The notes beneath the pieces are model-generated. The model was not told the origin of the DNA. It made no database searches and saw only the letters and a list, made by a program, of their open reading frames with translations. The translations under genes were made by a program, and so were the position numbers. Below are positions 1 to 64,000 of a stretch of 64,000 nt of DNA, piece by piece (within the stretch, counting starts at the first letter, position 1; every line of letters begins with the position of its first letter). This DNA comes from an uncultured Gemmatimonadales bacterium (GTDB lineage: Bacteria > Gemmatimonadota > Gemmatimonadetes > Gemmatimonadales > GWC2-71-9). Where the stretch lies: contig CAWCVB010000001.1 of assembly GCA_963798915.1 (NCBI GenBank), positions 96,001-160,000 on the forward strand, written 5' to 3'.

Positions 1-169
1 GCGGAATCCAGCGCCATTCGCCGTGCGTAGTCACCCGGTCCATGAGATTGCCCTGGGCCACGAACCAATAGCCAAGGGCGCCGGCACCCATGGCCAGCAG
101 CGCCACGACGAGATAGGACGCCATGCCGGCTCGCGACCGCCTGGCTCCTTGACCATGAAGAAGCGACAT
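1..169 (-). CDS. N-terminal part of a membrane/exported hypothetical protein, running off the left edge
   Basis: AGGAGG RBS (rc of cctcct 175-180) just upstream of ATG at 169. Open frame MSLLHGQGARRSRAGMASYLVVALLAMGAGALGYWFVAQG... with a hydrophobic helix and no stop before position 1. Confidence 0.6.
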   Translation of the reverse strand, partial: MSLLHGQGARRSRAGMASYLVVALLAMGAGALGYWFVAQGNLMDRVTTHGEWRWIP

Positions 170-191
170 GTACACCTCCTGCGGTATCTGG

Positions 192-1334
192 TCAGCGGCG
201 GCGGCGGAACAGCCGGGCGATCGGGCCTCGGCGCACCACCCGTTCGAGCGCAGCAGCCAACTCGTTCATTGTCTGGTAGCGGTCTTCGGGCGCGAGCGCC
301 AAGGCGCGCGCCAAGACCGACTCCAGGCGGCCGGGCAGGTCGGGCCGGTACTCCCGGAGCCGGCGCGGCAGGCCGCGGAGCCGCGCCATCATGGTCTCCT
401 GCGCGTCCTTGCCAACAAACGGAAGCTGGCCGGTAAACAGTTCGAACGCCAGCACGCCCACCGCATAGATATCGCTGCGACCGTCCAGCGACCGGCCACG
501 GATCTGTTCCGGGCTCATGAACTCGGGCGTACCCAGGACAATGCCGGTCTGGGTGAGCTTGACCACCTCGGCACTGGCGCGACGCCGCTTGGCAAGGCCG
601 AAGTCCATGACGACGGCGCGGGGGGACGGTCGTCGGTCGTCGGTCGTCGGTCGTCGGTCGTCGCTTGATTGATGACTGACGTCTGACGACGGACGACCAT
701 CCCCCACCAGCATCACGTTCTCGGGCTTCAGGTCGCGATGAATGATGCCGAGATCGTGCGCGTGCTGGAGGCCCCGGCAGACCTGCACCAGGATGCGCAC
801 GCCCTCTTCCAGCGTCACGGCGCGGGTCCGGATTTCGTAGTCGGAAAGGGTTTCGCCGGCCAGGAATGGCATGACCAGGTAGATGGTGCCGTCCTCGGTG
901 TGACCAAAGGCCAGGATGGGGCAGACGTTGGGGTGCTCGAAGCGGTCGGCGATGTCGGCTTCGCGGCGGAGCCGCTCGACGGCGGCGCCATCCTTGGCCA
1001 GGCGGGGCGGCAGCAGCTTGATCGCGACGACCTTCCCGGTCTCGATGTCATCCGCCTGATAGACCCACGACATGCCGCCCTCGCCCACCTTGGTGCGAAT
1101 GCGGTACTTCCCGTCCAGCACGGTCCCGGCAAGGGCGCCGTAGCGGGCCGACTCCTGCGCGGTGGACCGGGGCGCGTCCCGGGCGGAATTGCGCACGCGC
1201 GATTCGCTGGCATGCAGCGGAATGGTGGTCAGTGCCGGCGGGGCGAATTCGACCAGGGGCGTGCCGCAGCGCGCGCAATAGCGCGAGGGCGGATCATATT
1301 GCGCCTGGCAGCGCGGGCACCGGCGGTTGGTCAA
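192..1334 (-). CDS. Hanks-type Ser/Thr protein kinase with N-terminal double zinc ribbon
   Basis: CPRC...CARCG ribbon. Kinase motifs GEGGMSWVY, VAIK, HRDLKPEN, DFG, GTPEFMSPEQ, DIYAVG. TTG start overlaps the upstream TGA. Confidence 0.93.
   Translation of the reverse strand: MTNRRCPRCQAQYDPPSRYCARCGTPLVEFAPPALTTIPLHASESRVRNSARDAPRSTAQESARYGALAGTVLDGKYRIRTKVGEGGMSWVYQADDIETGKVVAIKLLPPRLAKDGAAVERLRREADIADRFEHPNVCPILAFGHTEDGTIYLVMPFLAGETLSDYEIRTRAVTLEEGVRILVQVCRGLQHAHDLGIIHRDLKPENVMLVGDGRPSSDVSHQSSDDRRPTTDDRRPSPRAVVMDFGLAKRRRASAEVVKLTQTGIVLGTPEFMSPEQIRGRSLDGRSDIYAVGVLAFELFTGQLPFVGKDAQETMMARLRGLPRRLREYRPDLPGRLESVLARALALAPEDRYQTMNELAAALERVVRRGPIARLFRRRR
622..700. repeat. Inverted pair of heptamer tandem repeats (GGTCGTC)n / (GACGAC.)n inserted in frame in the kinase
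   Basis: Sequence ggtcgtcggtcgtcggtcgtcggtcgtcggtcgtc...tgacgtctgacgacggacgacc, translated as [12 protein letters not shown] between the catalytic loop and DFG. Confidence 0.85.
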
Positions 1335-2761
1335 TCGCGCACGCGATTGCGGCCGTCGCTCTTGGCGCGGTACAGATTGTGATCGGCCAGCCGAAGTAAT
1401 GACTCGCCGTTGGTCACCTTCTCATTGGGGTACGCTGCCAGGCCGATGCTGATGGTGACCCGCACCGGCCGCCCGGTCTCACCAAAGTCGTAGTTGGCCA
1501 CGCGCTTGAGCACCCGCTCGGCAAAGTTGCGGCTCTCGGTGGTGGTGGTTTCGGGCAGCAGCACCACGAATTCCTCACCGCCGTAGCGCGCCACGGTGTC
1601 GGGGGAGCGCAGCTCCCGCTTGAGCAGCGTGGCCAGCTGCTTGAGGATGCGGTCGCCCGTCAGGTGGCCGTAGGTGTCGTTGATCTGCTTGAAGTTGTCG
1701 ATGTCCACCATCAGGAGCGTCAGCAGTGACGCGTAGCGCGCGGCACGATCCATCTCCTGCTCGATCTTCTCGGACAGAGCCCGGCGGTTGAGCACGCCGG
1801 TCAGCGAATCAGTGGAGGCGAGATGCCGGAGCTGTTCCTGTCCGGTCACCGCCTTCTGCAGGTCATACGCGCGCTCCAGCGAACTCACGGCCGCGGTAAT
1901 GATCTGGTTGGCAAACTGGACATCCTGCTGGTTGAGCGGCACGTCCTCATCGGTGGTGCGGAGAAAGAAGACGCCCGCCGGCTTGTCGTTGAGCTCAAAA
2001 CGCATGGCGATGGCCGAGCGACAGGGAATGGCGCGCCCTTCCTGCTGCCAGGCCTCGCGGATCTGGTCGTACAGCGAATCGGTGGCCACGTCCTGGGCCA
2101 GGACCAGCTCGCCGGTGTCGAGCGCGTGGCGGATTTCGGGGTAGCGCGCCAGATCCACGCGCAGGTTGCGGAGGGTGGGGTTCTCGAATGCCGCCACCAC
2201 CGTGCCGGTCACCTCGCCGGGCTCGGCCAGGATGATGGAGCAGCGCGAGATCCGGAGTCCCTGCGCCACCCGACGCACCAGCACCTGGAAAATCTCTTCT
2301 GGCGTGAGACTCGAGGCCACTTCCTGCAGAATGTCCACCAGCTCCGAGCGGGAGCGCGCCTCGGTGCGGGCCTGATTCAGCTCCCGGCCCACCCGGAGAT
2401 GCGCCTTGACCCGGGCCAGCAGCTCGCGCACCCGGAAGGGCTTGGGGATGAAATCCTGCGCGCCCAGCCCCAGCGCCTTGACGGTGGCGTCCTCGGGCGG
2501 CATGGAGGAAATCATCAGCACCGGCAGGTCGCGCCAGCGGGGATCGGCGCGCACCTTCTGCAGCAGCTCGAGCCCATTGACCCTTGGCATCATGATGTCG
2601 AGCAGCAGCAGGTCGAACGTATCGGCCGCGAGATGATCGAACAGGTGTTCACCGCCGGGTATGGCAACCACGTCGTACCCGTTCTCGCGCAGGATCCACG
2701 ACAGGGTGCGCGAGAGGGTCTGGTCATCATCCGCGACAAGAATCTTCGGGGCGAGCCCCAT
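1331..2761 (-). CDS. Diguanylate cyclase, REC-GAF-GGDEF
   Basis: Receiver motifs ILVADDD, LLDIMMP, KPF. Central GAF-like region. GGEEF active site with an RSPD I-site. Confidence 0.93.
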   Translation of the reverse strand: MGLAPKILVADDDQTLSRTLSWILRENGYDVVAIPGGEHLFDHLAADTFDLLLLDIMMPRVNGLELLQKVRADPRWRDLPVLMISSMPPEDATVKALGLGAQDFIPKPFRVRELLARVKAHLRVGRELNQARTEARSRSELVDILQEVASSLTPEEIFQVLVRRVAQGLRISRCSIILAEPGEVTGTVVAAFENPTLRNLRVDLARYPEIRHALDTGELVLAQDVATDSLYDQIREAWQQEGRAIPCRSAIAMRFELNDKPAGVFFLRTTDEDVPLNQQDVQFANQIITAAVSSLERAYDLQKAVTGQEQLRHLASTDSLTGVLNRRALSEKIEQEMDRAARYASLLTLLMVDIDNFKQINDTYGHLTGDRILKQLATLLKRELRSPDTVARYGGEEFVVLLPETTTTESRNFAERVLKRVANYDFGETGRPVRVTISIGLAAYPNEKVTNGESLLRLADHNLYRAKSDGRNRVRD

Positions 2762-3692
2762 CTAGTTCACCAGTGACTGGAGAAGGTCCGGATCAATGTT
2801 GCCGCCGGTTGCGATCGCCACCACCGGCGGCTCCGCCGGGACCGCGCCTGAGAGCATGGCGGCGGTCGTGGCAGCGCCCGACGGTTCGATGGTGAGGCCG
2901 GCCTCGTGAAGAAAGCGGACGGCGGCGCGAATGGCGTCATCATCCACCTGCACGGCGTCCTTGACGGTGTCGCCGATGGCTGAAAAGGGCAAGTCTCCCA
3001 GCATGGCGGGGAGGAGACCGTCAGCGAGACTGTGCGGGTGGGGCACCGGCGTGGGCCGGCCGGCGGCGAGCGCGGCGCTGAGCTTGGGTGCGCCGGACGG
3101 CTCGACGCCAATGATGCGGACGTGGGGCGCTTCCGAGCGGATCCAGGTGGCCACGCCACCGAGAAGACCGCCGCCGCCCACCGGCACAAGCAGGGTCCGG
3201 ACGCCGGGGCATTGCTCCAGGATCTCGAGCGCCACGGTGCCCTGCCCTGCAATCACGTCGGCGTGTTCGTAGGGCGGCACCATCGTCATGCCGCGTTCGG
3301 CGGCGATGGCGCGGCAGGTGGGGTCGCGCTGGCTCCGGTGCTCGACGAAGACGATCTCGCCGCCGTAGTGGCGCACGCCGGCGATCTTGATCCTGGGGGC
3401 GTCCGCCGGCATGACGATGACGGCCGGCATGTCCAGCCGCCGGGCGGCGAAGGCAATGGCCTGGGCGTGGTTGCCGCTGGAATGCGTCACCACGCCCCGG
3501 CGGCGGGTGGCCTCGTCCAGGCGGGAGAGCGCGGTCCAGGCGCCCCGGATCTTGAAGGCGCCGATGGGCTGGTCCTGCTCGCACTTGAGGAGCAGGGTGG
3601 CGCCGTCCGGAAGGGTGAGGGGCAGGAGCCGGCTGCGGACGGCCACCCCGGCAAGCGCCGAGGCGGCCTCGCGAATGGACTGGGCGGTCACG

Positions 3693-3712
<20 letters not shown>
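2762..3712 (-). CDS. PLP-dependent threonine/serine dehydratase (IlvA/TdcB/serine racemase family)
   Basis: Motifs [38 protein letters not shown]. Confidence 0.92.
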
Positions 3713-6188
<2,476 letters not shown>

Positions 6189-6342
6189 GGGGCTCGCAGG
6201 ATGTCAGACACGGGTGGCCGGCGGACGGGCCGGGGAACGCTGAAATGTAACCGGACGCGGGTAGGGAAGCAACCGGTCAGAGGCACCGTAAGTGTCTTCT
6301 GAACAACGGGTTAGGTGTCGCGACCGGGTGGGTGGAAAGATG

Positions 6343-6696
6343 GATCCGTAGATTGCACCGATTGCCCAGACCTATCGATTCAGTCTGTGCGCTTTGGGAC
6401 CTCGGTCGATCTGCAGAAGTTGTCGAGCATCGAGACGGGCTAGGTCGTCAATCATCTCAAGGCCAGCGGGCTCGAGCGCGCATTGCTGCTCAACTTCGGT
6501 GCGCCACCGCTGGAGTACCGGCGCCAGGTGTCGACGGATTATCTCGATGAATCCACAGATTGCACCGATTTCACAGATGCGTCGGGGTAATCGGCGTCAT
6601 GTGCGGACGCATCAACGTACAGCGAACCCGCTAAGGGCGTTCGCCGAGTCTCCGGAGTTCGCTGGTAAATCTGGGCAATCAGTGAAACCTGTGGAC
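6343..6696. repeat. 9-mer-period inverted repeats (ATCCACAGATTGCACCGATTTCACAGAT type) around the GxxExxY remnant
   Basis: atccgtagattgcaccgattgcccaga (~6344), aatccacagattgcaccgatttcacagatg (6550-6579), and inverted mate aatctgggcaatcagtgaaacctgtggac (6668-6696). Confidence 0.7.
6411..6590 (+). pseudogene. C-terminal remnant of a GxxExxY (PD-(D/E)XK-like) protein
   Basis: Frame reads LQKLSSIETG*VVNHLKASGLERALLLNFGAPPLEYRR, matching the family C-terminus (AQ..NYLKA.G...GLL.NFG...L...R). In-frame TAG at 6441 and no N-terminus. Confidence 0.72.
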
Positions 6697-7027
6697 CCGC
6701 CAAGGGCTGTCCGGCCATGGTGCCGGAGCAGCCGGCCGTTGGCGTCGCCCTAGGACTCGTCGCGCTGGCCCGCCGAGGCGAAGCGCTCTGTGAGCGAGTC
6801 GGCGGGCCTGGCGCCCTCAACCGTGACCTTGAATCCTTCGGATGTCGTGAGCGCAGAAACCACCCCTCCGGTCGCACTCACAACACGTGAGGCAACACCA
6901 CCTGCTCCAAGTAGGCCGCTCGAAGAAGCTCGAAGAGCGCCTCCCGCATCAAGAGCTGCCCCGCTGACACCTCCAGCCATGCCAGCTGCCATCGGAGCCA
7001 TAACCAAGGCCTCCGCAGGCCGCCGAC

Positions 7028-7600
7028 TCACCTCCCTCCTGCGGGCCGGTGGCCTCGTTGTGCCTCCTCCCATTCTGCGGTCAACCCGAGGACGGCGACC
7101 CAGCCCTGGATGTAGGCCAGGTCCAACTCCGCGCCGCGGACCTCGAGGAGTCCGGTCACGTCCTCGATCTGCCGTCGTGACCCGCCCAGCTTCGCCCACT
7201 CCAGTTTGGCCAGGAGCACATCCTCCGCCGTGGCGACATAAAGAGACAGGCCCTCGAGGTTCGCCCGGACTCGACGGTCGAACTCCGTCCGGCTGAAAGG
7301 CCGGGACTTCCGGCAGATGAAGTCGATCTTCCATCCGGTCGACATGTCGATCACGTTGAACTGCGATTCCTGTCGGTGGGCCTCGAGCGCGGCCGCCTCA
7401 TCGGCGTAGTACTCGCTGGGTGGCAGCGAGCGGATGAGAGCGCGGAGCTGGTCGGGGGACGGCGCTATGACGAAGTCAATGTCCTGAGTGGCGCGCGGGC
7501 GCCCGTGGTAGGCGCTCGCAAACGACCCGGTCAACATGTACGGGATGTCGGCGTCCTCTAGCCGGGCGACCATCCGCCCGAAGAAATCAGCCGCCGCCAT
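7028..7600 (-). CDS. Nucleotidyltransferase-fold putative toxin (MenT1/AbiEii-like)
   Basis: NTase motif YMLTGSFASAYHGRPRATQDIDF, plus KIDF, VATAEDVLLAKL and RRQIED. The start (7600 or 7573) lies at or next to the upstream small gene's stop. Confidence 0.78.
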   Translation of the reverse strand: MAAADFFGRMVARLEDADIPYMLTGSFASAYHGRPRATQDIDFVIAPSPDQLRALIRSLPPSEYYADEAAALEAHRQESQFNVIDMSTGWKIDFICRKSRPFSRTEFDRRVRANLEGLSLYVATAEDVLLAKLEWAKLGGSRRQIEDVTGLLEVRGAELDLAYIQGWVAVLGLTAEWEEAQRGHRPAGGR

Positions 7601-7826
7601 TCGGGTGGGGACGGAGGTCGGCACCCACCAGGGTCAGGCGGAGGGCCTGACGGTGCACCCGGGCCTGCGGCCACTCGGGATGCTCGGTCCGGAGCCGGGC
7701 GGCGAGCAGCGCCCGGGCCGCGAGGCTCATGTCCACGGCAAGTTCCAAGCGGCGCTCGGGTAGCAGGCGGCGAAGCACGCCCACTTGCGCCTCGGCCGCC
7801 GCCAGCGAAGTGTCGGTTTTCGGCAT
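7587..7826 (-). CDS. Small helical putative antitoxin (MenA1/Rv0078B-like)
   Basis: 79 aa MPKTDTSLAAAEAQVGVLRRLLPERRLELAVDMSLAARALLAARLRTEHPEW..., with a GGAGG RBS. Overlaps the NTase gene. Confidence 0.7.
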   Translation of the reverse strand: MPKTDTSLAAAEAQVGVLRRLLPERRLELAVDMSLAARALLAARLRTEHPEWPQARVHRQALRLTLVGADLRPHPNGGG

Positions 7827-7837
7827 GGGGTCAGGCT

Positions 7838-7859
7838 CCTCCGCGAGACAAGCAATATA
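7838..7859 (-). promoter_or_regulatory. Putative -10 (TATATT) and RBS (GGAGG) of the TA operon
   Basis: Minus strand reads gTATATTgcttgtctcgcGGAGGagcctgaccccATG. Confidence 0.45.
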
Positions 7860-7862
7860 CCC

Positions 7863-8082
7863 CTCCGCAAGGCCCGCGTCCTCACCCAGAAGGCCCTGGC
7901 CGCGCTGGTCAACCTCTCCCTCAGCCAGATCCACCGCTACGAGGCCGGCACCGCCCAGCCTGCCCTGAACGGCATCCGAAAGCTCGCCCGCGCCCTCCGG
8001 GTCTCCGCCGACAGTCTCGTCTTCGGGCAAGATGAGGGTGGCCCCGACGAGGAGCTCCGGCTTCAGCTCGAGGCCGTCAATC
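7863..8082 (+). pseudogene. Truncated XRE-family HTH regulator
   Basis: LRKARVLTQKALAALVNLSLSQIHRYEAGTAQPALNGIRKLARALRVSADSLVFG...LRLQLEAV. No native start, and the C-terminus is cut where it meets the RHS end. Confidence 0.72.
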
Positions 8083-8358
8083 CGGCGGACACAGTCCAAA
8101 GGGATCCGTGAAGGTACGGGATTATTCCCGGCGTAGGCGTAGAGATTCACCCCGCCGGCCAAGCCGATCGGATCCTGGCTGAGGAACCGCCCGGTCTGGG
8201 GATCATACCACCGGTTCCGCAGGTAGACATAGCCCCCACCGCCCGCACTGGTGGGCGTGCCGGCGCCCGCGAAGCCCAGGCCCGTATGCGTCTCCAGGCT
8301 GCTTGCGGCCGTGCTGCCACTCTCCAGCTTGCCAAACGCGTTCCGGAGGTAGAAGCCG

Positions 8359-8489
8359 ATCCGCAGATGACACAGATGAAAACAAGCGATGACGCAGATG
8401 GCTCGGGAGTAAGTCCGGCACAATCTGCGTCATCTTCTCGCCATGAAATGAAACCCGCTACCTCACTTCTGCGGCATCTGCGGAATCAC
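8359..8489. repeat. CAGATGACGCAGAT-type inverted repeat element inside the RHS gene
   Basis: atccgcagatgacacagatgaaaacaagcgatgacgcagatgg ... aatctgcgtcatc ... tctgcggcatctgcggaat interrupts RHS coding between IQQRYV and IGFYLRNAFG. Confidence 0.75.
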
Positions 8490-8824
8490 GTAGCGCTGCT
8501 GGATCCGCCAGGTGGTCCCGGTCGAGGGGCGGACCAGGGTAAAGGCGACGTCATTGCCGTCGTACACATAGTAGGTCCGGAAGCCCACCGTGCTGTCGGG
8601 ATTGGCCCCGTCCAGTGCCCGGGCAGTGGTGGTGGCGAGATGGGTCATGAAGCGCCGGCCGCTGCCATCGTACCAGGTCCAGACGTGGTCATAGGGCCCG
8701 GTCACTGCCTCCGGCGTCATGCTGTAATACAACTGGCCCGCCGCGGTCCAGCTGCTCACGCCCCAGAGGGCGAAGAGGCCGGTGCCGCGGTCCAGCGTGG
8801 CCAGCCGCTGCCCCGCCTGAGTCG

Positions 8825-8946
8825 ATCACAGATGGCACAGATGAAAAACAATGACGCAGATGACGCAGGGCGGATCCCGAGCCATCTGCGTCATCCTCTC
8901 ACCGGGGCACCGTCGCTCTCGGGTCACAGCTGCGTCATCTGTGGAC
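8825..8946. repeat. Second CAGATGACGCAGAT-type element inside the RHS gene
   Basis: atcacagatggcacagatgaaaaacaatgacgcagatgacgcagg ... catctgcgtcatc ... ctgcgtcatctgtggac. Confidence 0.75.
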
Positions 8947-11900
8947 CCGCTACCGTTCCCGGCCACGCCGTCCGAACTGCTCAGGAGCCGCCGGGTCCAG
9001 CTGGTCGAGTCGTAGTTGAAGCGCACCGGCCCCATGTTGGCTCGCCGGGTCTCGTCGGCACTCCGGATCTCGCCCAGGGCCGAGAAGACCGGGTTGCCAA
9101 AGGAATAGCGGATGGTGCTCCCCACCTTTTCCACCACATGGTCCACCCAGCCGTGGCTGTCGTAGTGGGTGCTCCGGGTGACCGGGGCCGAGGTGCCCTT
9201 GAGCTTGACGGTGCGGAGGGTGTCCCGCCCGCCCTTGTCATAGAGGAAGCTCACGCTGGCCAGGCTGTCGGTGGCTCCGGTGCTGGTGGTCACCAGATGG
9301 ACCAGCGGGTGAGCCGGGCCGTGAGCGAGTCGTACACATAATGAATGGCGCCGCCCTTGTCCCCGCTGAATTGCTGGCCGCTGGCCAGGGTCACGGCATC
9401 CGTCTCCCCGGTCCGCTGGCCCCGGCGGTTATAGGTCAGGCTCCGGGTGGCCGTCGCCAGCCCGCCCTCGAACACCACCGTGTCGCCGGTGAGCTGCCCC
9501 ACGGCACTCCAGCCATGATGCCGGAGCAGCCGGTAATCGCCCAGGTACTCGTCGTGCATCACTTCATCCAACAGCCGGCCCTTGGCGTCGTAGTAGAACT
9601 CGTAGCGCTGCCCCGCCGAGCTGAGCCGGCCCATGCCCACGCCCAGGGAATCCCAGGCCGCCTCGACCCCCGGCTCGGCGAAGCGCTCGTCATCCACCGC
9701 CAGCCCGCCGCCCACATGGACAGGAATTTCTGGTAGGGCCGCCCCTGCCAGTCATACAGGATGCCGACGTAACTGCCGTTCCCTACGAAGGCGTAGACCG
9801 GCTGGCCCAGCGGGTCCCGGATCCAGCTCTGCTTGCGGGAGCGGTTGATGCCGTGGTGGTCCGGCTCCCCGGCCCGATCACGGAGTCCGGCTGGCCCAGG
9901 AGGTTGTACCAGGTGCGGGTCTTCTGGACAAAGCTGTCCAGCGGTATGAGCAGCGCCGACACCGCATCAGCCGAGGCATAGACGTGCACCGAGTCCACCA
10001 GCCCGCCCTTGCCATAGAACATCCGGGTGGTCGGCGCGTTGCTGCCGGTGCCGGTCTTGGAGGCCAGCACTCGGCCCAAAGGGTCTCGCTTGAACCGGGT
10101 GGCGATGCGAGCGGGTCTATGGTCGAGTCGGGTCGGCCATAGCTGTCGTAATAGACGTGCGTCTGTGGCCCGCCCGGCGCCGTGACGATGCTGGTATTCC
10201 AGGTGGCGCTTTCATAGGCCACGCTGGAGAGGAGGCTGTTCCCGTCCCGCACTGAATCGGACGGGTGGCCGAGGGGATTCCCGCTGTTGTCAGCGCACCA
10301 TAGGTGAAGACCGTCGTGTCCCCGCCAGGCGCCACGATCTTGCACGGGCAGGCATTTGGCCGCGCCCGTTGCCGTCCCGTACACGATGGTGGTGGGCACC
10401 TTGAGCGCGTCCTTGGACCAGAGCAGCCGGGAACACCAGGCGCCACTGGTCAAGGTGACCGAGTCGTACGCGAACGTGAGCGTATCGAGGGTGATGCCGG
10501 TCGGCGCCGGATACGCCAGCGTGTTGCGGCGCACCATGGTGACCCGGCTGAGGGCGTCATAGCTGTACATCACCGAGTCCGGCGTGGTGACCACCGGATC
10601 GCCATGCACGATCTTGGTCACCCGTCCCAGCGTATCCCGCTCGATGCTGCGGATGTCATCGGCCGCGGATGAGGGGATGTAGAACCCGCCCGGGAACTGG
10701 CCGTCCGGAGACCATCCGGACCCAGGTGGGAGAGCCGAACCGGTCCACCTGATAGTCGGTGGCATGGTTCCCGGCATCCACGAGCGTTCCGCGGACCTGA
10801 TTGGGAAACAGCAACCGCTCGAGTGGCTGGCCATTGTGGCCATACGCCATCCGGGGCGCCGCTCGCCGGGTGGCGTCGCGGAAGTTGGCGAAATTCTGCA
10901 GTCCCGGCCCGGTAAAGCCGGACGGCGTATGTAGCGAGTCGTCAAACTGGAATCGCTGCGCGATGAGCGCCGTTCCCTGCCGCCTGGGCGAGATGACCGA
11001 GTCGATCATGGCGCGGTTGAGGGCGTCGGTCTTGTAGGTGAAACGGGTGGTATCCGGCTAGTCGCGTCGGTGCAGAATCAAGTGCGTGAGCCGGCAGGCA
11101 AAGGCGCCACCGACAGCAGACGGACAGTACACGCGAAGGTCCGCCACGGTCGTGGTAGAGCCACTGAGCGTTGGATACACATCGACCGCTGCCACCTGCC
11201 AGCTGCCCGTGAAGTACCGGAACTTGAACGCCGTCCGCTCGGGTCCACCACGTAGCCGATGCGCGCCGTGGTTCCCGAATACAGGAAGTCGGTGTAGTTG
11301 CCGACCAGGTCCTTGGTCCAAAGCTGCCAGCCATCGCTCGGAACCCGACCGTTGCGCCGTTATCAAGGTAGAGCGCCCAGCTGCTCCATGCTCGGTGGTG
11401 GCTGCAGCGCCCGTTCTCACCCGGCGGCGGCTGCCAGGCGCCGCTGCCGGTCTTCCGGTACACCGAATACGAGCCATCGCCGCTGACTAGCACCGCAGCC
11501 GAGTCGGTGCCCATCATCAGTCCGGTGGCCAGGCGCGACAATTCGGCCAGTTGCCAGCCGGTGCCGAACCGGGTCATCGCCGTATCCACGAGCGACGTCT
11601 GCACGATATACTGGGTCACCGTGTCAGTGATGGGCCCGGAGAGGTAGTAGGCCTGAACCGCCACCTTCACTTGCCGAATGGTGGCCGGCGCGGTGGTATT
11701 CATATTGTCCACCACGGCGCTGAAGACCCGCGACTCATTCGCGTTCTCCCACAGGTTCAGGGCGCCGGCGCCGGCGACACTTCCCTTGGTGCCGGCATAA
11801 TGGAGGACGGGGCCAGCCACCACGCCGTTCACGCGGGGTGTGACGACGATCGAATCGGGCGCGGCGATCTGGCGCGGGATGTCTACCCGGATCGGCAGGA

Positions 11901-13874
11901 TGGTCTGCACCCGCTGGGACCCCGAGCGATAGACCAGATGCAGATCCCTCGGCTTGTCACGCGTGACAAACCCCGGGATGGTCTGAGTCAGGAAGGTCTC
12001 GCCGCATTGGAAGGGTCCGAAGGCGGCGCACTCGCCCATGTCGCGCTTGAGGAAGCTGGCGAGCGGGGTGAGCGCCAGGTGCGTGGGCGGACCCGTCGGC
12101 AGATGGACAAAGCGGGCACGCACGGATGACCGATGCCCCGTCGAGTCGGCAATGCTGGCCACGATCTCGTTCCAGCCGCCGGAGTCGGCAAAGGGACAGC
12201 CCTCCACGTAGGCATGCAGCAGGGAGCTGCTGTTGGGCAGGGTGACCGTCGATTGCAGCTGGGTCAGCGAGGCCACCACCACGCCGCTGGCCACGCTCTG
12301 GCCGTTGTTGACGATCAGCGTGTCGTTGAGCCAGATCTTGAGCGTTGCCGTATTGATAGCACCGGGATCGGGCACCCGCGCATTCCATGTCGCCGGCTGC
12401 AACGCCTTGCCGAGTTGCCCTCGCGATTCGGCTCCGCCAGAGCGGGGTCGGCTCGGCAGTGCCGGTCACCGGCCGGGGCCAGTTGATCCCTGGCTGCAGC
12501 GGCGGCCACATCCCTCCATCCGGCACCGCATCGAACGCCAGGTCTCCGTAGGGGTACCCGGTCCAGAGCGTGTCCGTCGGGCTCGTGCCGGTCCACCAGT
12601 TGTAGTTGAAGTCCTCGCCATCGATGTAGCCGTAGTCCGCACACGTCGTGGGATCGGTGTCGCTGTGATCGACCGTGATCGTCTTGATGCTGAGGAGATC
12701 ATTGGCGCTGACCGATGCCGCGAAGACCAGGCCCCCGGGCAAGCCATTCGCGGCCGGTTGGGACAGAAAGCTGGACGGCTGATCGATCCTGATCTCCGGT
12801 GCACTCTGCTGCTCGGGACAGCCACGCAGTTCGGGCGGCGGCAGCGGCAGCCCGCCGAGCAGGCCCACAATACCGAAACCGTCAGGAAGCGGGAGCGAAT
12901 CGTCCAGCTCCCAGGTGCTGGAGCCGACCTGGTAGAAACCTGTCTGGAAGTATTCGCACCGGGCGACCGTAGCCTTGCAGGCGTACGTCTTCCAGGTGTA
13001 GGTGCCGCCCGAGAGCCGGAGACGCGGAATACCCAGCCGCCGACTTGGTGATCGAACTGGTCACCTCCTGGGTCCCCATCCAGACCCGGACTGATGCGAG
13101 GTTGACGGGCTGCTGTGAACGACGCCTGCATGGGAACGTTGAAACTGCGCACGCCATCGTCAGCAGGGATCACGTGGGCCACGATCGGCTCGCCAATGAC
13201 CGAGAAGCTCCGGAGCTCGGTATCATCCAGCACCTCGGTGCCGCCGCCGGATGACGGCGACATCTGCGGCGATACCTGCGATGTGGACTGCGCCACCAGG
13301 GGATCACCACCACTGCTCACGCCGTAGAGCTTGACGGTCACCGACCCGGTGCCGAGGCCGTAGCCATGCACCGTAATCGAGGCATTGGAATACCCGCCGG
13401 CGCCGAGCGGCTTGAGGTCGCCGGGCGACGCATCGGTACACCGTACCTGGCTGGTGGCCGTGCAGGTAATGCGGAAGGAGCCGGCCGTCGCCGTGTAGTT
13501 GTGGACCTGGACGGTGACGACCAAGGTGCTTTCGACCGCGATCGTCTTGGGCGGATTGAACAGGCTGACATTGAAGTGCGCCTCAGTGCCGATGATCTGT
13601 GGCGCTGCCACTGCCATGCCCTTTACCCTGCCCGCCGGCCTGCGCCCGTGCCGCGGACGGTAGGACAATGCTGAAGAGCGCCAGCGCCAGAGCAGGCTTC
13701 CTGAACGGACCGGTCACACGGGTCTCCATGGAGAGGATGCCCTTGGAAGGGCAGAGCCCGTACCACACCATCGACGTGCCTATGGCCTTGATTCACAACG
13801 ACTTCAGCCAGCCAGCCTGTCGCATTTGTCGCAATTGTCGCATCCGCTGACGGGTGGAATGCGACGTTTGCAAC

Positions 13875-13946
13875 AATCCACAGATGCACCGATTTCACCG
13901 ATGAATTCCGCAAACCGATCGGCGCAATCGGTGTCATCTGTGGACC
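13875..13946. repeat. GxxExxY-type inverted repeat at the right edge of the RHS island
   Basis: aatccacagatgcaccgatttcaccgatg is nearly identical to 6550-6579. Inverted mate aatcggtgtcatctgtggac. Confidence 0.72.
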
Positions 13947-14007
13947 AAACTGCGTAATCAGTGCACCCGCCGTATACTGTGGGATACCCGCGCTCAGGGC
14001 AAGCTGC

Positions 14008-14068
14008 AGGTCGCTGGTCGATGACGACTGACGACTGACGACTGACGACTGATAACCGTCGACCACCT
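14008..14068. repeat. Heptamer tandem repeat (TGACGAC)n
   Basis: ggtcgctggtcgatgacgactgacgactgacgactgacgactgataaccgtcgaccacc. Confidence 0.8.
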
Positions 14069-14139
14069 ACGCCCCATGCCCTGCTTATAATCCCATAGTC
14101 GCGTCACCCCTGGCGCAGCCATTCTGCCACGGACCTCGC

Positions 14140-15051
14140 ATGCCTGCACTGCGCTCCATTCTCGACCCGCTCTGGCGGGCACTGAACGCCCCCATCGCCA
14201 ATTCGCCCTTCACGCTGCTGAAGCTGCTGATCATCCTGCTCGCCCTGGGTCTGCTGATCTGGGCGGTGGGGCGGGCGACCCGCTGGCTGGTGGAACGCAT
14301 CTTCGTGCGCCGAGGGGTGGATCCGGGCGTGGCTCAGGCGGTCGGGACGCTGATTCGCTATGGCGCGGTCACCATCGGTTTCGTGGTCATCCTGCAGAGC
14401 GCCGGCATCGACCTCACCGCCTTCACGGTGCTCTTCGGCGCCCTGGGCGTGGGCATCGGCTTCGGCCTCCAGAACATTGCCAACAATTTTGTGAGCGGGC
14501 TGGTGCTGCTGTTCGAGCGTCCGGTCAAGATCGGTGACCGGGTGGTGGTGGGCGACGTGACCGGCACGGTCCGCCAGATCGGCGCCCGGGCCACGGTCGT
14601 AGTGACCAACGACAACATCGCGATCGTGGTGCCCAACTCGGAGTTCATCTCCGAACGGGTGATCAACTGGAGTCTCACCGGTGCGCTGGTCCGGCTCAGC
14701 ATCAACGTCGGGGTGTCCTACGCCGCCGATCCGGAGCAGGTGCGGGAGGTGCTGATGCGGGTGGCCCAGGCGAGTGATGTGGTGGAACAGTCGCCGGCGC
14801 CGGAGGTGCGCTTTCTCGAGTTCGGCGAGAGCTCGCTCAATTTCCAGCTGCTGGTCTGGACCCGGCAACATATCGCGACCCCCGACGTGCTCCGGAGCCG
14901 GATGAATTTTGCCATCGCCGCCGCCTTCCGCAGTGCGGGCGTGGAAATCCCCTTCCCCCAGCGGGATCTGCATATCCGGTCAGGGGTGCTGGAGGTGAGG
15001 CTCGACAGGACGCGCATGGCGGGCGGGACGGGCATGACGGGCGGGAGCTGA
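14140..15051 (+). CDS. Small-conductance mechanosensitive channel (MscS family)
   Basis: Motifs GALGVGIGFGLQNIANNFVSGL, FERPVKIGD, VPNSEFI, GVEIPFPQRD. Confidence 0.95.
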   Translation: MPALRSILDPLWRALNAPIANSPFTLLKLLIILLALGLLIWAVGRATRWLVERIFVRRGVDPGVAQAVGTLIRYGAVTIGFVVILQSAGIDLTAFTVLFGALGVGIGFGLQNIANNFVSGLVLLFERPVKIGDRVVVGDVTGTVRQIGARATVVVTNDNIAIVVPNSEFISERVINWSLTGALVRLSINVGVSYAADPEQVREVLMRVAQASDVVEQSPAPEVRFLEFGESSLNFQLLVWTRQHIATPDVLRSRMNFAIAAAFRSAGVEIPFPQRDLHIRSGVLEVRLDRTRMAGGTGMTGGS

Positions 15052-15239
15052 GAGTTGAGGGTTACGACGTGAGGTTCGGCGAGATGGACGGGCCGAAAGT
15101 AACAGCATGTCACCCGAGCAACGCACCGTGTCGTCCAGAGCAAAGCGAGGGAGGACACACCGCCCCGCCCGTCTTGCCCGCCCTGCCGAGCCGGATCTGG
15201 CGAAGCGCTCAGCCGGGGCGTAGGTTGGGGGGCCATTTA

Positions 15240-15398
15240 TGGTCGTCAGTCGTCGGTCGTCGGTCTTCATTGCGAGGCAGCGTCAGTCTCCTTCAGCGAG
15301 CACCGCGAGCGAAGGGCCGGACGCCCGAGTGAGCTTCGGTCCCCTCACTATGCTCGGATGACATGCCGCGACGACCGACGACCGACGATCGACGACCT
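15240..15398. repeat. Nested repeat: inverted heptamer tracts enclosing a degenerate REP-like element
   Basis: ggtcgtcagtcgtcggtcgtcggtc on the left, cagcgagcaccgcgagcgaagggccgga...ctcggatgaca inside, cgacgaccgacgaccgacgatcgacgacc on the right. Confidence 0.72.
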
Positions 15399-15421
15399 CC
15401 CAGCCCTCAACGCTGAGCCAC

Positions 15422-16654
15422 ATGACTAAGTCCAAGCTCTCCACCATGATGTTCCTGCAGTACTTCGTCTGGGGCGCCTGGTTCGTCACCATGGGTACTT
15501 ATCTGGGCCAGACGCTGCACTTCACCGGACGCGAGGTGGGGCTGGCCTACGGCGCCACGGCCATCGCCGCGCTGGTGTCGCCCTTCTTTATCGGGATCGT
15601 GGCCGACCGGTTCTTCGCCACCGAAAAGCTGCTCGCCATCCTGCATCTGGCCGGCGGCGTGATTCTCTGGTATGCCTCGACGCTGACGACGTTCGGCACC
15701 TTCTACCCGGTGCTGATTCTCTACGCCCTCTGCTACATGCCGACGCTGTCGCTGTCCAATTCCATCTCGTTCCACCACGTGCAGGATCCCGCCCGCGAGT
15801 TCCCCTTCATCCGGGTGCTCGGCACCATCGGCTGGATCGTGGCGGGCATCCTGATCGGCAAGGTGCTGCACGCCGATGCCCTGGCCCTGCCCATGCGGGT
15901 GGCCGCGGGCGCGTCCATCCTGCTGGGGCTCTATTCGTTCGGCCTGCCCCACACACCGCCCAGGGCGGCCGGCTCACCCTTCAGCGTGCGGGACGCGCTG
16001 GGGCTCGATGCGCTGGGCCTGCTCAAGGACCGCTCGTTCCTGGTCTTCGTGCTGGGCTCGTTCCTGCTCTGCATCCCGCTCCAGTTCTACTACACCTTCG
16101 CCAATCCGTACCTCAACGAGGTGGGCGCCCCCGATCCAGCGTTCATCCAGACCTTCGGCCAGATGAGCGAGCTGATCTTCATGCTCTTCCTGGCGTTCTT
16201 CCTCAAGCGATTCGGCATCAAGGTGATCATGCTGGCCGGCATGGCGGCGTGGGCGCTCCGCTACCTGGCCTTCGGTTATGGCGCGTCGGGGCCAGTGATG
16301 CCGCTGATCTACATCGGCATCCTGCTGCACGGGATCTGCTACGATTTCTTCTTCGTGAGCGGGCAGATCTATACCGATGAAAAGGCCGGGCCGAAGATCC
16401 GGGCCGCGGCCCAGGGCTTCATCAACTTCGTGACCAACGGCGTGGGCTACTTCATCGGCGCCTTTGTGAGCGGCGCCGTGGTGGACCGCTACGCCAGCTG
16501 CCAGGGCGGAGGCGCGCTCGAAGGATGTGCCGCCGTGACCCACGACTGGCACGCCATCTGGCTGGTGCCGGCTGCCGGTGCGGCGGTGGTGTTCGTTCTT
16601 TTCGCGCTGACGTTCAGGCCATCGAGACGGCTGGAGCCCGAAGGCAAGAACTAG
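15422..16654 (+). CDS. MFS nucleoside:H+ symporter family permease (NupG/XapB-like)
   Basis: Motifs [42 protein letters not shown]. About 12 TM segments. Confidence 0.93.
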
Positions 16655-16720
16655 CCGTCTCGCCGTCTTACCGTCTAGCCGTCACTTGACGATCTATGAC
16701 ATTCCAAGGAGCTCCCTCGC

Positions 16721-18061
16721 ATGCCCACCAAGCCCCTCTCCCGTCGCACCTTCGTCGGCACCTCGGCCGCCGCGGCCAGTGCCTTCACCATCGTGCCGCG
16801 CCATGTGCTGGGTGGCCCCGGATTCATCGCGCCGAGCGACAAGCTCAATGTGGCGTGCATCGGGGTGGGCGGCATGGGCCGGAACGACGTCGACGGGATG
16901 AGCGGCGAGAATATCTACGCGCTGTGCGATGTGGACTGGAAGGCCGCCGAGGACGCCTTCCGCAGCTTTCCCAAGGCCAAGCGGTTCAAGGACTATCGCG
17001 AGCTGTTCGACAAGGAAGCGCAGAACATAGACCTCGTCACCGTCTCGACGCCCGACCACAGCCATGCGCCGGCCGCCATGCTCGCGCTCAAGCACGACAA
17101 GCCGACCTACACGCAGAAGCCGCTGGCACGGACACTCCACGAAGTGCGTGCACTGGGCGACGAAGCGCGAAAGCGGAAGCTGCACACCCAGATGGGCAAC
17201 CAGGGTCACGCCGGTGACGGCATGCGGGTGCTGCGCGAGATGGTCGAAGCCGGACTGATCGGCACCGTGCGCGAGGTGCACTACTGGACCAACCGCCCCA
17301 TCTGGCCCCAGGGACTGGACCGCCCCACCGAGCTGCACGCGCCACCCTCGACCCTCGACTGGAATCTCTGGCTCGGTCCCCGTCCCGATCGGCCCTACAA
17401 CCCGGCCTACATGCCGTTCAAGTGGCGCGGGTGGTGGGACTTCGGCACCGGCGCGCTGGGCGACATGGCCTGTCACGGCATGGACGCGGCCTTCTGGATT
17501 CTGGACCTCGGCTTCCCCGATCGCATCATCCCGGAATCCACCGAGCTCTACACCGAGTCGGCACCCAAGTCGGAGCGCATCGAATATCAGTTCGGCGCCA
17601 AGGGGGGACGCGGCCCCATCAAGGTGGTCTGGCGCGACGGCGACCTGCGCCCGCCCCGTCCGGTGGGCTACGCCGACGACGCGGACTGGCCCTTTGCCGA
17701 TATCGGTGGGCAGCTCTGGATCGGCGACAAGGGTGGGATCCTGGCCGGCATCTACGCTGAAAAGCCCCGGCTGCTCGACGAGAAACGGCAGAAGGAGCTC
17801 GAAGCCAATCCGCTGCCGCAGAAGTATCCCCGGTCCAAGGGCGTGTACGCCGAGATCATTGATGCGGCCAAGGGTGGCCCGCCGGCGCTCTCCACCTTTG
17901 ACGGCCACGCCGGCGCACTGACCCAGATGGTATTGCTCGGCTGCCTCGCGGTGCGGGCGGGCAAGACGCTGGAACTGAACAGCAAGACCGGCATGATTAC
18001 CAACGTGACGCTGCCGGAAGAGTGGGTGAAGCCGGGGTTCAGGGACGGGTGGATGGTGTAG
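16721..18061 (+). CDS. Tat-exported Gfo/Idh/MocA family oxidoreductase
   Basis: SRRTFV Tat signal. Motifs IGVGGMG, STPDHSHA, QKPL, GALGDMACH. Confidence 0.93.
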   Translation: MPTKPLSRRTFVGTSAAAASAFTIVPRHVLGGPGFIAPSDKLNVACIGVGGMGRNDVDGMSGENIYALCDVDWKAAEDAFRSFPKAKRFKDYRELFDKEAQNIDLVTVSTPDHSHAPAAMLALKHDKPTYTQKPLARTLHEVRALGDEARKRKLHTQMGNQGHAGDGMRVLREMVEAGLIGTVREVHYWTNRPIWPQGLDRPTELHAPPSTLDWNLWLGPRPDRPYNPAYMPFKWRGWWDFGTGALGDMACHGMDAAFWILDLGFPDRIIPESTELYTESAPKSERIEYQFGAKGGRGPIKVVWRDGDLRPPRPVGYADDADWPFADIGGQLWIGDKGGILAGIYAEKPRLLDEKRQKELEANPLPQKYPRSKGVYAEIIDAAKGGPPALSTFDGHAGALTQMVLLGCLAVRAGKTLELNSKTGMITNVTLPEEWVKPGFRDGWMV

Positions 18062-18067
18062 GAGAGA

Positions 18068-18150
18068 GGTCGTCGGTCGTCAGTCAGTCAGGTCGACGGT
18101 CGTCGGTCGTCGGTCGTCGGTCGTCGGTCGTCGGTCGTCGGTCGTCGGTC
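18068..18150. repeat. Heptamer tandem repeat (GGTCGTC)n, left bracket of the GIY-YIG cassette
   Basis: About 7 perfect GGTCGTC copies at 18098-18150, plus degenerate copies. Confidence 0.9.
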
Positions 18151-18159
18151 TGCGAGATC

Positions 18160-18992
18160 TGTCATCCTGAGCGAAGCGAAGGATCTACCCGCCCTGATCC
18201 GGAAGCAGCCAGGCCGATCCTTCGGCCGCTCCGCGGCCTCTGGATGACAGCAGGTGACGTCCACGGGCCGACGCCGCGCCGATGTCATCCTGAGCGAAGC
18301 GAAGGATCTACGCGCCCCGATCCGGAAGCAGCCAGGCCGATCCTTCGGCCGCTCCGCGGCCTCTGGATGACAGCAGGTGACGTCCACGGGCCGACGCCGC
18401 GCCGATGTCATCCTGAGCGAAGCGAAGGATCTACGCGCCCCGATCCGGAGGCAGCCAGGCCGATCCTTCGGCCGCTCCGCGGCCTCTGGATGACAGCAGG
18501 TGACGTCCACGGGCCGACGCCGCGCCGATGTCATCCTGAGCGAAGCGAAGGATCTACCCGCCCTGATCCGGAAGCAGCCAGGCCGATCCTTCGGCCGCTC
18601 CGCGGCCTCTGGATGACAGCAGGTGACGTCCACGGGCCGACGCCGCGCCGATGTCATCCTGAGCGAAGCGAAGGATCTACCCGCCCCGATCCGGAAGCAG
18701 CCAGGCAGATCCTTCGGCCGCTCCGCGGCCTCTGGATGACAGCAGGTGACGTCCACGGGCCGACGCCGCGCCGATGTCATCCTGAGCGAAGCGAAGGATC
18801 TACCCGCCCCGATCCGGAAGCAGCCAGGCCGATCCTTCGGCCGCTCCGCGGCCTCTGGATGACAGCAGGTGACGTCCACGGGCCGACGCCGCGCCGATGT
18901 CATCCTGAGCGAAGCGAAGGATCTACCCGCCCCGATCCGGAAGCAGCCAGGCCGATCCTTCGGCCGCTCCGCGGCCTCTGGATGACAGCAGG
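18160..18992. repeat. Tandem array of 7 x 123-bp units (90-bp REP-like palindrome TGTCATCC...GGATGACA + 33-bp linker)
   Basis: Units start at 18160, 18283, 18406, 18529, 18652, 18775 and 18898. Arms are tgtcatcctgagcgaagcgaaggatc and gatccttcggccgctccgcggcctctggatgaca. Only a few SNPs, in the loop. Confidence 0.97.
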
Positions 18993-19068
18993 CGCTCCGC
19001 CGTCGCTGCGCTCGAATGCCACCATGGCCCTTTGACACCGGTGGGACGCCCGCCGGCCATGCTTCGGC

Positions 19069-19371
19069 ATGGCGAAGACCTATTACGTCTATCTCCTGGC
19101 CAGCCACTCACGTGTCATCTATATCGGCGTGACAAGTGACCTGCGGCGACGCATCTGGGAGCACCGGCATGGCATGCGGAGCGGCTTCGCGTCCCGTTAC
19201 CGAGCAACCCATCTGGTCTACTTCGAAGCGACCAATGATGCTCGGAGCGCGATCAGGCGTGAGAAGGAGATCAAGGGTTGGTCGCGCCGCCGCAAGATCT
19301 CGCTGATCGAGACGGCGAATGCCGGCTGGCTCGACCTCGCCGCCGACTGGTTTGGACCTGAGGGAGGTTGA
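19069..19371 (+). CDS. Stand-alone small GIY-YIG nuclease (UPF0213/YhbQ-like)
   Basis: YYVYLL...IYIGVTSDLRRRIWEH...LVYFE...AIRREKEIKGWSRRRK...W.DL, 100 aa. Confidence 0.93.
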   Translation: MAKTYYVYLLASHSRVIYIGVTSDLRRRIWEHRHGMRSGFASRYRATHLVYFEATNDARSAIRREKEIKGWSRRRKISLIETANAGWLDLAADWFGPEGG

Positions 19372-19382
19372 TCCCCGGGAAA

Positions 19383-19498
19383 TATCATTCCGAGTGCAGT
19401 AGGGAATCTTACAGGCCAGGTTCGGACATCGGGCGAGCAGATCCTTCGCTACGCTCAGGATGACACGCTTCGACGACCGACGACCGACGACCGACGAC
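19383..19498. repeat. Solo REP-like palindrome followed by (CGACGAC)n right bracket
   Basis: tatcattccgagtgcagtagggaatct...agatccttcgctacgctcaggatgaca (19383-19465), then cgacgaccgacgaccgacgaccgacgac. Confidence 0.88.
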
Positions 19499-21337
19499 TC
19501 ACCTGTCCGCCCGTCCGCCCGTCCGTCTGTCCGTCTCCCACACCTCCACCCCGCCCCCGCTCCCCCCTAAGAGGAGTTCCGGCGTCCCGTCGCCGTCCAT
19601 GTCGGCCACCGCGGGAATGGCGTTGAACGAACCTTGCAGCACAAACGACTGGTCGAGCCGGAAATCCGGCGCGGTGCGGGTGCCGCCATTGCGATAAAGC
19701 TTCACGTCTCCATTCTCGTTGGCAACCAGCAGGTCCAGGTCACCATCGCCATCGATATCCAGCAGCGCCGGCGCGCTGCGCCGCCCACCCGATACACCGG
19801 CATACTCATCCGACACCAGCGCAAATCTGGGATGCTGCCGAGTGCCGTCGTTCCGGTAGAAGTTGATGCTGCCGGACCCCTCGCCCACGAAGAGATCGAG
19901 GTCGCCGTCGCCATCGACATCCGCCAGCGCCGGCGTGGCGTTGCTGCCGCGAGTGAGCGTGACCACGGCGCTGTCCGCCAGCTCGAAGCGCGACGCGCCA
20001 GCGGCTCCCGTGTTCCGGTACCAGGCCAGAACGTTACGCCAGGTGCCCAGCATCATGTCGGGCCGCCCGTCGCCATCGAGGTCACCCAGCGCCGGCGCGT
20101 AGTTGAAGGTGCCACGGATGGCGAGCGGACCGGCATCGTACCAGTCGGGATGGGTGGCGCTGCCCCGGTTCTCGAAATATTCCAGCGCGCCGGTCCGCGG
20201 ATCATGCTGCGAGAGGCGATTCCCCAGAATCAGGTCGAGGTCGCCGTCCCCATCCACGTCCGCCACTGCCGGCGCGCTCTCCGCACCGATGTCCAGCGAC
20301 GAGAGATAGGTGGTGCTCCGCAGCGCGAAGGCCATGGGCGCCGTCTGCTCGAGATAATACAAGTTGCCGATTGACGTGGTATTGGCGTTGAAGGCGCCGC
20401 CCAGGACGCCCATCAGCACATCCAGATCGCCATCGCCATCGAGATCGCCCACCACCGGCGCGTTGTAGCCGCTGGTGCGGAGCGGTGCGCCCGGCGGGAA
20501 TGACACCGAGTCCTGTCCGATGAGGGGCGACGGGCAGGTGCCGGTGTTCTTGAGCCAGAGCAGCCCCGGCTCGAAGTAGTCGCCCCAGAGGATGTCAGGA
20601 TCGCCATCCCGATCAATGTCGGTGACGATCATGGTGTTGGCGCCATGCATCGAGGGCGCCGGCCCCACGTTGCCGATGATCTGGATGTGCTGGAAGGTGT
20701 CGCTCACGAAGTGAAAGACCGGAATGCCACGCTCGTTGAGCGACGCTGCCCGGTAGTGGGTGACCATCCCGCTGGTCCGACCCATCAGCAGGTCGAGCTT
20801 GCCGTCGCAGTCGATGTCCACCAGCTGGGGAATGTTCTGCCGATCGTTGAAGATGGCTCCGCCCTGGTCGTCCCGCAGAGTGTCAGCGGCAAGGACGTAC
20901 CGCGCCGCCTTGGCCGTCCCGTCGTTCCGGTAGTAGCGGATGTAGCTGAACGGCGTCTCCGCCACCAGGTCGGCGTCGCCATCGCCATCCACATCCACGA
21001 ACCGGCTCCACTCCCCGATGTCGAGATCCTGGTAGCGGTCACTGCGCCAGGCGAACGCCGGCGTCCTGGCGCTGCCAGTGTTCTCGAAGAACATCTGGCG
21101 ACCGGTGTATTCCTGGAGGAAGAGATCCAGGTCGCCATCGTCATCGATGTCCACCAGCTGGGGCCGGGGATTATTGAGACCGCCGAGAAAGGGGAACTGG
21201 TATGGATGGCCGGCGGTGTCATGAACGGGAAAGGCGTCCACCACCCGCGTGAAGACCGCGTCCCGGCGACTTGGCATCGCGGCGGCAAGGAGAATCCCTG
21301 CCGCCGCGGTGAGGAAGAGTGGAAAACGCGACGTCAC
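19499..21337 (-). CDS. Secreted FG-GAP/VCBS repeat protein
   Basis: Signal peptide. Many P.(L/V).D.DGDGD.DL..G repeats, often followed by Y.N.G motifs. Confidence 0.9.
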   Translation of the reverse strand: MTSRFPLFLTAAAGILLAAAMPSRRDAVFTRVVDAFPVHDTAGHPYQFPFLGGLNNPRPQLVDIDDDGDLDLFLQEYTGRQMFFENTGSARTPAFAWRSDRYQDLDIGEWSRFVDVDGDGDADLVAETPFSYIRYYRNDGTAKAARYVLAADTLRDDQGGAIFNDRQNIPQLVDIDCDGKLDLLMGRTSGMVTHYRAASLNERGIPVFHFVSDTFQHIQIIGNVGPAPSMHGANTMIVTDIDRDGDPDILWGDYFEPGLLWLKNTGTCPSPLIGQDSVSFPPGAPLRTSGYNAPVVGDLDGDGDLDVLMGVLGGAFNANTTSIGNLYYLEQTAPMAFALRSTTYLSSLDIGAESAPAVADVDGDGDLDLILGNRLSQHDPRTGALEYFENRGSATHPDWYDAGPLAIRGTFNYAPALGDLDGDGRPDMMLGTWRNVLAWYRNTGAAGASRFELADSAVVTLTRGSNATPALADVDGDGDLDLFVGEGSGSINFYRNDGTRQHPRFALVSDEYAGVSGGRRSAPALLDIDGDGDLDLLVANENGDVKLYRNGGTRTAPDFRLDQSFVLQGSFNAIPAVADMDGDGTPELLLGGSGGGVEVWETDRRTGGRADR

Positions 21338-22428
21338 TGGGCGTTCAACACAGCCATGCCCACGGGATCGACGTCGGTCTCGATCACCTTGACGATCTTG
21401 CGGGTCTTGCGCTCAATCACCACGACCGTGCCCGTCCCGCCCGTCCCGCCCGTCCTGCCCGTCCTGGGAACGTAGACGCCCTGCAGATTGTGGTTCGAGA
21501 CAAAGACATACTTCTGGTCCGGGCTGATCGCGATGCCATGCGGCTCGGCCAGTCCGTTGCCCTTGATGACATCGGCCACCTTCCAGGTCCTGGTATCCAC
21601 GACGGTCACCGAATTGTCCTTCTGGTTGGGGAACCAGAGCTCGCTGCCATCGCGGGTCCACGCCTCATGCCAGGGCTGGCTGGGCACGCTCAGCGTCCTG
21701 GCCAGCGACAACTTGCCGGGCGTGGTCGCATCATAGACCTGCAACTGGCTGGTCATCTGCGTGGTGGCGGTGACCCACTTGCCATCGGGCGAGCTGGAGA
21801 GCGCCACGTACATGTGGCCCATGTCTCCCGGCACCTGGGTCAGGCTCACCTCGCCGGTTGCGCCATTCACGGTGGCAATCTCGTTGTCCACCATCCCGCC
21901 CACGTAGGCAAAATGCCCCCGCGGATCCGCGGTGACGCCGTGCGGACGTCCCAGCACCACGTCCACCACCTCGGCGGGACCCATGCTGCTGCGATGGATG
22001 ATGCCGATACTGGACGGCGCATTCACCGCCGACATCGATCGGGTAGCGTAGAGCAGGTCGCTGGTCGGGTCCACCGTGAGCAGACCCGGGGTCACCATGG
22101 CTGCCTTCCCCACCACCCGGTTGTTGCGATCGAACTTGACCACGTAGCCGTCGCCCACCAGCGACACGTACCAGGCCGAGCCATCCGGCTCGGCGGTGAT
22201 GTGGTGGGGCTTGGCCTTGGCGGTAAAGCCCAGCTGCTGAAGGTCGAGCGTCTCCACCAGCTCCTGACTCCGGACATCGATGACGGAGATGGTGGCGGCG
22301 CTCTGGTTGGCCACGTAGAGACGCGCCCCGTCGGAGGCGGGCGCCGGTGGCGCCCCTCCCGGCGCTCCCCCCGAACAGGCGAGGAGCACCGGCAGGAGTC
22401 CGGCAACCAGCATGACGCGTGGGTTCAT
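21334..22428 (-). CDS. YncE/YVTN-type beta-propeller lipoprotein
   Basis: Lipobox LLAC. Motifs LYVANQSAATISVID, PHHI, PHGV, PHGIAISPD. Confidence 0.85.
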   Translation of the reverse strand: MNPRVMLVAGLLPVLLACSGGAPGGAPPAPASDGARLYVANQSAATISVIDVRSQELVETLDLQQLGFTAKAKPHHITAEPDGSAWYVSLVGDGYVVKFDRNNRVVGKAAMVTPGLLTVDPTSDLLYATRSMSAVNAPSSIGIIHRSSMGPAEVVDVVLGRPHGVTADPRGHFAYVGGMVDNEIATVNGATGEVSLTQVPGDMGHMYVALSSSPDGKWVTATTQMTSQLQVYDATTPGKLSLARTLSVPSQPWHEAWTRDGSELWFPNQKDNSVTVVDTRTWKVADVIKGNGLAEPHGIAISPDQKYVFVSNHNLQGVYVPRTGRTGGTGGTGTVVVIERKTRKIVKVIETDVDPVGMAVLNAQ

Positions 22429-24788
22429 GGCACCGGCTGCGAGTTGTGCTGCCGAACGATGAACAGCCCTTCCTCGCCGCTGGTCATGAGGACATTACCG
22501 CTCTTGAAGAATGGGAAATTGCTCCAGCTCCCGCCGAAGCCGGGGGCGTCCGGCCCCACCGGGACGGTGTCGAAGAACGCGATCTGCTTGGGATTGAGCC
22601 GGTCGCTGATGTCCAGCACCCGGAGCCCGCTCACGTAATTCGACTGGAAGACGGTATTCCCCACGATATAGAGATTGTGGTCGCTGGCCTTGTTCTTGGA
22701 AATGTAGGTGCCGGCGAGCACCGGATCATCCAGCTTGCTGACGTCCCAGATGAGCGTGCGCGTGCCGTCCACCAGGCCCTGCAGCTCATCGAGTTCGTCA
22801 TCCATGTAGAAGTACTTCTGGTCCGGCGTCAACCAGCCCTGGTGGGCGTAGCCCACGTTGGGATAGGCCTGGCGCGAGAGCGCCACCGGCTTGGACTTGT
22901 CGCTGACGTCGGCGATGCTGAGCGCCGTCTCGGCCGCGTTGAAGCAGATCTGGTGCCCGTCATACTTCTTGTCGGGACCATGGTACACGGTACACTGCGC
23001 GTCATGGATGTAGCCGGTGCCCGCGCGCCCCGTGGCGGGATCGGCAAAGCAGCCGGCAAACTTGGGCACGTCCGGATTGCGGATATCAATCATGTACAGC
23101 CCGCCGCCACAGGACTCGCCGCCGCCGTTGCTGCCCACCGCGTAGGCATAGCCCGATACGGTGTCGATCACGATATTATGGACGCTGAAGAGGTCCATGT
23201 AGGTGGTGTCGGCGGTGAAGGTCTCCGGCGCCTTGGCCGTGCGGAGCCGGGTCAGGTCGAAGACCTGCATGCCGTGGTGGCCCGAGCCGTCCGAGACGAT
23301 ATAGGCGTGGTTCTTGTACGTCTTGATGTCGCGCCAGGGTGCTGCGCTGGCGCCTTCAGTCATCGGCAGGCTGCCGACCAGACGGGGATTGAGCGGATCG
23401 GTCACGTCCACGAATGCGGTGCCGTCGGTCCGGCCCACCAGCGCATACTCGCGACCGGAGCCGGGATCGGTCCAGCCCCACATGTCGTTGAGGTTGACGC
23501 CACGCTTGCCGCCCAGTTCACGGACCGGAACGAACGCCATCAGGTCCATGCTCTCGCAGTCGAAGAGACCGATCTTGTTCTTGCAGTCGCGCTTCTTCCC
23601 GGTCATGGCGTCAAGCCCGAAGACCTGGCCGGTGAGCATGTTCCCGACCTTCCAGTCGTTGCCGGTCCGGTTCAACACCGCGATGCGCCCTTCGCCCCCA
23701 TCAGCGAAAGGCATGGTAGCGACGCCCGTGTTGCCGGCCAGTACCATGCCCGCGCCGAAGAAGGTGCGGCTTTCCGCCGAATCGGGCTCCAGCTTGGACG
23801 CCGACGTAACGTTGTTGTCCTTATCGTACGCCATGCGGTAGATGCTGCCGGCCCCACGGTTCACGCCCGGCGCGCTCACCCATGCCTCATTACCGACAAA
23901 AGCGATGGACGTGCCGAAACGGCCGGCTGATGGACCGTCGAACGCCTGCAGCCGGTCCCGGCTGAACCAGCGCTTCCGGGCAGTGTCGTGGGTGAAGATG
24001 GCCACCGCGCCGGCAAAGCCATAGGCCTGCGGCATGCCGACGAACACACGGCCGTCCTTGATGGCGACGGCCGTGCCCATCGCGGCAGGCCGTTCGAGAT
24101 TGGGAACCGATAGCCGGGCCTCCTGGCTCCAGCCGCCGCCACTCTTGCGGAAGACGTACGCGGTGCCGATGCCCGAGTCCGCACCGGTGGCGCCGATAAC
24201 CATGAGATCGCCGTCCATGGCGATGCTGGTGCCGAATCGCGAGCGAGGCGCCAGGTCACTGGGCTGGACGATCGTGTCACGGACCCAGCCGGTGCCGGCC
24301 CGCTTGAACAGGTACACCGCACCCTTCTGTCCGCCGACGCCAGTGGCGCCGATAGCCGCCATGTTGCCGTTCACCAGAATGGCCGAGCCCAGACCGGCTG
24401 AGTCTTCCGCCACGGTGAGCTTGGTGCCCGGCTTCCAGCTGGTGCCGGACCCGGAGAAGGTGTAGACCGTGCCGCCACCATTGTTGCTGTTGGTGCTGCT
24501 GACGAACAGGGTGCTGCCTTCGAGCGCTATCGCCGTGCCGAAGCCGTCATTCCGGGCCGAATCCGGGGCGGCCAGCCGCCCCGCCTGGGTCCATGGCCCC
24601 TGCCCCGCGGTCCGGTAGATGTACACCATCCCGGGCGCGTATTGATTGCGCGACTGGCCCACGAAGGCGACTCCGTCGCCCATGGCCACGGACGACCCGA
24701 ACCCCTGGGCGGCCAGCGGTGCGGTCCCCAGCGCGGCCAGCGCCGCGACCAGGAAACCAGTACGACCATGCATGATCATCGCGAACAA
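22425..24788 (-). CDS. Choice-of-anchor B family protein with N-terminal FG-GAP repeats
   Basis: FG.S(I/V)A..G....VGA repeats, then DMWGWTDP..GREYALVG, WRDIK, HNIVID, YIHDAQC, YAHQGWLT, DDELDE, DHNLY, NY.SGLR. Confidence 0.88.
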   Translation of the reverse strand: MFAMIMHGRTGFLVAALAALGTAPLAAQGFGSSVAMGDGVAFVGQSRNQYAPGMVYIYRTAGQGPWTQAGRLAAPDSARNDGFGTAIALEGSTLFVSSTNSNNGGGTVYTFSGSGTSWKPGTKLTVAEDSAGLGSAILVNGNMAAIGATGVGGQKGAVYLFKRAGTGWVRDTIVQPSDLAPRSRFGTSIAMDGDLMVIGATGADSGIGTAYVFRKSGGGWSQEARLSVPNLERPAAMGTAVAIKDGRVFVGMPQAYGFAGAVAIFTHDTARKRWFSRDRLQAFDGPSAGRFGTSIAFVGNEAWVSAPGVNRGAGSIYRMAYDKDNNVTSASKLEPDSAESRTFFGAGMVLAGNTGVATMPFADGGEGRIAVLNRTGNDWKVGNMLTGQVFGLDAMTGKKRDCKNKIGLFDCESMDLMAFVPVRELGGKRGVNLNDMWGWTDPGSGREYALVGRTDGTAFVDVTDPLNPRLVGSLPMTEGASAAPWRDIKTYKNHAYIVSDGSGHHGMQVFDLTRLRTAKAPETFTADTTYMDLFSVHNIVIDTVSGYAYAVGSNGGGESCGGGLYMIDIRNPDVPKFAGCFADPATGRAGTGYIHDAQCTVYHGPDKKYDGHQICFNAAETALSIADVSDKSKPVALSRQAYPNVGYAHQGWLTPDQKYFYMDDELDELQGLVDGTRTLIWDVSKLDDPVLAGTYISKNKASDHNLYIVGNTVFQSNYVSGLRVLDISDRLNPKQIAFFDTVPVGPDAPGFGGSWSNFPFFKSGNVLMTSGEEGLFIVRQHNSQPVP

Positions 24789-24842
24789 CTCCTGAGGGTG
24801 AGGTGTGTAGTAGCGACGTAGATTGCCCGGACCGGGTTTCAG

Positions 24843-26080
24843 TCAGGGCCGCCACTTGCCACGGGCGACGGCTGGGACGTAGCGGTCCAGGCCCCGCGGG
24901 GGAAACGACAGGGTGGTACCCTTTTCGGCGCTCATGTAGGCAGCCATGAGTATACGCACAACGTCCAGCCCGTCGTTGAAGGTGAGCCGGGGTTCCTCCT
25001 TGCCCAGGAAGGCCCGGACAAAGTGGCGGTTCTCAGCCTCATATCCGTAGGCCACCGCCTCATCCGCCACGACCGGCATGAGCCCGGTCTCGGCGTTCTG
25101 CTTCTCGACCAGGTCCTCGCCCGCCTTGCCGCGCACTTCCCGGCTGAAAAAGAGCTTGAGTCCGGTGTCCAAGGTGTTCCAGGCCATGGAATACTCCGGT
25201 CCCAGCAGCTCGGCCGAGAGCCGGAGGCCGGCGCCGACATAGCTCCAGGAGGTGGTGGCCTCCCCCAGCACGGTCTGGCCGTCGGCGGTCTCGAATTCAA
25301 TGGAGACGCTGGCAAAGTCCTCCGACGGCCGCCGCCGGTAGTCCACCGCCTTGCCCATGGTCTTGCGGAGCCGCCGGGCATAGGCGGGCTGGGACCACTT
25401 GAGACTGGCAATCCGGGCCGACAGGCTACCGGCCGGACAGTGTCGTAGGACTCGCCGGGCCGGGTGAGGAGGTGGCGGACCACCAGCGCCGAATGGCACA
25501 TCATGTCGTTCAGGACGCCGCCACCCTGCAGTTTCCCCTGCCAGAACCAGGGCATGTGCGGTCCGCTGTGCTCCTCAGCTGCGCGGGCCAGGTAGGGCCG
25601 CCCGGTGAGCCGGGCGCCTCTCGACCAGAGCAGGTTGCGGCCGTGCTCCACCTCGGGCGCAAACAGCTGATTCTCGAGATATCCGGTCCGGAGCCCCGCC
25701 TTCTTTGCCAGTTCGGTGACCTCGAGTGCCTCGGCCACATTGCGCGCCAGCGGCTTCTCGCAGGCAAGCCCGGCGAGTTCGCCCCGGCCCCGCGCAATGG
25801 TGTCCACGATCTCTTCCACGTTTTCGATGCGGGCCTGATTGGGCCCGCAGAGCCAGATCGCATCGATGGCCGGGTCGGCCACCATCTCGGCGATGGACCG
25901 ATACGGCTTGGCCCGGCCGACATCGAGCTTCCGGGCATAGCGCGCGGTGGCCGCCGCATGGTCCTGATTGGGACTCCACACACCCAGGACGTCGCTATCG
26001 CGCACGCCGGTCCAGGAACGGATGTGAAACTGGGCATTGAAGCCGCTGCCGATGAAGCCGATGCCGAGGGGAGGGGTCAT
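24843..26080 (-). pseudogene. Gfo/Idh/MocA oxidoreductase with a single 1-nt deletion (real lesion or assembly error)
   Basis: N-part MTPPLGIGFIGSGFNA...CEKPLARN...DMMCHS and C-part SLSARIASLKW... join if one base is added between 25428 and 25427 (ccg gt- agc ctg). Confidence 0.85.
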
Positions 26081-26103
26081 GGTGAGTGGGTGAAATGGTT
26101 TAT

Positions 26104-26381
26104 GGTCGTCGGTCGTCGGTCGTCGGTCACGGGTCGCGGGTCGCGGGTCGCGGGCCGCGGGTCGCGGGTTACGGGTCGCGGGTCGCGGGTCGTGGGTTGC
26201 GGGTCGAGGGTCGCGGGTCGAGGGTCGGGGTCGCGGGTCGCGGGTCGTGAGACGTGTCATCCTGAGGTCGCGCAGCGGCCGAAGGATCTACTTGCCCGCT
26301 CCGAGAACGGGGCCAGAAGATTCCTCGCTACGCTCGGAATGACACATCTCTCACACGACCCACGACCCACGACCCGCGACC
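26104..26381. repeat. Nested repeat: (GGTCGCG)n + 90-bp TGTCAT...ATGACA palindrome (26255-26344) + inverted (CGACCC.)n
   Basis: Left arm tgtcatcctgaggtcgcgcagcggccgaaggatct is close to the reverse complement of the array's right arm. Confidence 0.9.
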
Positions 26382-26382
26382 C

Positions 26383-26976
26383 CTACCCATACTCCACCCC
26401 CAGCTTGTCCAGCTGCGGCTTGGGGCAACCGTCCCATCCCTGCATATAGGCATTGCCCTTGTAGCCCAGGTCCTCGATCCCCATGCGGCTGGACCAGAAC
26501 CCGCTCGCCGTGAGATTCCGGAAGTTGGAAAAGAAGCTGGCGGGCTCCTTCAGCATCTCGTTGCCCTTGACCTTGTCGGGCCAGGCAATCTCGTTGATGA
26601 GCGCGAGTTGCTGTTCGCCAGTGGCCGAGGGAAAGGCGGACTGGAAGCGGGCACGTGATTCACGATTGAGCCAGGCCAGGCCCAGCCGCATCTTCTGCTG
26701 GCTGCCGGAATTTTCCTGCATCATGAAATCCATGAACTGCGGCACGCCGGCGTCGGTGGCGCTGCCGGAGCGGTCGTCCTTGGGAATGATGATGTCCACC
26801 AGGACGTTGACCGTCTTCCATTCTTCAGGCGTAAAGAAGCCGGGCGTATAGTTGCCGGTGGAGGCGGCGACGTGGTTGGCGGCGCGCTGGACGTCGTCGG
26901 CCTTGCAGCCGAAGGCCGTGGCCGTGGTGGCTAGGCCCAGGAGTCCCACCATTTCGCGGCGGCTGAGGCTGCTCAC
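26383..26976 (-). CDS. Gluconate 2-dehydrogenase subunit 3 family (Tat small subunit)
   Basis: SRREMV Tat motif. Motifs DIIIPKD...SATDAGV..F, FF..FRNLT.SGFWSS, LGY.GN. Confidence 0.88.
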   Translation of the reverse strand: MSSLSRREMVGLLGLATTATAFGCKADDVQRAANHVAASTGNYTPGFFTPEEWKTVNVLVDIIIPKDDRSGSATDAGVPQFMDFMMQENSGSQQKMRLGLAWLNRESRARFQSAFPSATGEQQLALINEIAWPDKVKGNEMLKEPASFFSNFRNLTASGFWSSRMGIEDLGYKGNAYMQGWDGCPKPQLDKLGVEYG

Positions 26977-28670
26977 AAGGCACCCGCCTTCCGGAGTTCG
27001 CTGATGTGATCTGCCGTGCGCCAGGCCAGTGCGAGGATGGTCCAGGTGGGGTTCTTGTCGGCCTGGGACACGAAAGGCGCGCCGTCAGTGACAAAGAGAT
27101 TCCTCACGTCATGCGCCTGGTTCCACTCGTTCAGCACCGAGCGGGAGCGGTCCTTGCCCATGCGCGCGCCGCCCAGCTCATGGATGATGCTGCCGCCACT
27201 GGAAATACCGTAGCCCTGGGCTTCGGGGGGCATGGGTGAGAAGACCGTGCCGCCCATCGCATCCACCAGGGCCCGGAAGGTTTCCTGCATGTGCTTGACC
27301 TGCTTGTACTCGTGGTCGGTCCATTTCCAGTGGAACCGCAGCGCCGGGATGCCCCACTGATCCTTGACCTCCGGATCGATCTCGCAGAACGATCCTTCGT
27401 TGGGGATCATCTCGCCCCGGCCCGAGAAGCCGATGGTGGTGCCGTACAGCCGGCGGTAGGAATCCTTGAGCGCCTGACCATAGCCGCCGAATTCGGGGTA
27501 CTTGTCGATGCCCCACATGAAGCCATACGACGGCATGCCTCGTCCCCCCCACACCTCGATGTGATAGCCCCTTGGAAAATCGAGCTTGCGGTTGTCCAGC
27601 CACCACGGGCTGTAGACATGACCGCCGCCCACGCCATCCTCGTTGTGGGAAAGGCCGTTCATCAATTTGGGAATGAATCCGGCCACGTCCGTGCCGGTGG
27701 TGTCGGTCAGGTACTTGCCGGCCATTCCGCTGGAGTTGGCGAGGCCATTGGGGAACGTTCCGCTCCTGGAATTGAGCAGCAGGCGGGCGGTTTCGCAGGC
27801 GCTCGCTGCCAGCACTACGATGCGCGCGCCCACATGCTGGTCGGTGTTGGTGGTCTTGTCCACGTAGGCGACGCCATTGGCGAGCCCGTCGCTTCCCAGG
27901 GTAACCTCGCGCGCCATCGCGTTGGTGAGGAGCGTCAGCCGGCCGGTCTTGAGGGCCGGCGGAATCAGCACATTGGCGGACGTGAAGTTGGAGTTGGTCC
28001 GGCAACCGCGGTTGCACTGCCCGCAGTAGTGGCAGGCGGCGCGGTCGTGGATCGGTTTCGTGAGGATGGAAAGCCGAGCCGGGATGCAGGCAACATTGAG
28101 CTTGTCGGCGGCCTGCTTGACCAGCAGCTCGTAGCAGCGCGGCTTGGGCGCCGGCAGGAAGCGGCTGTCCGGCGCATTGGGAAAATTCTCGTGGCTGCCG
28201 AAGACGCCGATCAGGTCATCCACGCGGTCGTAATACGGCGCCACGTCATCGTAGGTGATGGGCCAGTCATCGCCCAGCCCATCCAGCGACTTGCGGCGGA
28301 AGTCGTCCGGGCCAAAGCGGAGCGAGATGCGGCCCCAATGATTGGTGCGGCCACCGACCATGCGGGCCCGCCACCAGTCGAACTCGGTGCCCTTGGCGCG
28401 GGTATAGGGTTCGCCCGGAATGTCCCAGCCGCCGATGCAGGCGTCGAACTCCCCGAAGGGGCGCTCCTTGGTGGATGCGCCTCGCCGGGGTGAGTCGTAG
28501 GACCATGTGAGCATCGCGGAATCGGTCATGTTGTTCCACGGACCGCCGGCCTCGAGCAGCACCACGTCGGCGCCAGCCTGGGTCAGCACGTAGGCCGCCA
28601 TGCCGCCGCCCGCGCCCGAACCGATAATGGCCACGTCGTAGACCTTCCGGGTTCCCTGGGATTGCGTCAC
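26973..28670 (-). CDS. GMC-family FAD oxidoreductase (glycoside 3-dehydrogenase-like)
   Basis: Motifs IIGSGAGGG, GGRTNHWGR, Fe-S motif CHYCGQCNRGC, IIHELGGARMG, NPTWTILALAWR. Confidence 0.93.
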   Translation of the reverse strand: MTQSQGTRKVYDVAIIGSGAGGGMAAYVLTQAGADVVLLEAGGPWNNMTDSAMLTWSYDSPRRGASTKERPFGEFDACIGGWDIPGEPYTRAKGTEFDWWRARMVGGRTNHWGRISLRFGPDDFRRKSLDGLGDDWPITYDDVAPYYDRVDDLIGVFGSHENFPNAPDSRFLPAPKPRCYELLVKQAADKLNVACIPARLSILTKPIHDRAACHYCGQCNRGCRTNSNFTSANVLIPPALKTGRLTLLTNAMAREVTLGSDGLANGVAYVDKTTNTDQHVGARIVVLAASACETARLLLNSRSGTFPNGLANSSGMAGKYLTDTTGTDVAGFIPKLMNGLSHNEDGVGGGHVYSPWWLDNRKLDFPRGYHIEVWGGRGMPSYGFMWGIDKYPEFGGYGQALKDSYRRLYGTTIGFSGRGEMIPNEGSFCEIDPEVKDQWGIPALRFHWKWTDHEYKQVKHMQETFRALVDAMGGTVFSPMPPEAQGYGISSGGSIIHELGGARMGKDRSRSVLNEWNQAHDVRNLFVTDGAPFVSQADKNPTWTILALAWRTADHISELRKAGAL

Positions 28671-29551
28671 CCTGACTCCGCTCCTTTCGCCTGCACGTCA
28701 CACAGATGAACGGCCTGCTCCAGTGAAGTGCGCCATGGCCGCGAGGGCACAAACTCGTGCGCCAGGAAGCCGGTGAATCCGGTGTCGGCGATGGCCTGGG
28801 CGATGGCGCGGTACTGCAGCTCCTGGGTACCGTCGAGTTCGTGCCGGCCGGGCACACCGCCGGTGTGATAGTGGCCGATGTCCGTTGCGTGGGTCCGGAT
28901 GGTCCGGATCACGTCGCCTTCCATGATCTGCATATGATAAATGTCGTACAGCAGCTTGACCCGGGGGGACCCGACCGCCTGAATGACTGCCGAGCCGAAG
29001 GCTGTATGGTCGCCCTGATAGTCCTTGTGGTCAACCTTGCTGTTGAGCAGCTCGACGCAGACGGTGGTCTGATGGCGTTCCGCCAGCGGCGCGATCCGCC
29101 GGAGGCCGGCCGTGGCATTGGCCATCCCCTCGGCGTCCGATCGGCCTTGCCGGTTGCCGAACATGACGATCAGGTTGGGCACGCCCGCGGCTTTGGCCAG
29201 GGGCAGCGTCGTTTCCACCTCGTGCACAATGGTATCGTGCATGGCGGTATCGCAGAGGCCCCGGGTGAGAAAATCGTCGCGCGTGCTGCAGTAGCCCATG
29301 GAACAGGTGAGGCCGTGCCGAGCCGCCACCGGCCATTCCTCGGGCTGGAGCAGGTCGACCCCGGCGAGGCCGATGGCCCTGGCCGCCTGGCAGAACCGGT
29401 CGAGTGGCACGTCGCCGTAGGGCCAATAGCACACCGACTGGGCCAGCTTGAGGCCGAGTGACGCGCGCGGTTCATGGGTCGAGGGTCGAGGGCCCGGCGC
29501 GAGGGCGGCGACCCCGGCCGCGATGGTGCCTATGGCGGTGCGTCGGTGCAT
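28667..29551 (-). CDS. Hydroxypyruvate isomerase-like TIM-barrel protein
   Basis: RR Tat-like start. Motifs ELLNSKVDH.DY, LLYDIYHMQIMEGD, HYHTGGVPGRHE, HEF. Confidence 0.9.
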   Translation of the reverse strand: MHRRTAIGTIAAGVAALAPGPRPSTHEPRASLGLKLAQSVCYWPYGDVPLDRFCQAARAIGLAGVDLLQPEEWPVAARHGLTCSMGYCSTRDDFLTRGLCDTAMHDTIVHEVETTLPLAKAAGVPNLIVMFGNRQGRSDAEGMANATAGLRRIAPLAERHQTTVCVELLNSKVDHKDYQGDHTAFGSAVIQAVGSPRVKLLYDIYHMQIMEGDVIRTIRTHATDIGHYHTGGVPGRHELDGTQELQYRAIAQAIADTGFTGFLAHEFVPSRPWRTSLEQAVHLCDVQAKGAESG

Positions 29552-29657
29552 GGGGAGAGGGATTAGGGTTTAGGGCATAAGGTTTGGGGATTGGGGCTCG
29601 GCGCCTCGCCTTGGCGTGGACGAGCTTCATCTTCCCGCCGTCTCGCCGTCTAGCCGT

Positions 29658-30494
29658 CTAAAACCTCAACGCCCGCAGATACCGATAGCTCCGTGCAATA
29701 CTCGCCATCGGGTCGGCCGGCTCGTCGTGCTCCACGAAATAATGCTGGATGCCGGCGTCTTCGTGCTTCGAAAAGATCCGGGCCCAGTCGATCTGACCCT
29801 GCCCCACGTCCACCATCGTCTGGCCCCTGGCCATGTCCTTGACATGCACCAGTGGAAACCGCCCCGGGTACTTCTCGAAATAGGGGACGGGATCCTGGCC
29901 CCCCTTGGTGATCCAGAAGAGATCCATCTCGAAGACGACGTTTTCGGGATCGCACTCGGCCAGCAGCACGTCGTACGGCATGCGGCCCTCGATCTTGCCG
30001 AACTCGAAGTCGTGGTTATGGTAGGCAAAGCCGATGCCCCGCTTCTTCGCTTCTGCGCCGGCCCGGTTGAACTTGGCGATGGTTGAACGTAGCGCCGGCA
30101 GCGTGGCGCGGTCCTTCTCGTCGAGCCAGGCGACCACGAGATAATCGTGCCCCAGCGCTTCCGCCGCATCGAGGGTCCGCTGCCAGTCATCGCCCAGGGC
30201 CTCGAGCCCGATATGGGCCGAGGGTGCGACCAGCCCCAGGGCATCGAGCTGCCGCCTGAGCGCGGCCGGCGTCCGGTCATAGTAGCCGGCAAACTCCACC
30301 TCGCGATAGCCGATCTTCGCCACCTGCTCCAGCGTGGCATCGAAATTCGTCGCGAGCAGCGAACGCACGGTATAGAGCTGCAGGCCAATGTCGCCCAGCT
30401 GGTCACGGGTGCAGGCACGCAGCGCCCCGGGCAGCGCCAGTGCCAGTGCGCCTGCACTGGTCGCGCCGAGAAATTCGCGTCGGTCAAAGTTCAT
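29658..30494 (-). CDS. Xylose isomerase-like TIM-barrel protein (sugar phosphate isomerase/epimerase family)
   Basis: DRREFL Tat motif. Motifs GLQLYTVR, YHNHDFEF, FEMDLFW, HVKD, FVEHD. Confidence 0.92.
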   Translation of the reverse strand: MNFDRREFLGATSAGALALALPGALRACTRDQLGDIGLQLYTVRSLLATNFDATLEQVAKIGYREVEFAGYYDRTPAALRRQLDALGLVAPSAHIGLEALGDDWQRTLDAAEALGHDYLVVAWLDEKDRATLPALRSTIAKFNRAGAEAKKRGIGFAYHNHDFEFGKIEGRMPYDVLLAECDPENVVFEMDLFWITKGGQDPVPYFEKYPGRFPLVHVKDMARGQTMVDVGQGQIDWARIFSKHEDAGIQHYFVEHDEPADPMASIARSYRYLRALRF

Positions 30495-32169
30495 GGCGGT
30501 TCAGCAGCTCCACGGCATGATCCACGGCGCGCGCAGTGAGCGCCATGTAGGTGATGGACGGATTCTGACAAGCCGAGGACGCCATGCACGCGCCATCGGT
30601 GATGAACAGGTTGGGAACGTCCCAGGCCTGGTTCCACTTGTTGAGGACGCTGGTCTTCGGGTCCTTGCCCATCCGCGCTGTCCCCATCTCGTGGATGGTG
30701 CGTCCCGGTGGCGTCTTCTCGTCGTAGGTGGTGATGTTCCGCACCCCCGCCGCTTCCAGCATCTCGGCGGCGCTCACCTGCATGTCTTCGACCAGCGCCA
30801 GTTCGTTGGGACCCCACGTCATGTTGACGTGCACCGCCGGAATGCCCCACTTGTCCTTCACCTCGGGATCCAGCGTCATGTAATTGCCCGGCTGCGGCAG
30901 GCACTCGCCAAAACCATAGAAGTCCATGCCCCACGGACCAGGGTCGAAGAGCGACTGCTTGAACTCGGGCCCGAAACCGGGCAGGGATGCGCCGCGTCCC
31001 CAGCCGGAGCGGCCGGCGCCGCCCTGGAAGGCGTATCCACGGAGGAACCTGGCTGTCTTCTCCGTCGCATTCTTGAAGCGGGGCACGTAGATGCCGTTGG
31101 GACGGTGGCCAAAGGTCGAGCGATCCAGGAAGCCGTCCACCTGGCCACGCGCGCCGCCGCCCATGCAGTGGTCCATCAGGTTCCGGCCCACCTGCCCGCT
31201 GGAATTGGCCAGTCCGTCAGGAAATTCCCTGCCGGTGGAATGCAGCAGGAGCCGGGCGCTCTCCAGCGTGGAGGCGCAGAGGAAGACCAGCTTCCCCTCG
31301 AATTCGATCGCCTCCATGGTGTCGGCATCGATGACGCGAACGCCCCGCAGCCGGTTGGTGGCCGGGTCATGGAGCAACTGTTCCACGATGCTGTTGGGGC
31401 GCAGCGTCATGTTGCCGGTCTTCTGCGCCGCGGGCAGGGTGCTGCCGACGCTGGAAAAGTAGGATGCGGTAATGCATCCCCGCTCGCAGGGGCCACAGTA
31501 GTGACAGGCGGCCCGGCCGTTGTGGGCCTGGGTCAGCACGGCACAGCGACCGATGGTGAGCACCCGCTTCCGGCCGAACGCGCGCACCATGCGATCCCGC
31601 ACCTGCGCTTCGGCGCAATTGAGCGCCATGGGCGGAAGGAACTCACCGTCCGGCAACTGATCGAGCTGCTCCCGGTTGCCGCTGATGCCGATGAATGTTT
31701 CGACGTAGGAGTACCACGGCGCGATATCCCGGTACCGGATGGGCCAGTCGACGCCGTGGCCATCTCGGGCATTGGCTTCGAAGTCGAGATCGCTCCAGCG
31801 ATAGACCTGCCGGCCCCACATCAGGGATCGGCCGCCCACCTGCCGCCCGCGCAGCCACTCGAATCGTTTGCCTTCATCAAAGGTGTAGGGATTGTCGAGG
31901 TCGTTGACGAAGAACCTGGAACCCAGCTCGTCGCAGGCGTAGCAGTTGCGCTGGATGGGCTGCTCCCGCTCCAGCCTGGCACGATCGCCCCAGCCGCGGA
32001 AATGCATCTGCCATGGCTGCACGTGCTCGGTGTAGTCGCGGGCCGGCTGGATGTCGCGGCCCGCCTCGAGGACCAGCGTCTTGAGGCCATGCTCCGCCAG
32101 CTCCTTGGCGGCCCAGCCGCCGGTGATGCCGGAGCCGATGACGATGGCGTCGTAAGGGTCGCGGGTCAT
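30484..32169 (-). CDS. GMC-family FAD oxidoreductase (glycoside 3-dehydrogenase catalytic subunit-like)
   Basis: Motifs YDAIVIGSGITGGWAAKEL, GGRSLMWGRQ, CHYCGPCERGC, IHEMGTARMG, QNPSITYMALTARA. Confidence 0.94.
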   Translation of the reverse strand: MTRDPYDAIVIGSGITGGWAAKELAEHGLKTLVLEAGRDIQPARDYTEHVQPWQMHFRGWGDRARLEREQPIQRNCYACDELGSRFFVNDLDNPYTFDEGKRFEWLRGRQVGGRSLMWGRQVYRWSDLDFEANARDGHGVDWPIRYRDIAPWYSYVETFIGISGNREQLDQLPDGEFLPPMALNCAEAQVRDRMVRAFGRKRVLTIGRCAVLTQAHNGRAACHYCGPCERGCITASYFSSVGSTLPAAQKTGNMTLRPNSIVEQLLHDPATNRLRGVRVIDADTMEAIEFEGKLVFLCASTLESARLLLHSTGREFPDGLANSSGQVGRNLMDHCMGGGARGQVDGFLDRSTFGHRPNGIYVPRFKNATEKTARFLRGYAFQGGAGRSGWGRGASLPGFGPEFKQSLFDPGPWGMDFYGFGECLPQPGNYMTLDPEVKDKWGIPAVHVNMTWGPNELALVEDMQVSAAEMLEAAGVRNITTYDEKTPPGRTIHEMGTARMGKDPKTSVLNKWNQAWDVPNLFITDGACMASSACQNPSITYMALTARAVDHAVELLNRHEL

Positions 32170-32344
32170 GGGTCGCGGGTCATGGGTCGTGGGTCATGGG
32201 TCGCGGGTCGTGAGGTCGTGGGTCGTGGGTCGTGAGTCGTGAGTCGTGAGTCGTGAGTCGTGAGTCGTGAGTCGTGAGTCGTGAGTCGTGAGTCGTGAGT
32301 CGTGAGTCGTGAGTCGTGAGTCGTGAGTCGTGAGTCGTGAGTCG
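32156..32344. repeat. Long heptamer tract, including 16 perfect GTCGTGA copies (32229-32340)
   Basis: Read directly from the sequence. The degenerate left part contains the GMC start codon. Confidence 0.97.
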
Positions 32345-32351
32345 AACAACT

Positions 32352-32434
32352 TGTCATCCTGAGCGAAGCGAAGGATCTGCTCGCCCGGATCGGTGGGCCG
32401 ACTGACAAGATTCCTTGCTTCGCTCGGAATGACA
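32352..32434. repeat. Solo REP-like palindrome TGTCATCC...GAATGACA
   Basis: tgtcatcctgagcgaagcgaaggatct is identical to the array's left arm. Same 83-bp subtype as 19383-19465, in opposite orientation. Confidence 0.92.
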
Positions 32435-32453
32435 CTGTCCGACGACCCATGCC

Positions 32454-33008
32454 TCACGACTCGCGACCCGCGGCCGCCATACATCCCTCCCATCGCCCCG
32501 GCCAGATCTTCACCTGCATGACATCCTGCATGACCGCCTTGGACGTGAAGTAGCCGTAGATGGTGAGGCCCTTGAGCGTGCGCCAGGTGGCCGCTGCCGA
32601 GCGCGGGAGCGGGTTGCTCTGCCCATCGAGCATCGCAGCAATCTGGGCCTGGGTTGCCGGAGCAAGCTCGGCGAAGGCCTCGGCGCCGTGGGCCAAGGCA
32701 AGCCCATCCAGGTATCCCAGCCCGTAGAGCAAGTTGCTGCGGTCGGCGTCCGCATACCACTCGGTGAGCAGCAGGTCGATGAAGTCCACCACGCCCACGT
32801 CCAGGGCCCCGGGCGTGTCGGTGCGGGGAATGATGAGATCGGCCACGGCCCTGACAGTGGCGGCTTCCGGGCCGCTCAGGGTACGGAGGGCGCCGGTGCG
32901 CCCATGCGCGGCCACCCCCAGCGCCCAGAGGCGTTCCGCTGAGAGGCCGCCAAAGGCCGGAATCGCGGCCGCCGCACCCAGTGCCCGGAGCAGGTCACGT
33001 CGCTGCAT
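32454..33008 (-). CDS. Gluconate 2-dehydrogenase subunit 3 family (Tat small subunit)
   Basis: MQRRDLL Tat motif. Motifs IIPRTDTPGA.DVGV..FID and LKGLTIYGYFTS. Confidence 0.88.
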   Translation of the reverse strand: MQRRDLLRALGAAAAIPAFGGLSAERLWALGVAAHGRTGALRTLSGPEAATVRAVADLIIPRTDTPGALDVGVVDFIDLLLTEWYADADRSNLLYGLGYLDGLALAHGAEAFAELAPATQAQIAAMLDGQSNPLPRSAAATWRTLKGLTIYGYFTSKAVMQDVMQVKIWPGRWEGCMAAAGRES

Positions 33009-33069
33009 CGCTGGCCCCCTTCCACCGATAGGCACGGACAGATTACGCCGATGAGCAGCTGTCTCTAAT

Positions 33070-35286
33070 ATGCAGGCAGATTCCCGACTGCGTAATCTCC
33101 GCCAGGACGGCTCGAGCCCCATGCCCGGATCATTCACTTGCTGGATCGCCCTTGCCCTGGCGCTGCCTGCCTCCCTGGAGGCCCAGGCCGCGGCGGTGCC
33201 GTTCCGGCCCGGCATGATCGTGACGACGTCCACCCGGATTCAGCCCGGCCACTACCTGGCGCCCTCAGACAGCGCGCCGGTCATCACGGTCCGCGGTCAT
33301 GATATCGTGCTCGACCTCAGAGGCGTGGAACTGGTGGGAAGCAGCAATCGTCGCCAGCCAGACCGCTTTACGGGAATTGCAGTCGAGGTGGATAGCGGGG
33401 CTCGTGTAACGGTTCGCGGCGCCCGCATCCGGGGTTTCAAGGTGGGCATCCTTGCGCGCGGCACCAACGGGCTCCGGTTGCTCGACAATGACCTTTCCGA
33501 CAATTACCGCCCTCGGCTCTTCAGCCATGTGGAGCGGGAGTCACTGGCCGACTGGCTTTCCTACCACCACAACGAAGCCGGCGAGTGGCTGCGCTATGGC
33601 GCGGGGATCTACCTGGACGGTGTCACCGGCGGCGAGCTGCGGGGAAACATCGTCCAGCGCGGCATGAACGGGCTCCTGCTCACGCGCAGCTCGGGGCTGC
33701 GAATCTGGAACAACACCTTTGCCTTCAATTCCGGGCTCGGCATCGGCCTCTATCGCTCCACCCGCGACACGATCATGCACAATCGTGCCGACTGGAATGT
33801 GCGCGGCTATTCCGACGGCTTCTTCAATCGGGGGCAGGATTCCGCTGCGCTGCTGATGTTCGAGCAGTCGAGCGACAATGTGGTGGCATTCAATTCCATG
33901 ACCCACTCGGGAGACGGGCTGTTCCTCTGGGCCGGCCAGACGACGATGGACTCCGGCACCGGCGGATCCAATGACAACCTCTTCTATCGGAACGACTTCT
34001 CGTTTGCACCCACCAACGGCATGGAGGCGACCTTCTCACGCAACGCCTTTGTCGAGAATCGTGTGGAAGGGGCCTGGCATGGCCTGTGGGGCGGATACTC
34101 CTGGGAGTCGAAGGTCGTCGGCAATTCCTTTATCCGGAATGTCGAAGCAATTGCCATCGAGCATGGCCAGCAGGTCGTCATCAGCCGCAACACCTTTGAC
34201 CACGACACCACGGCCATTCACCTCTGGTGGAACAAGATTGAGCCGTCCGACTGGGGCTACCCGAAGTACCGCGACACCCGGTCACGCGACTATCAGGTTG
34301 CCACAAACCATTTCGACGGGGTGCGCACCGCGCTTCGGGTTCAGGACACACAGGCCCTCCTGCTGTCCGGCAATTCGGTGAGCGATACCGATACGCTCAT
34401 CGTCGCCAAGGGCGACACCAGCGGCTGGCAAGGCGACCTCTCCGATGGCGATACTGCGTCAGTGCCGGACACCGTTGTCCGACTTCGCGTCGCCGCGCTC
34501 GCCGGCGGTCACGATGCGCGGTCTGCGCCCGATCTCCGGCGCGACCGGTCGTCCATCATCGTGACGGAGTGGGGTCCATACACCTGGACCTATCCCCTCC
34601 TCTGGCCGGCGGGCCGCTCCGACACGGTGCCGCTCCGGCTTCGCGTGCTGGGGCCGGCCGGCCGCTGGCGGGTGCGCTCCACCATGGGCATCGCTTCGCT
34701 GTCCAGCCGCTCGGGCGCGGTGGGTGATACGATCACCGTCATGCCGGCACCTGGGCATGCGAATGACTTTCTCGTCTCGCTGGAATACCGCGGCGCTGCC
34801 ACGACATCAGCATTCGGTGAGCCGCGGCCGGCAGGTGCACCGGTGCGCTTCAGCTGGCGGACCTATTATCCCGCGGCCAACTGGCACCTGACATACGTGC
34901 CGACCGACTCGTCCGCCCGCAATGCAGATGTGGCGCGATTGGAGACACTGCTTGCCCGGCCTGCGGCCGGCACACTCGACACCACGCGCCTGGACCTGAT
35001 GTGGTATCGCCCACCGGTCAAGGCATTGCCGGCGGAGTCGGTGCTCACCGATGCACGCACGAGCATCTCACTTCCCGAGGGACGCTACTTGCTTCGCACC
35101 ATTGCGGACGACGCCATCCGCGTGTGGGTGGATGGCCGGCTGGTGCTGGATGATTGGGTACCAGGTGATTCCCATGTGAAGGAAGTCGAGCTGCGCCTGG
35201 GCGGTACACATACCGTGCGTGCCGTCCACCTGCAGCTGGACGGGTGGTACGAATTCAGGGTCGAGCTGAAACCGCTGGGTGAGTAG
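33070..35286 (+). CDS. Secreted right-handed parallel beta-helix protein with C-terminal PA14-like domain
   Basis: Signal peptide (likely ATG at 33121). Asn-ladder repeats (NN.F..N). C-terminal ADDAIRVWVDGRLVLDDW. Confidence 0.8.
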   Translation: MQADSRLRNLRQDGSSPMPGSFTCWIALALALPASLEAQAAAVPFRPGMIVTTSTRIQPGHYLAPSDSAPVITVRGHDIVLDLRGVELVGSSNRRQPDRFTGIAVEVDSGARVTVRGARIRGFKVGILARGTNGLRLLDNDLSDNYRPRLFSHVERESLADWLSYHHNEAGEWLRYGAGIYLDGVTGGELRGNIVQRGMNGLLLTRSSGLRIWNNTFAFNSGLGIGLYRSTRDTIMHNRADWNVRGYSDGFFNRGQDSAALLMFEQSSDNVVAFNSMTHSGDGLFLWAGQTTMDSGTGGSNDNLFYRNDFSFAPTNGMEATFSRNAFVENRVEGAWHGLWGGYSWESKVVGNSFIRNVEAIAIEHGQQVVISRNTFDHDTTAIHLWWNKIEPSDWGYPKYRDTRSRDYQVATNHFDGVRTALRVQDTQALLLSGNSVSDTDTLIVAKGDTSGWQGDLSDGDTASVPDTVVRLRVAALAGGHDARSAPDLRRDRSSIIVTEWGPYTWTYPLLWPAGRSDTVPLRLRVLGPAGRWRVRSTMGIASLSSRSGAVGDTITVMPAPGHANDFLVSLEYRGAATTSAFGEPRPAGAPVRFSWRTYYPAANWHLTYVPTDSSARNADVARLETLLARPAAGTLDTTRLDLMWYRPPVKALPAESVLTDARTSISLPEGRYLLRTIADDAIRVWVDGRLVLDDWVPGDSHVKEVELRLGGTHTVRAVHLQLDGWYEFRVELKPLGE

Positions 35287-35334
35287 GAGAGAGACGGCTG
35301 GTTCGCGCGCAATCACCTTCAGCCTTCGGCCTTC

Positions 35335-35373
35335 CATCTGTGCAATCGGCCTTCATCGGTGTAATCTGTGGAT
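35335..35373. repeat. GxxExxY-type repeat half-element
   Basis: atctgtgcaatcggccttcatcggtgtaatctgtggatc resembles 13926-13946 and 6668-6696. Confidence 0.6.
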
Positions 35374-35375
35374 CC

Positions 35376-36119
35376 ATGGCCATCCTCATCGAAGCGTGCG
35401 TGGACACGGTACATTCGGCGCTGGCCGCGGAGACGGGCGGCGCCGATCGCATCGAATTGTGCGACGACCTGGTCGAAGGCGGCACCACGCCCAGCGCCGG
35501 CATGATCGAGGAGTGCGTGGCCCGGCTCGGCATTCCGGTGTTCGTCATGATCAGGCCGAGGGGAGGGGATTTCCTCTTTACGTCGAGCGAGATCACCGTC
35601 ATGCTCCGCGACATCGGCCACGCCAAACGGCTGGGTGCCGCCGGAATTGTCACGGGGGCGCTGGAGCGGGATGGCACCGTCTCGGGCAATGTGATGAGCG
35701 AGCTGCTCATTGCCGCGTCACCGCTTCCGGTCACCTTCCATCGGGCATTCGACATCTGCCGGGATCCGGCGCAGGCGCTGGAAACGCTGGTCGACCTGGG
35801 CGTCGCACGCATTCTCACGGCTGGCCAGGCCGCCAGCGCGCTTGAAGGCGCCACCGCCATCGCCGCCTCCGTGGAGCAGGCGGCGGGACGGATTGGCATC
35901 ATCGCCGGCGGTGGTGTGTCCGAGGAGAATGTTGCGGAGATTATCCGGATCACCGGCGTCAGTGAAATTCACGCGCGCGGCACCGTGCCGGTGGGCTCAG
36001 GCATGGACTGGCGCCGGGAGGGCCTCGCGCTGGTCAAGCCGGTGCTGGAGCATGATGTGCGTGCAGTGACCGATGCGGAGCGGATTCGCAGGGTGCGGGA
36101 ACGGACGCGGAACTCGTAG
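35376..36119 (+). CDS. cutC: CutC family protein
   Basis: Motifs IEACVD, GGADRIELC..L.EGGTTPS.G, MIRPRGGDF, TFHRAFD, RILTAG. Confidence 0.95.
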   Translation: MAILIEACVDTVHSALAAETGGADRIELCDDLVEGGTTPSAGMIEECVARLGIPVFVMIRPRGGDFLFTSSEITVMLRDIGHAKRLGAAGIVTGALERDGTVSGNVMSELLIAASPLPVTFHRAFDICRDPAQALETLVDLGVARILTAGQAASALEGATAIAASVEQAAGRIGIIAGGGVSEENVAEIIRITGVSEIHARGTVPVGSGMDWRREGLALVKPVLEHDVRAVTDAERIRRVRERTRNS

Positions 36120-36139
36120 GGGCTCGGCTTGCCGTGCCC
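36116..36139 (+). repeat. GTAG-type REP hairpin
   Basis: GTAG GGGCTCGGC TT GCCGTGCCC between convergent genes. Confidence 0.6.
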
Positions 36140-36164
36140 GGCAAGCCGGGCCCCCGCGGGTGCG

Positions 36165-37898
36165 TCATGCCGGACCGCCCCACACATCCACCCCTCCCTT
36201 TTCCGAATCCGCCGTGATCGTCATCTTCCCGCTGCCCGAGACGATCCACCGCACGGTTACGGTGGAACGCCCCGAAATATTCTCCACTTCGATTCGCTCC
36301 GGATGATGCTTCTGCTCCTCGGCGATGTCCTGCAGCGGGTTGGTGACCCGGAATCCGGCGATCACCTTGCGCCCGGTGAGCGTGATGTAATCGGGCCGGC
36401 TGATGTGGTGTTCCAGGTCCTGGGCAGTGTGGGTCGGCACGATACGATCGTTGGTAATGATGGCCGTCACTTCCGTGAGGCCGCCGCCCAGTGAGCGAGT
36501 GCGCACCGAGTCCACGCGCACCAGCGGCATCTGGCGAGCCTGATAGAGTGTAAATGCCATGTTGCGGTGGGCCTCGCCCTGCAACAGGAAGGCGGGGATG
36601 GCGCGAGTGTACTGCTTCTTGAATCCGCCCACCTCGATCTCGCCGTACTGGGGGTGCTGCACCTTGTGCCAGGGCACGAAGGCCTCGCCCATGAGCAGCA
36701 GCCGGTCGAACTTGTATTCGTCCCGGTCGTAGCGCTCGCGCTTGCTGTCCTTTTCGAAGTAGCCGAAGTCGCTCCACAGCTCGTTGCTGAAGGTGATGGC
36801 GCCGCGGGCGCCGTAGATCCAGTCGAGCTCCCCACCCCAGACGATGTACAGGTCCTTCCAGACGATCATGTACTTGTAGCCCGGCAAAATCTGCTCGCCC
36901 ACCTCGCCGAGCTGGTCGTAGACCCGTTCGTCCTGCGGGCGGTAGGCATCCTGGCGGGCGCCGGGTCCGCGCAGGATCATGCCGCCGTTGTTGTGGTAGC
37001 TCTGCGCGCCGGCGATGTTGGGATGCGCGGTGATGAAGTCCACCACGGCGCGCGTCTCCGGCAGCGAGAGCGGATAGGCATCCGACCCGCCCTGCACATA
37101 GGCCGGCTGCCAGCGCCAAGGCCAGTTGCGGTTGGGATCGTAGTAGCCTTCACCGTCCTCGTTCACCCGCCCGTCGCCGTCGTTATCAATGCCTTCGCTG
37201 CCGAGCAGGTCCCATTCACCCTTCTGGCCGGGGAGCGCGCGGATCATGATGCGGGGATCCTCGGGCGATGTGAGCCATTGTCCGTTGGGATCCCGGCGGC
37301 GCATCGTGGTAATGAACCCGTCGCCATCGAGGTCATCGAAGCCATCCTCGTTGACCAGCCCGTCGCCATCGTTGTCGCGTTCGCCGAGCCCGCTGCGGGG
37401 CGAGTGCGGCGTATTGGGTTCCTTGAGGAAATTGTCCCGGCCGTCAGGATTGATGGTCGGAATGATGTAGAAGGTGCGATTGGTGAGCATCGAGTCCACT
37501 TCCGGCACCTGCCCCGCCATCTCGCAGAGGTACCACGCGGTGTACAGCGCAATCTCGGAGCCCTGCACCTCATTCGAGTGGATGTTGCCGTCGATGTACA
37601 TGGCCGGCTTCTTCGCGGGATCGCCGACCTTGAAGTTGGAGACGGTGATGAGCCAGAGGTCCTGCCCCTTGATGCTCTTGCCGATCGAGCTGACGCGACA
37701 CAAGTCCGGATGGGCCTTTTCCAGCTTCTTGGCAAGCGCACCAAGGCCGGCGTTGTCGTAGTACCGGTCCCAGGCGATCTGCACCTTGGGGTTCTTGGGA
37801 GCGCCGACGGCGGCGAGGTTGCCTTCCTGCGCCAGGAGCGACGTGGCGGCGGTGGCAAGCAGCGCCACGAGCGCGAACGAGTGACGAATGGGACGCAT
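36165..37898 (-). CDS. Secreted M14 zinc carboxypeptidase (catalytic motifs intact)
   Basis: GNIHSNE (HxxE), NPDG, DPNRNW, SYHNNG, NELW. DxDGDG inserts. Confidence 0.9.
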   Translation of the reverse strand: MRPIRHSFALVALLATAATSLLAQEGNLAAVGAPKNPKVQIAWDRYYDNAGLGALAKKLEKAHPDLCRVSSIGKSIKGQDLWLITVSNFKVGDPAKKPAMYIDGNIHSNEVQGSEIALYTAWYLCEMAGQVPEVDSMLTNRTFYIIPTINPDGRDNFLKEPNTPHSPRSGLGERDNDGDGLVNEDGFDDLDGDGFITTMRRRDPNGQWLTSPEDPRIMIRALPGQKGEWDLLGSEGIDNDGDGRVNEDGEGYYDPNRNWPWRWQPAYVQGGSDAYPLSLPETRAVVDFITAHPNIAGAQSYHNNGGMILRGPGARQDAYRPQDERVYDQLGEVGEQILPGYKYMIVWKDLYIVWGGELDWIYGARGAITFSNELWSDFGYFEKDSKRERYDRDEYKFDRLLLMGEAFVPWHKVQHPQYGEIEVGGFKKQYTRAIPAFLLQGEAHRNMAFTLYQARQMPLVRVDSVRTRSLGGGLTEVTAIITNDRIVPTHTAQDLEHHISRPDYITLTGRKVIAGFRVTNPLQDIAEEQKHHPERIEVENISGRSTVTVRWIVSGSGKMTITADSEKGGVDVWGGPA

Positions 37899-37909
37899 CG
37901 GGCCGCTCC

Positions 37910-39658
37910 TCAGCGCAGGGTGAAGGTGAGGGAGGCGTGGCCAGCCGCGGGACTCGCCGCCGTCACGCTCATGCGGTCACCCGATGCGCCGCGCACGACC
38001 CAGGTGAGTTCCTGCCCCGTCCCGCCACCGCTGACCGGATCGAGCAACTGGAAGTGGCGCCCACTCACGATGTCGCGGCCGTCTCCCACGGCCAGCTCGA
38101 CGCGGACCGCTCGCGGCATCCGCACCATGTCACCCACCTTGGAACTGGTGGGAAGGTAGCCGTCGTTCGCCACCTCCACCGTCACCCGGAAGAGGCCGGA
38201 ACCCAGGGACTCCGTCATGAGCTTCCGCAGCGCGATGCTTGGGAGCATCCCCTCGAGCGCGGTGACGAAGTTGACCTGCGCGGTCGCGAGCGAATCGAGC
38301 ATCGCGGCAGGAGGGTTCACTTCCGCGTAGGGACGCAGCCCGCCGATTTCCACTTGGCGCCCCGGGAAGTCGGGATGCTTGAACGGGGTCCAGTCGAGCA
38401 CCGCGCCGGGCTCGTTGGCGCGCAGCCAGCGGATGGCATTCCGGTCGGCGGCGGCGGAATCGGCGCCGTGTTGGGGCGCACGACCGCGCGTCCGTGCGGC
38501 GCCCGAATCCGCCGCTGCCGGTGTATGGGCGGCCCGCGGGCCGCCCGAATCGGAATCGAATTCCGGAATCCACCAGGGCCGCGCTCCAAAACTCCACCGG
38601 CCCATGTCGAAGTAGCCCCACGACAGCGGGTCGCCCTCGAGCGGCGCGGAGGCGGGCCCTTTGTCCTGCCCGATGATCTTCCGGTAGCGCGAGGCGACTT
38701 CCGCGAACCAGGGCTCGTCTTCCTTGAGGATGGTCCTGAGCGGCCCGCCCGCCGAGGTGCCGGGGCGGGCGCCTTCCTTGGGTAGTTCCTTCCCTTCCCA
38801 TGGCTTCAGCAGATTGTCCTGCGGACCAAGCACGTAAAGCACCGCAATGCCGGGATGGTCCACGATGAACTGCGCCACCGCGCGTGTCTCGACTTCGGCC
38901 ATCATGCCCGAGCCGGTCGCCTCGCCGAACTGGGGAAATTCGTAGGGGAAGCTGCGGCCGATGTCCACGCCACCGGGTGGATCCTCCTGCCAGCGCTCAT
39001 CGCCGTCATTGTCCCGGCCTTCGACATACAGCTTGTAGCTGCCGCTTTCGCCCTTGGCGACGTCGGCCTTCCGCATGAGGGCCGGCTCCGCCGAATCGGC
39101 AATCCACTCGCCGGCAGGATCCTCGACCCGCATCATCGCGATGACGCCGTCTCCGTTCAGGTCCTCAGGTCCGTCCTCGTCCACCGCCGCGTCACGATCG
39201 TCATCCCACTTGCTGGCGTTGCGCACCCGCTCCACCAGCGGCGTCTGGAAGAAGGCCTCGGCGGCATCCGGATTGACTCGCGGCAGCACGTAGAGCGTTG
39301 CATGGTCCAGCAGGCGGGTGACGGTGGAGTCCTTGCCATACGCGGTCGCCAGCTGCTGCACGACACGGAGAGCCATCTCGCTCCCGACCACCTGGGGGCC
39401 CCACGCGTTGGCGATCAGGAGCACGGCGGGCCGCTGGTCCAGGTCGGCGCCGCGGCCAAGCCGGGCGGCAAGCAGGGGCAAGCCGCCGGCCGATGTACCG
39501 ATGGTGGAGACCTCCACCACGGAGCCGCCGGCACTCTTGAGCGCCGACGCGAGCGCGGAGGCAGCATGGTACCCATCTGCCGGCCGCTGGGCGGTGAGGG
39601 GCATGGCTGCGAGCAGGCACCAGCCAGCCGCGAGGAACGGAATCCGGATTGCATGCAT
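37910..39658 (-). CDS. Secreted M14-like protein with degenerate zinc ligands
   Basis: Same architecture (NPD, DxDxD inserts, VEIGG). The HxxE position reads ANAWGPQ, NR reads GR, and the third His position reads YVLG. Confidence 0.82.
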   Translation of the reverse strand: MHAIRIPFLAAGWCLLAAMPLTAQRPADGYHAASALASALKSAGGSVVEVSTIGTSAGGLPLLAARLGRGADLDQRPAVLLIANAWGPQVVGSEMALRVVQQLATAYGKDSTVTRLLDHATLYVLPRVNPDAAEAFFQTPLVERVRNASKWDDDRDAAVDEDGPEDLNGDGVIAMMRVEDPAGEWIADSAEPALMRKADVAKGESGSYKLYVEGRDNDGDERWQEDPPGGVDIGRSFPYEFPQFGEATGSGMMAEVETRAVAQFIVDHPGIAVLYVLGPQDNLLKPWEGKELPKEGARPGTSAGGPLRTILKEDEPWFAEVASRYRKIIGQDKGPASAPLEGDPLSWGYFDMGRWSFGARPWWIPEFDSDSGGPRAAHTPAAADSGAARTRGRAPQHGADSAAADRNAIRWLRANEPGAVLDWTPFKHPDFPGRQVEIGGLRPYAEVNPPAAMLDSLATAQVNFVTALEGMLPSIALRKLMTESLGSGLFRVTVEVANDGYLPTSSKVGDMVRMPRAVRVELAVGDGRDIVSGRHFQLLDPVSGGGTGQELTWVVRGASGDRMSVTAASPAAGHASLTFTLR

Positions 39659-39750
39659 GGGACGGAAGCCTGGAAGAAGTACGCCCCGCCCGGGGGGAGG
39701 CGGGGCGCATGACCGATGAAAGTGCGGTCAAACGGCAGAGATTGCAAGCG

Positions 39751-39921
39751 CTACTCGCCGGTCTTGTGATGCTCCTCCTTGTGGTGCTTCATGACCGTAC
39801 GAGCGGCCACCTCCTCGGCGCGTCCACCGTAGCGGCCGCTATCCTCGGAGCTCTCCTTTATGTGTTCATACATCCGCTGCTCCTTCTTGCCAACGCCGCG
39901 GAGATGTTTCTTGGCTGGCAT
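39751..39921 (-). CDS. Small conserved protein (ChaB-like / 'plasmid stabilization' type)
   Basis: 56 aa with K..RMYEHIKES....GR...RAEEVAARTV.K. An AGGAG RBS lies upstream of ATG 39921. Confidence 0.75.
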   Translation of the reverse strand: MPAKKHLRGVGKKEQRMYEHIKESSEDSGRYGGRAEEVAARTVMKHHKEEHHKTGE

Positions 39922-39986
39922 GGTGCAACTCCTGTCTGATCGTAGTGTCATACCTCATGCCGCGAACTGGTGCGGCGGTGAAAGAC

Positions 39987-40016
39987 GAACGGCCCTCACC
40001 GAAGCGAGGGCCGTTC
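39987..40016 (-). terminator. Probable intrinsic terminator hairpin
   Basis: gaacggccctc/gagggccgttc 11-bp stem just after the stop of 40033..40920. Followed by gtcttt on the minus strand. Confidence 0.6.
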
Positions 40017-40032
40017 ACCATGGGCGCGGTGG

Positions 40033-40920
40033 TCAGTCCTGGACCACGATCAGGTATCGCGACGCGCCCCAGAACTTCTCAGGGTCGGCAATGTGCAGTG
40101 CGCTGCCCTTGATCTTGTAGCCGTCCTTGACCTCGTTCGAGAGGAAGGCCGGGTTCTGCCGGGAAATGATCTTGTAGGTCCGGGTGGAATCCGGCAGCGA
40201 GATCACCGAGTCGTTGATCCGGTGGATCACGGTGAAGGCCGACAGATTCGGGTCGCGGGCCGGCAGCAGCTTGGTGCCGCCAAAGATCAGGAACTTGCTG
40301 CCTTCCTTGACCGCCACGCCCTCGTCCCGCAGGTCCTTCTCAGTGCCCACCGCGTAATAGACGGTGTTCATGGTGTCGACCAGGGCCTGCTTCTCGCTCT
40401 CGACCCGGCCCTTTTGCGCCGTCACCGTGTCGAGGTTGGTCGCCAAGGTCGTGATCTGGGTCTTCTGGCTGTCAATGATGGCCAGGTACTCGGTCTGCTG
40501 CTGCTCGATCTGCGTCTTCATTTCTTCGATGTTCTGCTGATATCGGGTAATCTGGGCCGCCAGACGGGAATCCTTTTTGTCAAGCGCAGCCAGCCGGGCC
40601 TTGGCCTTGTCGAGCGACTCCTCGCTGGCCTGCAGCCGGGTGATGGCATCACGGATCTTGCCGAGCACCACCTGGCGCTGGTCATTCGCCGTAGTCGCGG
40701 CCTCGCCCTTGGTCACTGGATTGGCCCCAAGGTCCTTGACCTTGGCAAGCTCGGAATTGATGGAGCTGACCATCTCAGCGTTCGCGAGCACTTCATTCAA
40801 CAGACTGTCCTTCTCGGCCGAGACCCGCTGGGACTCGGCGAGTGCGGCATTGAGCTTCTGCTTGTCAGCACAACCCGCGACGGTCAGTGCCAACGCGGCC
40901 AGCACCAGCAACTTACGCAT
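40033..40920 (-). CDS. Coiled-coil lipoprotein (Cbp1-like family)
   Basis: Lipobox VAGC, long heptad region, then NTVYYAVGTEKDL...EG...GG and I.DPEKFW..SRYLI. Confidence 0.75.
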   Translation of the reverse strand: MRKLLVLAALALTVAGCADKQKLNAALAESQRVSAEKDSLLNEVLANAEMVSSINSELAKVKDLGANPVTKGEAATTANDQRQVVLGKIRDAITRLQASEESLDKAKARLAALDKKDSRLAAQITRYQQNIEEMKTQIEQQQTEYLAIIDSQKTQITTLATNLDTVTAQKGRVESEKQALVDTMNTVYYAVGTEKDLRDEGVAVKEGSKFLIFGGTKLLPARDPNLSAFTVIHRINDSVISLPDSTRTYKIISRQNPAFLSNEVKDGYKIKGSALHIADPEKFWGASRYLIVVQD

Positions 40921-41095
40921 ACCTGCTCCTGTGACTGGGAAGGCGCACCATCGCCGGATCGCCCCCCCCGGGCGTCCTGACGGTACGTATTACTTCTGGG
41001 CGTCAAGTTATGCGACGGTACCGGGCAGCGTAGTGATGGAAGTCACAGGGGCAGGATGGGCAGGATGGGCGGGACGGGAGGAAAGGGCGAAGCCC

Positions 41096-41197
41096 GTAGG
41101 GGCGGGTCTCAGACCCGCCCCCCTTCCGGCCCGCCGCCCAATCCGGACACGACAGCACGGGCGAGCCTCATGGATTCCCGCGTTCGCGGGAATGACG
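41096..41197. repeat. GTAG-type REP (41096-41121) and ATTCCC..GGGAATGAC palindrome (41170-41197)
   Basis: gtaggggcgggtctcagacccgccc and tggattcccgcgttcgcgggaatgacg. The second encodes the last residues of the RND gene. Confidence 0.75.
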
Positions 41198-44100
41198 ATG
41201 AAACATGAACTTGGCCGCCGCGCCCGTCCTGACCGTCCTGCCCGCCCAGTTTCCCCTCACCATCGCCGGCACCACGAACATCGCCCCGATCGTGCCAGCG
41301 AGGGTGCCGCCCGCCGTGGCCAGGGCAATGGCGCCGAAGAGACTATCGGCGTCGGTGCCGATGGCAAGCGGCAGCAGACTCGCCAGCGTCGTCAGCGTCA
41401 CCATGATGATCATCCCCGCGCGATCTTCGGCTGCCTGCACCACCTGCGCAACGCTCAGCCCTGCCCGCCCAGTCCGCCCGGCCCGTCTTGTCTCCAGCGC
41501 CGCGTCCACCAGCAGAATTGATTGATTGACCGCGAGTCCCACTACCAGAATGACGCCCACTGCCGCCTCGCGGGTAAAGGCATTGCCCGTGAGCCAGAAT
41601 GCCGCCACCACTCCGCCCAGTGCCAGCGGCAAGCTGAGGAAGATCATGGCCGCCGCCCAGATCGAGTCAAAGACGAGCGCCACTGACAGAATCACCAGGA
41701 CCACACCGATGCCGAAGACCAGCCAGAGTCCCTTGGCGCTGTCATCGGGACTCCAGGCAAATTCGTCGTCGCCCACGGAATAGCCTGGCGGCACGGTAAT
41801 GCTCGCCATGAAGGCCTTGTGAGTGCGTTCCGCGAGCTTGGGCGGCCCCCGGAATTCATAGCTCACGATCCGAAGGTACTGCTGGTCCTCCCGGCTCACC
41901 GTGCCAAGCCCGGTGGCCTCATCCACGGCGGCAAGATCGCGGATGCGGACCGGTGCGTCTGATGGCGAGGGCACGATGGCCTGGCGCAAGTCGTCGAGCG
42001 AGCGCGTCTGGGCGCCGACGCGCTCCACGCTTACGGGCAGCTCCTCGTCGCCGATCTGCAGCTTCATGGCCGTGGGCCCGCCGGCCAGTTCGCGCGCCAC
42101 GGCGCCGGCAAAGTCGCCGGCCGTCACGCCATAGCGAGCCAGCGCCGCGCGATCGGGGTCCAGCACCACACTGACCGTGCGCTCGGAGCGCCAGCTCGCC
42201 GCGTTGATGTCCACGTTCCGGACCCGCGGGATCCGTTCCAGCCGCCCCTTGAGATCGAGTGCCAGCTGCTCCACACCGTCGAACGAGTAGCCCAGCAACT
42301 TGATCCGGTAGCTGGACATCCCACCGCCCCCACTGCCACCGTAATAGCCCGGCCCCTGCGGCGGTTGGACTGAGACCTGGGCCCCACCGATGAGGAGGGC
42401 GCGCTGGGTCAGCTTCTCGTAGAGCTCGTACGGAAGGGGACCGAGTCCTGCCTCGCGTTCAAAAACGACGGTCATCCGGGCGCCGTCCGGCGACCCCTGG
42501 CTCTGGACTTCATCGACGCCGGGCACGCCCACGACGATCGCCTCAAACTCGCGCATGCCGCGGTCCAGACTTTCGGGGTCTGACCCACGTGGAAAGCTGA
42601 GCCCGGCCGAAAGGGTCGTGCGCGCGTCAGGCCCAAAGCTCCAGCTCGACCTCGGCACCTTCTTGATGAAGCCCCACGTGAGCACCCCCACTGCGGCGGC
42701 CGCGAACGACAGGGTGACCCAGCGCCAGCGCACCAGGCCCCCGACCGCCTTTCCATATATATGGCGCAGCCGGGACGACCCTGACCGGTGGATCCCATGG
42801 CCGGCGCCCAGGGCCGGCACCATGATGAGCGCCGAGAGCACTGACCAGGCCAGCGCGAGGGCAAACGCGGCGGCAAAGGGGATGAAGGCCGCCCGTGCGT
42901 TCCCTTGCAGATAAAGAAACGGAAAGAGCACGACCGCCGTGGTGAGCGTGGCGCCCACGACGGCCGGCATGATCCGCCGGCCCGCTTCCGCTCGTCCGTC
43001 CGGCGTGTCCTCCGCGGTCCGCAGCCGTTCCACCACGACCAGGCCGTTGTCCACCAGAATGCCGATGCCCATGCCCAGGCCGGCCAGGGTGAGCAGGTTC
43101 GCAGGAATGTGAAGCAGGTACAGCCCGAGCGAGGTACCGGCGATCGCCACGGCAGCGCTGCCCATCACCAGCGCCACCGACTTGACATTGCGCAGCGCGA
43201 TGCCGAGCACCAGCAGCACGACGCCAAAGGCGATGGCGCCCCGCAGCATCAGCTCATTGAGCTGCCTGGCCAGCTCGACACTTTCGTCGTCCTGCAGCGT
43301 GAGGACCACGCCGGGCGGGAGGAGCCGGGTGACGTTGGCCACCTCCGCCTTGACCCGTGCGGCCGTCTTGATCGCGTCGGCACCGGGAAGGCGCGAGACC
43401 GAGAGCGCCACCGCCGTTTCGCCATTGAGACGATAGAATCGCCCGCGGTTATCCTCCGACGGGCGCACCGTCGCGAGCTCACCGAGTCGAAACACCCCGC
43501 CGCCCGGGCCGACAATGGGCAGCTTCTCGAGGTCGGACAGACTGCCGGGCTCATCGCGCACCACCACCGCGCTCTGGGTGGCACCTTGCTGTTCTTCGCC
43601 CAGCGCCTGCACCACGCGCGCGTTCTGCACCGCTGTCCGGATGGCGACCGGCGAGATCCCCAGCTGGCGCAGTCGCGAGCCATCGTATGACACCGTGACG
43701 CCCGGCGTGGCGCCACCGTAGGAATTGACACCGCTCACGCCCTCGACCGCCTGGAGCCGGGGTTTGGCGATATCGTTGCTGATCTTGAGCAATGCGCCCG
43801 GTGTGTAGGGCCCCGCCATGGTATACCGCAGCAGCGGCTGTTCCTGCAGATCGTCGGGAACGTAGTTCAAGACCTGGGGCGGCGAGACGCCGGGAGGGAA
43901 ATCACCGCGAATCGCTTCCAGGCGTTCGTGAATGGCGAGTCGCGCCATCTGCACGTCCGTTTCCGGCTCCAGCTCCACCGTGATCATGGCGGAGCCCTCG
44001 CTCGATTCGCTGCTGGTCTTCTTGACGCCGCGCACCGGCTGGATCGCTGCCTCGACGGGCGACGTAACGTAGGTCTCCATCAGCTCGGCGGAGACACCGG

Positions 44101-44248
44101 GCCAGCTGGAGGAGATCTGGAGACGTGGCAGCTCGACGGTGGTACGGGTGGCAAGCGGGAGACGGGTGAAGGCCACGCCGCCGGCCAGCAGCAGCGAGAA
44201 CGCGATGGCCCAGATAACGGCCGGGCGGTGCGCGGCCCAGCGAATCAC
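41168..44248 (-). CDS. RND efflux permease (AcrB/MdtBC-like), second subunit
   Basis: GTG start at 44248 overlaps the upstream TGA. Motifs SAELMETYVTSPVE, GILVDNGLVVVE, PLALGG, GG...GT. Confidence 0.92.
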   Translation of the reverse strand: MIRWAAHRPAVIWAIAFSLLLAGGVAFTRLPLATRTTVELPRLQISSSWPGVSAELMETYVTSPVEAAIQPVRGVKKTSSESSEGSAMITVELEPETDVQMARLAIHERLEAIRGDFPPGVSPPQVLNYVPDDLQEQPLLRYTMAGPYTPGALLKISNDIAKPRLQAVEGVSGVNSYGGATPGVTVSYDGSRLRQLGISPVAIRTAVQNARVVQALGEEQQGATQSAVVVRDEPGSLSDLEKLPIVGPGGGVFRLGELATVRPSEDNRGRFYRLNGETAVALSVSRLPGADAIKTAARVKAEVANVTRLLPPGVVLTLQDDESVELARQLNELMLRGAIAFGVVLLVLGIALRNVKSVALVMGSAAVAIAGTSLGLYLLHIPANLLTLAGLGMGIGILVDNGLVVVERLRTAEDTPDGRAEAGRRIMPAVVGATLTTAVVLFPFLYLQGNARAAFIPFAAAFALALAWSVLSALIMVPALGAGHGIHRSGSSRLRHIYGKAVGGLVRWRWVTLSFAAAAVGVLTWGFIKKVPRSSWSFGPDARTTLSAGLSFPRGSDPESLDRGMREFEAIVVGVPGVDEVQSQGSPDGARMTVVFEREAGLGPLPYELYEKLTQRALLIGGAQVSVQPPQGPGYYGGSGGGGMSSYRIKLLGYSFDGVEQLALDLKGRLERIPRVRNVDINAASWRSERTVSVVLDPDRAALARYGVTAGDFAGAVARELAGGPTAMKLQIGDEELPVSVERVGAQTRSLDDLRQAIVPSPSDAPVRIRDLAAVDEATGLGTVSREDQQYLRIVSYEFRGPPKLAERTHKAFMASITVPPGYSVGDDEFAWSPDDSAKGLWLVFGIGVVLVILSVALVFDSIWAAAMIFLSLPLALGGVVAAFWLTGNAFTREAAVGVILVVGLAVNQSILLVDAALETRRAGRTGRAGLSVAQVVQAAEDRAGMIIMVTLTTLASLLPLAIGTDADSLFGAIALATAGGTLAGTIGAMFVVPAMVRGNWAGRTVRTGAAAKFMFHRHSRERGNP

Positions 44249-47200
44249 GTTGCCTCCACCGCCTTGCCCACCGCGGCTGACCGGCGCGCGCGCCGGCGCT
44301 CCCGCCAACGCTCGGTCACGGAGTACGCCGTCGGTAGCAGGAAGAACGTGACCAGCGTCGCCGTCACCGAGCCGCCGATGATGCCGGCGGCAAGGGGCTG
44401 ATAGAGCTCACCACCACTGCCAATGCCGAGCACCAGCGGGAGCACGCCCACCACGGTGGTAAGCGACGTCATGGTGATGGCGCGGAGCCGCTGCATGCCC
44501 CCCGCCAGGATGGCGTCATTGATCGAATACCCCTCGGCGCGGAAGCGGCGGATGGCATCGAGCTTTACCACCGCATCGTTGTCCGCGATACCGATCATCA
44601 CCACCATGCCGATGAGCGAGACGGCGTTGAGACTCTGTCCCGTGATCCAGAGGACAAAGATTCCGCCCGCCGCCGCCAGCGGCACGGTGAGCATCACCAG
44701 CAGCGGCGTGGTGAAGCTGCCGAACTCGCCGGCCAGCACCAGGAAGACCAGCGCCACCGACAGAATGGCGACCACCGTGAGTTCTTTGGTGGTGCGGCGC
44801 TGTTCCACGTCGGCGCCGGTCACCTGCCAGGTGATACCGGAAGGCGGACTGAGGGTCGAGAGCAGTGACTCCACGTCGCTGGACGCCCGTGCTGTGCCGC
44901 CCTGCTCCACCACGCCTTCGACGATATTCACTGGCCGCTGGCCGGAGCGCACCACTTCGACTGGAGCCTGCACCTCCTCCACCTGCACGAGCTGGCCCAC
45001 CGGGACGCCGTTCACCGGCGTGGCCAGGGCGGTCTGGAGGTCCTCGTTGAGCGCGCCGGCAAAGCGCACGCGAATGGGAATGCGGCGGTCGGTGAGCCGC
45101 AGTTCATCGGCGGCAACGCCGCCCAGGCCGCCCGCCAGTGCGTTGACCACCTCCTGCACCGCGATGCCGCGCTGGGCCATGCGGCCGCGCAGCAGGGTCA
45201 CTTCGAGCTGGGGCTGGGTGCTGCTGTAGGCGGCGCGGACGTCGGCCAGGGTGGGCAGCTTCTCCATCAACGTCTGGATGCTGTCGGCCCACCGGTCGGC
45301 ATCCGCCGAATGGGTCGCCGAGACTTCCACCTTGACCAGCCGTCCCTCCCGGCCAATCAGGCTCCCGAACTCCGACTGGCCGGCGAGGTCGAGCGCAAGC
45401 GAGCCCGCTGCGAGATCCGGCACCGCGGCACGCAGCGCATCAGCAAAGTTGCCGGCGTCCTTGCCGTCCGGTACGGGAATGATCAGCTGCGCCGAGGCGG
45501 AGGTGCCGGGATCGGCGCCGGAGAGCACCTCTTCATCGGTGGCCTGGCCGATGCGGGCGTAGATACCGGAGGAGCCAAGCTTTTCCGCGGCATCCACGAT
45601 GCGCCTCGCCTGGCGCATCGTCTCCTCGATGGCGGTCCCCTCGGCGAGCCGCACGTCGGCCACCACGGTGCCTTCGTCCACGCGGGGAAGAATTTCACGC
45701 GGCAGCCGCATGGCCACGAGCGCCGTCACGATCACCAGCCCCAGCGCCATGCCGAACACCGCGCGCGGATGTGCCAGGGACCAGATCATCCCGTGTTCGT
45801 ACCATCGCACGGGGGCGGGCACGCGCGCGGGAGGGGCAAAGGCTAGCCTTTGCCCCTCCCGCGCGCGGCGGCGCGATTTCATCATCATCACCGGCATCAG
45901 CGTGAGGGCCAGCACCAGGGAGGCGGCGAGCGACATCACCACGCTGAGCGAGAGATCGCGGAAGAGCGCCGCGGCGAGCCCGCGCACAAAGACGATCGGC
46001 CCGAACACCAGCAGGGTAGTGAGCGTGCCGGCGATCAGCGGGCCGCTCACTTCCTCGGTGGCGCGGCGGGCGGCCTCCATGGCTGGCACGCCCCGCTCGC
46101 GATATCGCCCGGTGGCCTCGGCCACCACGATCGCATTGTCCACCAGCAGGCCGACACCGAGGGCGAGCCCGCCGAGGGAGAGGATATTGATCGTGACATC
46201 GAGGAGCTGGAGAATCACCAGCGCCACCAGCACCGACAGCGGCACGATCAGCCCGATGGCGAGCGAGGCGCGCCAGTCCTTGAGAAAGAAGAGAATCACC
46301 AGCAGTGAAAGAATCCCGCCGGCGATGATCTCCTGGGAGAGGTTGCCGAGGGCATCGTTGACAAACCGCGCCTGCGCCGCCACCACGTGCATCTTGACGT
46401 CGGGGAATTCTTCTTCCAGCTGACTGATGGATTGATACATCCCGCGGGTCACGGCCACCGTGTTGGAGCCGGCGTCCTTGTAGACCACGAGGCCCACGGC
46501 GGCCTTCCCGTCCAGCAGCGTCTCGGTGCGCGGGTCGGCGGTGGTGAGCGACACCGTGGCGAGGTCGGAGAGCTTGATGCCGGAGCCGGCCGGCCCCACC
46601 GGTGTCTCGCCGATTTCCTGCGGGGTTCGAAACTCCGCAAAGGTGCGCACCGAGAAGCGGAACTGGCCTCGGCGGATAGTGCCGCCCGGTGTGCTCCGGT
46701 TGGCATTTTCAACTGCGGTGGCGATTTCGTCGGGATTGAGGCCCAGCGCCCGCATCCGTTCGGGATCCACCTCGATCCGGATCTCGTCTTCCGGCGCACC
46801 CACTACGGCCACACTGGCCACGCCATCGAGCTGCTCCAGCCGGCGGCTGTGCACGTCACGCGCGGTGTTGGCAATGGAGCGGAGGTCGCCGGGGCCGGTG
46901 AGCGCCAGCACGGCGATGGGGCGTTCCCCCGGATCGCTGGTGAGCAGCGTGGGCCGGTCGGCCCCTTCCGGCAGCGCGCCGCGGGCGTTGTCGAGCCGCT
47001 CGCGCACGGTGAGCACCGTGCCCGCCATGTCGGTGCCCCAGGCAAAGCGTGCGGTGGTGGTCACCTCCCCGTTCCGGCTCACACTGCGGAGGTCCACCAG
47101 TCCTGGTGTCGCCGCGATGGCCTGTTCGATCGGCTCGGCGACGAGGCGGGATACTTCGGTCGCGGCGGCACCGGAGTAGGCAGTGCGGATGGTAAGCACC

Positions 47201-47328
47201 GGCAGGGTCACGTCGGGGAGCAGCGATACCGGCAGCCGGCCGATCGAGATGATGCCAAGCAGCACCACCGCGATGGTGGCGGCAATGGTACTGACCGGGC
47301 GGCGCAGTGCGGCGGAGGCGAGGGACAA
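44245..47328 (-). CDS. RND efflux permease (AcrB/MdtBC-like), first subunit
   Basis: Motifs RRPV, LPVSLLPD, GLLVDNAIVVAE, RLRAITMTSLTT, PLAAGIIGG. Confidence 0.93.
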   Translation of the reverse strand: MSLASAALRRPVSTIAATIAVVLLGIISIGRLPVSLLPDVTLPVLTIRTAYSGAAATEVSRLVAEPIEQAIAATPGLVDLRSVSRNGEVTTTARFAWGTDMAGTVLTVRERLDNARGALPEGADRPTLLTSDPGERPIAVLALTGPGDLRSIANTARDVHSRRLEQLDGVASVAVVGAPEDEIRIEVDPERMRALGLNPDEIATAVENANRSTPGGTIRRGQFRFSVRTFAEFRTPQEIGETPVGPAGSGIKLSDLATVSLTTADPRTETLLDGKAAVGLVVYKDAGSNTVAVTRGMYQSISQLEEEFPDVKMHVVAAQARFVNDALGNLSQEIIAGGILSLLVILFFLKDWRASLAIGLIVPLSVLVALVILQLLDVTINILSLGGLALGVGLLVDNAIVVAEATGRYRERGVPAMEAARRATEEVSGPLIAGTLTTLLVFGPIVFVRGLAAALFRDLSLSVVMSLAASLVLALTLMPVMMMKSRRRAREGQRLAFAPPARVPAPVRWYEHGMIWSLAHPRAVFGMALGLVIVTALVAMRLPREILPRVDEGTVVADVRLAEGTAIEETMRQARRIVDAAEKLGSSGIYARIGQATDEEVLSGADPGTSASAQLIIPVPDGKDAGNFADALRAAVPDLAAGSLALDLAGQSEFGSLIGREGRLVKVEVSATHSADADRWADSIQTLMEKLPTLADVRAAYSSTQPQLEVTLLRGRMAQRGIAVQEVVNALAGGLGGVAADELRLTDRRIPIRVRFAGALNEDLQTALATPVNGVPVGQLVQVEEVQAPVEVVRSGQRPVNIVEGVVEQGGTARASSDVESLLSTLSPPSGITWQVTGADVEQRRTTKELTVVAILSVALVFLVLAGEFGSFTTPLLVMLTVPLAAAGGIFVLWITGQSLNAVSLIGMVVMIGIADNDAVVKLDAIRRFRAEGYSINDAILAGGMQRLRAITMTSLTTVVGVLPLVLGIGSGGELYQPLAAGIIGGSVTATLVTFFLLPTAYSVTERWRERRRARRSAAVGKAVEAT

Positions 47329-47357
47329 GGAGTTGGGGGTTAGGGGTTAGCGATTGG

Positions 47358-47490
47358 CGGTCGTCGGTCTTCAGTCGTCGGTCGTCAGCATGTGGCATCC
47401 CTACTGGATTCCTCGCTGCGCTCGGAATGACACATAGAAGAATCGACGCCTGACGATCGACGACTGACGACAGACGACCGAAGACTCGCG
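47358..47490. repeat. Nested repeat: inverted heptamer tracts around a half REP-like element
   Basis: ggtcgtcggtcttcagtcgtcggtcgtc, then gattcctcgctgcgctcggaatgaca, then gacgatcgacgactgacgacagacgacc. Confidence 0.8.
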
Positions 47491-47506
47491 GTTGTCGACC
47501 GTCGAC

Positions 47507-48622
47507 CTAATCCTTCGCCTCCTCCACATCCCGCCGCATCTCCACCTTCACCGGTGCATCATGCGTGAGCGTGAGATGGCCCGAGATGAGCACCGTGTCG
47601 CCGGGCGCCACCGGAATCTCGTTGCTGGCGGAATCCGGCAGGATGACCGTCTCCATGCCGTTGGATCGGCCGGGATTCACATAGGTCCACTTGGCCCGGC
47701 CTTCTTTCACCACGAAGACCAGCGGGCGCCCATCGCGCTCGAGCACGGCGGACGCCGGGACAATGATCTCGTTGGGCAGCCGGCTGCTCTCCAGCCGCAC
47801 GTCGGCGTACATGCCGGGGCGGAGCGGACCGGGGTTGGGGAGACTCACGATCACCTTGCCGGCGCGGGTGGTGCTGTCCACCAGCGGGAGCACGGCGGCG
47901 ATGCGGCCTTCGATGACGCGATCAGGAACTGCCGCCGTCGTGATGCGGGCCCGGCCACCTTGTTTGACCAGCGGGAGATCGTGTTCCAACACACTGGCTT
48001 CGAGCCGCATGCTGGCGAGACTCACCACGGTGGCGAGTTCGTCGCCAGCGGAGACCCGGGTGCCGGCTGCCACCGGCACGGCGTCAATCACGCCGCTGAA
48101 TGGGGCGGTGACGACGGCGCGGTCGCGGTCCAGCTTGGCCTTTTCGAGCTGGACCCGGGCGGCGGCGAGGCCGGAACGCGCCAGCGCATTCTGGCGGCGC
48201 TCCTTGGTCGGCGCCTGTCCTGAGACAATCGAGTCGGGGACGATGTTGTCGGTGTACTGCACCTGGGCCTGCGCCACCGCCGCCTCGGCCGACTGCACGT
48301 CCAGATCGAACGGGCGCGGATCGTACCGCACCAGTGTCTGGCCCTTGGACACGTGCTGGCCCGACTTCACCAGCACATCGGCGATGGTGCCCGGCACCTC
48401 GGCGCGGAGCCTGGCCACGTCGGCGCGGACCTGGCCATTGGTCGCGACGGTGAGGACCAGGTCGCCCTTCCGGACCACATCCCCCACCACCGGGAGCGAG
48501 AGGGTGCTGGCGCTGCGGGTGGCGGTGGAATCCGCCGTCGGACCGTCGGCCGCGCCCTTCTTGCAGGCGGACAGCGGCAGCAGCAGCGCGGCGGAGAGGG
48601 GGAGCAGGTCCCGCAGGGTCAT
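47507..48622 (-). CDS. RND periplasmic adaptor (membrane fusion) lipoprotein
   Basis: Lipobox LSAC. Motifs G.HVSKGQ.L, APFSGVI, LRPGMY, VPASAV. Confidence 0.92.
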   Translation of the reverse strand: MTLRDLLPLSAALLLPLSACKKGAADGPTADSTATRSASTLSLPVVGDVVRKGDLVLTVATNGQVRADVARLRAEVPGTIADVLVKSGQHVSKGQTLVRYDPRPFDLDVQSAEAAVAQAQVQYTDNIVPDSIVSGQAPTKERRQNALARSGLAAARVQLEKAKLDRDRAVVTAPFSGVIDAVPVAAGTRVSAGDELATVVSLASMRLEASVLEHDLPLVKQGGRARITTAAVPDRVIEGRIAAVLPLVDSTTRAGKVIVSLPNPGPLRPGMYADVRLESSRLPNEIIVPASAVLERDGRPLVFVVKEGRAKWTYVNPGRSNGMETVILPDSASNEIPVAPGDTVLISGHLTLTHDAPVKVEMRRDVEEAKD

Positions 48623-48713
48623 CGGGGAGTCCGGGAATGGGAACGCGGGTCGCGTCGGGGCAGAGCCATGGCTCTGACCGTACGAGGGTCGAGGGAACCG
48701 AAACTCGCCCATT

Positions 48714-48860
48714 TGTCATTCCCGCGAACTTCCCGCTTTCGCGGGAATGACGGGGAATCCATGAGGGCTCACCCCAGGTGAGTCGCCCCGCCCGCAATGG
48801 TCGCGGGTCACTCGACCCGAGACCCGAGACCCGAGACCCGAGACCCGAGACCCGAGACCC
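48714..48860. repeat. TGTCATTCCC..GGGAATGAC palindrome plus (GACCCGA)n heptamer tract
   Basis: tgtcattcccgcgaacttcccgctttcgcgggaatgacggggaatcc, and about 6.5 GACCCGA copies at 48814-48860. Confidence 0.82.
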
Positions 48861-48933
48861 CAAAAAGATGCGCCCAAGGCCTCAATGGTTGCTCAACGGG
48901 TGGCTCCGAGATACAGGGCACAATGGGACGCCA

Positions 48934-49650
48934 TCAGAAGCCTGTCAACTCTGGTTGACCCGCCCCCCCCCCGACGCCCCCCCGAGGGAAGCGCGCTTCG
49001 AGTCGGAGCGCCGCCTCCACCCGCCACTCCCAGCCGACGCGGTGGCTGAACTCGTGGAGGGATACATCCAGACAGGTGCGGACGCGATGCCGCAGAGTTC
49101 GCACATCCATGTCATAGCGCCCGGCCAATCCTTCCGCCGATTCATGCGCGGCCGTTTTTATTTTCGCGAGCTGAATCACCCATTCCCAGTGCCGGGGACT
49201 GAAGTGATTGCCCTGGCTGAAACGGCGACGCACTGAGCGGCGAGACAGCTCATTGCGTCCCTCCGCCACGAGTAGCCGAAGATGGGCCGCCAGCTTTTCC
49301 TGACCCGGGCGAGAGTCCACATAACGAAGCACTTCGGTAGCCGTCGGAGGCCGGCGGTTGCGGATGGCCGAGAGAGGACTCATGCCTGGTTTCAGAAAGA
49401 CGGGCACGCCGGGCAGCGACGAGACGGCGTCATACAGCTTGTCCAGATCCACTCTGGGGGTGTCGTCGGGCTGTTTCACAACGAGGCTGCACCAAGGAGC
49501 GGAGCCACGGACACCGAGCAGCGCCTGAATGCTCGCATGATCTGACCTGAACGGCCACAGTAGGATCGAGCCCAAGGGAGGGTCGGCGTGCCACGGCGAT
49601 TCGTCTAAGTAAGGCGGGACCAATAGCTTGCAGGCGAACAACGGGGGCAT
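48934..49650 (-). CDS. Putative transcriptional regulator with C-terminal AraC-like double HTH
   Basis: SRRSVRRRF...SPRHW...SAEGLAGRYDMDVRTLRHRVRTCLDVS pattern. Divergent from the propeller cluster. Confidence 0.55.
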   Translation of the reverse strand: MPPLFACKLLVPPYLDESPWHADPPLGSILLWPFRSDHASIQALLGVRGSAPWCSLVVKQPDDTPRVDLDKLYDAVSSLPGVPVFLKPGMSPLSAIRNRRPPTATEVLRYVDSRPGQEKLAAHLRLLVAEGRNELSRRSVRRRFSQGNHFSPRHWEWVIQLAKIKTAAHESAEGLAGRYDMDVRTLRHRVRTCLDVSLHEFSHRVGWEWRVEAALRLEARFPRGGVGGGAGQPELTGF

Positions 49651-50074
49651 TGCTCACTCCGAGTGCGATCTGGAAGCCTCCATAGTAGGGAACGCCGCAT
49701 CACGGCGATACTGGGTTTTTCCCAATTCCGATAACTTTCCTCGGAATTCGCGATTCCGGGCAGGCGGTCCACAGGCAAGAAACGGCAGGATCTGGCCGGA
49801 GTCGGTATTCCTCGGTGCGATGGCTGCGCATTAAAGTGGATGCGCTTGAAGATTTCTCTGATATGCCTGGCCTTCTTAAGTCAGCGTAGCCACCGCAGGC
49901 ACCGAACTTTGCAACTGTAAGCGTCACCATGTCTAGCATCACCTCGCCCAGCTGCCGCTACGCACTCTCGCAATCTCGCTTGGCGCCGTCGAGTCCGTCA
50001 GGTATCTGCATGACCAATACTCAGCATCACATCCTAGCACAGTGTCGCAGCTTCATCCATCCATCGGTACTACC

Positions 50075-51139
50075 ATGAACCTGTATTCCTCGGCTCACAT
50101 TGTGGCGCTCCTCCTTCCAGTATCGCTGGCTTGTGCCGGTGAACGGAGGCCCGCAGAGACTGCCGCTATCGATAGTCCAATGCAGCCACCAGCCTTCGCA
50201 CTCCACCCGATTGGCACCATCCAGGATGACTCCGCCGGTACTTGGAGAATGGGCAAGCCTCGGGCTGTTCAGATGGCCGGGCGCAACACTCTGCTAATCC
50301 TGGATTCAGACTGGAAGCACATTTTGGTCCACGATGCCGCGACGGGCCGTCTTCTCGGAATGATCGGAAACGGCTATGGCGCTGGCCCTGGCGAATTGGC
50401 CCTTCCCGTGGCAATGGTTGTCAGCGACACTCGCGTATACATCCTTGACTATGAACTTCGAAAGGTCAGTGTGTACAAGTTAACCGGTGCCTTTGTACGC
50501 GACATCTCCATCGCCTCCGTACAGGCTCGGGATTTCATTCTGGACCGTGACTCGCTCGTTGTCCGTCTCATGTCGCCCGATTCATCTGGTGCCCTAGCAC
50601 TTTTTGACCTGCGTGGCGATACAGCCATTAGATATGCACATCCCCTTGGCAGCCATGACCGGCAACTGGCTGAAGCGGGGGCTGGCGGCGTCCTTTTAGA
50701 GGCCAATGGTCAATGGCCTTCCGCATACATAAATGGCGACGGGAGCAGCATCACAAGTACTGATGGGTCGGCCCTGCACGGACCACTTGCAGCTACGACC
50801 AAGCTCCATACAACGACAAACGCTGGCGCAGCCTTACCATGGACGATTCCGGAACGCACAGCAATCAGTGCAACGAGGCTGACCAACGGCTGGCTTGTGA
50901 TCCTTGTGTCAGTAATACCTGTGAGCCGTTTGGTGAGCGCTGATAGCGTTCGCGCTGACTATTACCTCAGCGCCTATGATGCGACTTATCGTCCGCTTGG
51001 CTCTGCGATGCTCCGCTTGAATCGGAGTGACCTTCCAGTAGCCGTCGACGCTGGCGCGGCAGATAACGACCTCTATGTCAGCATCGTGGGACCATCGGGC
51101 CGTGTCGAGCACGTCAAGCTCGACCAGCACGACTACTAA
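50075..51139 (+). CDS. 6-bladed beta-propeller lipoprotein (copy 1)
   Basis: Lipobox SLAC. GNGYGAGPGELALP motif and YILD...VSVY...G.FVR. Confidence 0.8.
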   Translation: MNLYSSAHIVALLLPVSLACAGERRPAETAAIDSPMQPPAFALHPIGTIQDDSAGTWRMGKPRAVQMAGRNTLLILDSDWKHILVHDAATGRLLGMIGNGYGAGPGELALPVAMVVSDTRVYILDYELRKVSVYKLTGAFVRDISIASVQARDFILDRDSLVVRLMSPDSSGALALFDLRGDTAIRYAHPLGSHDRQLAEAGAGGVLLEANGQWPSAYINGDGSSITSTDGSALHGPLAATTKLHTTTNAGAALPWTIPERTAISATRLTNGWLVILVSVIPVSRLVSADSVRADYYLSAYDATYRPLGSAMLRLNRSDLPVAVDAGAADNDLYVSIVGPSGRVEHVKLDQHDY

Positions 51140-51155
51140 TGTGCATGGAGACCAT

Positions 51156-51689
51156 ATGACCACGGCCCTTAAGTTCGCCGTAATCATGGCGCTCGCCTTT
51201 GTTGGTTGGCTTCTCGGTCGACTGTCCCAAGGCCACACCGCTCGCGAGAGTCCATTGATGCTTGCGGTTGGCGAGACGATACCACCTGTTACGCTTAAAG
51301 GCGACGGCGGGCGCTCGATCGGAATTCGAAGCGCGATGGAGGAAGCGGACTCGAGTGTTTTGCTCATCGTATCATCGACGTGCAGCACCTGCATTGGTGA
51401 GCTTGCTTCATGGAATAGCTGGGCCCGTCAGAGCCCATCGCATCACATCACCGTTCTCGTTTATGCGCCGGACTCCTCATGGATAGGCCGTGCCCGAGCT
51501 ATGGTGAAGCCGGTATTCGATTTGAGACGGATCGCAGACAGGAAGACGGTGGACGCTCTCGGTGCGCACTACTCACCTACGGCATATGTCGTTAACCGAG
51601 ACGCGATCGTTCTTTCAGCGTCGCGAGGCATAGCCGCCACGGCCAGACTTAAGACTCGCCTCATGGGACCTGTCTCGAGGCAACCGTGA
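51156..51689 (+). CDS. Membrane-anchored thioredoxin-fold (TlpA/redoxin-like) protein
   Basis: GGAG RBS, N-terminal TM helix, VGETIP, CSTC (CxxC), cis-Pro-like SPTAYVVN. Confidence 0.75.
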   Translation: MTTALKFAVIMALAFVGWLLGRLSQGHTARESPLMLAVGETIPPVTLKGDGGRSIGIRSAMEEADSSVLLIVSSTCSTCIGELASWNSWARQSPSHHITVLVYAPDSSWIGRARAMVKPVFDLRRIADRKTVDALGAHYSPTAYVVNRDAIVLSASRGIAATARLKTRLMGPVSRQP

Positions 51690-51980
51690 CCTGCGAATCG
51701 CATGTGCTGTTTGAACACACTCTGAGATCTCAATGGACGCACTCCCGTCCGCCCTTTGTGGGCGTTTGCGTCGGACAGCAGCGGATTCGTCGCCATCTGG
51801 GCGCCTGAGACGCATGCCGAGGATGCCTCACCTAGTACCTTGGCGCGCCTTCAGGTCTGGACTATCACTCGCGAGTGCGGGCGGGCAATGCATCGGCGTC
51901 CGAGTATGAGCGATCAGGTACGTATGAAGAGCCCTTGCGTGGGGTCGTTCGCTGTGTCATCTAGAAGGAGGTGAGAGATA

Positions 51981-52226
51981 ATGTCAAATCACGTTTCAAG
52001 CGTGCTTTACCCAGTGCTGGCTACCGCGGTGTTTGTCGTTGCGGCCGCGCTCGGGTCAAGCCGGGCCGCTCAGGCAGCCGAGCAGACGGACTTCTGCCCT
52101 GGCGCAGATTACTGTTACACGGCCGGTGGATGCTCTGCATGCAAGAATACCGCGTGCATCACCGGCGGTAACTGCCCTGATCCAGGCACCCAAGGAAGCA
52201 ACTGTTACGTGTGTGCTGCTCCCTAA
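51981..52226 (+). CDS. Small secreted 8-cysteine peptide
   Basis: Strong RBS AGAAGGAGGTGA. Predicted 32-aa Sec signal ending AQA. 49-aa mature region with C-x5-C-x5-C-x2-C-x4-C-x5-C-x9-C-x2-C. Confidence 0.85.
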   Translation: MSNHVSSVLYPVLATAVFVVAAALGSSRAAQAAEQTDFCPGADYCYTAGGCSACKNTACITGGNCPDPGTQGSNCYVCAAP

Positions 52227-52309
52227 GGAACCATGCCGGTTCTAGACGCATGTGATCGATTGCAAAAGTTAACCGCAGGGCAAGTTGACCCACGCAAGGG
52301 AACTCCTGC

Positions 52310-53350
52310 ATGCAAGCGACTTGGTCCATCACAGTCGCCACCGTGTTGGTCGCAGCCTGTTCCTATTCTGAGGACTCTGCCGGCAGCTTGGCGCGGTCCG
52401 AGTTTCCTGCCAGCTGGACGCGCGTCGCAGCATTCGCCGCACCAAGCTCGCTCACATTGGGCGACGTCGGCGCGGCGGCCATTGCAGCGGACGGCACGAC
52501 ATTTATCCTCGATCCGTTCGAAGGCCGGGTGTACATCCGGCCAACGGATGGCGCAATCCGGTCCTTCGGGCGGATGGGCGACGGTCCCGGAGAGTTCCGC
52601 CAGCCGTTCAGGTTGATTGCCTTTGCGCCACATCGCATCGGCGTCGTGGACCGCACCCACGAAAATCTCACCATCTTCACCACGGATTCCGCGCCACCGC
52701 AACTGATCGCGGCGCACTCCTTACCCGCTGCACCGCTCGACTATTGCATCGGCCAGGGCTACGCCGCCGAACTGACGAGTGATCCGGCCAAGAGCATCCT
52801 GCTGCTGGATTCATCCTGGAGCCTAGTCGCTACGGTTGCGCTCAGCTCTGGGGTCGATAGCACGAGGCCGGAGACGCAGGCGACCGCCTTCTTCCGGCGG
52901 CAGGGATTCCTCGTCTGCGCGAGCTCCACGCGGCTCGTCCACGTCTCGCAGTCCGCGGGCCTCGTCAGCCTCGTTGACGTCGCAGCCCATCGTGTCATCG
53001 GCACCGACACGATTCCCGGATTCATTCCCTCGAGACTCTCGATTCGCCCCGGCGGAGTCCGCCTCGATATCGATCCCGAGCGTGGCGTAGCGGATCGCGT
53101 GATCAGCGGGGTCATGCTCTGTCCCGAAGTGGCGGGCTTCATTGTCATGGAGGACCGGCCCCGGCAGGATACCACACCACGACGGGTCTTCATGGCCGCC
53201 TACAATCTGATAACCGGGCACTTCGACAGCCTCCTGGGGGAAACGCCCGAATTCCTGGCGCTCGATCATGGCCTCGCCGTCTCGCGTGTTCGCGATCCGG
53301 AGCCCTCGGCGCAAATCTGGACGGTCGAGTCACACTGCGACGAACGATAG
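52310..53350 (+). CDS. 6-bladed beta-propeller lipoprotein (copy 2)
   Basis: Lipobox VAAC and GRMGDGPGEFRQP. Confidence 0.82.
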   Translation: MQATWSITVATVLVAACSYSEDSAGSLARSEFPASWTRVAAFAAPSSLTLGDVGAAAIAADGTTFILDPFEGRVYIRPTDGAIRSFGRMGDGPGEFRQPFRLIAFAPHRIGVVDRTHENLTIFTTDSAPPQLIAAHSLPAAPLDYCIGQGYAAELTSDPAKSILLLDSSWSLVATVALSSGVDSTRPETQATAFFRRQGFLVCASSTRLVHVSQSAGLVSLVDVAAHRVIGTDTIPGFIPSRLSIRPGGVRLDIDPERGVADRVISGVMLCPEVAGFIVMEDRPRQDTTPRRVFMAAYNLITGHFDSLLGETPEFLALDHGLAVSRVRDPEPSAQIWTVESHCDER

Positions 53351-53442
53351 CCTGATGCGCTGTCGGAGCCTGGACGACCGTGCGCCGCTTGCGGGCTCCG
53401 ACCTCCAGGGTACCTTGGGAAGACTTCCACCCCGGACGAGGA

Positions 53443-54543
53443 ATGCGCAGAGTCTGCTTCGCCGGCGGCCTTGTATTCTGCATCGCTAGCTGCCGCCAGT
53501 ATCAACATCCCACCGGTAGTGCCGTGCTCACAGTGGACACTGTCCCCATCACCGAGGCGCGCGCGACTGGGCCGGGCGGAGCGGTCGTCCTCGGCGATGC
53601 CGCGGCGGCCACGCGCCTCTCCAACGGCAATGTGGTCATCGCAGATGACAACAAGGGTGACATCGCGCTGCGCGTTTTTGACAGCACTGGCAGGCATTTG
53701 TTTGACTTCGGACACAAGGGCCGGGGGCCCGGCGAAGTCGAGGACGTCTCTTCCCTCGCGCGCTGCGGCCGGGATTCCATATTCGTACTCGACTCAAGGC
53801 AGCATCGCGTGGTTGTGTTCAGCCCGGCAGGTACGCTGGGGCGCACCAGCGCCGTTGAACCGATGGTCATGCTGGTCTGTTCCACCCATGGAGCGTCACT
53901 TGCCATCGGACCCATCCTCGATTTCTTCCGACCGACCGAACAGAACGCAGGACGCCTCCAGCATATGCACGTGGACTTGATGACTCCATCGGATACGGTC
54001 CGGCTGTACGACAGTCTGCCGGCCATTGACCCTCGCTTCGGCGGCAGGGTCCCAGCCTTTGCCATCGCGGGGAACCGGGCAATCGTCGGGCTGACGGATT
54101 CCGCCTTCGCCGCTGTGTTCGGGCCCGACGGAACCGAGTCCCCACCGATCCGAGTCTCCGACGATCCTGAACCGCAAACCCAGGCTGGCTTTGAGCGCAC
54201 GATCGAGGCGTTCTTCGCACACTATCCGGGACTGGCCGACCAGAAGGCCTCGTTCCTGAAGCTCCCACATCCTGCTCTGGCGCCCGCCTTCTTTGCGCTC
54301 TACGGCAGTCCGAACGGCGCGCTCTGGACTCAGCTGAGTGCACCGGACGATTCCACCGTACGCCTCCGCGCAACAGACTCGCTCGGCGCCGCTATCGGCC
54401 ACGTCACCCTGCCCTTCCCGCTCACCATCTTCGAAATCGGCGACGACTACATCCTGGGGCGTCGGGAAAACGAGTTGGGAGAGCAGCGGGTGGTTGTGTA
54501 CAGGATTGGCGGGATGGGCAAGATGGGCGGGACGGGCAGGTAA
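53443..54543 (+). CDS. 6-bladed beta-propeller lipoprotein (copy 3)
   Basis: Lipobox IASC, GHKGRGPGEV, C-terminal IFEIGDDYILG...NELGEQRVVVYRI. Confidence 0.85.
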   Translation: MRRVCFAGGLVFCIASCRQYQHPTGSAVLTVDTVPITEARATGPGGAVVLGDAAAATRLSNGNVVIADDNKGDIALRVFDSTGRHLFDFGHKGRGPGEVEDVSSLARCGRDSIFVLDSRQHRVVVFSPAGTLGRTSAVEPMVMLVCSTHGASLAIGPILDFFRPTEQNAGRLQHMHVDLMTPSDTVRLYDSLPAIDPRFGGRVPAFAIAGNRAIVGLTDSAFAAVFGPDGTESPPIRVSDDPEPQTQAGFERTIEAFFAHYPGLADQKASFLKLPHPALAPAFFALYGSPNGALWTQLSAPDDSTVRLRATDSLGAAIGHVTLPFPLTIFEIGDDYILGRRENELGEQRVVVYRIGGMGKMGGTGR

Positions 54544-54613
54544 ACCGGCGGGTGCAGTCGGATCGTTGCGGGTACACCCTGCGTCATGAGTTTCACCGCA
54601 ATTCGGAGCCCCC

Positions 54614-55819
54614 ATGCGCACCGAACACCTGCTTGTGCTCGCCTTTGGCCTCTCCCTCGGTTGCGCTGAGACGCATGGAGGTGAGGCAGTCTCCACCAGC
54701 GCCTCGACTCAGGGCGACACGGCAGTAGTCACGATTAGCGCACCCGAGTCGCTCCCGGCGCTGCTGGTGACACTCGACTCGGCCCGGGTGATCTGGACGC
54801 CGGAGGAGCTGGGCCGACCCAATGGCATGGCCGTGGGGCCCGATGGCCGACTTATGGCGAGTGATGGCCGGCACCTGTATGCCCGGCAACCAGGCGCCGA
54901 CACCACTGAAGTTGTCAGCCGGGAGGGCGCCGGACCCGGCGAATACCGTTCGGTCCGAGCGTTGCTCGCTGAGGACGATGGGTCATTCCTCGTGCTGGAC
55001 GCGCGACAACGGCGGATGATCCACTTCGCCCATGATGGCGCCCCGGACAGTACCTGGTCACTGAACCGGGACTTCGCGCAGGTCTCCTTCATGGCGCTCA
55101 TGAACGATAGCCCCGTCATCCTGGTCGGCCCGCGGCTGGTGCGCACCGGCGAACCACCGGACACGCTCTACCTCAAGCCGGCCAGTGGTGACACGGCAGC
55201 GGTGCTTGGCAGGCTCACGCAGTACGTATGGGCGCAGGCTCCGGGTGGCATGCTCCTGCCTCGGGATGCGTATCCGCCCCAGGCGCTCGTGGCCGGCACG
55301 GCAAGCGGCGGCTTCGCCTTCAGCGACGGCCTGCAATATGAAGTCCGCTGGTGGCGGCCCGATGCCTCACCGCGCTGGCTCCGGATTTCGCGCGCCTGGG
55401 CGCCACCGCCGACATCGAGTGACCGGGAGCCACCGGACAGCCTGCTCAGCCAGATGCGAGGCGGTGGCACGCAGATGCGGGAGATGGTCGGCGGAATGCA
55501 AAGGGGCAGCCACAAGTACAGCCTGGAAGATGTGGAACTCATGCCGGGCGGCACCCTCTGGACCAGGCCGATCGACAGCTCCTATGTATATCACCCGTGG
55601 TACTACAACTCGCTCAGCGAGCTCCGACAGCCCACTCGGCTCTGGGAAGTCTTCGGCCGGGACGGCAAACTGCGCGCCCAGGTGCGGCTCTCCTCGATGT
55701 TCACGCCCAAGACCGTACGCGCCTGCCAGCTCTATGGGTTCCTCGAGGACAACGACGGCGCGTACTCAATCGCTGCGATTCCGCTGGGGAAAGAATGCAA
55801 GAGGCTGGCTCAGTCGTGA
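54614..55819 (+). CDS. 6-bladed beta-propeller lipoprotein (copy 4)
   Basis: Lipobox SLGC, SREGAGPGEYRSV, WEVFGRDG. Confidence 0.85.
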   Translation: MRTEHLLVLAFGLSLGCAETHGGEAVSTSASTQGDTAVVTISAPESLPALLVTLDSARVIWTPEELGRPNGMAVGPDGRLMASDGRHLYARQPGADTTEVVSREGAGPGEYRSVRALLAEDDGSFLVLDARQRRMIHFAHDGAPDSTWSLNRDFAQVSFMALMNDSPVILVGPRLVRTGEPPDTLYLKPASGDTAAVLGRLTQYVWAQAPGGMLLPRDAYPPQALVAGTASGGFAFSDGLQYEVRWWRPDASPRWLRISRAWAPPPTSSDREPPDSLLSQMRGGGTQMREMVGGMQRGSHKYSLEDVELMPGGTLWTRPIDSSYVYHPWYYNSLSELRQPTRLWEVFGRDGKLRAQVRLSSMFTPKTVRACQLYGFLEDNDGAYSIAAIPLGKECKRLAQS

Positions 55820-57030
55820 CGGGCAAGGCGGACAAAGCGGGCAGGACGGGCTGGTTGCTCCTTCTCCTTCTGCTTTTGGTTGCCTGCAGTGAGGAGTCAC
55901 CGGCTGCGCGGACGCGGGTGTTCGACAGCGCTGGCATCACCATCGTCGAGAACAGTGACGCAGCCGAGCCAGCCATTGCCTCAAGGCTGGTAGAATCCCA
56001 CCCCATTCTGCGTATAGGCCAGGAAGACGGACCTGAGGCGTATCGCTTCGATGGCGTGCGAGATATCGCTCGGCTCTCTGACAGCACCATCGTCGTGGCC
56101 GACCGATCCGGCTCGATTCGCTTCTTCGACAAGCGCGGTCAGTTTCTTCGTGCTGTCGGCCGTCACGGTGAGGGGCCCGGCGAATATCGCGTCATCAACT
56201 TCATGCGACGCATTCGGAGCGATTCGCTGCTGGTCTGGGATTTCCCCGCCCGGCGCATCACGATACTCGCGCCTGACGGAACTCTTCAGCGCAGCGAGCC
56301 CGGTCCGGTGACGGAGGGGTTCTTCTATGGCTTGGACGCGTTCGCCGAAGGATCGCTCCTGGGCTCCTATGATGGTCCGCTCACTGGCGCCAGACCTGCG
56401 AATGGCATTCTCCGCACGACTTCGGCCGTGGTCCGGTTCTCGCCCTCGTCAGGCACGATGGATACGCTGGCACTGATCACCATCGGCAGCTCGTATGTGT
56501 CGGGAGGCGAACACTTCAGGATCTCCAGTATGCCCTACCCAGCCGAGGCCATGGCGATCGCGGCCGGACGCTCCGCGTATGTTGGAAGCAGCGAGCGTTT
56601 CGAAATCGCCTTCCGCAATGAGAACGGCCAATTGGTGCGTCTGATCCGCCTCGACCGTGCGCCTGCGGCAATCGATGACTCCACTCGCGAGCGCTACATC
56701 GCCGACCAGCTCTTGCACGCCCGCACTGAGGCCGGTCGGGAGCGGCTGAAGGCACTCTACGCCGAGTTGCCGTTCCCCAAGACCCTGCCCGCGTTTGGCG
56801 CGCTGGCGGTGGATGCTGATTCCAACCTCTGGGTGAGCGCCTACGCGCTCACGGACACGCTCCCGACGCGCTGGACCATCTTCGACCCGGCCGGCCGCAT
56901 CCTCGCCGAAGCCCGGACGCCGGCGCGGTTCAAGGTCTTCGCCATTGCCCGCGAAGATATCATCGGCGTGCGCTCGGACAGCGTGGGGACTGAGCAGGTG
57001 CAGGTGCTGCGGTTGCGGAAAGTCCAATGA
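55816..57030 (+). CDS. 6-bladed beta-propeller lipoprotein (copy 5)
   Basis: GTG start overlapping the upstream TGA. Lipobox LVAC, DSAGITIVEN, GRHGEGPGEY, VDADSNLWV, WTIFDPAG. Confidence 0.88.
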   Translation: MTGKADKAGRTGWLLLLLLLLVACSEESPAARTRVFDSAGITIVENSDAAEPAIASRLVESHPILRIGQEDGPEAYRFDGVRDIARLSDSTIVVADRSGSIRFFDKRGQFLRAVGRHGEGPGEYRVINFMRRIRSDSLLVWDFPARRITILAPDGTLQRSEPGPVTEGFFYGLDAFAEGSLLGSYDGPLTGARPANGILRTTSAVVRFSPSSGTMDTLALITIGSSYVSGGEHFRISSMPYPAEAMAIAAGRSAYVGSSERFEIAFRNENGQLVRLIRLDRAPAAIDDSTRERYIADQLLHARTEAGRERLKALYAELPFPKTLPAFGALAVDADSNLWVSAYALTDTLPTRWTIFDPAGRILAEARTPARFKVFAIAREDIIGVRSDSVGTEQVQVLRLRKVQ

Positions 57031-57266
57031 AGCGAGTGGGCAGGATGGACCAGCGTCGCGTCACCCTGCGGGCGCCGACCCCCGCTTTCCCGAAGGGAAC
57101 AGCGGCTATCGGGGCGGGTTCGAGAAGGCGACCGCGCTGCCCCAAACCGTGGCGATTCCGCTACGAATACGGTACCGGCCGCACTTTCGGGGTGATAGAG
57201 GGCTACGGGCTGCAGGCGATCCTGGCGCATGCCCCCTTGCCAACTCCTGCCGCCGAGCCGAGCCTT

Positions 57267-57854
57267 ATGGGTATGCCTGATACAGCTGGACGCGAGACGC
57301 GGGACGCGAGACGCTGGACCCGGGACGCGGTGCTCGCGCTCCCCGACGATGGCCGTCGCTACGAACTCATTGACGGTCAGCTGGTCGTGACGTCGGCGCC
57401 CTCCGGCGGCCACCAGGTGGCCGTCACCACCCTGCTGCTGCGCATCGGGCCTGTCCTGAAGCAGGCAGCCGACACCAGCGCCCGCATCCTGGTGTCCCCG
57501 GCGGACATCAGCCTGGGTGAGGAGGAAATTCTCCAGCCCGACCTGTTCATCTATCTGGCCGAAACCGGGCGACAGCTCACTGAATGGAGCGACATTTCAT
57601 CGCTCCTGGTCGCCATCGAGATCCTGTCGCCTTCGACGGCGCGGTACGACAGAGGACTCAAGCGACTGCGCTACCAGCGCGCGCTCGTGCCGGAATACTG
57701 GATCGTGGATCTGGACGGAAGACTGGTGGAGCGCTGGCGACCGGACGACACGCGGCCGGAGGTGTTGCGCGAGCGATTGCTCTGGGCGTCGGGTGACGGA
57801 GCCGAAGTGGATCTAGACCTGCGGGAATTCTTCAGGGAAGTGGCGGGAACATGA
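57267..57854 (+). CDS. Uma2 (DUF820) family PD-(D/E)XK endonuclease, copy 1
   Basis: Motifs YELIDG.LVV..P...HQ, QPD, EILSPST...D...K...Y, VPEYWIVD. Confidence 0.92.
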   Translation: MGMPDTAGRETRDARRWTRDAVLALPDDGRRYELIDGQLVVTSAPSGGHQVAVTTLLLRIGPVLKQAADTSARILVSPADISLGEEEILQPDLFIYLAETGRQLTEWSDISSLLVAIEILSPSTARYDRGLKRLRYQRALVPEYWIVDLDGRLVERWRPDDTRPEVLRERLLWASGDGAEVDLDLREFFREVAGT

Positions 57855-58101
57855 AGGGCAGACGGACAGGGCGCATCTGACGTAGCACATCATTGCGAGG
57901 AGGCGCCGACGGCGCCGACGAAGCAATGACGAATTGGCAAGCTGTCGCCGCAGGCGACGCCTGCCGAGCCACGGTCATCAGCCGCGGGAAACCCGGCACC
58001 AATCCGCCACCGGCCGCGTTTCCTCGATGACAGCGAGCAGTGCGGCGCTGGCGATCCTGAGGCATGCCCCCTTGCCAACTCCCGCCGCCGAGCCGAGCCT
58101 T
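57855..58101. repeat. 247-bp inter-Uma2 spacer containing a TCATTGC...GCAATGA REP-like palindrome
   Basis: Nearly identical to 58690-58936. Palindrome at ~57890-57930. Confidence 0.9.
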
Positions 58102-58689
58102 ATGGGTATGCCTGATACAGCTGGACGCGAGACGCGGGACGCGAGACGCTGGACCCGGGACGCGGTGCTCGCGCTCCCCGACGATGGCCGTCGCTACGAG
58201 CTTATTGACGGCGAACTGGTGGTGACGCCGGCGCCCGCTTGGCGGCACCAGGGAGCTGTCACCACGTTATGCGCCGTCCTGAAGCAGGCCTTGGATCGCG
58301 CTCCGGGCACCGTTGCGCGATTGCTGGTCTCCCCGGCGGACATCCAACTTGGTGAAGAAGAGATCCTTCAGCCGGATCTGTTCGTCTACACGATCGCGTC
58401 CGGACCGCGGGCGGAGGATTGGGGTGATATTTCGGGGCTCCTGCTCGTGATTGAAGTCCTCTCGCCCTCCACCGCGCGCTACGACCGGGGCCTGAAGCGG
58501 CTGCGATACCAGCGGGCCCGGGTGCCCGAATACTGGATCGTGGATCTCGACGGCCGCGTCGTGGAACGCTGGCGCCCGGATGATGCGCGGCCGGAGGTAC
58601 TGGCTGATCGGCTGCAGTGGTCGTCGGGCGATGGGGCTGAGGTGAACCTGGATCTGGAGGCGTTCTTCAGGGAAGTGGCGGGAACATGA
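58102..58689 (+). CDS. Uma2 family endonuclease, copy 2
   Basis: Same motifs. Start is exactly 835 bp after copy 1. Confidence 0.92.
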   Translation: MGMPDTAGRETRDARRWTRDAVLALPDDGRRYELIDGELVVTPAPAWRHQGAVTTLCAVLKQALDRAPGTVARLLVSPADIQLGEEEILQPDLFVYTIASGPRAEDWGDISGLLLVIEVLSPSTARYDRGLKRLRYQRARVPEYWIVDLDGRVVERWRPDDARPEVLADRLQWSSGDGAEVNLDLEAFFREVAGT

Positions 58690-58936
58690 AGGGCGGGCGG
58701 ACTAGGCGCATCTGACGTAGCACGTCATTGCGAGGAGGCGCCGACGGCGCCGACGAAGCAATGACGAATTGGCAAGCTGTCGCCGCAGGCGACGCCTGCC
58801 GAGCCACGGTCATCAGCCGCGGGAAACCCGGCACCAATCCGCCACCGGCCGCGTTTTCTCGATGACAGCGAGCAGTGCGGCGCTGGCGATCCTGAGGCAT
58901 GCCCCCTTGCCAACTCCCGCTGCCGAGCCGAGCCTT
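58690..58936. repeat. Second inter-Uma2 spacer with a CGTCATTGC...GCAATGACG palindrome (58723-58766)
   Basis: Direct comparison with 57855-58101. Confidence 0.9.
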
Positions 58937-59521
58937 ATGGGTATGCCTGATACAGCTGGACGCGAGACGCGGGACGCGAGACGCTGGACCCGGGACGCGG
59001 TGCTCGCGCTCCCCGACGACGGCCGGCGCCGCGAACTTATTGACGGCGAACTGGTCGTGACGCCGTCGCCGTCCGATTCCCATCAGCGTGCTGTTGGGGA
59101 GCTGTATTTCCTGCTTCGGCTGGCGCTATCGCGAACCCCGGAAACTGCGGCGAGCCTTCTCTTCTCCCCAGCCGATATCAGCCTCGGCGAGGATGAAATC
59201 CTTCAGCCGGACCTCTTCATCTACCGAACCGCCAGCGGACGGATTCGGGAATGGAGCGACATAGCTTCGCTCCTGGTCGCCATCGAGATTCTCTCCCCCT
59301 CCACCGCGCGCTACGATCGCGGCCTCAAGCGGCTGCGCTACCAGCGGGCCCGGGTGCCCGAATACTGGATCGTGGATCTCGACGGCCGCGTCGTGGAACG
59401 CTGGCGCCCGGATGATGCGCGGCCGGAGGTACTGGCTGATCGGCTGCAGTGGTCGTCGGGCGATGGGGCTGAGGTGAACCTGGATCTGGAGGCGTTCTTC
59501 AGGGAAGTGGCGGGAGAGTAG
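58937..59521 (+). CDS. Uma2 family endonuclease, copy 3
   Basis: Same motifs. Start is 835 bp after copy 2. Confidence 0.92.
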   Translation: MGMPDTAGRETRDARRWTRDAVLALPDDGRRRELIDGELVVTPSPSDSHQRAVGELYFLLRLALSRTPETAASLLFSPADISLGEDEILQPDLFIYRTASGRIREWSDIASLLVAIEILSPSTARYDRGLKRLRYQRARVPEYWIVDLDGRVVERWRPDDARPEVLADRLQWSSGDGAEVNLDLEAFFREVAGE

Positions 59522-59680
59522 GACAGACGGACGGCTGGACGGCTGGACGGCTGGACGGGCCGAAGCTGACCTGGAGCTCCGGCCCTTCGCTCGCGGTGCT
59601 CGCTCAGAGTGACATATCTCGCGACGCCTCGACGCCTCGACCTGCGACCGCCTAGCCGCCTAGCCGCCTAGCCGCCTAGC
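59521..59680. repeat. 8-mer tracts (GACGGCTG)n and (CGCCTAGC)n around a half REP-like element
   Basis: ccggcccttcgctcgcggtgctcgct...gtgaca is the reverse complement of the core at ~15296-15320. Confidence 0.75.
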
Positions 59681-60742
59681 AAACCTCTCCAGCACCCGAA
59701 ACCCGTCCTCATCCTCGCCCACCGTATAGACCCACTTCGCAGTCACCGCCACGACTTGGCGATCACCCGGCACGACGACGGTCCGGGTTGACGGGCCCGA
59801 CAGGGGGAACAGCTCGAAACGCGAGACACTATCCCCCGCCTCGGTGCTGAGCTTCGCCCAGACTTCGCCGTCAGGTGCCGCCACGGCACCGTTCTGGAAC
59901 GGCCCCTTCGTGTCCGCCATCGGTCTGTAGATCGTGTCGCCCGGCGCTATGAATCGGCCGGTCAGCATCTGACGATCAGCCTCCGTTGCCTTGATCGGCA
60001 TCCACGCCCTCGGCGCGCCGGAAGTCCATGCACCTTCGGGGCTCCGCCGGTCCACCCGGTTCTGCTGGCCACGCAGGATCCAGATCGAGCCGTCCGGCAG
60101 CACGCCCCACTGATCCTGACTCTCGTACAACCGCCGCATCCGGCTCATGCCACCACCCTTGAGCCGAAGCACTTCCCAGCCGATGTCGTGGAGGCGCGCT
60201 ACCGTGTCCCGTCCGCTCTCGGGCGGATGCATCCGGTAAATCCACGTGGAGTCCTTGGGGCTGGTAGAATCAATCTCCTGACCCACCATCGTGAAGCCGG
60301 CGCTGGGCAGCTGTTCAGCGTAGAGATTGCCGAGCGTGTCCACGCGAAGTTCGAAGGAAACGATGTCGAGGATCGAGACCGCGGTGTCGAGAGTGCCGTC
60401 GGGATTCCAGAAGGTGATCCGGTGCTGCATGGGGTCGAGGACGCCGGGGTGGCCATGCCGCACCAGGCCAAGTGTCGGATTCCGATATTCGCCCGGCCCG
60501 TCCCCGTTGCGGCCGAGGGAATCCACCGTGCCGTCGTCAAGGTTGGCGAGGAGCACCGGGCCATCGTATTGAGGAATGACGATCCGGCCATCGGGCAGTT
60601 CGGCGATGGCACCGAAGTACCCAAGCTGGCCCAGCGTGGCGGAGGGCGAGCCGAGGCGGAGCACGTTCGCAGCGCCGGGAACATCCCTGGAGGCGCAACC
60701 AGCAACCAGTGCAAGCAGAGTCAGCATCCGAGCTTTCAGCAT
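59660..60742 (-). CDS. 6-bladed beta-propeller lipoprotein (copy 6)
   Basis: Lipobox VAGC, GRNGDGPGEYRNP, C-terminal DEDGFRVLERF. Confidence 0.85.
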   Translation of the reverse strand: MLKARMLTLLALVAGCASRDVPGAANVLRLGSPSATLGQLGYFGAIAELPDGRIVIPQYDGPVLLANLDDGTVDSLGRNGDGPGEYRNPTLGLVRHGHPGVLDPMQHRITFWNPDGTLDTAVSILDIVSFELRVDTLGNLYAEQLPSAGFTMVGQEIDSTSPKDSTWIYRMHPPESGRDTVARLHDIGWEVLRLKGGGMSRMRRLYESQDQWGVLPDGSIWILRGQQNRVDRRSPEGAWTSGAPRAWMPIKATEADRQMLTGRFIAPGDTIYRPMADTKGPFQNGAVAAPDGEVWAKLSTEAGDSVSRFELFPLSGPSTRTVVVPGDRQVVAVTAKWVYTVGEDEDGFRVLERFARRLGG

Positions 60743-60761
60743 TGCCTGCTCCCATATCAGT

Positions 60762-60935
60762 GGAATCAACCGCAGAGACGCAGAGAGCGCGGAGACTATT
60801 GCGATGGGATCGCGCATCGGATTCACCGCGTAAACCACAAAGACTCGTCGATGCCTGCAATGCGGCTCTCATCCGCGTACGAGCCCTTTGCGTTCCCTCC
60901 GCGCCCTCTGCGTCTCTGCGTTGAACTGCCTCGAA
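60762..60935. repeat. AACCGCAGAGACGCAGAG-type inverted repeat element between propeller genes
   Basis: ggaatcaaccgcagagacgcagagagcgcggag ... ctccgcgccctctgcgtctctgcgttgaactgcctcga. Homologous to 62100-62205 and 63470-63502. Confidence 0.8.
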
Positions 60936-60949
60936 ACCACGGCCCGCGT

Positions 60950-62065
60950 TTACTGTACCACCTCGTACACCACAATCTTCTGCAGCCCTTCCTCATCCGC
61001 CTGCACCTCGTACAGCCGCCCATTGCGGATTACATATGGCACGTCAAGATCCCGATCGGGTGCTGGCATGGCGGCGATCTGCCGGCCAGCGGTGTCGTAC
61101 ACCGCAAGCATCATGGTGCCGTGCTGCATGCCTTCCACCCATGCTCTGCCGTGATCGTCAAATTCGACGGCGTTGAGCAACCAGACGGTCTCGGGCTTCC
61201 GGAGGCTCCCAGCATCGCAGTCCGCTCCCGCCCAATCCTTACGCCACTTCTGGTAATCGGCGAGATCCTGCGCCCACATCGAATCGGTCAGGGGAATCGG
61301 CGCCTGATCATAGGTGATGACGTGCACCGTCTGGCTATCGTCGCGCGTGAAGGTCAGCCGATACTGATCGGTGCGCCAGGTGACCAGATCACCATCAGGA
61401 GAGACCGCGGTCCGAAACTGAGGCGCATATCGGCTTGACTCAAACCCGATGCCTCGATCGCTCCGGCAGGTCAAGGTGAACGACTGGCCGATGTCATTCT
61501 CCGGTATGATGATGGTATCAGGGGCGACGCCGAGGCCAGCACGGATGAGGGACGCGTGGATGCGATCATCGCCCGTCACCTTCTGGTACGATGGCCGGAA
61601 GAACGCACTGGGCCCCGATTGATGGAGCCGGATATCGCCGCCGCTGATTCGCAGACTTGGCTCCGAGGCAACCCAGTTGCCCATACGGTCCACGAATTCC
61701 ACTCGCCCATTCTCGGGGTCATACACCGCCAGCGTATCACCAGCCCACGCCAGCGAGTAGCGATTGTTGAACTCGCCCGGTCCCGACCCCGCGCGTCCGA
61801 GTACCCGAAGCGGCTGACCTGCTGCATCGAAGACGTGGATTCCGCCCGCTCCATAGCCAGCGACGTAGACATTCCCATCACGATCGGCGGCGATGGACCG
61901 GACGGCCGCCGTCATCCCAGCCGCCTCGGGATCGATCATCGCCACGCGCCGGAGATTCCAGTGCGCCACGTCCGGATTACTGGCGCTACGGCTCGCCTCG
62001 CCATTGCAGCCCGCAGCAAGCGAGATCAGGATTGCCGTGCCGAACTTCCACCAACTCAAAGTCAT
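60950..62065 (-). CDS. 6-bladed beta-propeller lipoprotein (copy 7)
   Basis: AGGAG RBS, lipobox AAGC, GRAGSGPGEF, DEEGLQKIVVYEV. Confidence 0.85.
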   Translation of the reverse strand: MTLSWWKFGTAILISLAAGCNGEASRSASNPDVAHWNLRRVAMIDPEAAGMTAAVRSIAADRDGNVYVAGYGAGGIHVFDAAGQPLRVLGRAGSGPGEFNNRYSLAWAGDTLAVYDPENGRVEFVDRMGNWVASEPSLRISGGDIRLHQSGPSAFFRPSYQKVTGDDRIHASLIRAGLGVAPDTIIIPENDIGQSFTLTCRSDRGIGFESSRYAPQFRTAVSPDGDLVTWRTDQYRLTFTRDDSQTVHVITYDQAPIPLTDSMWAQDLADYQKWRKDWAGADCDAGSLRKPETVWLLNAVEFDDHGRAWVEGMQHGTMMLAVYDTAGRQIAAMPAPDRDLDVPYVIRNGRLYEVQADEEGLQKIVVYEVVQ

Positions 62066-62099
62066 GCCCGCTACTCCTGTCAGGCGTTCCGTGCGCCTC

Positions 62100-62265
62100 G
62101 GAATCAACCGCGGAGGCGCAGAGAGCGCTGAGTATCCCGCGCTTCCACACGGAGCCCTCTGCGTTTCCTCCGCGTCCTTTGCGTCTCTGCGTTGAAGTGC
62201 CTCGACGCCATGGCTTGAATTGAAGTGCCTCGACGCCATGCCTTGCGCTGCAGTGCCTCGATGCC
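62100..62265. repeat. AACCGC.GAG-type inverted repeat element plus duplicated TGAAGTGCCTCGACGCCATG
   Basis: Direct comparison with 60762-60935. Confidence 0.8.
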
Positions 62266-62270
62266 CGGCG

Positions 62271-63449
62271 CTATTTCTTCACCAGCCGATACACCACGAA
62301 CGACGCGAGGCCGTCGCTGTCCGCCTCCCGGACCAGCACACGATCAGTACCCCGCCAGAGCACGTGCGCCGAGGAAGGCCATGGCGCGCGCACCGTCCCC
62401 TGCCAGATGCCTTCAGGCCTGAACACATCGTAGAATGATGCGGACGTGTCGGCGGATGCGGTCCGCACCCAGATACGGCCCGTGGCATCCAGATCCAGCG
62501 CCTGCATCGGCGGGCGCTCGGTGGGCATGTCATAGAGGTGGAAGTTGGCCTGGATCACGTCCGCCGGCAGGAATCGCGAGATCACCTCGGTGAGCTTGCC
62601 GAACCGCGCCGTGCGTTCTGATTCCGGTACCTTGATCGGCGCCCATGACCGGGTGAAAACCCGGGTCGTATCCGTGCCGTTGGTTTGGAGCGCAAGCGCA
62701 TAAATCGCCGACCATCCGCGCAGCAGCGCGCCCGATCCGGTGACTGTCACGAGATCCGCGGGGCCGCCGGGGATGCCGTAGGTCGCCCGACCGTTCGGTC
62801 GCTCCACCACCCACACTGCTGGCGCATGGCTTTGCTGCAACCAGAGGGTGTCAAGCAGAGTGCCCGTCGTGTCGTAGCGGAGCAGGGTCACCGCATGCTG
62901 GGGAGTCTCTGGTGCGGAAATGCGAAGGTAGAGCCGCGACTTGTCGTCCACTGAGATCGCGCCGGGCCCGTAGAAGCTCCCGTCGGTGACAAAACTGCTG
63001 ATGAACGAGCCGGCAGTATCGAAGATGCTGAGCCGCCTGAGCCGCGGGTCCTGCACATAGAGCCGGGCGCCACGGATCGCCAGAAGCGGCGAGCGATATT
63101 CGCCCGGCCCCGCGCCGTCGCGCCCGATGGTGCGTAGGTATGTGCCGGCGGAATCGAACACCTTGATGCGGGTGGGACTGTCATCCACGACGTAGGCGCG
63201 CCCGGCAGCATCCATCACCGCCGAGAAGACGGGATTGACCAATACCGTGGCGCCACTGTCGCCGGTCGGGAGGCGAGTCAGCTCTTCGAAGCGCCAGCCA
63301 CTGGAATCGGTCCAGCCGGAGGGCGTTAGGTTGTGGACGGCGACGATGCCGCCGGGGAGGGTATCAATGAGACTGGTCGCGAGACGCGAGTCGCGGGTGG
63401 TGCAGCCGGCGAGCAACGCCAGCAGGGCCAGCTTCGTCAGGCGCGGCAC
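62271..63449 (-). CDS. 6-bladed beta-propeller lipoprotein (copy 8)
   Basis: GGAG RBS + GTG start, lipobox LAGC, DTLPGG, GRDGAGPGEYRSP, DATGRIWV, YDVF.PEG. Confidence 0.87.
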   Translation of the reverse strand: MPRLTKLALLALLAGCTTRDSRLATSLIDTLPGGIVAVHNLTPSGWTDSSGWRFEELTRLPTGDSGATVLVNPVFSAVMDAAGRAYVVDDSPTRIKVFDSAGTYLRTIGRDGAGPGEYRSPLLAIRGARLYVQDPRLRRLSIFDTAGSFISSFVTDGSFYGPGAISVDDKSRLYLRISAPETPQHAVTLLRYDTTGTLLDTLWLQQSHAPAVWVVERPNGRATYGIPGGPADLVTVTGSGALLRGWSAIYALALQTNGTDTTRVFTRSWAPIKVPESERTARFGKLTEVISRFLPADVIQANFHLYDMPTERPPMQALDLDATGRIWVRTASADTSASFYDVFRPEGIWQGTVRAPWPSSAHVLWRGTDRVLVREADSDGLASFVVYRLVKK

Positions 63450-63518
63450 GTCTGAACTCCCGGGATCATGGAATCGACCGCGGAGACGCAGAGGGCGCGG
63501 AGGCGGCAAGCACGCTCA

Positions 63519-64000
63519 TCAATCCTGCTCGCCCTGCCCGCCTTGCCCGTCCTGCCCGTCCTGTATCACCCATCGCCGTACCTCCGGAAATCCAGTCTCG
63601 TCGGTGGTCGAGAGGTACAGGGTGCCGCCGCTGACAAGCAGCGGATCATATGGCGAGAGCTCGGCCGGCAGGTCCACGGCGCCCAGGTAGCGACCGGCCG
63701 GGCCGAACACGGCGAAGGTCGTATGACCGCCCTGGCTCAGACCCTGGGCCCAGGTGTTCCCGGCATCGTCAGTCATCAGCCGCAAGAAGCTCGGCTCGGT
63801 GGTCGGAACGTCGGCCATGTGAAAGGCATTCCGCAACGTGACCTCGTCGGCCTGGCCACCCTTGATCCGCTCGATCATCTGCTCCACGCGGGCGGTCCGG
63901 ACGCTGTCCGGAAGGGCACCTGGTGTCCAGGTCCGCCGCATGATCAACGTGGTATCATGCCCGGCGCCGGAGCGCATGATGGCGAACTCGGTGCTGGCAC
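63519..64000 (-). CDS. C-terminal part of a further 6-bladed beta-propeller protein (copy 9, partial)
   Basis: DDAGNTWA...VFGPAGRYLG.V.LP...DETGFPEVRRW matches the C-termini of copies 5-8. Frame is open to the window end. Confidence 0.8.
   Translation of the reverse strand, partial: ASTEFAIMRSGAGHDTTLIMRRTWTPGALPDSVRTARVEQMIERIKGGQADEVTLRNAFHMADVPTTEPSFLRLMTDDAGNTWAQGLSQGGHTTFAVFGPAGRYLGAVDLPAELSPYDPLLVSGGTLYLSTTDETGFPEVRRWVIQDGQDGQGGQGEQD

What the first reader, a model, noticed from the sequence alone, without database searches (positions are those of the whole stretch)
18068..19498. GIY-YIG nuclease cassette with a 7 x 123-bp palindromic array, bracketed by inverted heptamer tracts
Seen: (GGTCGTC)n, then seven tandem 90-bp TGTCATCC...GGATGACA hairpin elements joined by an invariant 33-bp linker, then an intact 100-aa GIY-YIG gene, one more element of the same family, and (CGACGAC)n. 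The block sits between two unrelated convergent genes, and solo elements of the family occur elsewhere in the window. Known: REP/BIME arrays flank their cognate RAYT (HUH) transposase, but here the flanked gene is a GIY-YIG nuclease and no RAYT is visible. Inference: a REPtron-like unit in which the GIY-YIG enzyme nicks or processes the hairpins and drives their amplification and spread. Alternatively the array is transcribed into repeated structured RNAs that partner the nuclease.
Basis: partly seen in the sequence, partly recalled or inferred. Interest (0 to 1): 0.82.

Follow-up and report, generated by a model that had tools for sequence, protein, structure and literature searches.

The report
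Ssn nuclease beside amplified hairpin repeats
A small DNA-cutting gene of the Ssn family (described in 2025; cuts single-stranded DNA next to its own hairpin repeats) sits beside seven recently copied pairs of such hairpins; this is a real but largely known arrangement, with a hairpin variant that the published search motif misses.

Summary
The 100-aa GIY-YIG protein is an Ssn-family single-strand nuclease (Chenal 2025, PMC11893778): 49% identical to the Neisseria SsnA orthologue, E 6e-23, with its three tested catalytic residues kept. Each 90-bp unit is a head-to-head pair of TGTC-tagged (CGTC-superfamily) REP hairpins. Such hairpins lie within 500 nt of 65 of 80 homologues, 35 times denser than in distal flanks. 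The published SRM pattern finds 1 of 80, so this is a variant with a GA/GA internal loop and a GCGNAGC DNA mini-hairpin cap. The REP/BIME parallel is already proposed in that paper. The array is young and was seen only in this genome. The gene looks like an old resident: G005 has it at the same site, as diverged as the neighbouring gene, while three congeners lack it. The heptamer tracts are a genome-wide feature (465 tracts); they also bracket the empty site and four-helix-bundle genes. Nuclease-driven amplification is inferred, not shown; array length was not checked with reads. The scan found an Ssn unit before on other DNA (e1-4925234).

The parts
16721..18061 (+). Flanking host gene, Gfo/Idh/MocA oxidoreductase (context only)
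   Evidence: orthologues 91-93% identical in 5 congeners
18068..18150 (+). G-rich heptamer tract after the stop codon; member of a genome-wide class; the same tract plus an 8-nt junction precedes 11 of 12 other copies of the 90-bp dimer
18160..18987 (.). BIME-like array: seven 90-bp head-to-head REP dimers starting at 18160, 18283, 18406, 18529, 18652, 18775, 18898, joined by six identical 33-bp linkers
18160..18185 (+). Short half-site of unit 1: TGTC tag, 5-bp stem, GA/GA internal loop, GCGAAGC mini-hairpin cap, closing C; predicted Ssn site on the + strand
   Evidence: function inferred from PMC11893778
18216..18249 (-). Long half-site of unit 1: same tag, stem and GA/GA loop, 6-bp upper stem with a GGA triloop; predicted Ssn site on the - strand
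18250..18282 (.). 33-bp linker; its last 28 nt have no other copy in the genome at up to 6 mismatches; holds the predicted cut sites of both neighbouring half-sites
   Evidence: cut position inferred from PMC11893778
18988..19068 (+). Upstream region of the nuclease gene, alignable with G005; no sigma-70 consensus or terminator found by the scan
19069..19371 (+). Ssn-family single-domain GIY-YIG nuclease gene, 100 aa; Y8, Y18 and E65 align with SsnA Y6, Y17 and E64; only such gene found in the assembly
19383..19465 (.). Downstream head-to-head dimer: decayed left arm, intact right arm (19440-19465, - strand, GTA triloop)
19471..19498 (-). Heptamer tract directly after the stop of the FG-GAP gene, G-rich on that gene's sense strand
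19499..21337 (-). Flanking host gene, FG-GAP repeat protein (context only)
   Evidence: adjacent to the oxidoreductase gene also in G001, G004, G005, G008

Best explanation
This is an Ssn locus: a single-domain GIY-YIG nuclease gene among its cognate TGTC-tagged REP hairpins, with one head-to-head hairpin pair recently amplified seven-fold. Shown here: the protein family, the hairpin anatomy, their association across phyla and the site history. Inferred from the Neisseria enzyme: when the DNA is single-stranded (replication fork, recombination intermediate, incoming DNA), each half-site folds on one strand only; the nuclease binds it and cuts a few nucleotides 5' of the tag. In a head-to-head pair the two cuts fall outside the pair on opposite strands, and in the array both fall in the 33-bp linker. 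Inferred further, at about even odds: host repair of such cuts against other copies spreads and homogenises the elements and seeded this tandem run, which then grew by slippage or unequal exchange. The gene is an old resident that comes and goes over genus-level time, not a recently jumped cassette. The heptamer tracts are a separate, lineage-wide intergenic repeat class that travels with one subfamily of the dimer.
For: Protein: 49% identity over 88 aa, E 6e-23 (database size set to 1e6), to the NTS-flanked 94-aa Neisseria gonorrhoeae orthologue that has Y6/Y17/E64; 46% to the Azospirillum lipoferum 4B homologue, a genome the paper used to define SRMs. A quick tree of 53 rows separates it, with those two, from 7 UPF0213-like proteins at SH-aLRT 100. 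Single-domain model, pLDDT 88, best fold matches GIY-YIG proteins. Elements: 65 of 80 GTDB homologue loci have a half-site within 500 nt, 51 of 80 on both sides; 2.72 vs 0.078 per kb near vs far; 1 of 7 for UPF0213-like controls. With pairing not demanded, 63 distinct anchor matches pair Watson-Crick at 59, 62, 61 and 60 of 63 at the four free stem positions, with several pair types; 40 of 63 have a GNA triloop; the mirror form occurs once. Gene and element co-occur in relatives: 13 both, 4 gene only, 3 element only, 40 neither, of 60. Tandem element arrays lie beside 14 of 101 other homologues. PMC11893778 shows strand-specific ssDNA cleavage by four homologues, none on dsDNA or RNA for SsnA.
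Against: No activity was tested. The elements fail the published SRM pattern (2 mismatches needed), and the tested enzymes lie in a separate subclade (97), so specificity is extrapolated. My half-site pattern was defined after looking at the window and at these loci, so the enrichment is partly circular; the distal-flank, reversed-genome and anchor-only controls reduce but do not remove this. It found only 9 of 21 loci from relatives (the rest mostly carry other variants seen by eye) and none at 15 of 80 GTDB loci. G026 (19 elements, 98% complete) and G011 (10 elements, 93% complete) gave no Ssn gene even with an alignment; G021 has only a fragment. Arrays also occur away from the gene (C5 three copies, C11 three copies). 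The genome also holds canonical NTS-like elements (7 at one mismatch) whose partner is unclear. Kin are not independent in the co-occurrence table. cd10448 membership could not be scored.
Confidence: 0.8

Rival explanations
1. The nuclease recognises the hairpins but has no part in multiplying them. It acts as an ssDNA restriction or recombination modulator, as shown in Neisseria, and the array arose by ordinary slippage or unequal recombination of a hairpin-rich segment.
For: The only in vivo role shown is lower integration of NTS-bearing transforming DNA (PMC11893778). GIY-YIG enzymes hydrolyse DNA and form no covalent strand-transfer intermediate, unlike HUH/RAYT enzymes (established knowledge, recalled). 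Arrays occur far from the gene, and element-rich genomes G026 and G011 lack a detectable gene.
Against: Gene and elements co-occur across genomes, and element subtype follows protein clade by eye. The repeat unit starts exactly at the tag and contains 28 nt found nowhere else, which a simple duplication does not explain. This rival is compatible with the family assignment and differs only on the amplification step.
Confidence: 0.4
2. The block is an autonomous mobile cassette (tract, elements, nuclease gene, element, tract) that inserted recently, with the inverted heptamer tracts as its ends.
For: Three congeners have the same two host genes without the nuclease gene. The gene is patchy (17 of 60 relatives) and multi-copy in some genomes, up to 6 matches. 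The left tract and junction are shared with 11 of 12 other dimers.
Against: The empty site in G004 still has inverted tracts, G008 has tracts around a lone dimer, and G001 has tracts around a four-helix-bundle gene; the tract unit differs in each genome. Only 5 of 80 GTDB homologue loci have a tract within 500 nt and none on both sides. Gene divergence from G005 equals host-gene divergence. One copy in this assembly.
Confidence: 0.12
3. The array is transcribed into repeated structured RNAs that guide or partner the nuclease.
For: The array lies downstream of a + strand gene with no terminator-like site, so read-through is plausible, and the 90-nt unit can fold (DNA parameters).
Against: SsnA did not bind or cut RNA. 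38 of 48 short arms in the genome carry GCGNAGC, a motif known for stability as DNA (Tm 76.5 C for d(GCGAAGC); the RNA form of the related tetraloop melts at 39 C; PMC13037366). The two arms point to opposite strands. No variable spacers. Rfam gives two weak matches, both on the heptamer tract and far below threshold. Most homologues have no array.
Confidence: 0.04
4. The elements are spread by a RAYT or other Y1 transposase encoded elsewhere, and the GIY-YIG gene is a passenger.
For: The assembly has three Y1_Tnp genes; one of two scanned scores best to the RAYT model, below its cut-off.
Against: None has such an element within 5 kb. Di Nocera 2013 found no association of CGTC repeats with transposase genes (PMC3733652). 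The elements cluster at Ssn genes across many phyla.
Confidence: 0.04
5. The seven-fold array is an assembly artefact.
For: Units are 98% alike, the genome is an incomplete assembly (84.8%), and no reads could be examined.
Against: Variants are shared between units (2 with 3; 1 with 4), as a duplication history would give. The contig is 334 kb. Comparable arrays lie beside 14 of 101 other homologues, one with 9.6 copies.
Confidence: 0.05

Closest known systems
Ssn nuclease family with NTS/SRM hairpins (Chenal et al. 2025, PMC11893778)
   Same: Single-domain GIY-YIG of about 100 aa, catalytic Tyr/Tyr/Glu kept, gene flanked on both sides by tagged hairpins that are also dispersed through the genome; passes the paper's similarity cut-off when the N. 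gonorrhoeae orthologue is used as query.
   Different: Hairpins have a GA/GA internal loop and a GNA triloop and fail the published SRM pattern. The protein lies outside the subclade with the Neisseria enzyme. It is a Gemmatimonadota-type host (inferred from nearest homologues) with a regular 7-unit array.
CGTC-tagged REP superfamily (Di Nocera et al. 2013, PMC3733652)
   Same: CGTC/TGTC/CCTC tag, stem starting with an A-T pair, short unpaired tail starting with C, head-to-head dimers, often heterodimers, no dedicated transposase.
   Different: That text gives 8-9-bp stems with 4-5-nt loops and calls grouped elements rare; here a split stem and a tandem run. The consensus figure could not be seen, so overlap with families CGTC-2 to -4 is untested.
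REPtron / BIME with RAYT (TnpA-REP, HUH superfamily)
   Same: Enzyme gene flanked by strand-specific tagged hairpins; dimers plus linker reiterated in tandem.
   Different: The enzyme is GIY-YIG, not Y1/HUH; tag TGTC, not GTAG; no strand-transfer chemistry is expected (recalled).
G-rich intergenic heptamer repeats of Xanthomonas and Nostoc (Rehm et al. 2015, PMC4692102)
   Same: 7-nt units, G-rich strand just after stop codons, inverted pairs.
   Different: Many unit types (7, 8, 9 nt) that turn over between congeners; enriched beside REP elements and four-helix-bundle genes.

Membership tests
Ssn nucleases | Single GIY-YIG domain, under 150 aa | tested here: met
   100 aa, PF01541 only, one compact domain in the model
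Ssn nucleases | BLAST match to SsnA at E < 1e-10 over at least 75% of its length | tested here: met
   E 6e-23, 88 of 94 aa, with the N. gonorrhoeae orthologue as proxy for N. meningitidis SsnA; database size set to 1e6; 6 of 7 UPF0213-like controls failed this cut-off
Ssn nucleases | Catalytic residues Y6, Y17, E64 of SsnA | tested here: met
   Align with Y8, Y18, E65; Y18 invariant, Y8 and E65 at least 90% in 40 homologues
Ssn nucleases | Falls in the Ssn clade of the GIY-YIG tree | tested here: met
   Quick tree, 53 rows, 105 columns, SH-aLRT 100 against 7 UPF0213-like proteins; only one outgroup family and no bootstrap, so a limited test
Ssn nucleases | CDD cd10448 hit | not testable with these tools
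   CDD is not among the libraries; NCBIfam gave no family
Ssn nucleases | Site-specific cleavage of ssDNA next to the cognate hairpin | not testable with these tools
   Needs the purified enzyme
SRM sensu stricto (published degenerate pattern) | Flanking elements match the SRM search sequence with no mismatch | tested here: not met
   0 matches at 0-1 mismatch in 18001-19600; 8 intact short arms match at 2. The paper finds the pattern near only 71% of homologues, so this excludes the repeats from the SRM pattern, not the protein from the family
CGTC-tagged REPs | Unpaired CGTC/TGTC/CCTC tag, hairpin opening with A-T, tail starting with C, head-to-head dimers | tested here: met
   (16 of 35 clusters are simple head-to-head pairs)
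CGTC-tagged REPs | Assignment to one of families CGTC-1 to -4 | not testable with these tools
   The consensus sequences are in a figure that is not held
REPtron (RAYT plus REPs) | Flanked gene is a Y1/HUH tyrosine transposase | tested here: not met
   Gene is GIY-YIG; the three Y1 genes lie on contig C2, at least 5 kb from any element
Repeat-spacer guide-RNA array | Variable spacers between constant repeats | tested here: not met
   All six linkers identical

The most novel reading that the evidence does not exclude
A large, mostly uncultured branch of the Ssn family reads a different hairpin (GA/GA loop, GCGNAGC cap) that the published motif misses, and these enzymes are the long-missing mobilisers of CGTC REPs: cuts beside the tag, repaired by the host, copy the element with its flank and build BIME-like arrays. 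In this lineage the polarised heptamer tracts mark reusable slots in which hairpins, Ssn genes and four-helix-bundle genes replace one another, and may be scars or landing sites of that process.
Probability: 0.2. Interest if true: 0.62.

Novelty: new variant of a known kind. Interest (0 to 1): 0.3.

Why it matters
The pairing itself is published, so a specialist would not be surprised. What this adds is practical. It gives a candidate Ssn enzyme with a differently built target, which widens a family proposed as ssDNA tools. It shows that the published motif undercounts Ssn-associated repeats (1 of 80 against 65 of 80 loci). And it gives a natural series at one site (empty, lone dimer, four-helix gene, nuclease, nuclease plus array) on which the open question of what spreads CGTC REPs can be tested.

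Tried and rejected
Rfam: nothing near threshold. Promoter/terminator scan: none. NCBIfam: no family for the nuclease. PDB by sequence and fold: only UPF0213, Slx1 and UvrC-type GIY-YIG matches, no Ssn structure. A first hairpin detector was too loose (1.1 hits per kb in distal DNA, 6 of 7 controls positive) and was replaced. A first test of tract position used crude longest-ORF calls and was inconclusive (17 of 73 tracts after a stop, 24 scored inside ORFs). The careful 111-row tree did not finish; the tree used is a quick one on 53 rows (rows kept from relatives, every fourth GTDB locus, five plasmid-collection loci; L018 and L057 dropped for stops, L022 not recovered). ViennaRNA gives both strands of a half-site nearly equal energy, so strand specificity rests on sequence asymmetry and literature, not on that model. 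The 337- and 339-aa ORFs through the array are treated as by-products of a 123-nt period (41 codons); not tested further. Literature: SsnA/Ssn/GIY-YIG from 2024 on gave only the Chenal paper as relevant; four helix bundle with GxxExxY, repeats and 23S IVS gave 0 papers with 3 of 4 terms; one search was uninformative; PMC4679880 had no passage on four-helix or nuclease genes. The GA-type motifs were not found as text in the 14 Ssn supplements, but figures there cannot be read and may show them.

Full report
Observation. The six linkers are identical. Four unit positions vary, two of them shared between units. The window is G000:C1:96001-160000 of a 3.3-Mb, 66% G+C assembly in 17 contigs, 84.8% complete. 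The host is probably Gemmatimonadales; this is inferred from the names of the nearest homologues, and earlier scan notes say the same.

The protein. I recalled the Ssn family from memory and then confirmed it by search. Of PMC11893778 I read parts 1-6 of 11 of the main text (abstract to early methods), Supplementary Data 5 whole, the first part and searched rows of Supplementary Data 4, and ran term searches over the 14 supplementary files; figures were not visible. The paper defines Ssn as single-domain GIY-YIG proteins (cd10448) whose genes are flanked by hairpin repeats. Four purified members cut ssDNA near their own repeat; SsnA cuts a few nucleotides upstream of it, on one strand only, and ignores dsDNA and RNA. 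A plasmid-collection search returned the N. gonorrhoeae orthologue and the Azospirillum lipoferum 4B homologue. The first is 94 aa with Y6, Y17 and E64 and has 10 NTS copies in 3.3 kb. The window protein is 49% and 46% identical to them (E 6e-23 and 6e-22), with those residues aligned. A quick tree of 53 rows puts it with them and apart from 7 UPF0213-like proteins (SH-aLRT 100), but outside the subclade holding the Neisseria enzyme (97). The model is one GIY-YIG domain. It is the only small GIY-YIG gene found in the assembly; the other two family matches lie in frames of 537 and 705 aa.

The repeats. Each 90-bp unit is a head-to-head pair of half-sites, each with a TGTC tag, a 5-bp stem opening with A-T, a GA/GA internal loop, an upper stem with a GNA triloop and a closing C. 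This fits the CGTC REP superfamily, for which PMC3733652 (passages and section 6 read) gives TGTC and CCTC variants, head-to-head dimers and no dedicated transposase. The genome holds 77 core half-sites in 35 clusters and 12 more copies of the same 90-bp dimer. The elements miss the published SRM pattern by two mismatches. Among the best 80 of 594 GTDB homologue loci (scan cut at 600 rows), the strict pattern occurs within 500 nt of 1, whereas the GA-type half-site occurs near 65, on both sides of 51, at 209 per 76,951 bp against 21 per 269,931 bp beyond 1 kb. I defined that pattern after seeing these loci. A less circular count with anchors only gave 63 distinct matches in 46 of 101 loci, Watson-Crick paired at 59-62 of 63 per position with several pair types, and GNA loops in 40 of 63. 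In the own genome 38 of 48 short arms and 18 of 27 long arms carry GCGNAGC, which PMC13037366 (passages) describes as an exceptionally stable DNA mini-hairpin. This points to a DNA target rather than an RNA.

Genome-level association. Of 60 relatives, 17 have an Ssn-type match (best E 2.4e-20 or better; 8 weaker ones are UPF0213-like) and 16 have the short-arm pattern: 13 both, 4 gene only, 3 pattern only, 40 neither. The gene-only genomes carry other tagged hairpins at the gene. Against the reading: G026 (19 elements, 98% complete) and G011 (10 elements, 93%) gave no Ssn gene with an alignment search, and G021 only a fragment. Kin are not independent, so the Fisher values overstate.

History of the site. 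Of 15 relatives with a strong oxidoreductase match, three show the same FG-GAP neighbour; G005, found through the nuclease, is a fourth. G004 has only an inverted pair of heptamer tracts; G008 has tracts around one CCTC-tagged dimer; G001 has 9-mer tracts around a four-helix-bundle gene (TIGR02436); G005 has tracts, elements and an orthologous nuclease gene (80% aa) without the array. Nucleotide identity between G000 and G005 is 0.769 for the nuclease gene and 0.767 for the FG-GAP gene, and G000 is the most distant of the five (0.77-0.79 against 0.83-0.87). The simplest reading is an ancestral gene lost at least twice. The tree has low support (80, 62) and no outgroup, so two gains at one site are not excluded. 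The array, at 98% identity, is far younger than the gene. Its unit starts exactly at the tag, and 28 nt of the linker have no other copy in the genome at up to 6 mismatches.

The heptamer tracts. There are 465 short-period tracts in the genome. 23 of 35 element clusters have one within 80 nt, always G-rich on the left (14 of 14) and C-rich on the right (18 of 18); 157 of 1081 intergenic gaps have a tract, against 14 of 21 gaps with an element. All 8 four-helix-bundle genes have one within 250 nt, 6 on both sides, against 353 and 29 of 2273 long ORFs. Only 5 of 80 GTDB nuclease loci have one. So the tracts are a lineage trait, like those in PMC4692102 (passages), and not ends of an Ssn cassette. 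They are linked to the dimer subfamily, though: 11 of 12 other copies share the tract and junction on one side and 11 of 12 share the first five bases of the other flank, so the elements are copied with their flanks.

Mechanism. Most likely (0.8) the protein binds the folded half-site in ssDNA and cuts 5' of the tag, as SsnA does; this is inferred by homology. Whether those cuts spread the elements and seeded the array is open, about even. GIY-YIG chemistry is hydrolytic (recalled), so host repair would have to do the copying; arrays lie beside 14 of 101 other homologues but also away from the gene. The three Y1 transposase genes are at least 5 kb from any element.

Verdict. Real, and largely explained by a 2025 family whose authors already propose the REP/BIME analogy. 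The scan reported an Ssn unit on other DNA (e1-4925234), seen after I had reached this reading. The additions are a hairpin variant invisible to the published motif, a young BIME-like array, and a site that holds different cargo in five congeners. New variant of a known kind; interest 0.3.

Noticed in passing
L133:1410-1955 (G001:C102), orthologous to window 18062-19498: The same intergenic site holds a four-helix-bundle gene (TIGR02436) between inverted 9-mer tracts instead of the nuclease and hairpins.
   Followed up: partly
G000, 8 loci on C3, C5, C7, C10: All 8 four-helix-bundle genes have polarised short-repeat tracts within 250 nt, 6 on both sides, against 29 of 2273 long ORFs with both.
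   Followed up: partly
window 41172-41197 and about 20 other sites in G000: A second, canonical NTS-like CGTC element type, mostly followed by the same short tail, coexists with the GA type although only one Ssn gene was found.
   Followed up: partly
G000:C11:64360-64900 and C5:33253-33489: Other tandem runs of these elements away from any nuclease gene: three copies of tract plus dimer at about 225-bp spacing, and three half-sites at 77-bp spacing.
   Followed up: partly
window 18250-18254: The five bases right of the array's dimer are the reverse complement of the five bases at that place in 11 of 12 other copies, next to the predicted cut site; possibly a micro-inversion.
   Followed up: no
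G000 contigs C3, C4, C6, C14-C17: No core half-sites on about 1.15 Mb of these contigs, while C1, C2 and C5 hold most; tracts are also sparse on C6. Uneven spread along the chromosome or mixed binning.
   Followed up: no
G000:C2:384349-384693 (L138): An IS200/IS605-type Y1 transposase flanked by a different family of repeated hairpins.
   Followed up: no
L096, L018, L081, L093: Ssn homologues with their own tandem element arrays, up to 9.6 copies of 68 bp; the L018 gene has an internal stop.
   Followed up: no
L115 (Planktothrix plasmid NZ_LR882964.1): An Ssn homologue sits between a type IIL restriction-modification gene and a DISARM drmA gene.
   Followed up: no
window 57288-59000: Three identical 43-nt heptamer tracts spaced 835 bp apart, suggesting a triplicated segment.
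   Followed up: no

Follow-up and report, generated by a model that had tools for sequence, protein, structure and literature searches.

Exchangeable cassettes of cysteine-rich peptides, propeller lipoproteins and redoxins beside a heteromeric RND pump in Gemmatimonadales

Introduction

According to database annotations, loci of Bacteroidota carry NVEALA small proteins (PF14055) beside DUF5128 six-bladed propellers (PF17170). No paper naming "NVEALA" or "DUF5128" was found in the openly accessible literature searched, and these loci are therefore a precedent in databases, for which no function has been described; we know of no paper devoted to the propeller family, which has thousands of members. 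Cassettes for unmodified disulfide bacteriocins with a thiol-disulfide accessory protein are known from pediocin PA-1, sublancin (BdbA/BdbB) and the class IIa microcins, and the mau cluster of methylamine dehydrogenase (MADH) encodes a propeller subunit, a disulfide-rich small subunit, MauD and MauE. Disulfide-rich mini-proteins are commonly regarded as eukaryotic, and Gemmatimonadota is a widespread phylum of soil and water. Among RND pumps, one article (PMC4462101) describes MdtABC as two MdtB and one MdtC, in which MdtC binds the substrate and MdtB is linked to proton translocation, and CusF as handing metal over to CusBA.

Here, a locus is presented which, as far as its sequence goes, points to an undescribed form of peptide signalling or competition in Gemmatimonadales. 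No description of such a system was found in print within the same literature, which included PMC4462101 and 10.64898/2026.03.05.709764. Our favoured reading, which is put forward tentatively, is that the peptides are secreted, carry disulfide bonds and make up a polymorphic system, in which cognate propellers would bind them and feed the pump.

Results and Discussion

Organization of the locus

The window, which is the whole stretch of 64,000 nucleotides analysed, comes from an uncultured Gemmatimonadales bacterium. All of the ORFs listed in a previous, sequence-only reading of this DNA were found in the places and in the order claimed. As had been read, the minus strand carries the genes of a regulator-like protein (48934..49650), a membrane fusion lipoprotein (MFP, 47507..48622, TIGR01730 above cut-off) and two permeases of the ACR_tran family, divergent from a cassette on the plus strand. 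Permease A (44245..47328, PF00873 1.5e-207) overlaps by 4 bp with permease B, the second subunit of the heteromeric pair (41168..44248, PF00873 5e-132, GTG start at 44248), and the repeat scan detected a 7-bp tandem repeat between the regulator and the MFP (48814..48862). On the plus strand, propeller 1 (50075..51139), the redoxin and the peptide gene are followed by propeller 2 (52310..53350, a lipoprotein), propeller 3 (53443..54543), propeller 4 (54614..55819) and propeller 5 (55816..57030). Three tandem Uma2 genes (57267..59521, plus strand; PF05685, repeat unit of 835 bp in the repeat scan) precede a second array on the minus strand, in which propeller 6 is the last gene (59660..60742), followed in position by propeller 7 (60950..62065), propeller 8 (62271..63449, PF17170 3.7e-9) and the 3' end of propeller 9 (63519..64000), where the array runs past the end of the window. 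The promoter scan was no better than chance, and the Cbp1-like and M14 peptidase genes that lie downstream were rejected as parts of the system.

Cysteine-rich peptides and their redoxin

The gene at 51981..52226 (plus strand, GC3 0.61) encodes an 81-aa precursor of the Sec type, with a strong AGGAGG site and a hydrophobic leader ending in A-Q-A, whose cleavage would leave a mature part of about 49 aa with exactly 8 Cys, a net charge of -2 and no Trp or His. Judged by its sequence, this peptide is a member of a conserved, uncatalogued family, in which the 8 Cys are invariant across 20 aligned sequences and which occurs in 2 of the 401 genomes of the phylum. The PDB sequence search and the word-based protein search gave no match to the peptide, scanning metagenomes with the aligned peptides produced 4 short matches, all of them spurious, and the ESM Atlas matches of a homologue reached only 0.77; the predicted structure had a pLDDT of 56. 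The locus resembles those of Bacteroidota in that a small exported Cys-containing protein adjoins PF17170 propeller lipoproteins, but membership of the NVEALA family was rejected, since PF14055 matched neither the peptides scanned nor any place in this genome (85% complete).

Disulfide bacteriocins are comparable in their small secreted peptide, dedicated thioredoxin-fold gene, exporter and cognate partner, and in cassettes that vary among relatives. In contrast to them, the leader here is of the Sec type and not a double-glycine one, no peptidase-ABC exporter (nor any ABC exporter) was encoded in the 19 ORFs scanned, the putative partner is a propeller lipoprotein of 350–400 aa, the putative exporter is a heteromeric RND pump and the peptides are not cationic. 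The claimed absence of RiPP modification enzymes also held: no radical SAM, YcaO, MNIO, lanthionine or other modifying enzyme was found in the scanned ORFs, which covered the window and the DNA immediately past its end.

A set of 48 peptides was collected from loci chosen by pump, regulator or peptide, and is thus not a random sample. The Cys count was even in 44 of them and the net charge was +1 or lower in 41; this neutral to acidic character argues against membrane-lytic killing, and a cationic, defensin-like mode of killing was rejected. A propeller lay within 1.5 kb of 41 of the 48 peptides, and 27 had a redoxin-like ORF with CxxC/SxxC on the same strand at a distance of no more than 2.5 kb. 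Dozens of unrelated Cys patterns were present in the 24 genomes examined, with fixed, family-specific spacings and few His, and none of 35 collected peptides had a credible Pfam/NCBIfam match. In this genome, 6 of the 25 candidate Cys-rich secreted small ORFs were located within 0.5 kb of a propeller, where the zones up to 1 kb from a propeller make up 1.8% of the genome (p 4e-6 for the excess, or 7e-4 when counted as 4/23 loci).

The CSTC protein (51156..51689, plus strand, GC3 0.61) had been read as having a thioredoxin fold, which was corroborated by the ESM Atlas (0.96, TlpA/Redoxin clusters, 178 shared features). The N-terminal membrane anchor, the CxxC, the cis-Pro loop (SPT motif) and the fold of TlpA/ResA-type proteins are all present, and the redoxin of the G185 cassette described below is 29% identical (E 2e-18). 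No Pfam/NCBIfam match was obtained, the best PDB sequence match was a thioredoxin oxidoreductase (E 0.46), and the word-based protein search returned only the protein itself. The usual role of TlpA/ResA-type proteins is to reduce periplasmic thiols, and the resemblance to their clusters would suit a reading in which the peptides act as thiol-rich chelators in the periplasm, which this protein keeps reduced and the pump exports as metal-peptide complexes. The acidic, Cys-rich composition of the peptides is in line with this, as is one other cassette of this genome, located 4 kb from a heavy-metal-type RND operon. Nevertheless, we consider it very improbable: the even Cys counts, the fixed spacings specific to each family and the scarcity of His argue against it, both permeases score higher to RND_permease_2 than to CusA/CzcA, and chelation would need neither cassette exchange nor cognate propellers. 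Under the favoured reading, the redoxin would instead set the disulfides of its peptide.

Propellers

The PF17170 (DUF5128) cut-off of 22.9 bits was exceeded by propellers 1, 5, 8 and 9, while propellers 2, 3 and 10 scored below it and 4, 6, 7 and 11 were not matched; among the complete propellers of the window, 4 of 8 reached it. A profile built from eight of the nine propellers of the window matched all nine. The claim of six blades agreed with the model of propeller 1 (pLDDT 74), an NHL-like lipoprotein, which was predicted to be closest to six-bladed NHL propellers, with Brat NHL as the top match (Z 25.2, rmsd 3.0, 260 aligned) and the amidating lyase PAL, which has the NHL fold, also among the top ones (Z 22.5, rmsd 3.4, 269 aligned). 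PAL-type NHL enzymes have conserved metal-binding His and catalytic Tyr/Arg. An alignment of 32 propellers was conserved only at the G-x-GPGE motif of the blades and at a single Asp and a single Trp, with no conserved His or other catalytic column, and the columns that are invariant in three orthologues of propeller 1 did not include a His; PAL catalysis was rejected on these grounds. Relatives of propeller 1 were absent from viral contigs, and the scan of genome contigs gave only Gemmatimonadota among the best 80 matches listed.

An exchangeable cassette and a second module

The 8-Cys peptide, propeller 1 and the TlpA-like redoxin are an exchangeable insert of low GC3 (0.58–0.61 against 0.81 +/- 0.04, with 0.58 for propeller 1), and the same cassette recurs in a genome of another family (G185). 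In congeners, the slot from the adaptor to propeller 3 is occupied by a different set of peptide, propeller and redoxin, by propellers only (one congener has propellers without a peptide) or is empty. Its contents also include insertion sequences and Uma2 genes, the latter in congeners G004 and G002, and the Uma2 genes of the window were discarded as passengers. Propellers 3–5 form a conserved flank whatever cassette occupies the slot: the orthologues of propeller 3 (58% in G004, 68% in G002) stand beside different slot contents, and those of propellers 4 and 5 were found in G004 (72 and 57%). Propeller 2 (GC3 0.76) probably belongs to the 8-Cys cassette, because its orthologue is absent from the congeners' slot (G004); it is weakly similar to the second propeller of G185 (24% over 234 aa).

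The sequence-only reading had regarded the 23 kb as one module, with the extra propellers, 6–9 among them, as orphans. Neither view was sustained, given that the 8-Cys cassette is exchangeable and that propellers 6–9 are in a separate operon, which belongs to a second peptide module. Past the end of the window, this module continues at once with propeller 10, two 4-Cys peptides, a redoxin of its own (CFSC) and propeller 11 (G000:C1:161025-164125, minus strand); it runs in the same direction as the pump. It was kept in 7 of the 10 genomes of the genus, and is the older, vertically kept neighbour of the pump; in G003 it lies on one strand and reads directly into the MFP-RND genes. An orthologue of propeller 6 (46%) is in the MFP-adjacent array of another locus (L113). 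The peptides of this module evolve 3–5 times faster than its redoxin and the MFP (dN 0.33–0.60 vs 0.07–0.12, at similar dS). The cognate propeller 10 (dN 0.13–0.16) has changed less than its peptides, as would be expected of a generic binder or an enzyme no less than of a specific receptor. This genome has four cassettes, two of them away from the pump locus.

Co-segregation of peptides and propellers

The co-occurrence check was positive: in Gemmatimonadota, Cys-rich peptides are repeatedly accompanied by a propeller and a redoxin, and the RND pair is tied to propeller arrays. Three cassettes of this genome each match a cassette of another genome as a whole, in peptide, propeller and redoxin (8-Cys in G185, 4-Cys in G003 and 6-Cys in G004), and kinship alone does not explain these matches because the three coexist in one genome. 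For 11 of 31 cassettes, a single genome contained both the best peptide match and the best propeller match (1.8 in shuffles, with a maximum of 7 in 2000), and the best match was peptide-linked for 19 of 45 peptide-linked propellers vs 17 of 191 unlinked ones. Propeller subfamilies and peptide families co-segregate. When all cassette pairs were taken together, however, the similarity of the peptides hardly correlated with that of the propellers (Spearman 0.08, p 0.10), which counts against the favoured reading. The reciprocal best match of propeller 1 in G185 adjoins two 8-Cys peptides (97 bits vs 47–51 for the next), a sequence relationship suggesting that propeller 1 is the cognate of this peptide family. 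The complex prediction of propeller 1 (residues 38–353) with the mature peptide scored 0.09 against a mark of 0.32, a value taken neither for nor against the pairing.

The same co-segregation would be explained if the peptide were a small disulfide-rich subunit or substrate of the propeller, matured by the redoxin and retained in the envelope, or if the propeller were a PAL-like tailoring enzyme. The fold match to PAL, the conservation of propeller 10 relative to its peptides and the missing TolC gene also fit, but we judge this unlikely, since no catalytic column was found, no linked peptide accompanies 191 of the 236 propellers and the layout is common to many unrelated peptide folds. The mau cluster has the same combination of a propeller, a small disulfide-rich exported protein and a thioredoxin-like maturation factor; here, however, the propellers are of the six-bladed NHL type and the mature peptides, of 45–55 aa and many unrelated families, have no conserved Trp. 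An enzyme of the MADH type is marked by two conserved Trp for TTQ and by MauE/MauG at the locus. Trp is mostly missing from the mature 8-Cys relatives (at most 1–2), which excludes a TTQ-type cofactor, and MauE-like matches were obtained on another contig only, with no MauE gene at the locus; a MADH/TTQ enzyme was rejected. The favoured reading of a secreted peptide with its own propeller is retained below.

The RND pump

Permeases and MFP of a tripartite RND pump are present at the locus. No TolC/outer-membrane factor gene was found there, the nearest OEP gene of the contig being about 105 kb away; 13 OEP genes are elsewhere in the genome, and a borrowed outer-membrane channel is plausible. 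Such a factor is present in 16 of 57 close-clade loci (missing within 2.5 kb in 41) and in 19 of 22 distant ones. Orthologues of permease B (E<=1e-140) occur in 148 of the 401 genomes of the phylum, about 80 at >=55% identity. The TM4 Asp, conserved in permease A (75/75 orthologue rows and the window copy), is mostly lost in permease B orthologues, where two TM4 positions read V-Q/H/K in 95/95 rows; the window copy retains it (VDN). The TM10 Lys is lost in all of them (N/H-Q/H). MdtABC likewise has two adjacent permeases and one MFP, with one permease mostly without proton-relay residues; the present pair, in contrast, is far below the MdtB/MdtC equivalog cut-offs (199–371 vs 1584–1774 bits) and forms a separate subfamily tied to propeller arrays. 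The best NCBIfam model of permease A is RND_permease_2, far below its cut-off. On plasmids, permease B had no match at 1e-50 and permease A was at most 30% identical.

The pump had been counted as a part of the module, a view that was sustained for its link to propellers but only partly for the peptides, and the missing TolC counts against it. Propellers were upstream of the RND pair in 18 of 20 orthologous loci and within 5 kb of the pump in 50 of 57 close-clade loci, vs 0 of 40 other RND genes with propellers within 6 kb. Peptides were found at 6 of the 20 loci, where about 1 was predicted from the background of the peptide filter (17 matches in 3.29 Mb), but not at the other 14, which counts against the favoured reading. 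The only other 8-Cys cassette with readable DNA (G185) is on a different contig from the RND homologue of that genome, and cassettes and pumps are also on different contigs in G238 and G250. Pump and cassettes could be separate, with the RND pump serving the propellers or their small ligands, or ordinary efflux, and the cassettes collecting here because the arrays are sites of recombination and insertion. The stronger link of the pump to propellers than to peptides, the Uma2 genes and insertion sequences gathered in the slot, the two cassettes located elsewhere and the alien GC3 of the 8-Cys cassette are all compatible with this. We hold it to be rather unlikely, in view of the vertically kept 4-Cys module, its one-strand course into the MFP-RND genes in G003 and the roughly sixfold enrichment of peptides at the pump.

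Proposed mechanism and significance

In the favoured reading, each cassette would supply between one and three Cys-rich peptides for export by Sec, a thioredoxin-fold protein dedicated to them and facing the periplasm would set their disulfides, and the cognate NHL-like propeller lipoprotein would bind the folded peptide. The propellers would most likely capture periplasmic peptides and deliver them to the pump, as CusF does with metal for CusBA, allowing a cell to release the peptide that it makes and to clear or sense those of others, and unpaired propellers would widen the range of peptides handled; a receptor or immunity function for such an "orphan library" is what we infer. The biological role would most likely be kin signalling or target-specific antagonism. 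That these parts make up a new diderm release or clearance route (Sec, cassette-specific oxidative folding, NHL-propeller capture, heteromeric RND and a borrowed outer-membrane channel) is more doubtful than the peptide system itself; to our knowledge, all known RND substrates are far smaller than a folded 5-kDa peptide, which counts against export by the pump.

What is new is the combination of parts, and should the peptides turn out to be bacteriocins or pheromones, it would be a known function built in a new way. Many unrelated disulfide-rich peptide families are present in Gemmatimonadota, each passed on together with the propeller and the redoxin that match it; they are invisible to Pfam/NCBIfam and offer no tailoring enzyme for cluster-mining tools to detect. 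If the proposal is true, the release route would be used by a large library of disulfide-rich peptides of bacteria, which species exchange in the manner of pherotypes or toxin-immunity pairs, and DUF5128 propellers, those of gut Bacteroidota included, would receive a first function. New scaffolds for constrained peptides might be drawn from the cassettes, whose cognate pairs permit direct tests of a peptide against its own or a foreign propeller, with the pump on or off.

Swapped from one species to another, and in many cases accompanied by a divergent regulator, the cassettes would enter arrays beside this single heteromeric RND/MFP subfamily. The regulator-like protein belongs to an uncatalogued family with an invariant GWEW motif, and its AraC label is weak: HTH_18 (PF12833) scored 17.1 bits (E 0.0067) against a cut-off of 33.6, and the family profile aligned over both HTH of the AdpA DNA-binding domain with E 0.013. 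An obligate role was rejected, given that 10 of 20 regulator loci have neither propeller nor peptide nearby; a propeller lay within 1.3 kb in 7 and a peptide within 2.5 kb in 9, one of them doubtful. The family was found in 38 of 251 genomes of the bacterial family, and this genome has a second copy of the regulator, which is transcribed divergently from a different peptide cassette.

Gene content of the locus

All the ORFs called in the sequence-only reading were present, in the order and on the strands that it had given. Pfam and NCBIfam matched two ACR_tran permeases (permease A, 44245-47328, and permease B, 41168-44248, both (-)), an RND adaptor (MFP, 47507-48622 (-)), three Uma2 genes (57267-59521 (+)) and DUF5128-type propellers; the CSTC protein (51156-51689 (+)) and the 81-aa peptide (51981-52226 (+)) had no match in either database. 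Of the 24 propeller ORFs above 700 nt in this genome, 11 lay in the cluster. Propellers 1-10 each begin with a lipoprotein-type leader, and local alignments showed a likeness of only about 23-37% between them.

The 81-aa peptide is encoded by a real gene, which has a strong AGGAGG site and specifies 8 Cys after a hydrophobic leader with a terminal A-Q-A, presumably cleaved. When 1.84 billion representatives were searched with its profile, 23 matches reached E <= 0.001, of which 20 were short. In an alignment of 20 family sequences, the 8 Cys and a C-P-D-P-G motif were kept throughout. The family is scarce and was present in 2 of 401 phylum genomes. The mature peptides were neutral to acidic and mostly without Trp and His. 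The assignment of the CSTC protein to the thioredoxin fold was borne out, the gene encoding a membrane-anchored, TlpA/ResA-like redoxin (Atlas 0.96). The predicted structure of propeller 1 (50075-51139 (+); pLDDT 74) was NHL-like and six-bladed, and matched the Brat NHL domain with Z 25.2 and rmsd 3.0 over 260 aligned residues. Precursors of greater length, in which a Cys-rich N-terminal part is followed by a C-terminal extension, were also seen beside propellers at two other loci (L068:9219-9836 and L120:8326-8631).

The 8-Cys cassette is an exchangeable insert

The locus had been read as one large module, but the GC3 of the cassette, its counterpart in another family and the contents of the same slot in congeners showed that the true unit is smaller. 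Propeller 1, the redoxin and the peptide had GC3 values of 0.58-0.61, compared with 0.81 +/- 0.04 in a reference set of 1828 called genes that had been filtered on codon score. A counterpart was found in G185, which belongs to another family. There, two 8-Cys peptides precede a propeller that is the reciprocal best match of propeller 1 (37%, 97 bits; next hits 47-51 bits), an orthologue of the redoxin (29%) and another propeller with a weak resemblance to propeller 2. A third propeller-1 orthologue, P0031 (40%), probably shares a contig with P0004, a peptide of the 8-Cys family.

The slot between the MFP and propeller 3 was compared among congeners. G004 (87% MFP identity) retained the regulator, the MFP, the permease and propeller 3. 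Its slot was occupied by a 6-Cys peptide accompanied by a propeller and a redoxin of its own, as well as by an insertion sequence and Uma2; this cassette matched one on contig C4 of the window's genome (41%, 38%). G002 had neither a regulator nor a peptide, its slot being filled by two propellers and Uma2, and in G003 and G007 the slot had no insert, the minus-strand array continuing into the MFP. Therefore, the slot is exchangeable, and propellers 3-5 (53443-57030 (+)) are its stable flank.

A second module beyond the window

Propellers 6-9 (59660-64000 (-), propeller 9 by its 3' end only), previously attributed to the 8-Cys system, belong instead to a second module starting just outside the window. 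On the strand of the MFP and permeases, its order is propeller 11, a CFSC redoxin, two 4-Cys secreted peptides, propeller 10 and propellers 9 to 6. The redoxin and the two unannotated peptides, which carry the motif W-R/K-D-x2-G-x-C-x3-C-x5/6-C-P-C, lie at G000:C1:162101-162936 (-), 2.1-2.9 kb past the window end. This module was present in 7 of the 10 genus genomes, the window's included; the contig of G007 stops before the redoxin. In comparison with four close congeners, at dS 0.5-1.2, dN was 0.33-0.60 for the peptides, 0.07-0.12 for the redoxin and MFP and 0.13-0.16 for propeller 10. Of the two, the second module is the pump's older neighbour, and the 8-Cys cassette was inserted between it and the pump in inverted orientation. 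Propeller 11 (G000:C1:162979-164257 (-)) was split across two frames near its C-terminus, either by a frameshift or by an assembly error; the copies of the congeners look whole.

In total, four peptide-propeller-redoxin cassettes were found in the window's genome. They include one with two 6-Cys peptides and a divergent regulator (G000:C4:29729-32974) and one with a 4-Cys peptide and a one-Cys redoxin-like ORF (C5:501998-505282), each in a lower-GC stretch.

The regulator family

The gene described as an AraC-like regulator (48934-49650 (-)) exists, but its HTH_18 match was sub-threshold and the AdpA match of its family, in which GWEW is invariant, was weak. Among 251 family genomes, 38 carried a member; the window's genome has two copies, each divergent from a peptide cassette. 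Among 20 regulator loci, a propeller was found within 1.3 kb in 7, a peptide within 2.5 kb in 9 and neither in 10. We infer that the GWEW protein regulates exported-peptide loci without being an obligatory part of them. One copy with no propeller or peptide nearby (L216:6180-9938, G011:C79) was divergent from a lasso-peptide-type cluster of PqqD, Transglut_core3, asparagine-synthase-like and short precursor genes. Two further copies accompany a Cys-rich peptide without a propeller (L227:6870-9334 and L231:4305-6228) and adjoin large exported proteins with carboxypeptidase-regulatory-like domains.

Co-segregation of peptides, propellers and redoxins

From 144 loci and the window's own genome, 236 propellers and 51 candidate peptides were collected, 3 of the latter being removed as mis-calls. 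An even Cys count was found in 44 of the remaining 48 peptides, a propeller within 1.5 kb of 41 and a redoxin-like ORF, defined by a pattern rule, within 2.5 kb of 27; none of the 35 peptides scanned had a credible NCBIfam match. The best foreign hit was itself peptide-linked for 19 of 45 peptide-linked propellers versus 17 of 191 unlinked ones (p 5e-7, kin not being independent). Furthermore, the same genome gave both the best peptide and the best propeller match in 11 of 31 cassettes, whereas label shuffles gave a mean of 1.8 and a maximum of 7 in 2000. The window's own 8-Cys cassette did not score as a match here, since propeller 3 lay inside the linking distance. As evidence against co-segregation, peptide and propeller similarity were almost uncorrelated over all cassette pairs (Spearman 0.08, p 0.10). 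The expected co-occurrence of propeller, redoxin and peptide across Gemmatimonadota was confirmed.

The RND pump and its neighbours

Of 401 phylum genomes, 148 contained a match to permease B at E <= 1e-140, and in about 80 the identity was >= 55%; the best 80 loci by permease relatedness were all from Gemmatimonadota, mostly Gemmatimonadales. In 20 close-clade loci, chosen for long contigs and different genera, upstream propellers were present in 18 and a Cys-rich secreted peptide in 6, against about 1 expected in the 20 stretches upstream from the background of the peptide filter (17 matches in 3.29 Mb). In 20 distant-clade loci, the counts were 11 and 1. A larger, partly redundant close set had a propeller within 5 kb of the MFP in 50 of 57 loci. 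As a control, other RND genes of five near-complete genomes had one within 6 kb in 0 of 40 cases and within 10 kb in 2 of 40; these genomes were drawn from those with propellers at the focal pump, and only the control figure is informative. Hence, the pump is linked firmly to propellers and modestly to peptides, and the proposed co-occurrence held for the former and only in part for the latter. The peptide cassettes of G185, G238 and G250 lie on contigs other than those of their permease homologues.

No TolC gene was found at the locus, although one accompanies the majority of the other RND operons in the genome; it was missing in 41 of 57 close loci and present in 19 of 22 distant ones. The functional role of the TM4 residues was assumed to be that in AcrB. 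The TM4 Asp was present in 75 of 75 orthologue rows of permease A and missing in 95 of 95 of permease B, rows not being de-duplicated; the window's copy of permease B has it. This split resembles the division of labour between the two permeases of MdtB2C, as described in PMC4462101, although the permease scores here were far below the MdtB/C cut-offs.

Proposed mechanism and precedent

The literature search returned no description of a peptide-propeller-redoxin-pump system, and the terms 'NVEALA' and 'DUF5128' were not found in the literature searched. From database annotations, we take the Bacteroidota NVEALA/DUF5128 loci to be the closest precedent; in contrast to these, PF14055 is absent from the window's genome. 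New here are the exchangeable slot, the second module, the co-segregating families of peptides, propellers and redoxins, and the controlled pump-propeller link.

The cassette peptide would be exported by Sec, its disulfides would be formed by the redoxin of its own cassette, and the folded peptide would be bound by the cognate propeller lipoprotein and passed to the heteromeric pump, as CusF hands off to CusBA (PMC4462101). Unpaired propellers may take care of foreign peptides. With kin signalling or specific antagonism as the biological role, this is the most likely mechanism, proposed tentatively, its observed part being the genetics only. A pump working independently of the peptides is unlikely, and so is a periplasmic propeller-peptide complex or a propeller acting as an enzyme. 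Metal or redox buffering by the peptides is very improbable.

Additional features of the pump loci

Additionally, G194, a family genome, had about 58 propeller genes, 8 of them within 25 kb of the pump; the corresponding figures were 8 of 8 in G094 and 8 of 10 in G223. Three distant-clade loci (L048, L087 and L089) had a propeller gene between the two permease genes. Directly after permease B lies a Cbp1-family lipoprotein gene (40033-40920 (-); NF052320 above cut-off), kept in G008 and not in G003, and downstream of the pump are two tandem secreted M14 zinc carboxypeptidase genes (36165-39658 (-)), whose synteny was seen in G008 only. Short intergenic tandem and inverted repeats with 7-8 bp units were located at 47358-47501, 48814-48862 and 59648-59679, and a 31-bp inverted repeat pair separates the MFP from permease A.

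Follow-up and report, generated by a model that had tools for sequence, protein, structure and literature searches.

A rare family of putatively exported eight-cysteine peptides encoded beside thioredoxin-fold and propeller genes in an uncultured Gemmatimonadales bacterium

The question raised by this locus is whether a short open reading frame with a cysteine-rich tail, found in the genome of an uncultured Gemmatimonadales bacterium, is a gene, and what such a product might do in its host. The ORF lies in a stretch of 64,000 nucleotides, called the window below. A preliminary description had read in it a near-perfect ribosome-binding site, a hydrophobic signal ending in AQA, and a 49-aa mature part with eight Cys in a spacing that it could assign to no named family; it suggested a knottin/defensin-like or a metal-binding peptide. 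The 81-aa ORF was found on the plus strand with exactly the sequence quoted there, and its parts are the following (positions are those of the window).

51981..52226, plus strand: gene of the eight-Cys peptide precursor, 81 aa plus stop, member of a conserved family
51965..51974, plus strand: Shine-Dalgarno site AAGGAGGTGA, followed by a 6-nt spacer and the ATG at 51981
51981..52076, plus strand: predicted Sec signal peptide, residues 1-32, ending in AQA (from hydropathy and small residues)
52077..52223, plus strand: predicted mature 49-aa peptide with the framework C-x5-C-x5-C-x2-C-x4-C-x5-C-x9-C-x2-C

The ribosome-binding site was thus present in full. Counting both strands, the 3.3-Mb genome has only seven copies of the 10-mer, and genes next to the peptide gene show a weak Shine-Dalgarno site or none that is comparable. 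Codon usage singled out the annotated frame as the best of six (-0.25 versus -0.55 to -0.77); its score is negative, as are those of the two low-GC genes upstream. GC3 of the ORF is 0.61, versus about 0.85 in typical genes. A promoter and terminator scan around the gene gave nothing above chance, and folding of the 83-nt spacer on its 3' side yielded no terminator-like fold and again nothing above chance. No Rfam family was matched in the segment 48000-58000. A search of sequencing runs listed no RNA run with the peptide gene, and one DNA run with a share of 0.07.

The precursor reads MSNHVSSVLYPVLATAVFVVAAALGSSRAAQA / AEQTDFCPG...CYVCAAP, where the signal part ends in SSRAAQA and the eight Cys all follow AQA; the predicted mature part is 49 aa long. 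When heuristic Sec/signal peptidase I criteria were applied, the precursor showed a hydrophobic core (residues 11-26, mean Kyte-Doolittle hydropathy 2.3-2.4) and, behind it, small residues at positions -3 and -1. In the homologues described below, these two positions are likewise occupied by small residues, directly ahead of the Cys domain. The n-region of the window precursor has no basic residue, whereas K or R is present in most homologues. Cleavage would be expected to take place behind AQA.

Homologues were not easily found. A word-based protein search with the single peptide returned four candidates, none of them at E<=1. With tblastn, 60 relatives gave nothing below E 0.001 except the window itself; the best match (0.0028, G033) was rejected as it lay in the wrong frame within a 621-aa permease-like ORF. 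None of nine genomes of the same genus matched when the single protein served as query. An exhaustive HMMER search of 1.84 billion representatives produced 17 matches at E<=1e-3, ten of which had E<=1e-10. Fifteen are proteins of 61-137 aa with a hydrophobic N-terminus and a Cys-rich tail (two of the 15 are truncated); the other two (960 and 2253 aa) were set aside as spurious, being long and repetitive. A profile search found 12 homologues of the peptide, and cluster look-ups gave further close variants. Four copies were located in genomes: two in G185, one in G579 and a distant one in G238. The window peptide and 24 homologues make up the alignment of 25 rows used below. The database homologues are unnamed or called 'hypothetical protein' and have no Pfam domain. 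Two diverged members of the family, P0006 and P0013, come from one 1904-nt JGI contig, judging by equal source and size, and are possibly tandem paralogues as in G185.

Pattern scans added no member. Across 185,579 species genomes, 17 stretches and one locus were retrieved, and the locus proved to be a wrong-frame ORF over another gene; the single pattern used was blind to the 'ACPT' subfamily and this outcome is not evidence of absence. The JGI metagenome contigs gave 62 stretches and four loci without a family member, and these loci were rejected since they had only the word CPGxxYCY in common with the family.

The two paralogues of G185 were compared with each other. In the mature part dN is 0.26 and dS 1.14, with every Cys kept, and the signal parts are nearly identical (dS 0.10). 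About 215 nt around the start of each of the two genes are 86% identical, and a strong Shine-Dalgarno site is also found ahead of copy 2. Because the homologues share eight invariant Cys, the ORF cannot be put down to chance: it is a member of a genuine gene family, both conserved and rare. The preliminary description was to be given up if Cys-conserving homologues did not exist; homologues keeping all eight Cys do exist.

In the alignment, C39, C45, C51, C54, C59, C65, C75 and C78 are invariant (25/25), and so are P40 and P66, which form two Cys-Pro pairs, and G72. D67 and Y76 are nearly invariant, and Lys55 is mostly conserved. The framework of the family can be written as C-x(5,6)-C-x(4,5)-C-x(2,3)-C-x4-C-x(3-6)-C-x9-C-x2-C. 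The first Cys pair is CxxC in nine rows and CxxxC in 16, the last pair is Cx2C in all 25, and the third Cys is displaced by one position between subfamilies. From the first Cys onward the net charge is negative in 21 of the 25 members. We assume that the eight Cys form four disulfides. Mean pLDDT of the AlphaFold2 models was 53.7 for the precursor and 54.2 for the mature part, values too low for the disulfide connectivity or the fold, be it of knottin or defensin type, to be read.

The Cys spacing indeed corresponded to no named family in the databases searched. A Pfam search at E<=10 returned a single line, noise at E 3.2, and sequence searches of NCBIfam and the PDB gave no match; in the ESM Atlas the best score was 0.81, to unnamed clusters. 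With its conserved homologues and no family match, the proposal of a mini-protein that is exported, can form disulfides and falls under no named family held up. Several named types were compared and rejected. A CS-alpha-beta defensin (CxxxC plus CxC) does not fit since there is no CxC, the last pair being Cx2C throughout. The NVEALA model PF14055 was not matched by the peptide at E<=10. A two-CxxC metal knuckle, metallothionein or zinc ribbon was dismissed with the first CxxC present in 9/25 rows only and no Pfam model matched; the metal site of two CxxC considered in the preliminary description is weakened. As to bacteriocins with a double-glycine leader, the signal of the peptide is of Sec type, and a search of the genome (84.8% complete) for the C39 peptidase family (PF03412) gave no match. 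Radical-SAM enzymes are present (ten PF04055 matches), the nearest on the contig being 96 kb away. With no match for a C39 exporter and the closest radical-SAM gene at such a distance, neither a double-glycine-leader bacteriocin nor a radical-SAM-matured RiPP is likely. Outside the window, this genome has two further exported Cys-rich ORFs: a lipoprotein-like one of 142 aa with 14 Cys (G000:C2:542785-543213, minus strand; G000 is the genome of the window) and one of 73 aa with six Cys (G000:C4:31730-31951, minus strand), neither with a DUF5128 gene near it.

The neighbouring genes provide the context in which the peptide has to be considered.

50075..51139, plus strand: propeller A, an NHL/DUF5128-type six-bladed lipoprotein with a lipobox-like VSLAC (assigned by PF17170 and a PDB profile)
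51156..51689, plus strand: membrane-anchored thioredoxin-fold (Trx-like) protein of 177 aa with C76-S-T-C79 (assigned by orthologues and the Atlas)
52310..53350, plus strand: propeller B, a second propeller lipoprotein, starting 83 nt downstream of the peptide gene
53443-54543, 54614-55819 and 55795-57030, plus strand: three propeller lipoprotein paralogues whose membership in the cassette is uncertain
48934..49650, minus strand: divergent 238-aa ORF, a possible regulator (sub-threshold HTH_18 match, E 0.0066, 17.2 bits versus a cut-off of 33.6)

Propeller A matched PF17170 at E 1.8e-5 (24.6 bits, cut-off 22.9). A three-sequence profile of it detected NHL (TRIM-NHL) domains in the PDB with E values from 2.5e-19 to 1.8e-7, the Bacteroides-type 'putative exported protein' 4raa at 3e-4 and, faintly, SOQ1 (0.04). 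The match of propeller B to PF17170 was weak (E 0.0081, 15.8 bits) and below the cut-off. The Trx-like protein begins with an N-terminal membrane helix and was matched by neither Pfam nor NCBIfam. In the Atlas it came closest to clusters of the Redoxin/AhpC-TSA/TlpA type (score 0.96, 184 of 256 features common); in the PDB its profile reached E 0.07 at best, which is not significant, with a 'possible thiol-disulfide isomerase', and its weak neighbours there are of the thiol-disulfide isomerase or peroxiredoxin-like kind. The copies of the window and of G185 have C76, C79 and P141 in common. The genome also encodes a VKOR homologue and a CcdA/DsbD-type protein, and a search of it for DsbB was negative.

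Downstream of the peptide gene there are four propeller lipoproteins in all, each with a lipobox-like signal. As the genome holds at least 16 PF17170 (DUF5128)-like genes, propeller neighbours alone are not rare in it, and the three propellers beyond propeller B may be unrelated paralogues. A crude whole-genome screen for exported ORFs with at least six Cys found eight candidates, among which the window peptide alone lies less than 1 kb from a DUF5128 gene; by that filter, the other propeller paralogues of the genome are without such a partner.

GC content is 56-58% across 49500-52000, that is, over the genes of propeller A, the Trx-like protein and the peptide, versus 66% in the genome, and this suggests a joint arrival of the three genes. 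The propeller genes downstream of the peptide have normal GC3.

On the other side the cassette adjoins genes (44245-48712, minus strand) for an RND-type efflux pump (1027 aa) and a membrane-fusion-type lipoprotein (401 aa), both named from their translations by eye. A tandem repeat of the 7-nt unit GACCCGA, in about seven copies (48814-48862), separates this efflux adaptor gene from the putative regulator. Related GACGCGA repeats are found at 57289-57323 and 58124-58158, inside or ahead of three tandem paralogues of Uma2-family putative endonucleases (57027-59521; PF05685, first E 3.8e-27), which also contain a repeated 284-nt segment with 84% identity.

The same set of genes recurs in two further genomes. 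The window, G185 and G579 represent three families of one class, and these three full contexts are the basis of the comparison; the two outside the window both belong to the 'ACPT' subfamily. The window peptide is of the 'FCPG-DYCY' subfamily, whose other members are metagenome proteins. In the window the order is propeller A, Trx-like, peptide, propeller B. It differs from the order on the 4.6-kb contig of G579, where the peptide gene comes first and is followed by those of propeller A, Trx-like (CHTC) and propeller B, all overlapping at their ends, and from that in G185, where two peptide copies are followed by propeller A, Trx-like (CRRC) and propeller B, with transposase-like ORFs between. 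By BLASTP, propeller A of the window is 39% identical to that of G579 (E 5e-29) and 37% to that of G185 (E 3e-26). The Trx-like proteins matched at E 4e-13 (G579) and 3e-17 (G185), and each copy has a peptide gene beside it. Propeller B is 28% identical over 310 aa to the last cassette gene of G579 (E 5e-16) and matched the corresponding propB of G185 at E 1e-8. In the whole G000 genome, propeller A and the Trx-like protein of G185 each match only the window's gene. The databases contained just one further relative of propeller A, P0028, which is on a single ENA contig of 27550 nt, and the peptide homologue P0012 comes from an ENA contig of the same source and size; this is probably a fourth co-occurrence of peptide and propeller A.

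Occurrence of the family is patchy. With the window's own genome included in the counts and with overlapping samples, the peptide was present in two of 401 genomes of the phylum sample, in one of 145 of the order of G185, and in four of 401 of the class sample. Among 401 genomes the Trx-like profile had strong matches in G000 and G185 only. Transposase- or integrase-like ORFs break the G185 cassette (locus L021, G185:C77) at 11156-12184 (minus strand), 13169-13882 (minus strand) and 14896-15636 (plus strand); these IS ORFs lie between the two peptide copies and ahead of propeller A. Since the cassette is carried by three families of one class and none of the nine same-genus genomes matched, it looks like a mobile accessory unit. 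The earlier reading of the locus stands as far as the exported peptide goes; it had missed the cassette, that is, the Trx-fold CxxC protein and the two propeller lipoproteins.

The reading that we favour, with a probability of about 60%, is that the peptide of ~49 aa, Sec-exported and held by four disulfides, is the small, fast-evolving part of a conserved, mobile four-gene envelope cassette, in which the Trx-like protein acts on its Cys and the propellers bind it. The precursor would be exported by the Sec pathway and cut by signal peptidase behind AQA, releasing the mini-protein, whose eight Cys would form four disulfides in the cell envelope. A Trx-fold CxxC protein in the cassette points to thiol-disulfide chemistry on the peptide, and the Trx-like protein may oxidise or shuffle its Cys. 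With both a VKOR homologue and a CcdA/DsbD-type protein in the genome, it might be an oxidase, an isomerase or a reductase. Precedents that support such a reading come from the bacteroidetocins, where a dedicated thiol oxidoreductase accompanies a Cys peptide, and from SOQ1, where Trx-like and NHL modules act jointly; both are described below. Propellers A and B are candidate binding partners; complex prediction for the mature peptide and propeller A gave a median score of 0.26, the mark being 0.32, a result that counts neither way.

As to what the peptide is for, our leading guess, a tentative one, is that it serves as an effector in competition or defence, because its distribution is patchy, IS-linked and of low GC and its paralogues are diverging. 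The very strong ribosome-binding site was also counted in favour of an effector, as were paralogues that combine a constant signal with varied loops. The negative net charge of most members was counted against a membrane-active antimicrobial peptide, for which it would be unusual.

The best surviving alternative, though an unlikely one, is a periplasmic metal-binding peptide whose reduced Cys hold Cu(I), Zn or Cd, with the TlpA-like neighbour acting as the reductase. TlpA is a reductase that keeps copper-site proteins ready, and the Trx-like protein is indeed nearest to clusters of the Redoxin/TlpA type, in a genome with a CcdA/DsbD-type electron supplier. Eight invariant Cys, the C-terminal CxxC kept in 25/25 rows and the acidic nature of the peptides would agree with a metal site. 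However, the first CxxC is a CxxxC in 16/25 rows and the subfamilies differ by one position in the placing of their third Cys, and disulfide frameworks are more tolerant of such shifts than metal knuckles. Moreover, there is no conserved His, no metallothionein or metal-binding Pfam model was matched, and the cassette contains no metal transporter or sensor.

Less probable still is that the peptide is a small Cys-rich subunit, or the cofactor-bearing chain, of a propeller enzyme. Methylamine dehydrogenase combines a light chain, a heavy-chain propeller and the thioredoxin-like MauD, and the gamma subunit of quinohemoprotein amine dehydrogenase is an analogue for a small Cys-rich chain. The cassette agrees with the methylamine dehydrogenase genes in content, each set comprising a small, disulfide-rich chain that is exported, together with a propeller and an accessory protein of thioredoxin type; its genes are tightly coupled in G579, and the nearly invariant Tyr76 and mostly conserved Lys55 could be seen in this light. 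But 20 of the 25 domains, the window's included, are without Trp. In the absence of a conserved Trp a tryptophan-derived quinone (TTQ) is excluded, and the peptide was rejected as a light chain of this type; the light-chain Pfam family was not matched either. The propeller is of the six-bladed NHL type, unlike the heavy chain with its seven blades. Neither a radical-SAM nor a heme partner is encoded nearby (the closest radical-SAM gene of the contig being the one 96 kb off), and the G185 paralogues diverge fast in the loops between their Cys, as would not be expected of a catalytic subunit. A chance ORF or a mis-called frame without product, for which the atypical composition and the failure of the first word-based search and of the 60 relatives to give a homologue might speak, is excluded by the 24 homologues with invariant Cys and matching signal design, the purifying selection in the G185 pair, the full Shine-Dalgarno site and the conserved neighbourhood.

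Beyond the eight-Cys family, similar arrangements were seen with other peptides. The Trx-like profile had four weak matches in other genomes of the phylum, and three of these directly adjoin small exported ORFs with 7-8 Cys that are unrelated to the family. The Cys-rich ORFs are located at 655-930, 1081-1347 and 2220-2486 (minus strand) in L025 (G278:C29), at 2049-2264 (plus strand) in L027 (G293:C53), and at 1781-2371 (plus strand) in L028 (G097:C66), where a propeller then follows; the Trx-like genes beside them encode membrane-anchored proteins with TCPxC. The distant relative in G238 (L034, G238:C221, 7713-10115) is an exported protein of 90 aa with ten Cys, found at E 1.8e-5, which has the stretch CDYCYNAGGC in common with the family. 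On its 3' side there are genes for a propeller of 412 aa and for a DsbA-like protein that has CPYC and a membrane anchor.

A broader reading of the locus might apply, at somewhat less than even odds: an envelope system, widespread and so far undescribed, in which a split machine of the SOQ1/NHLRC2 kind serves to mature, carry or sense a small, disulfide-rich exported peptide of its own that diversifies rapidly. The machine would be made up of a membrane-anchored thioredoxin-fold enzyme with either one NHL propeller lipoprotein or two. Unrelated peptide families would then share the chassis in several phyla, the window being one family-specific instance. If this were true, the peptides would make up a class of bacterial effectors or signals, exported through Sec, that is new.

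A literature search, with subscription journals outside its coverage, found no description of a peptide/propeller/thioredoxin cassette and no paper on DUF5128 or NVEALA. Going by sequence comparison, the peptide family appears to be new; by the literature search, its cassette appears to be without a description in print, and known systems resemble the cassette in parts only. Disulfide-rich mini-proteins are familiar as toxins, defensins and inhibitors of animals, plants and fungi; to our knowledge, they are rare and poorly charted in bacteria. The present family has a fixed eight-Cys framework, variable loops and a compact group of helper genes dedicated to it. Should the folding of the peptide be the work of these helpers, the cassette would amount to a self-contained kit for producing a stable scaffold with four disulfides.

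One partial likeness is to neighbourhoods of Bacteroidales that contain NVEALA small proteins (PF14055), DUF5128 propellers (PF17170) and TlpA-like proteins. Here, too, a small exported protein is encoded with one or more DUF5128-type propeller lipoproteins and a thioredoxin-fold protein; unlike the NVEALA proteins, the window peptide does not match PF14055.

A second comparison is with the bacteroidetocins, class IIf bacteriocins of Bacteroidales. In these, a thiol oxidoreductase is needed for full toxin activity and was proposed to form the disulfides, and the system comprises a peptide with a 15-aa double-glycine leader and four Cys, a C39-peptidase ABC exporter and a five-TM protein (PMC6671954). 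The cassette shares with it a small exported peptide with conserved Cys, an adjoining gene for a thiol oxidoreductase, here a putative one (51156-51689), and a patchy, strain-variable distribution. It differs in that the window peptide has a Sec-type signal and eight Cys and is without sequence similarity to these toxins, and in that two propeller lipoproteins stand in place of the exporter and the TM protein. Should the peptides act as effectors in competition, the known bacteriocins would gain a type that depends on Sec and is associated with propellers.

The closest parallel to the helper genes is offered by SOQ1 and NHLRC2. In SOQ1, the Trx-like domain docks on the top face of the six-bladed NHL propeller, the redox CxxC motif lies at the Trx-NHL interface, and substrate binding is attributed to the propeller (bioRxiv 10.1101/2021.03.16.435614). 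NHLRC2 likewise has a Trx-like domain fused to a six-bladed NHL propeller (PMC6107167). The cassette shares with both a Trx-like CxxC module, an NHL-type six-bladed propeller and a client, here a presumed one, outside the cytoplasm. By analogy, the arrangement resembles a split version of SOQ1/NHLRC2. Unlike in these proteins, each module has a gene of its own here, the Trx-like protein being anchored in the membrane and the propeller being a lipoprotein; the propellers number two, and the cassette itself also encodes the presumed client. If the helpers fold the peptide, the cassette would provide a bacterial, genetically separable model of how Trx-like and NHL propeller modules cooperate, a question that human NHLRC2 and plant SOQ1 pose as well.
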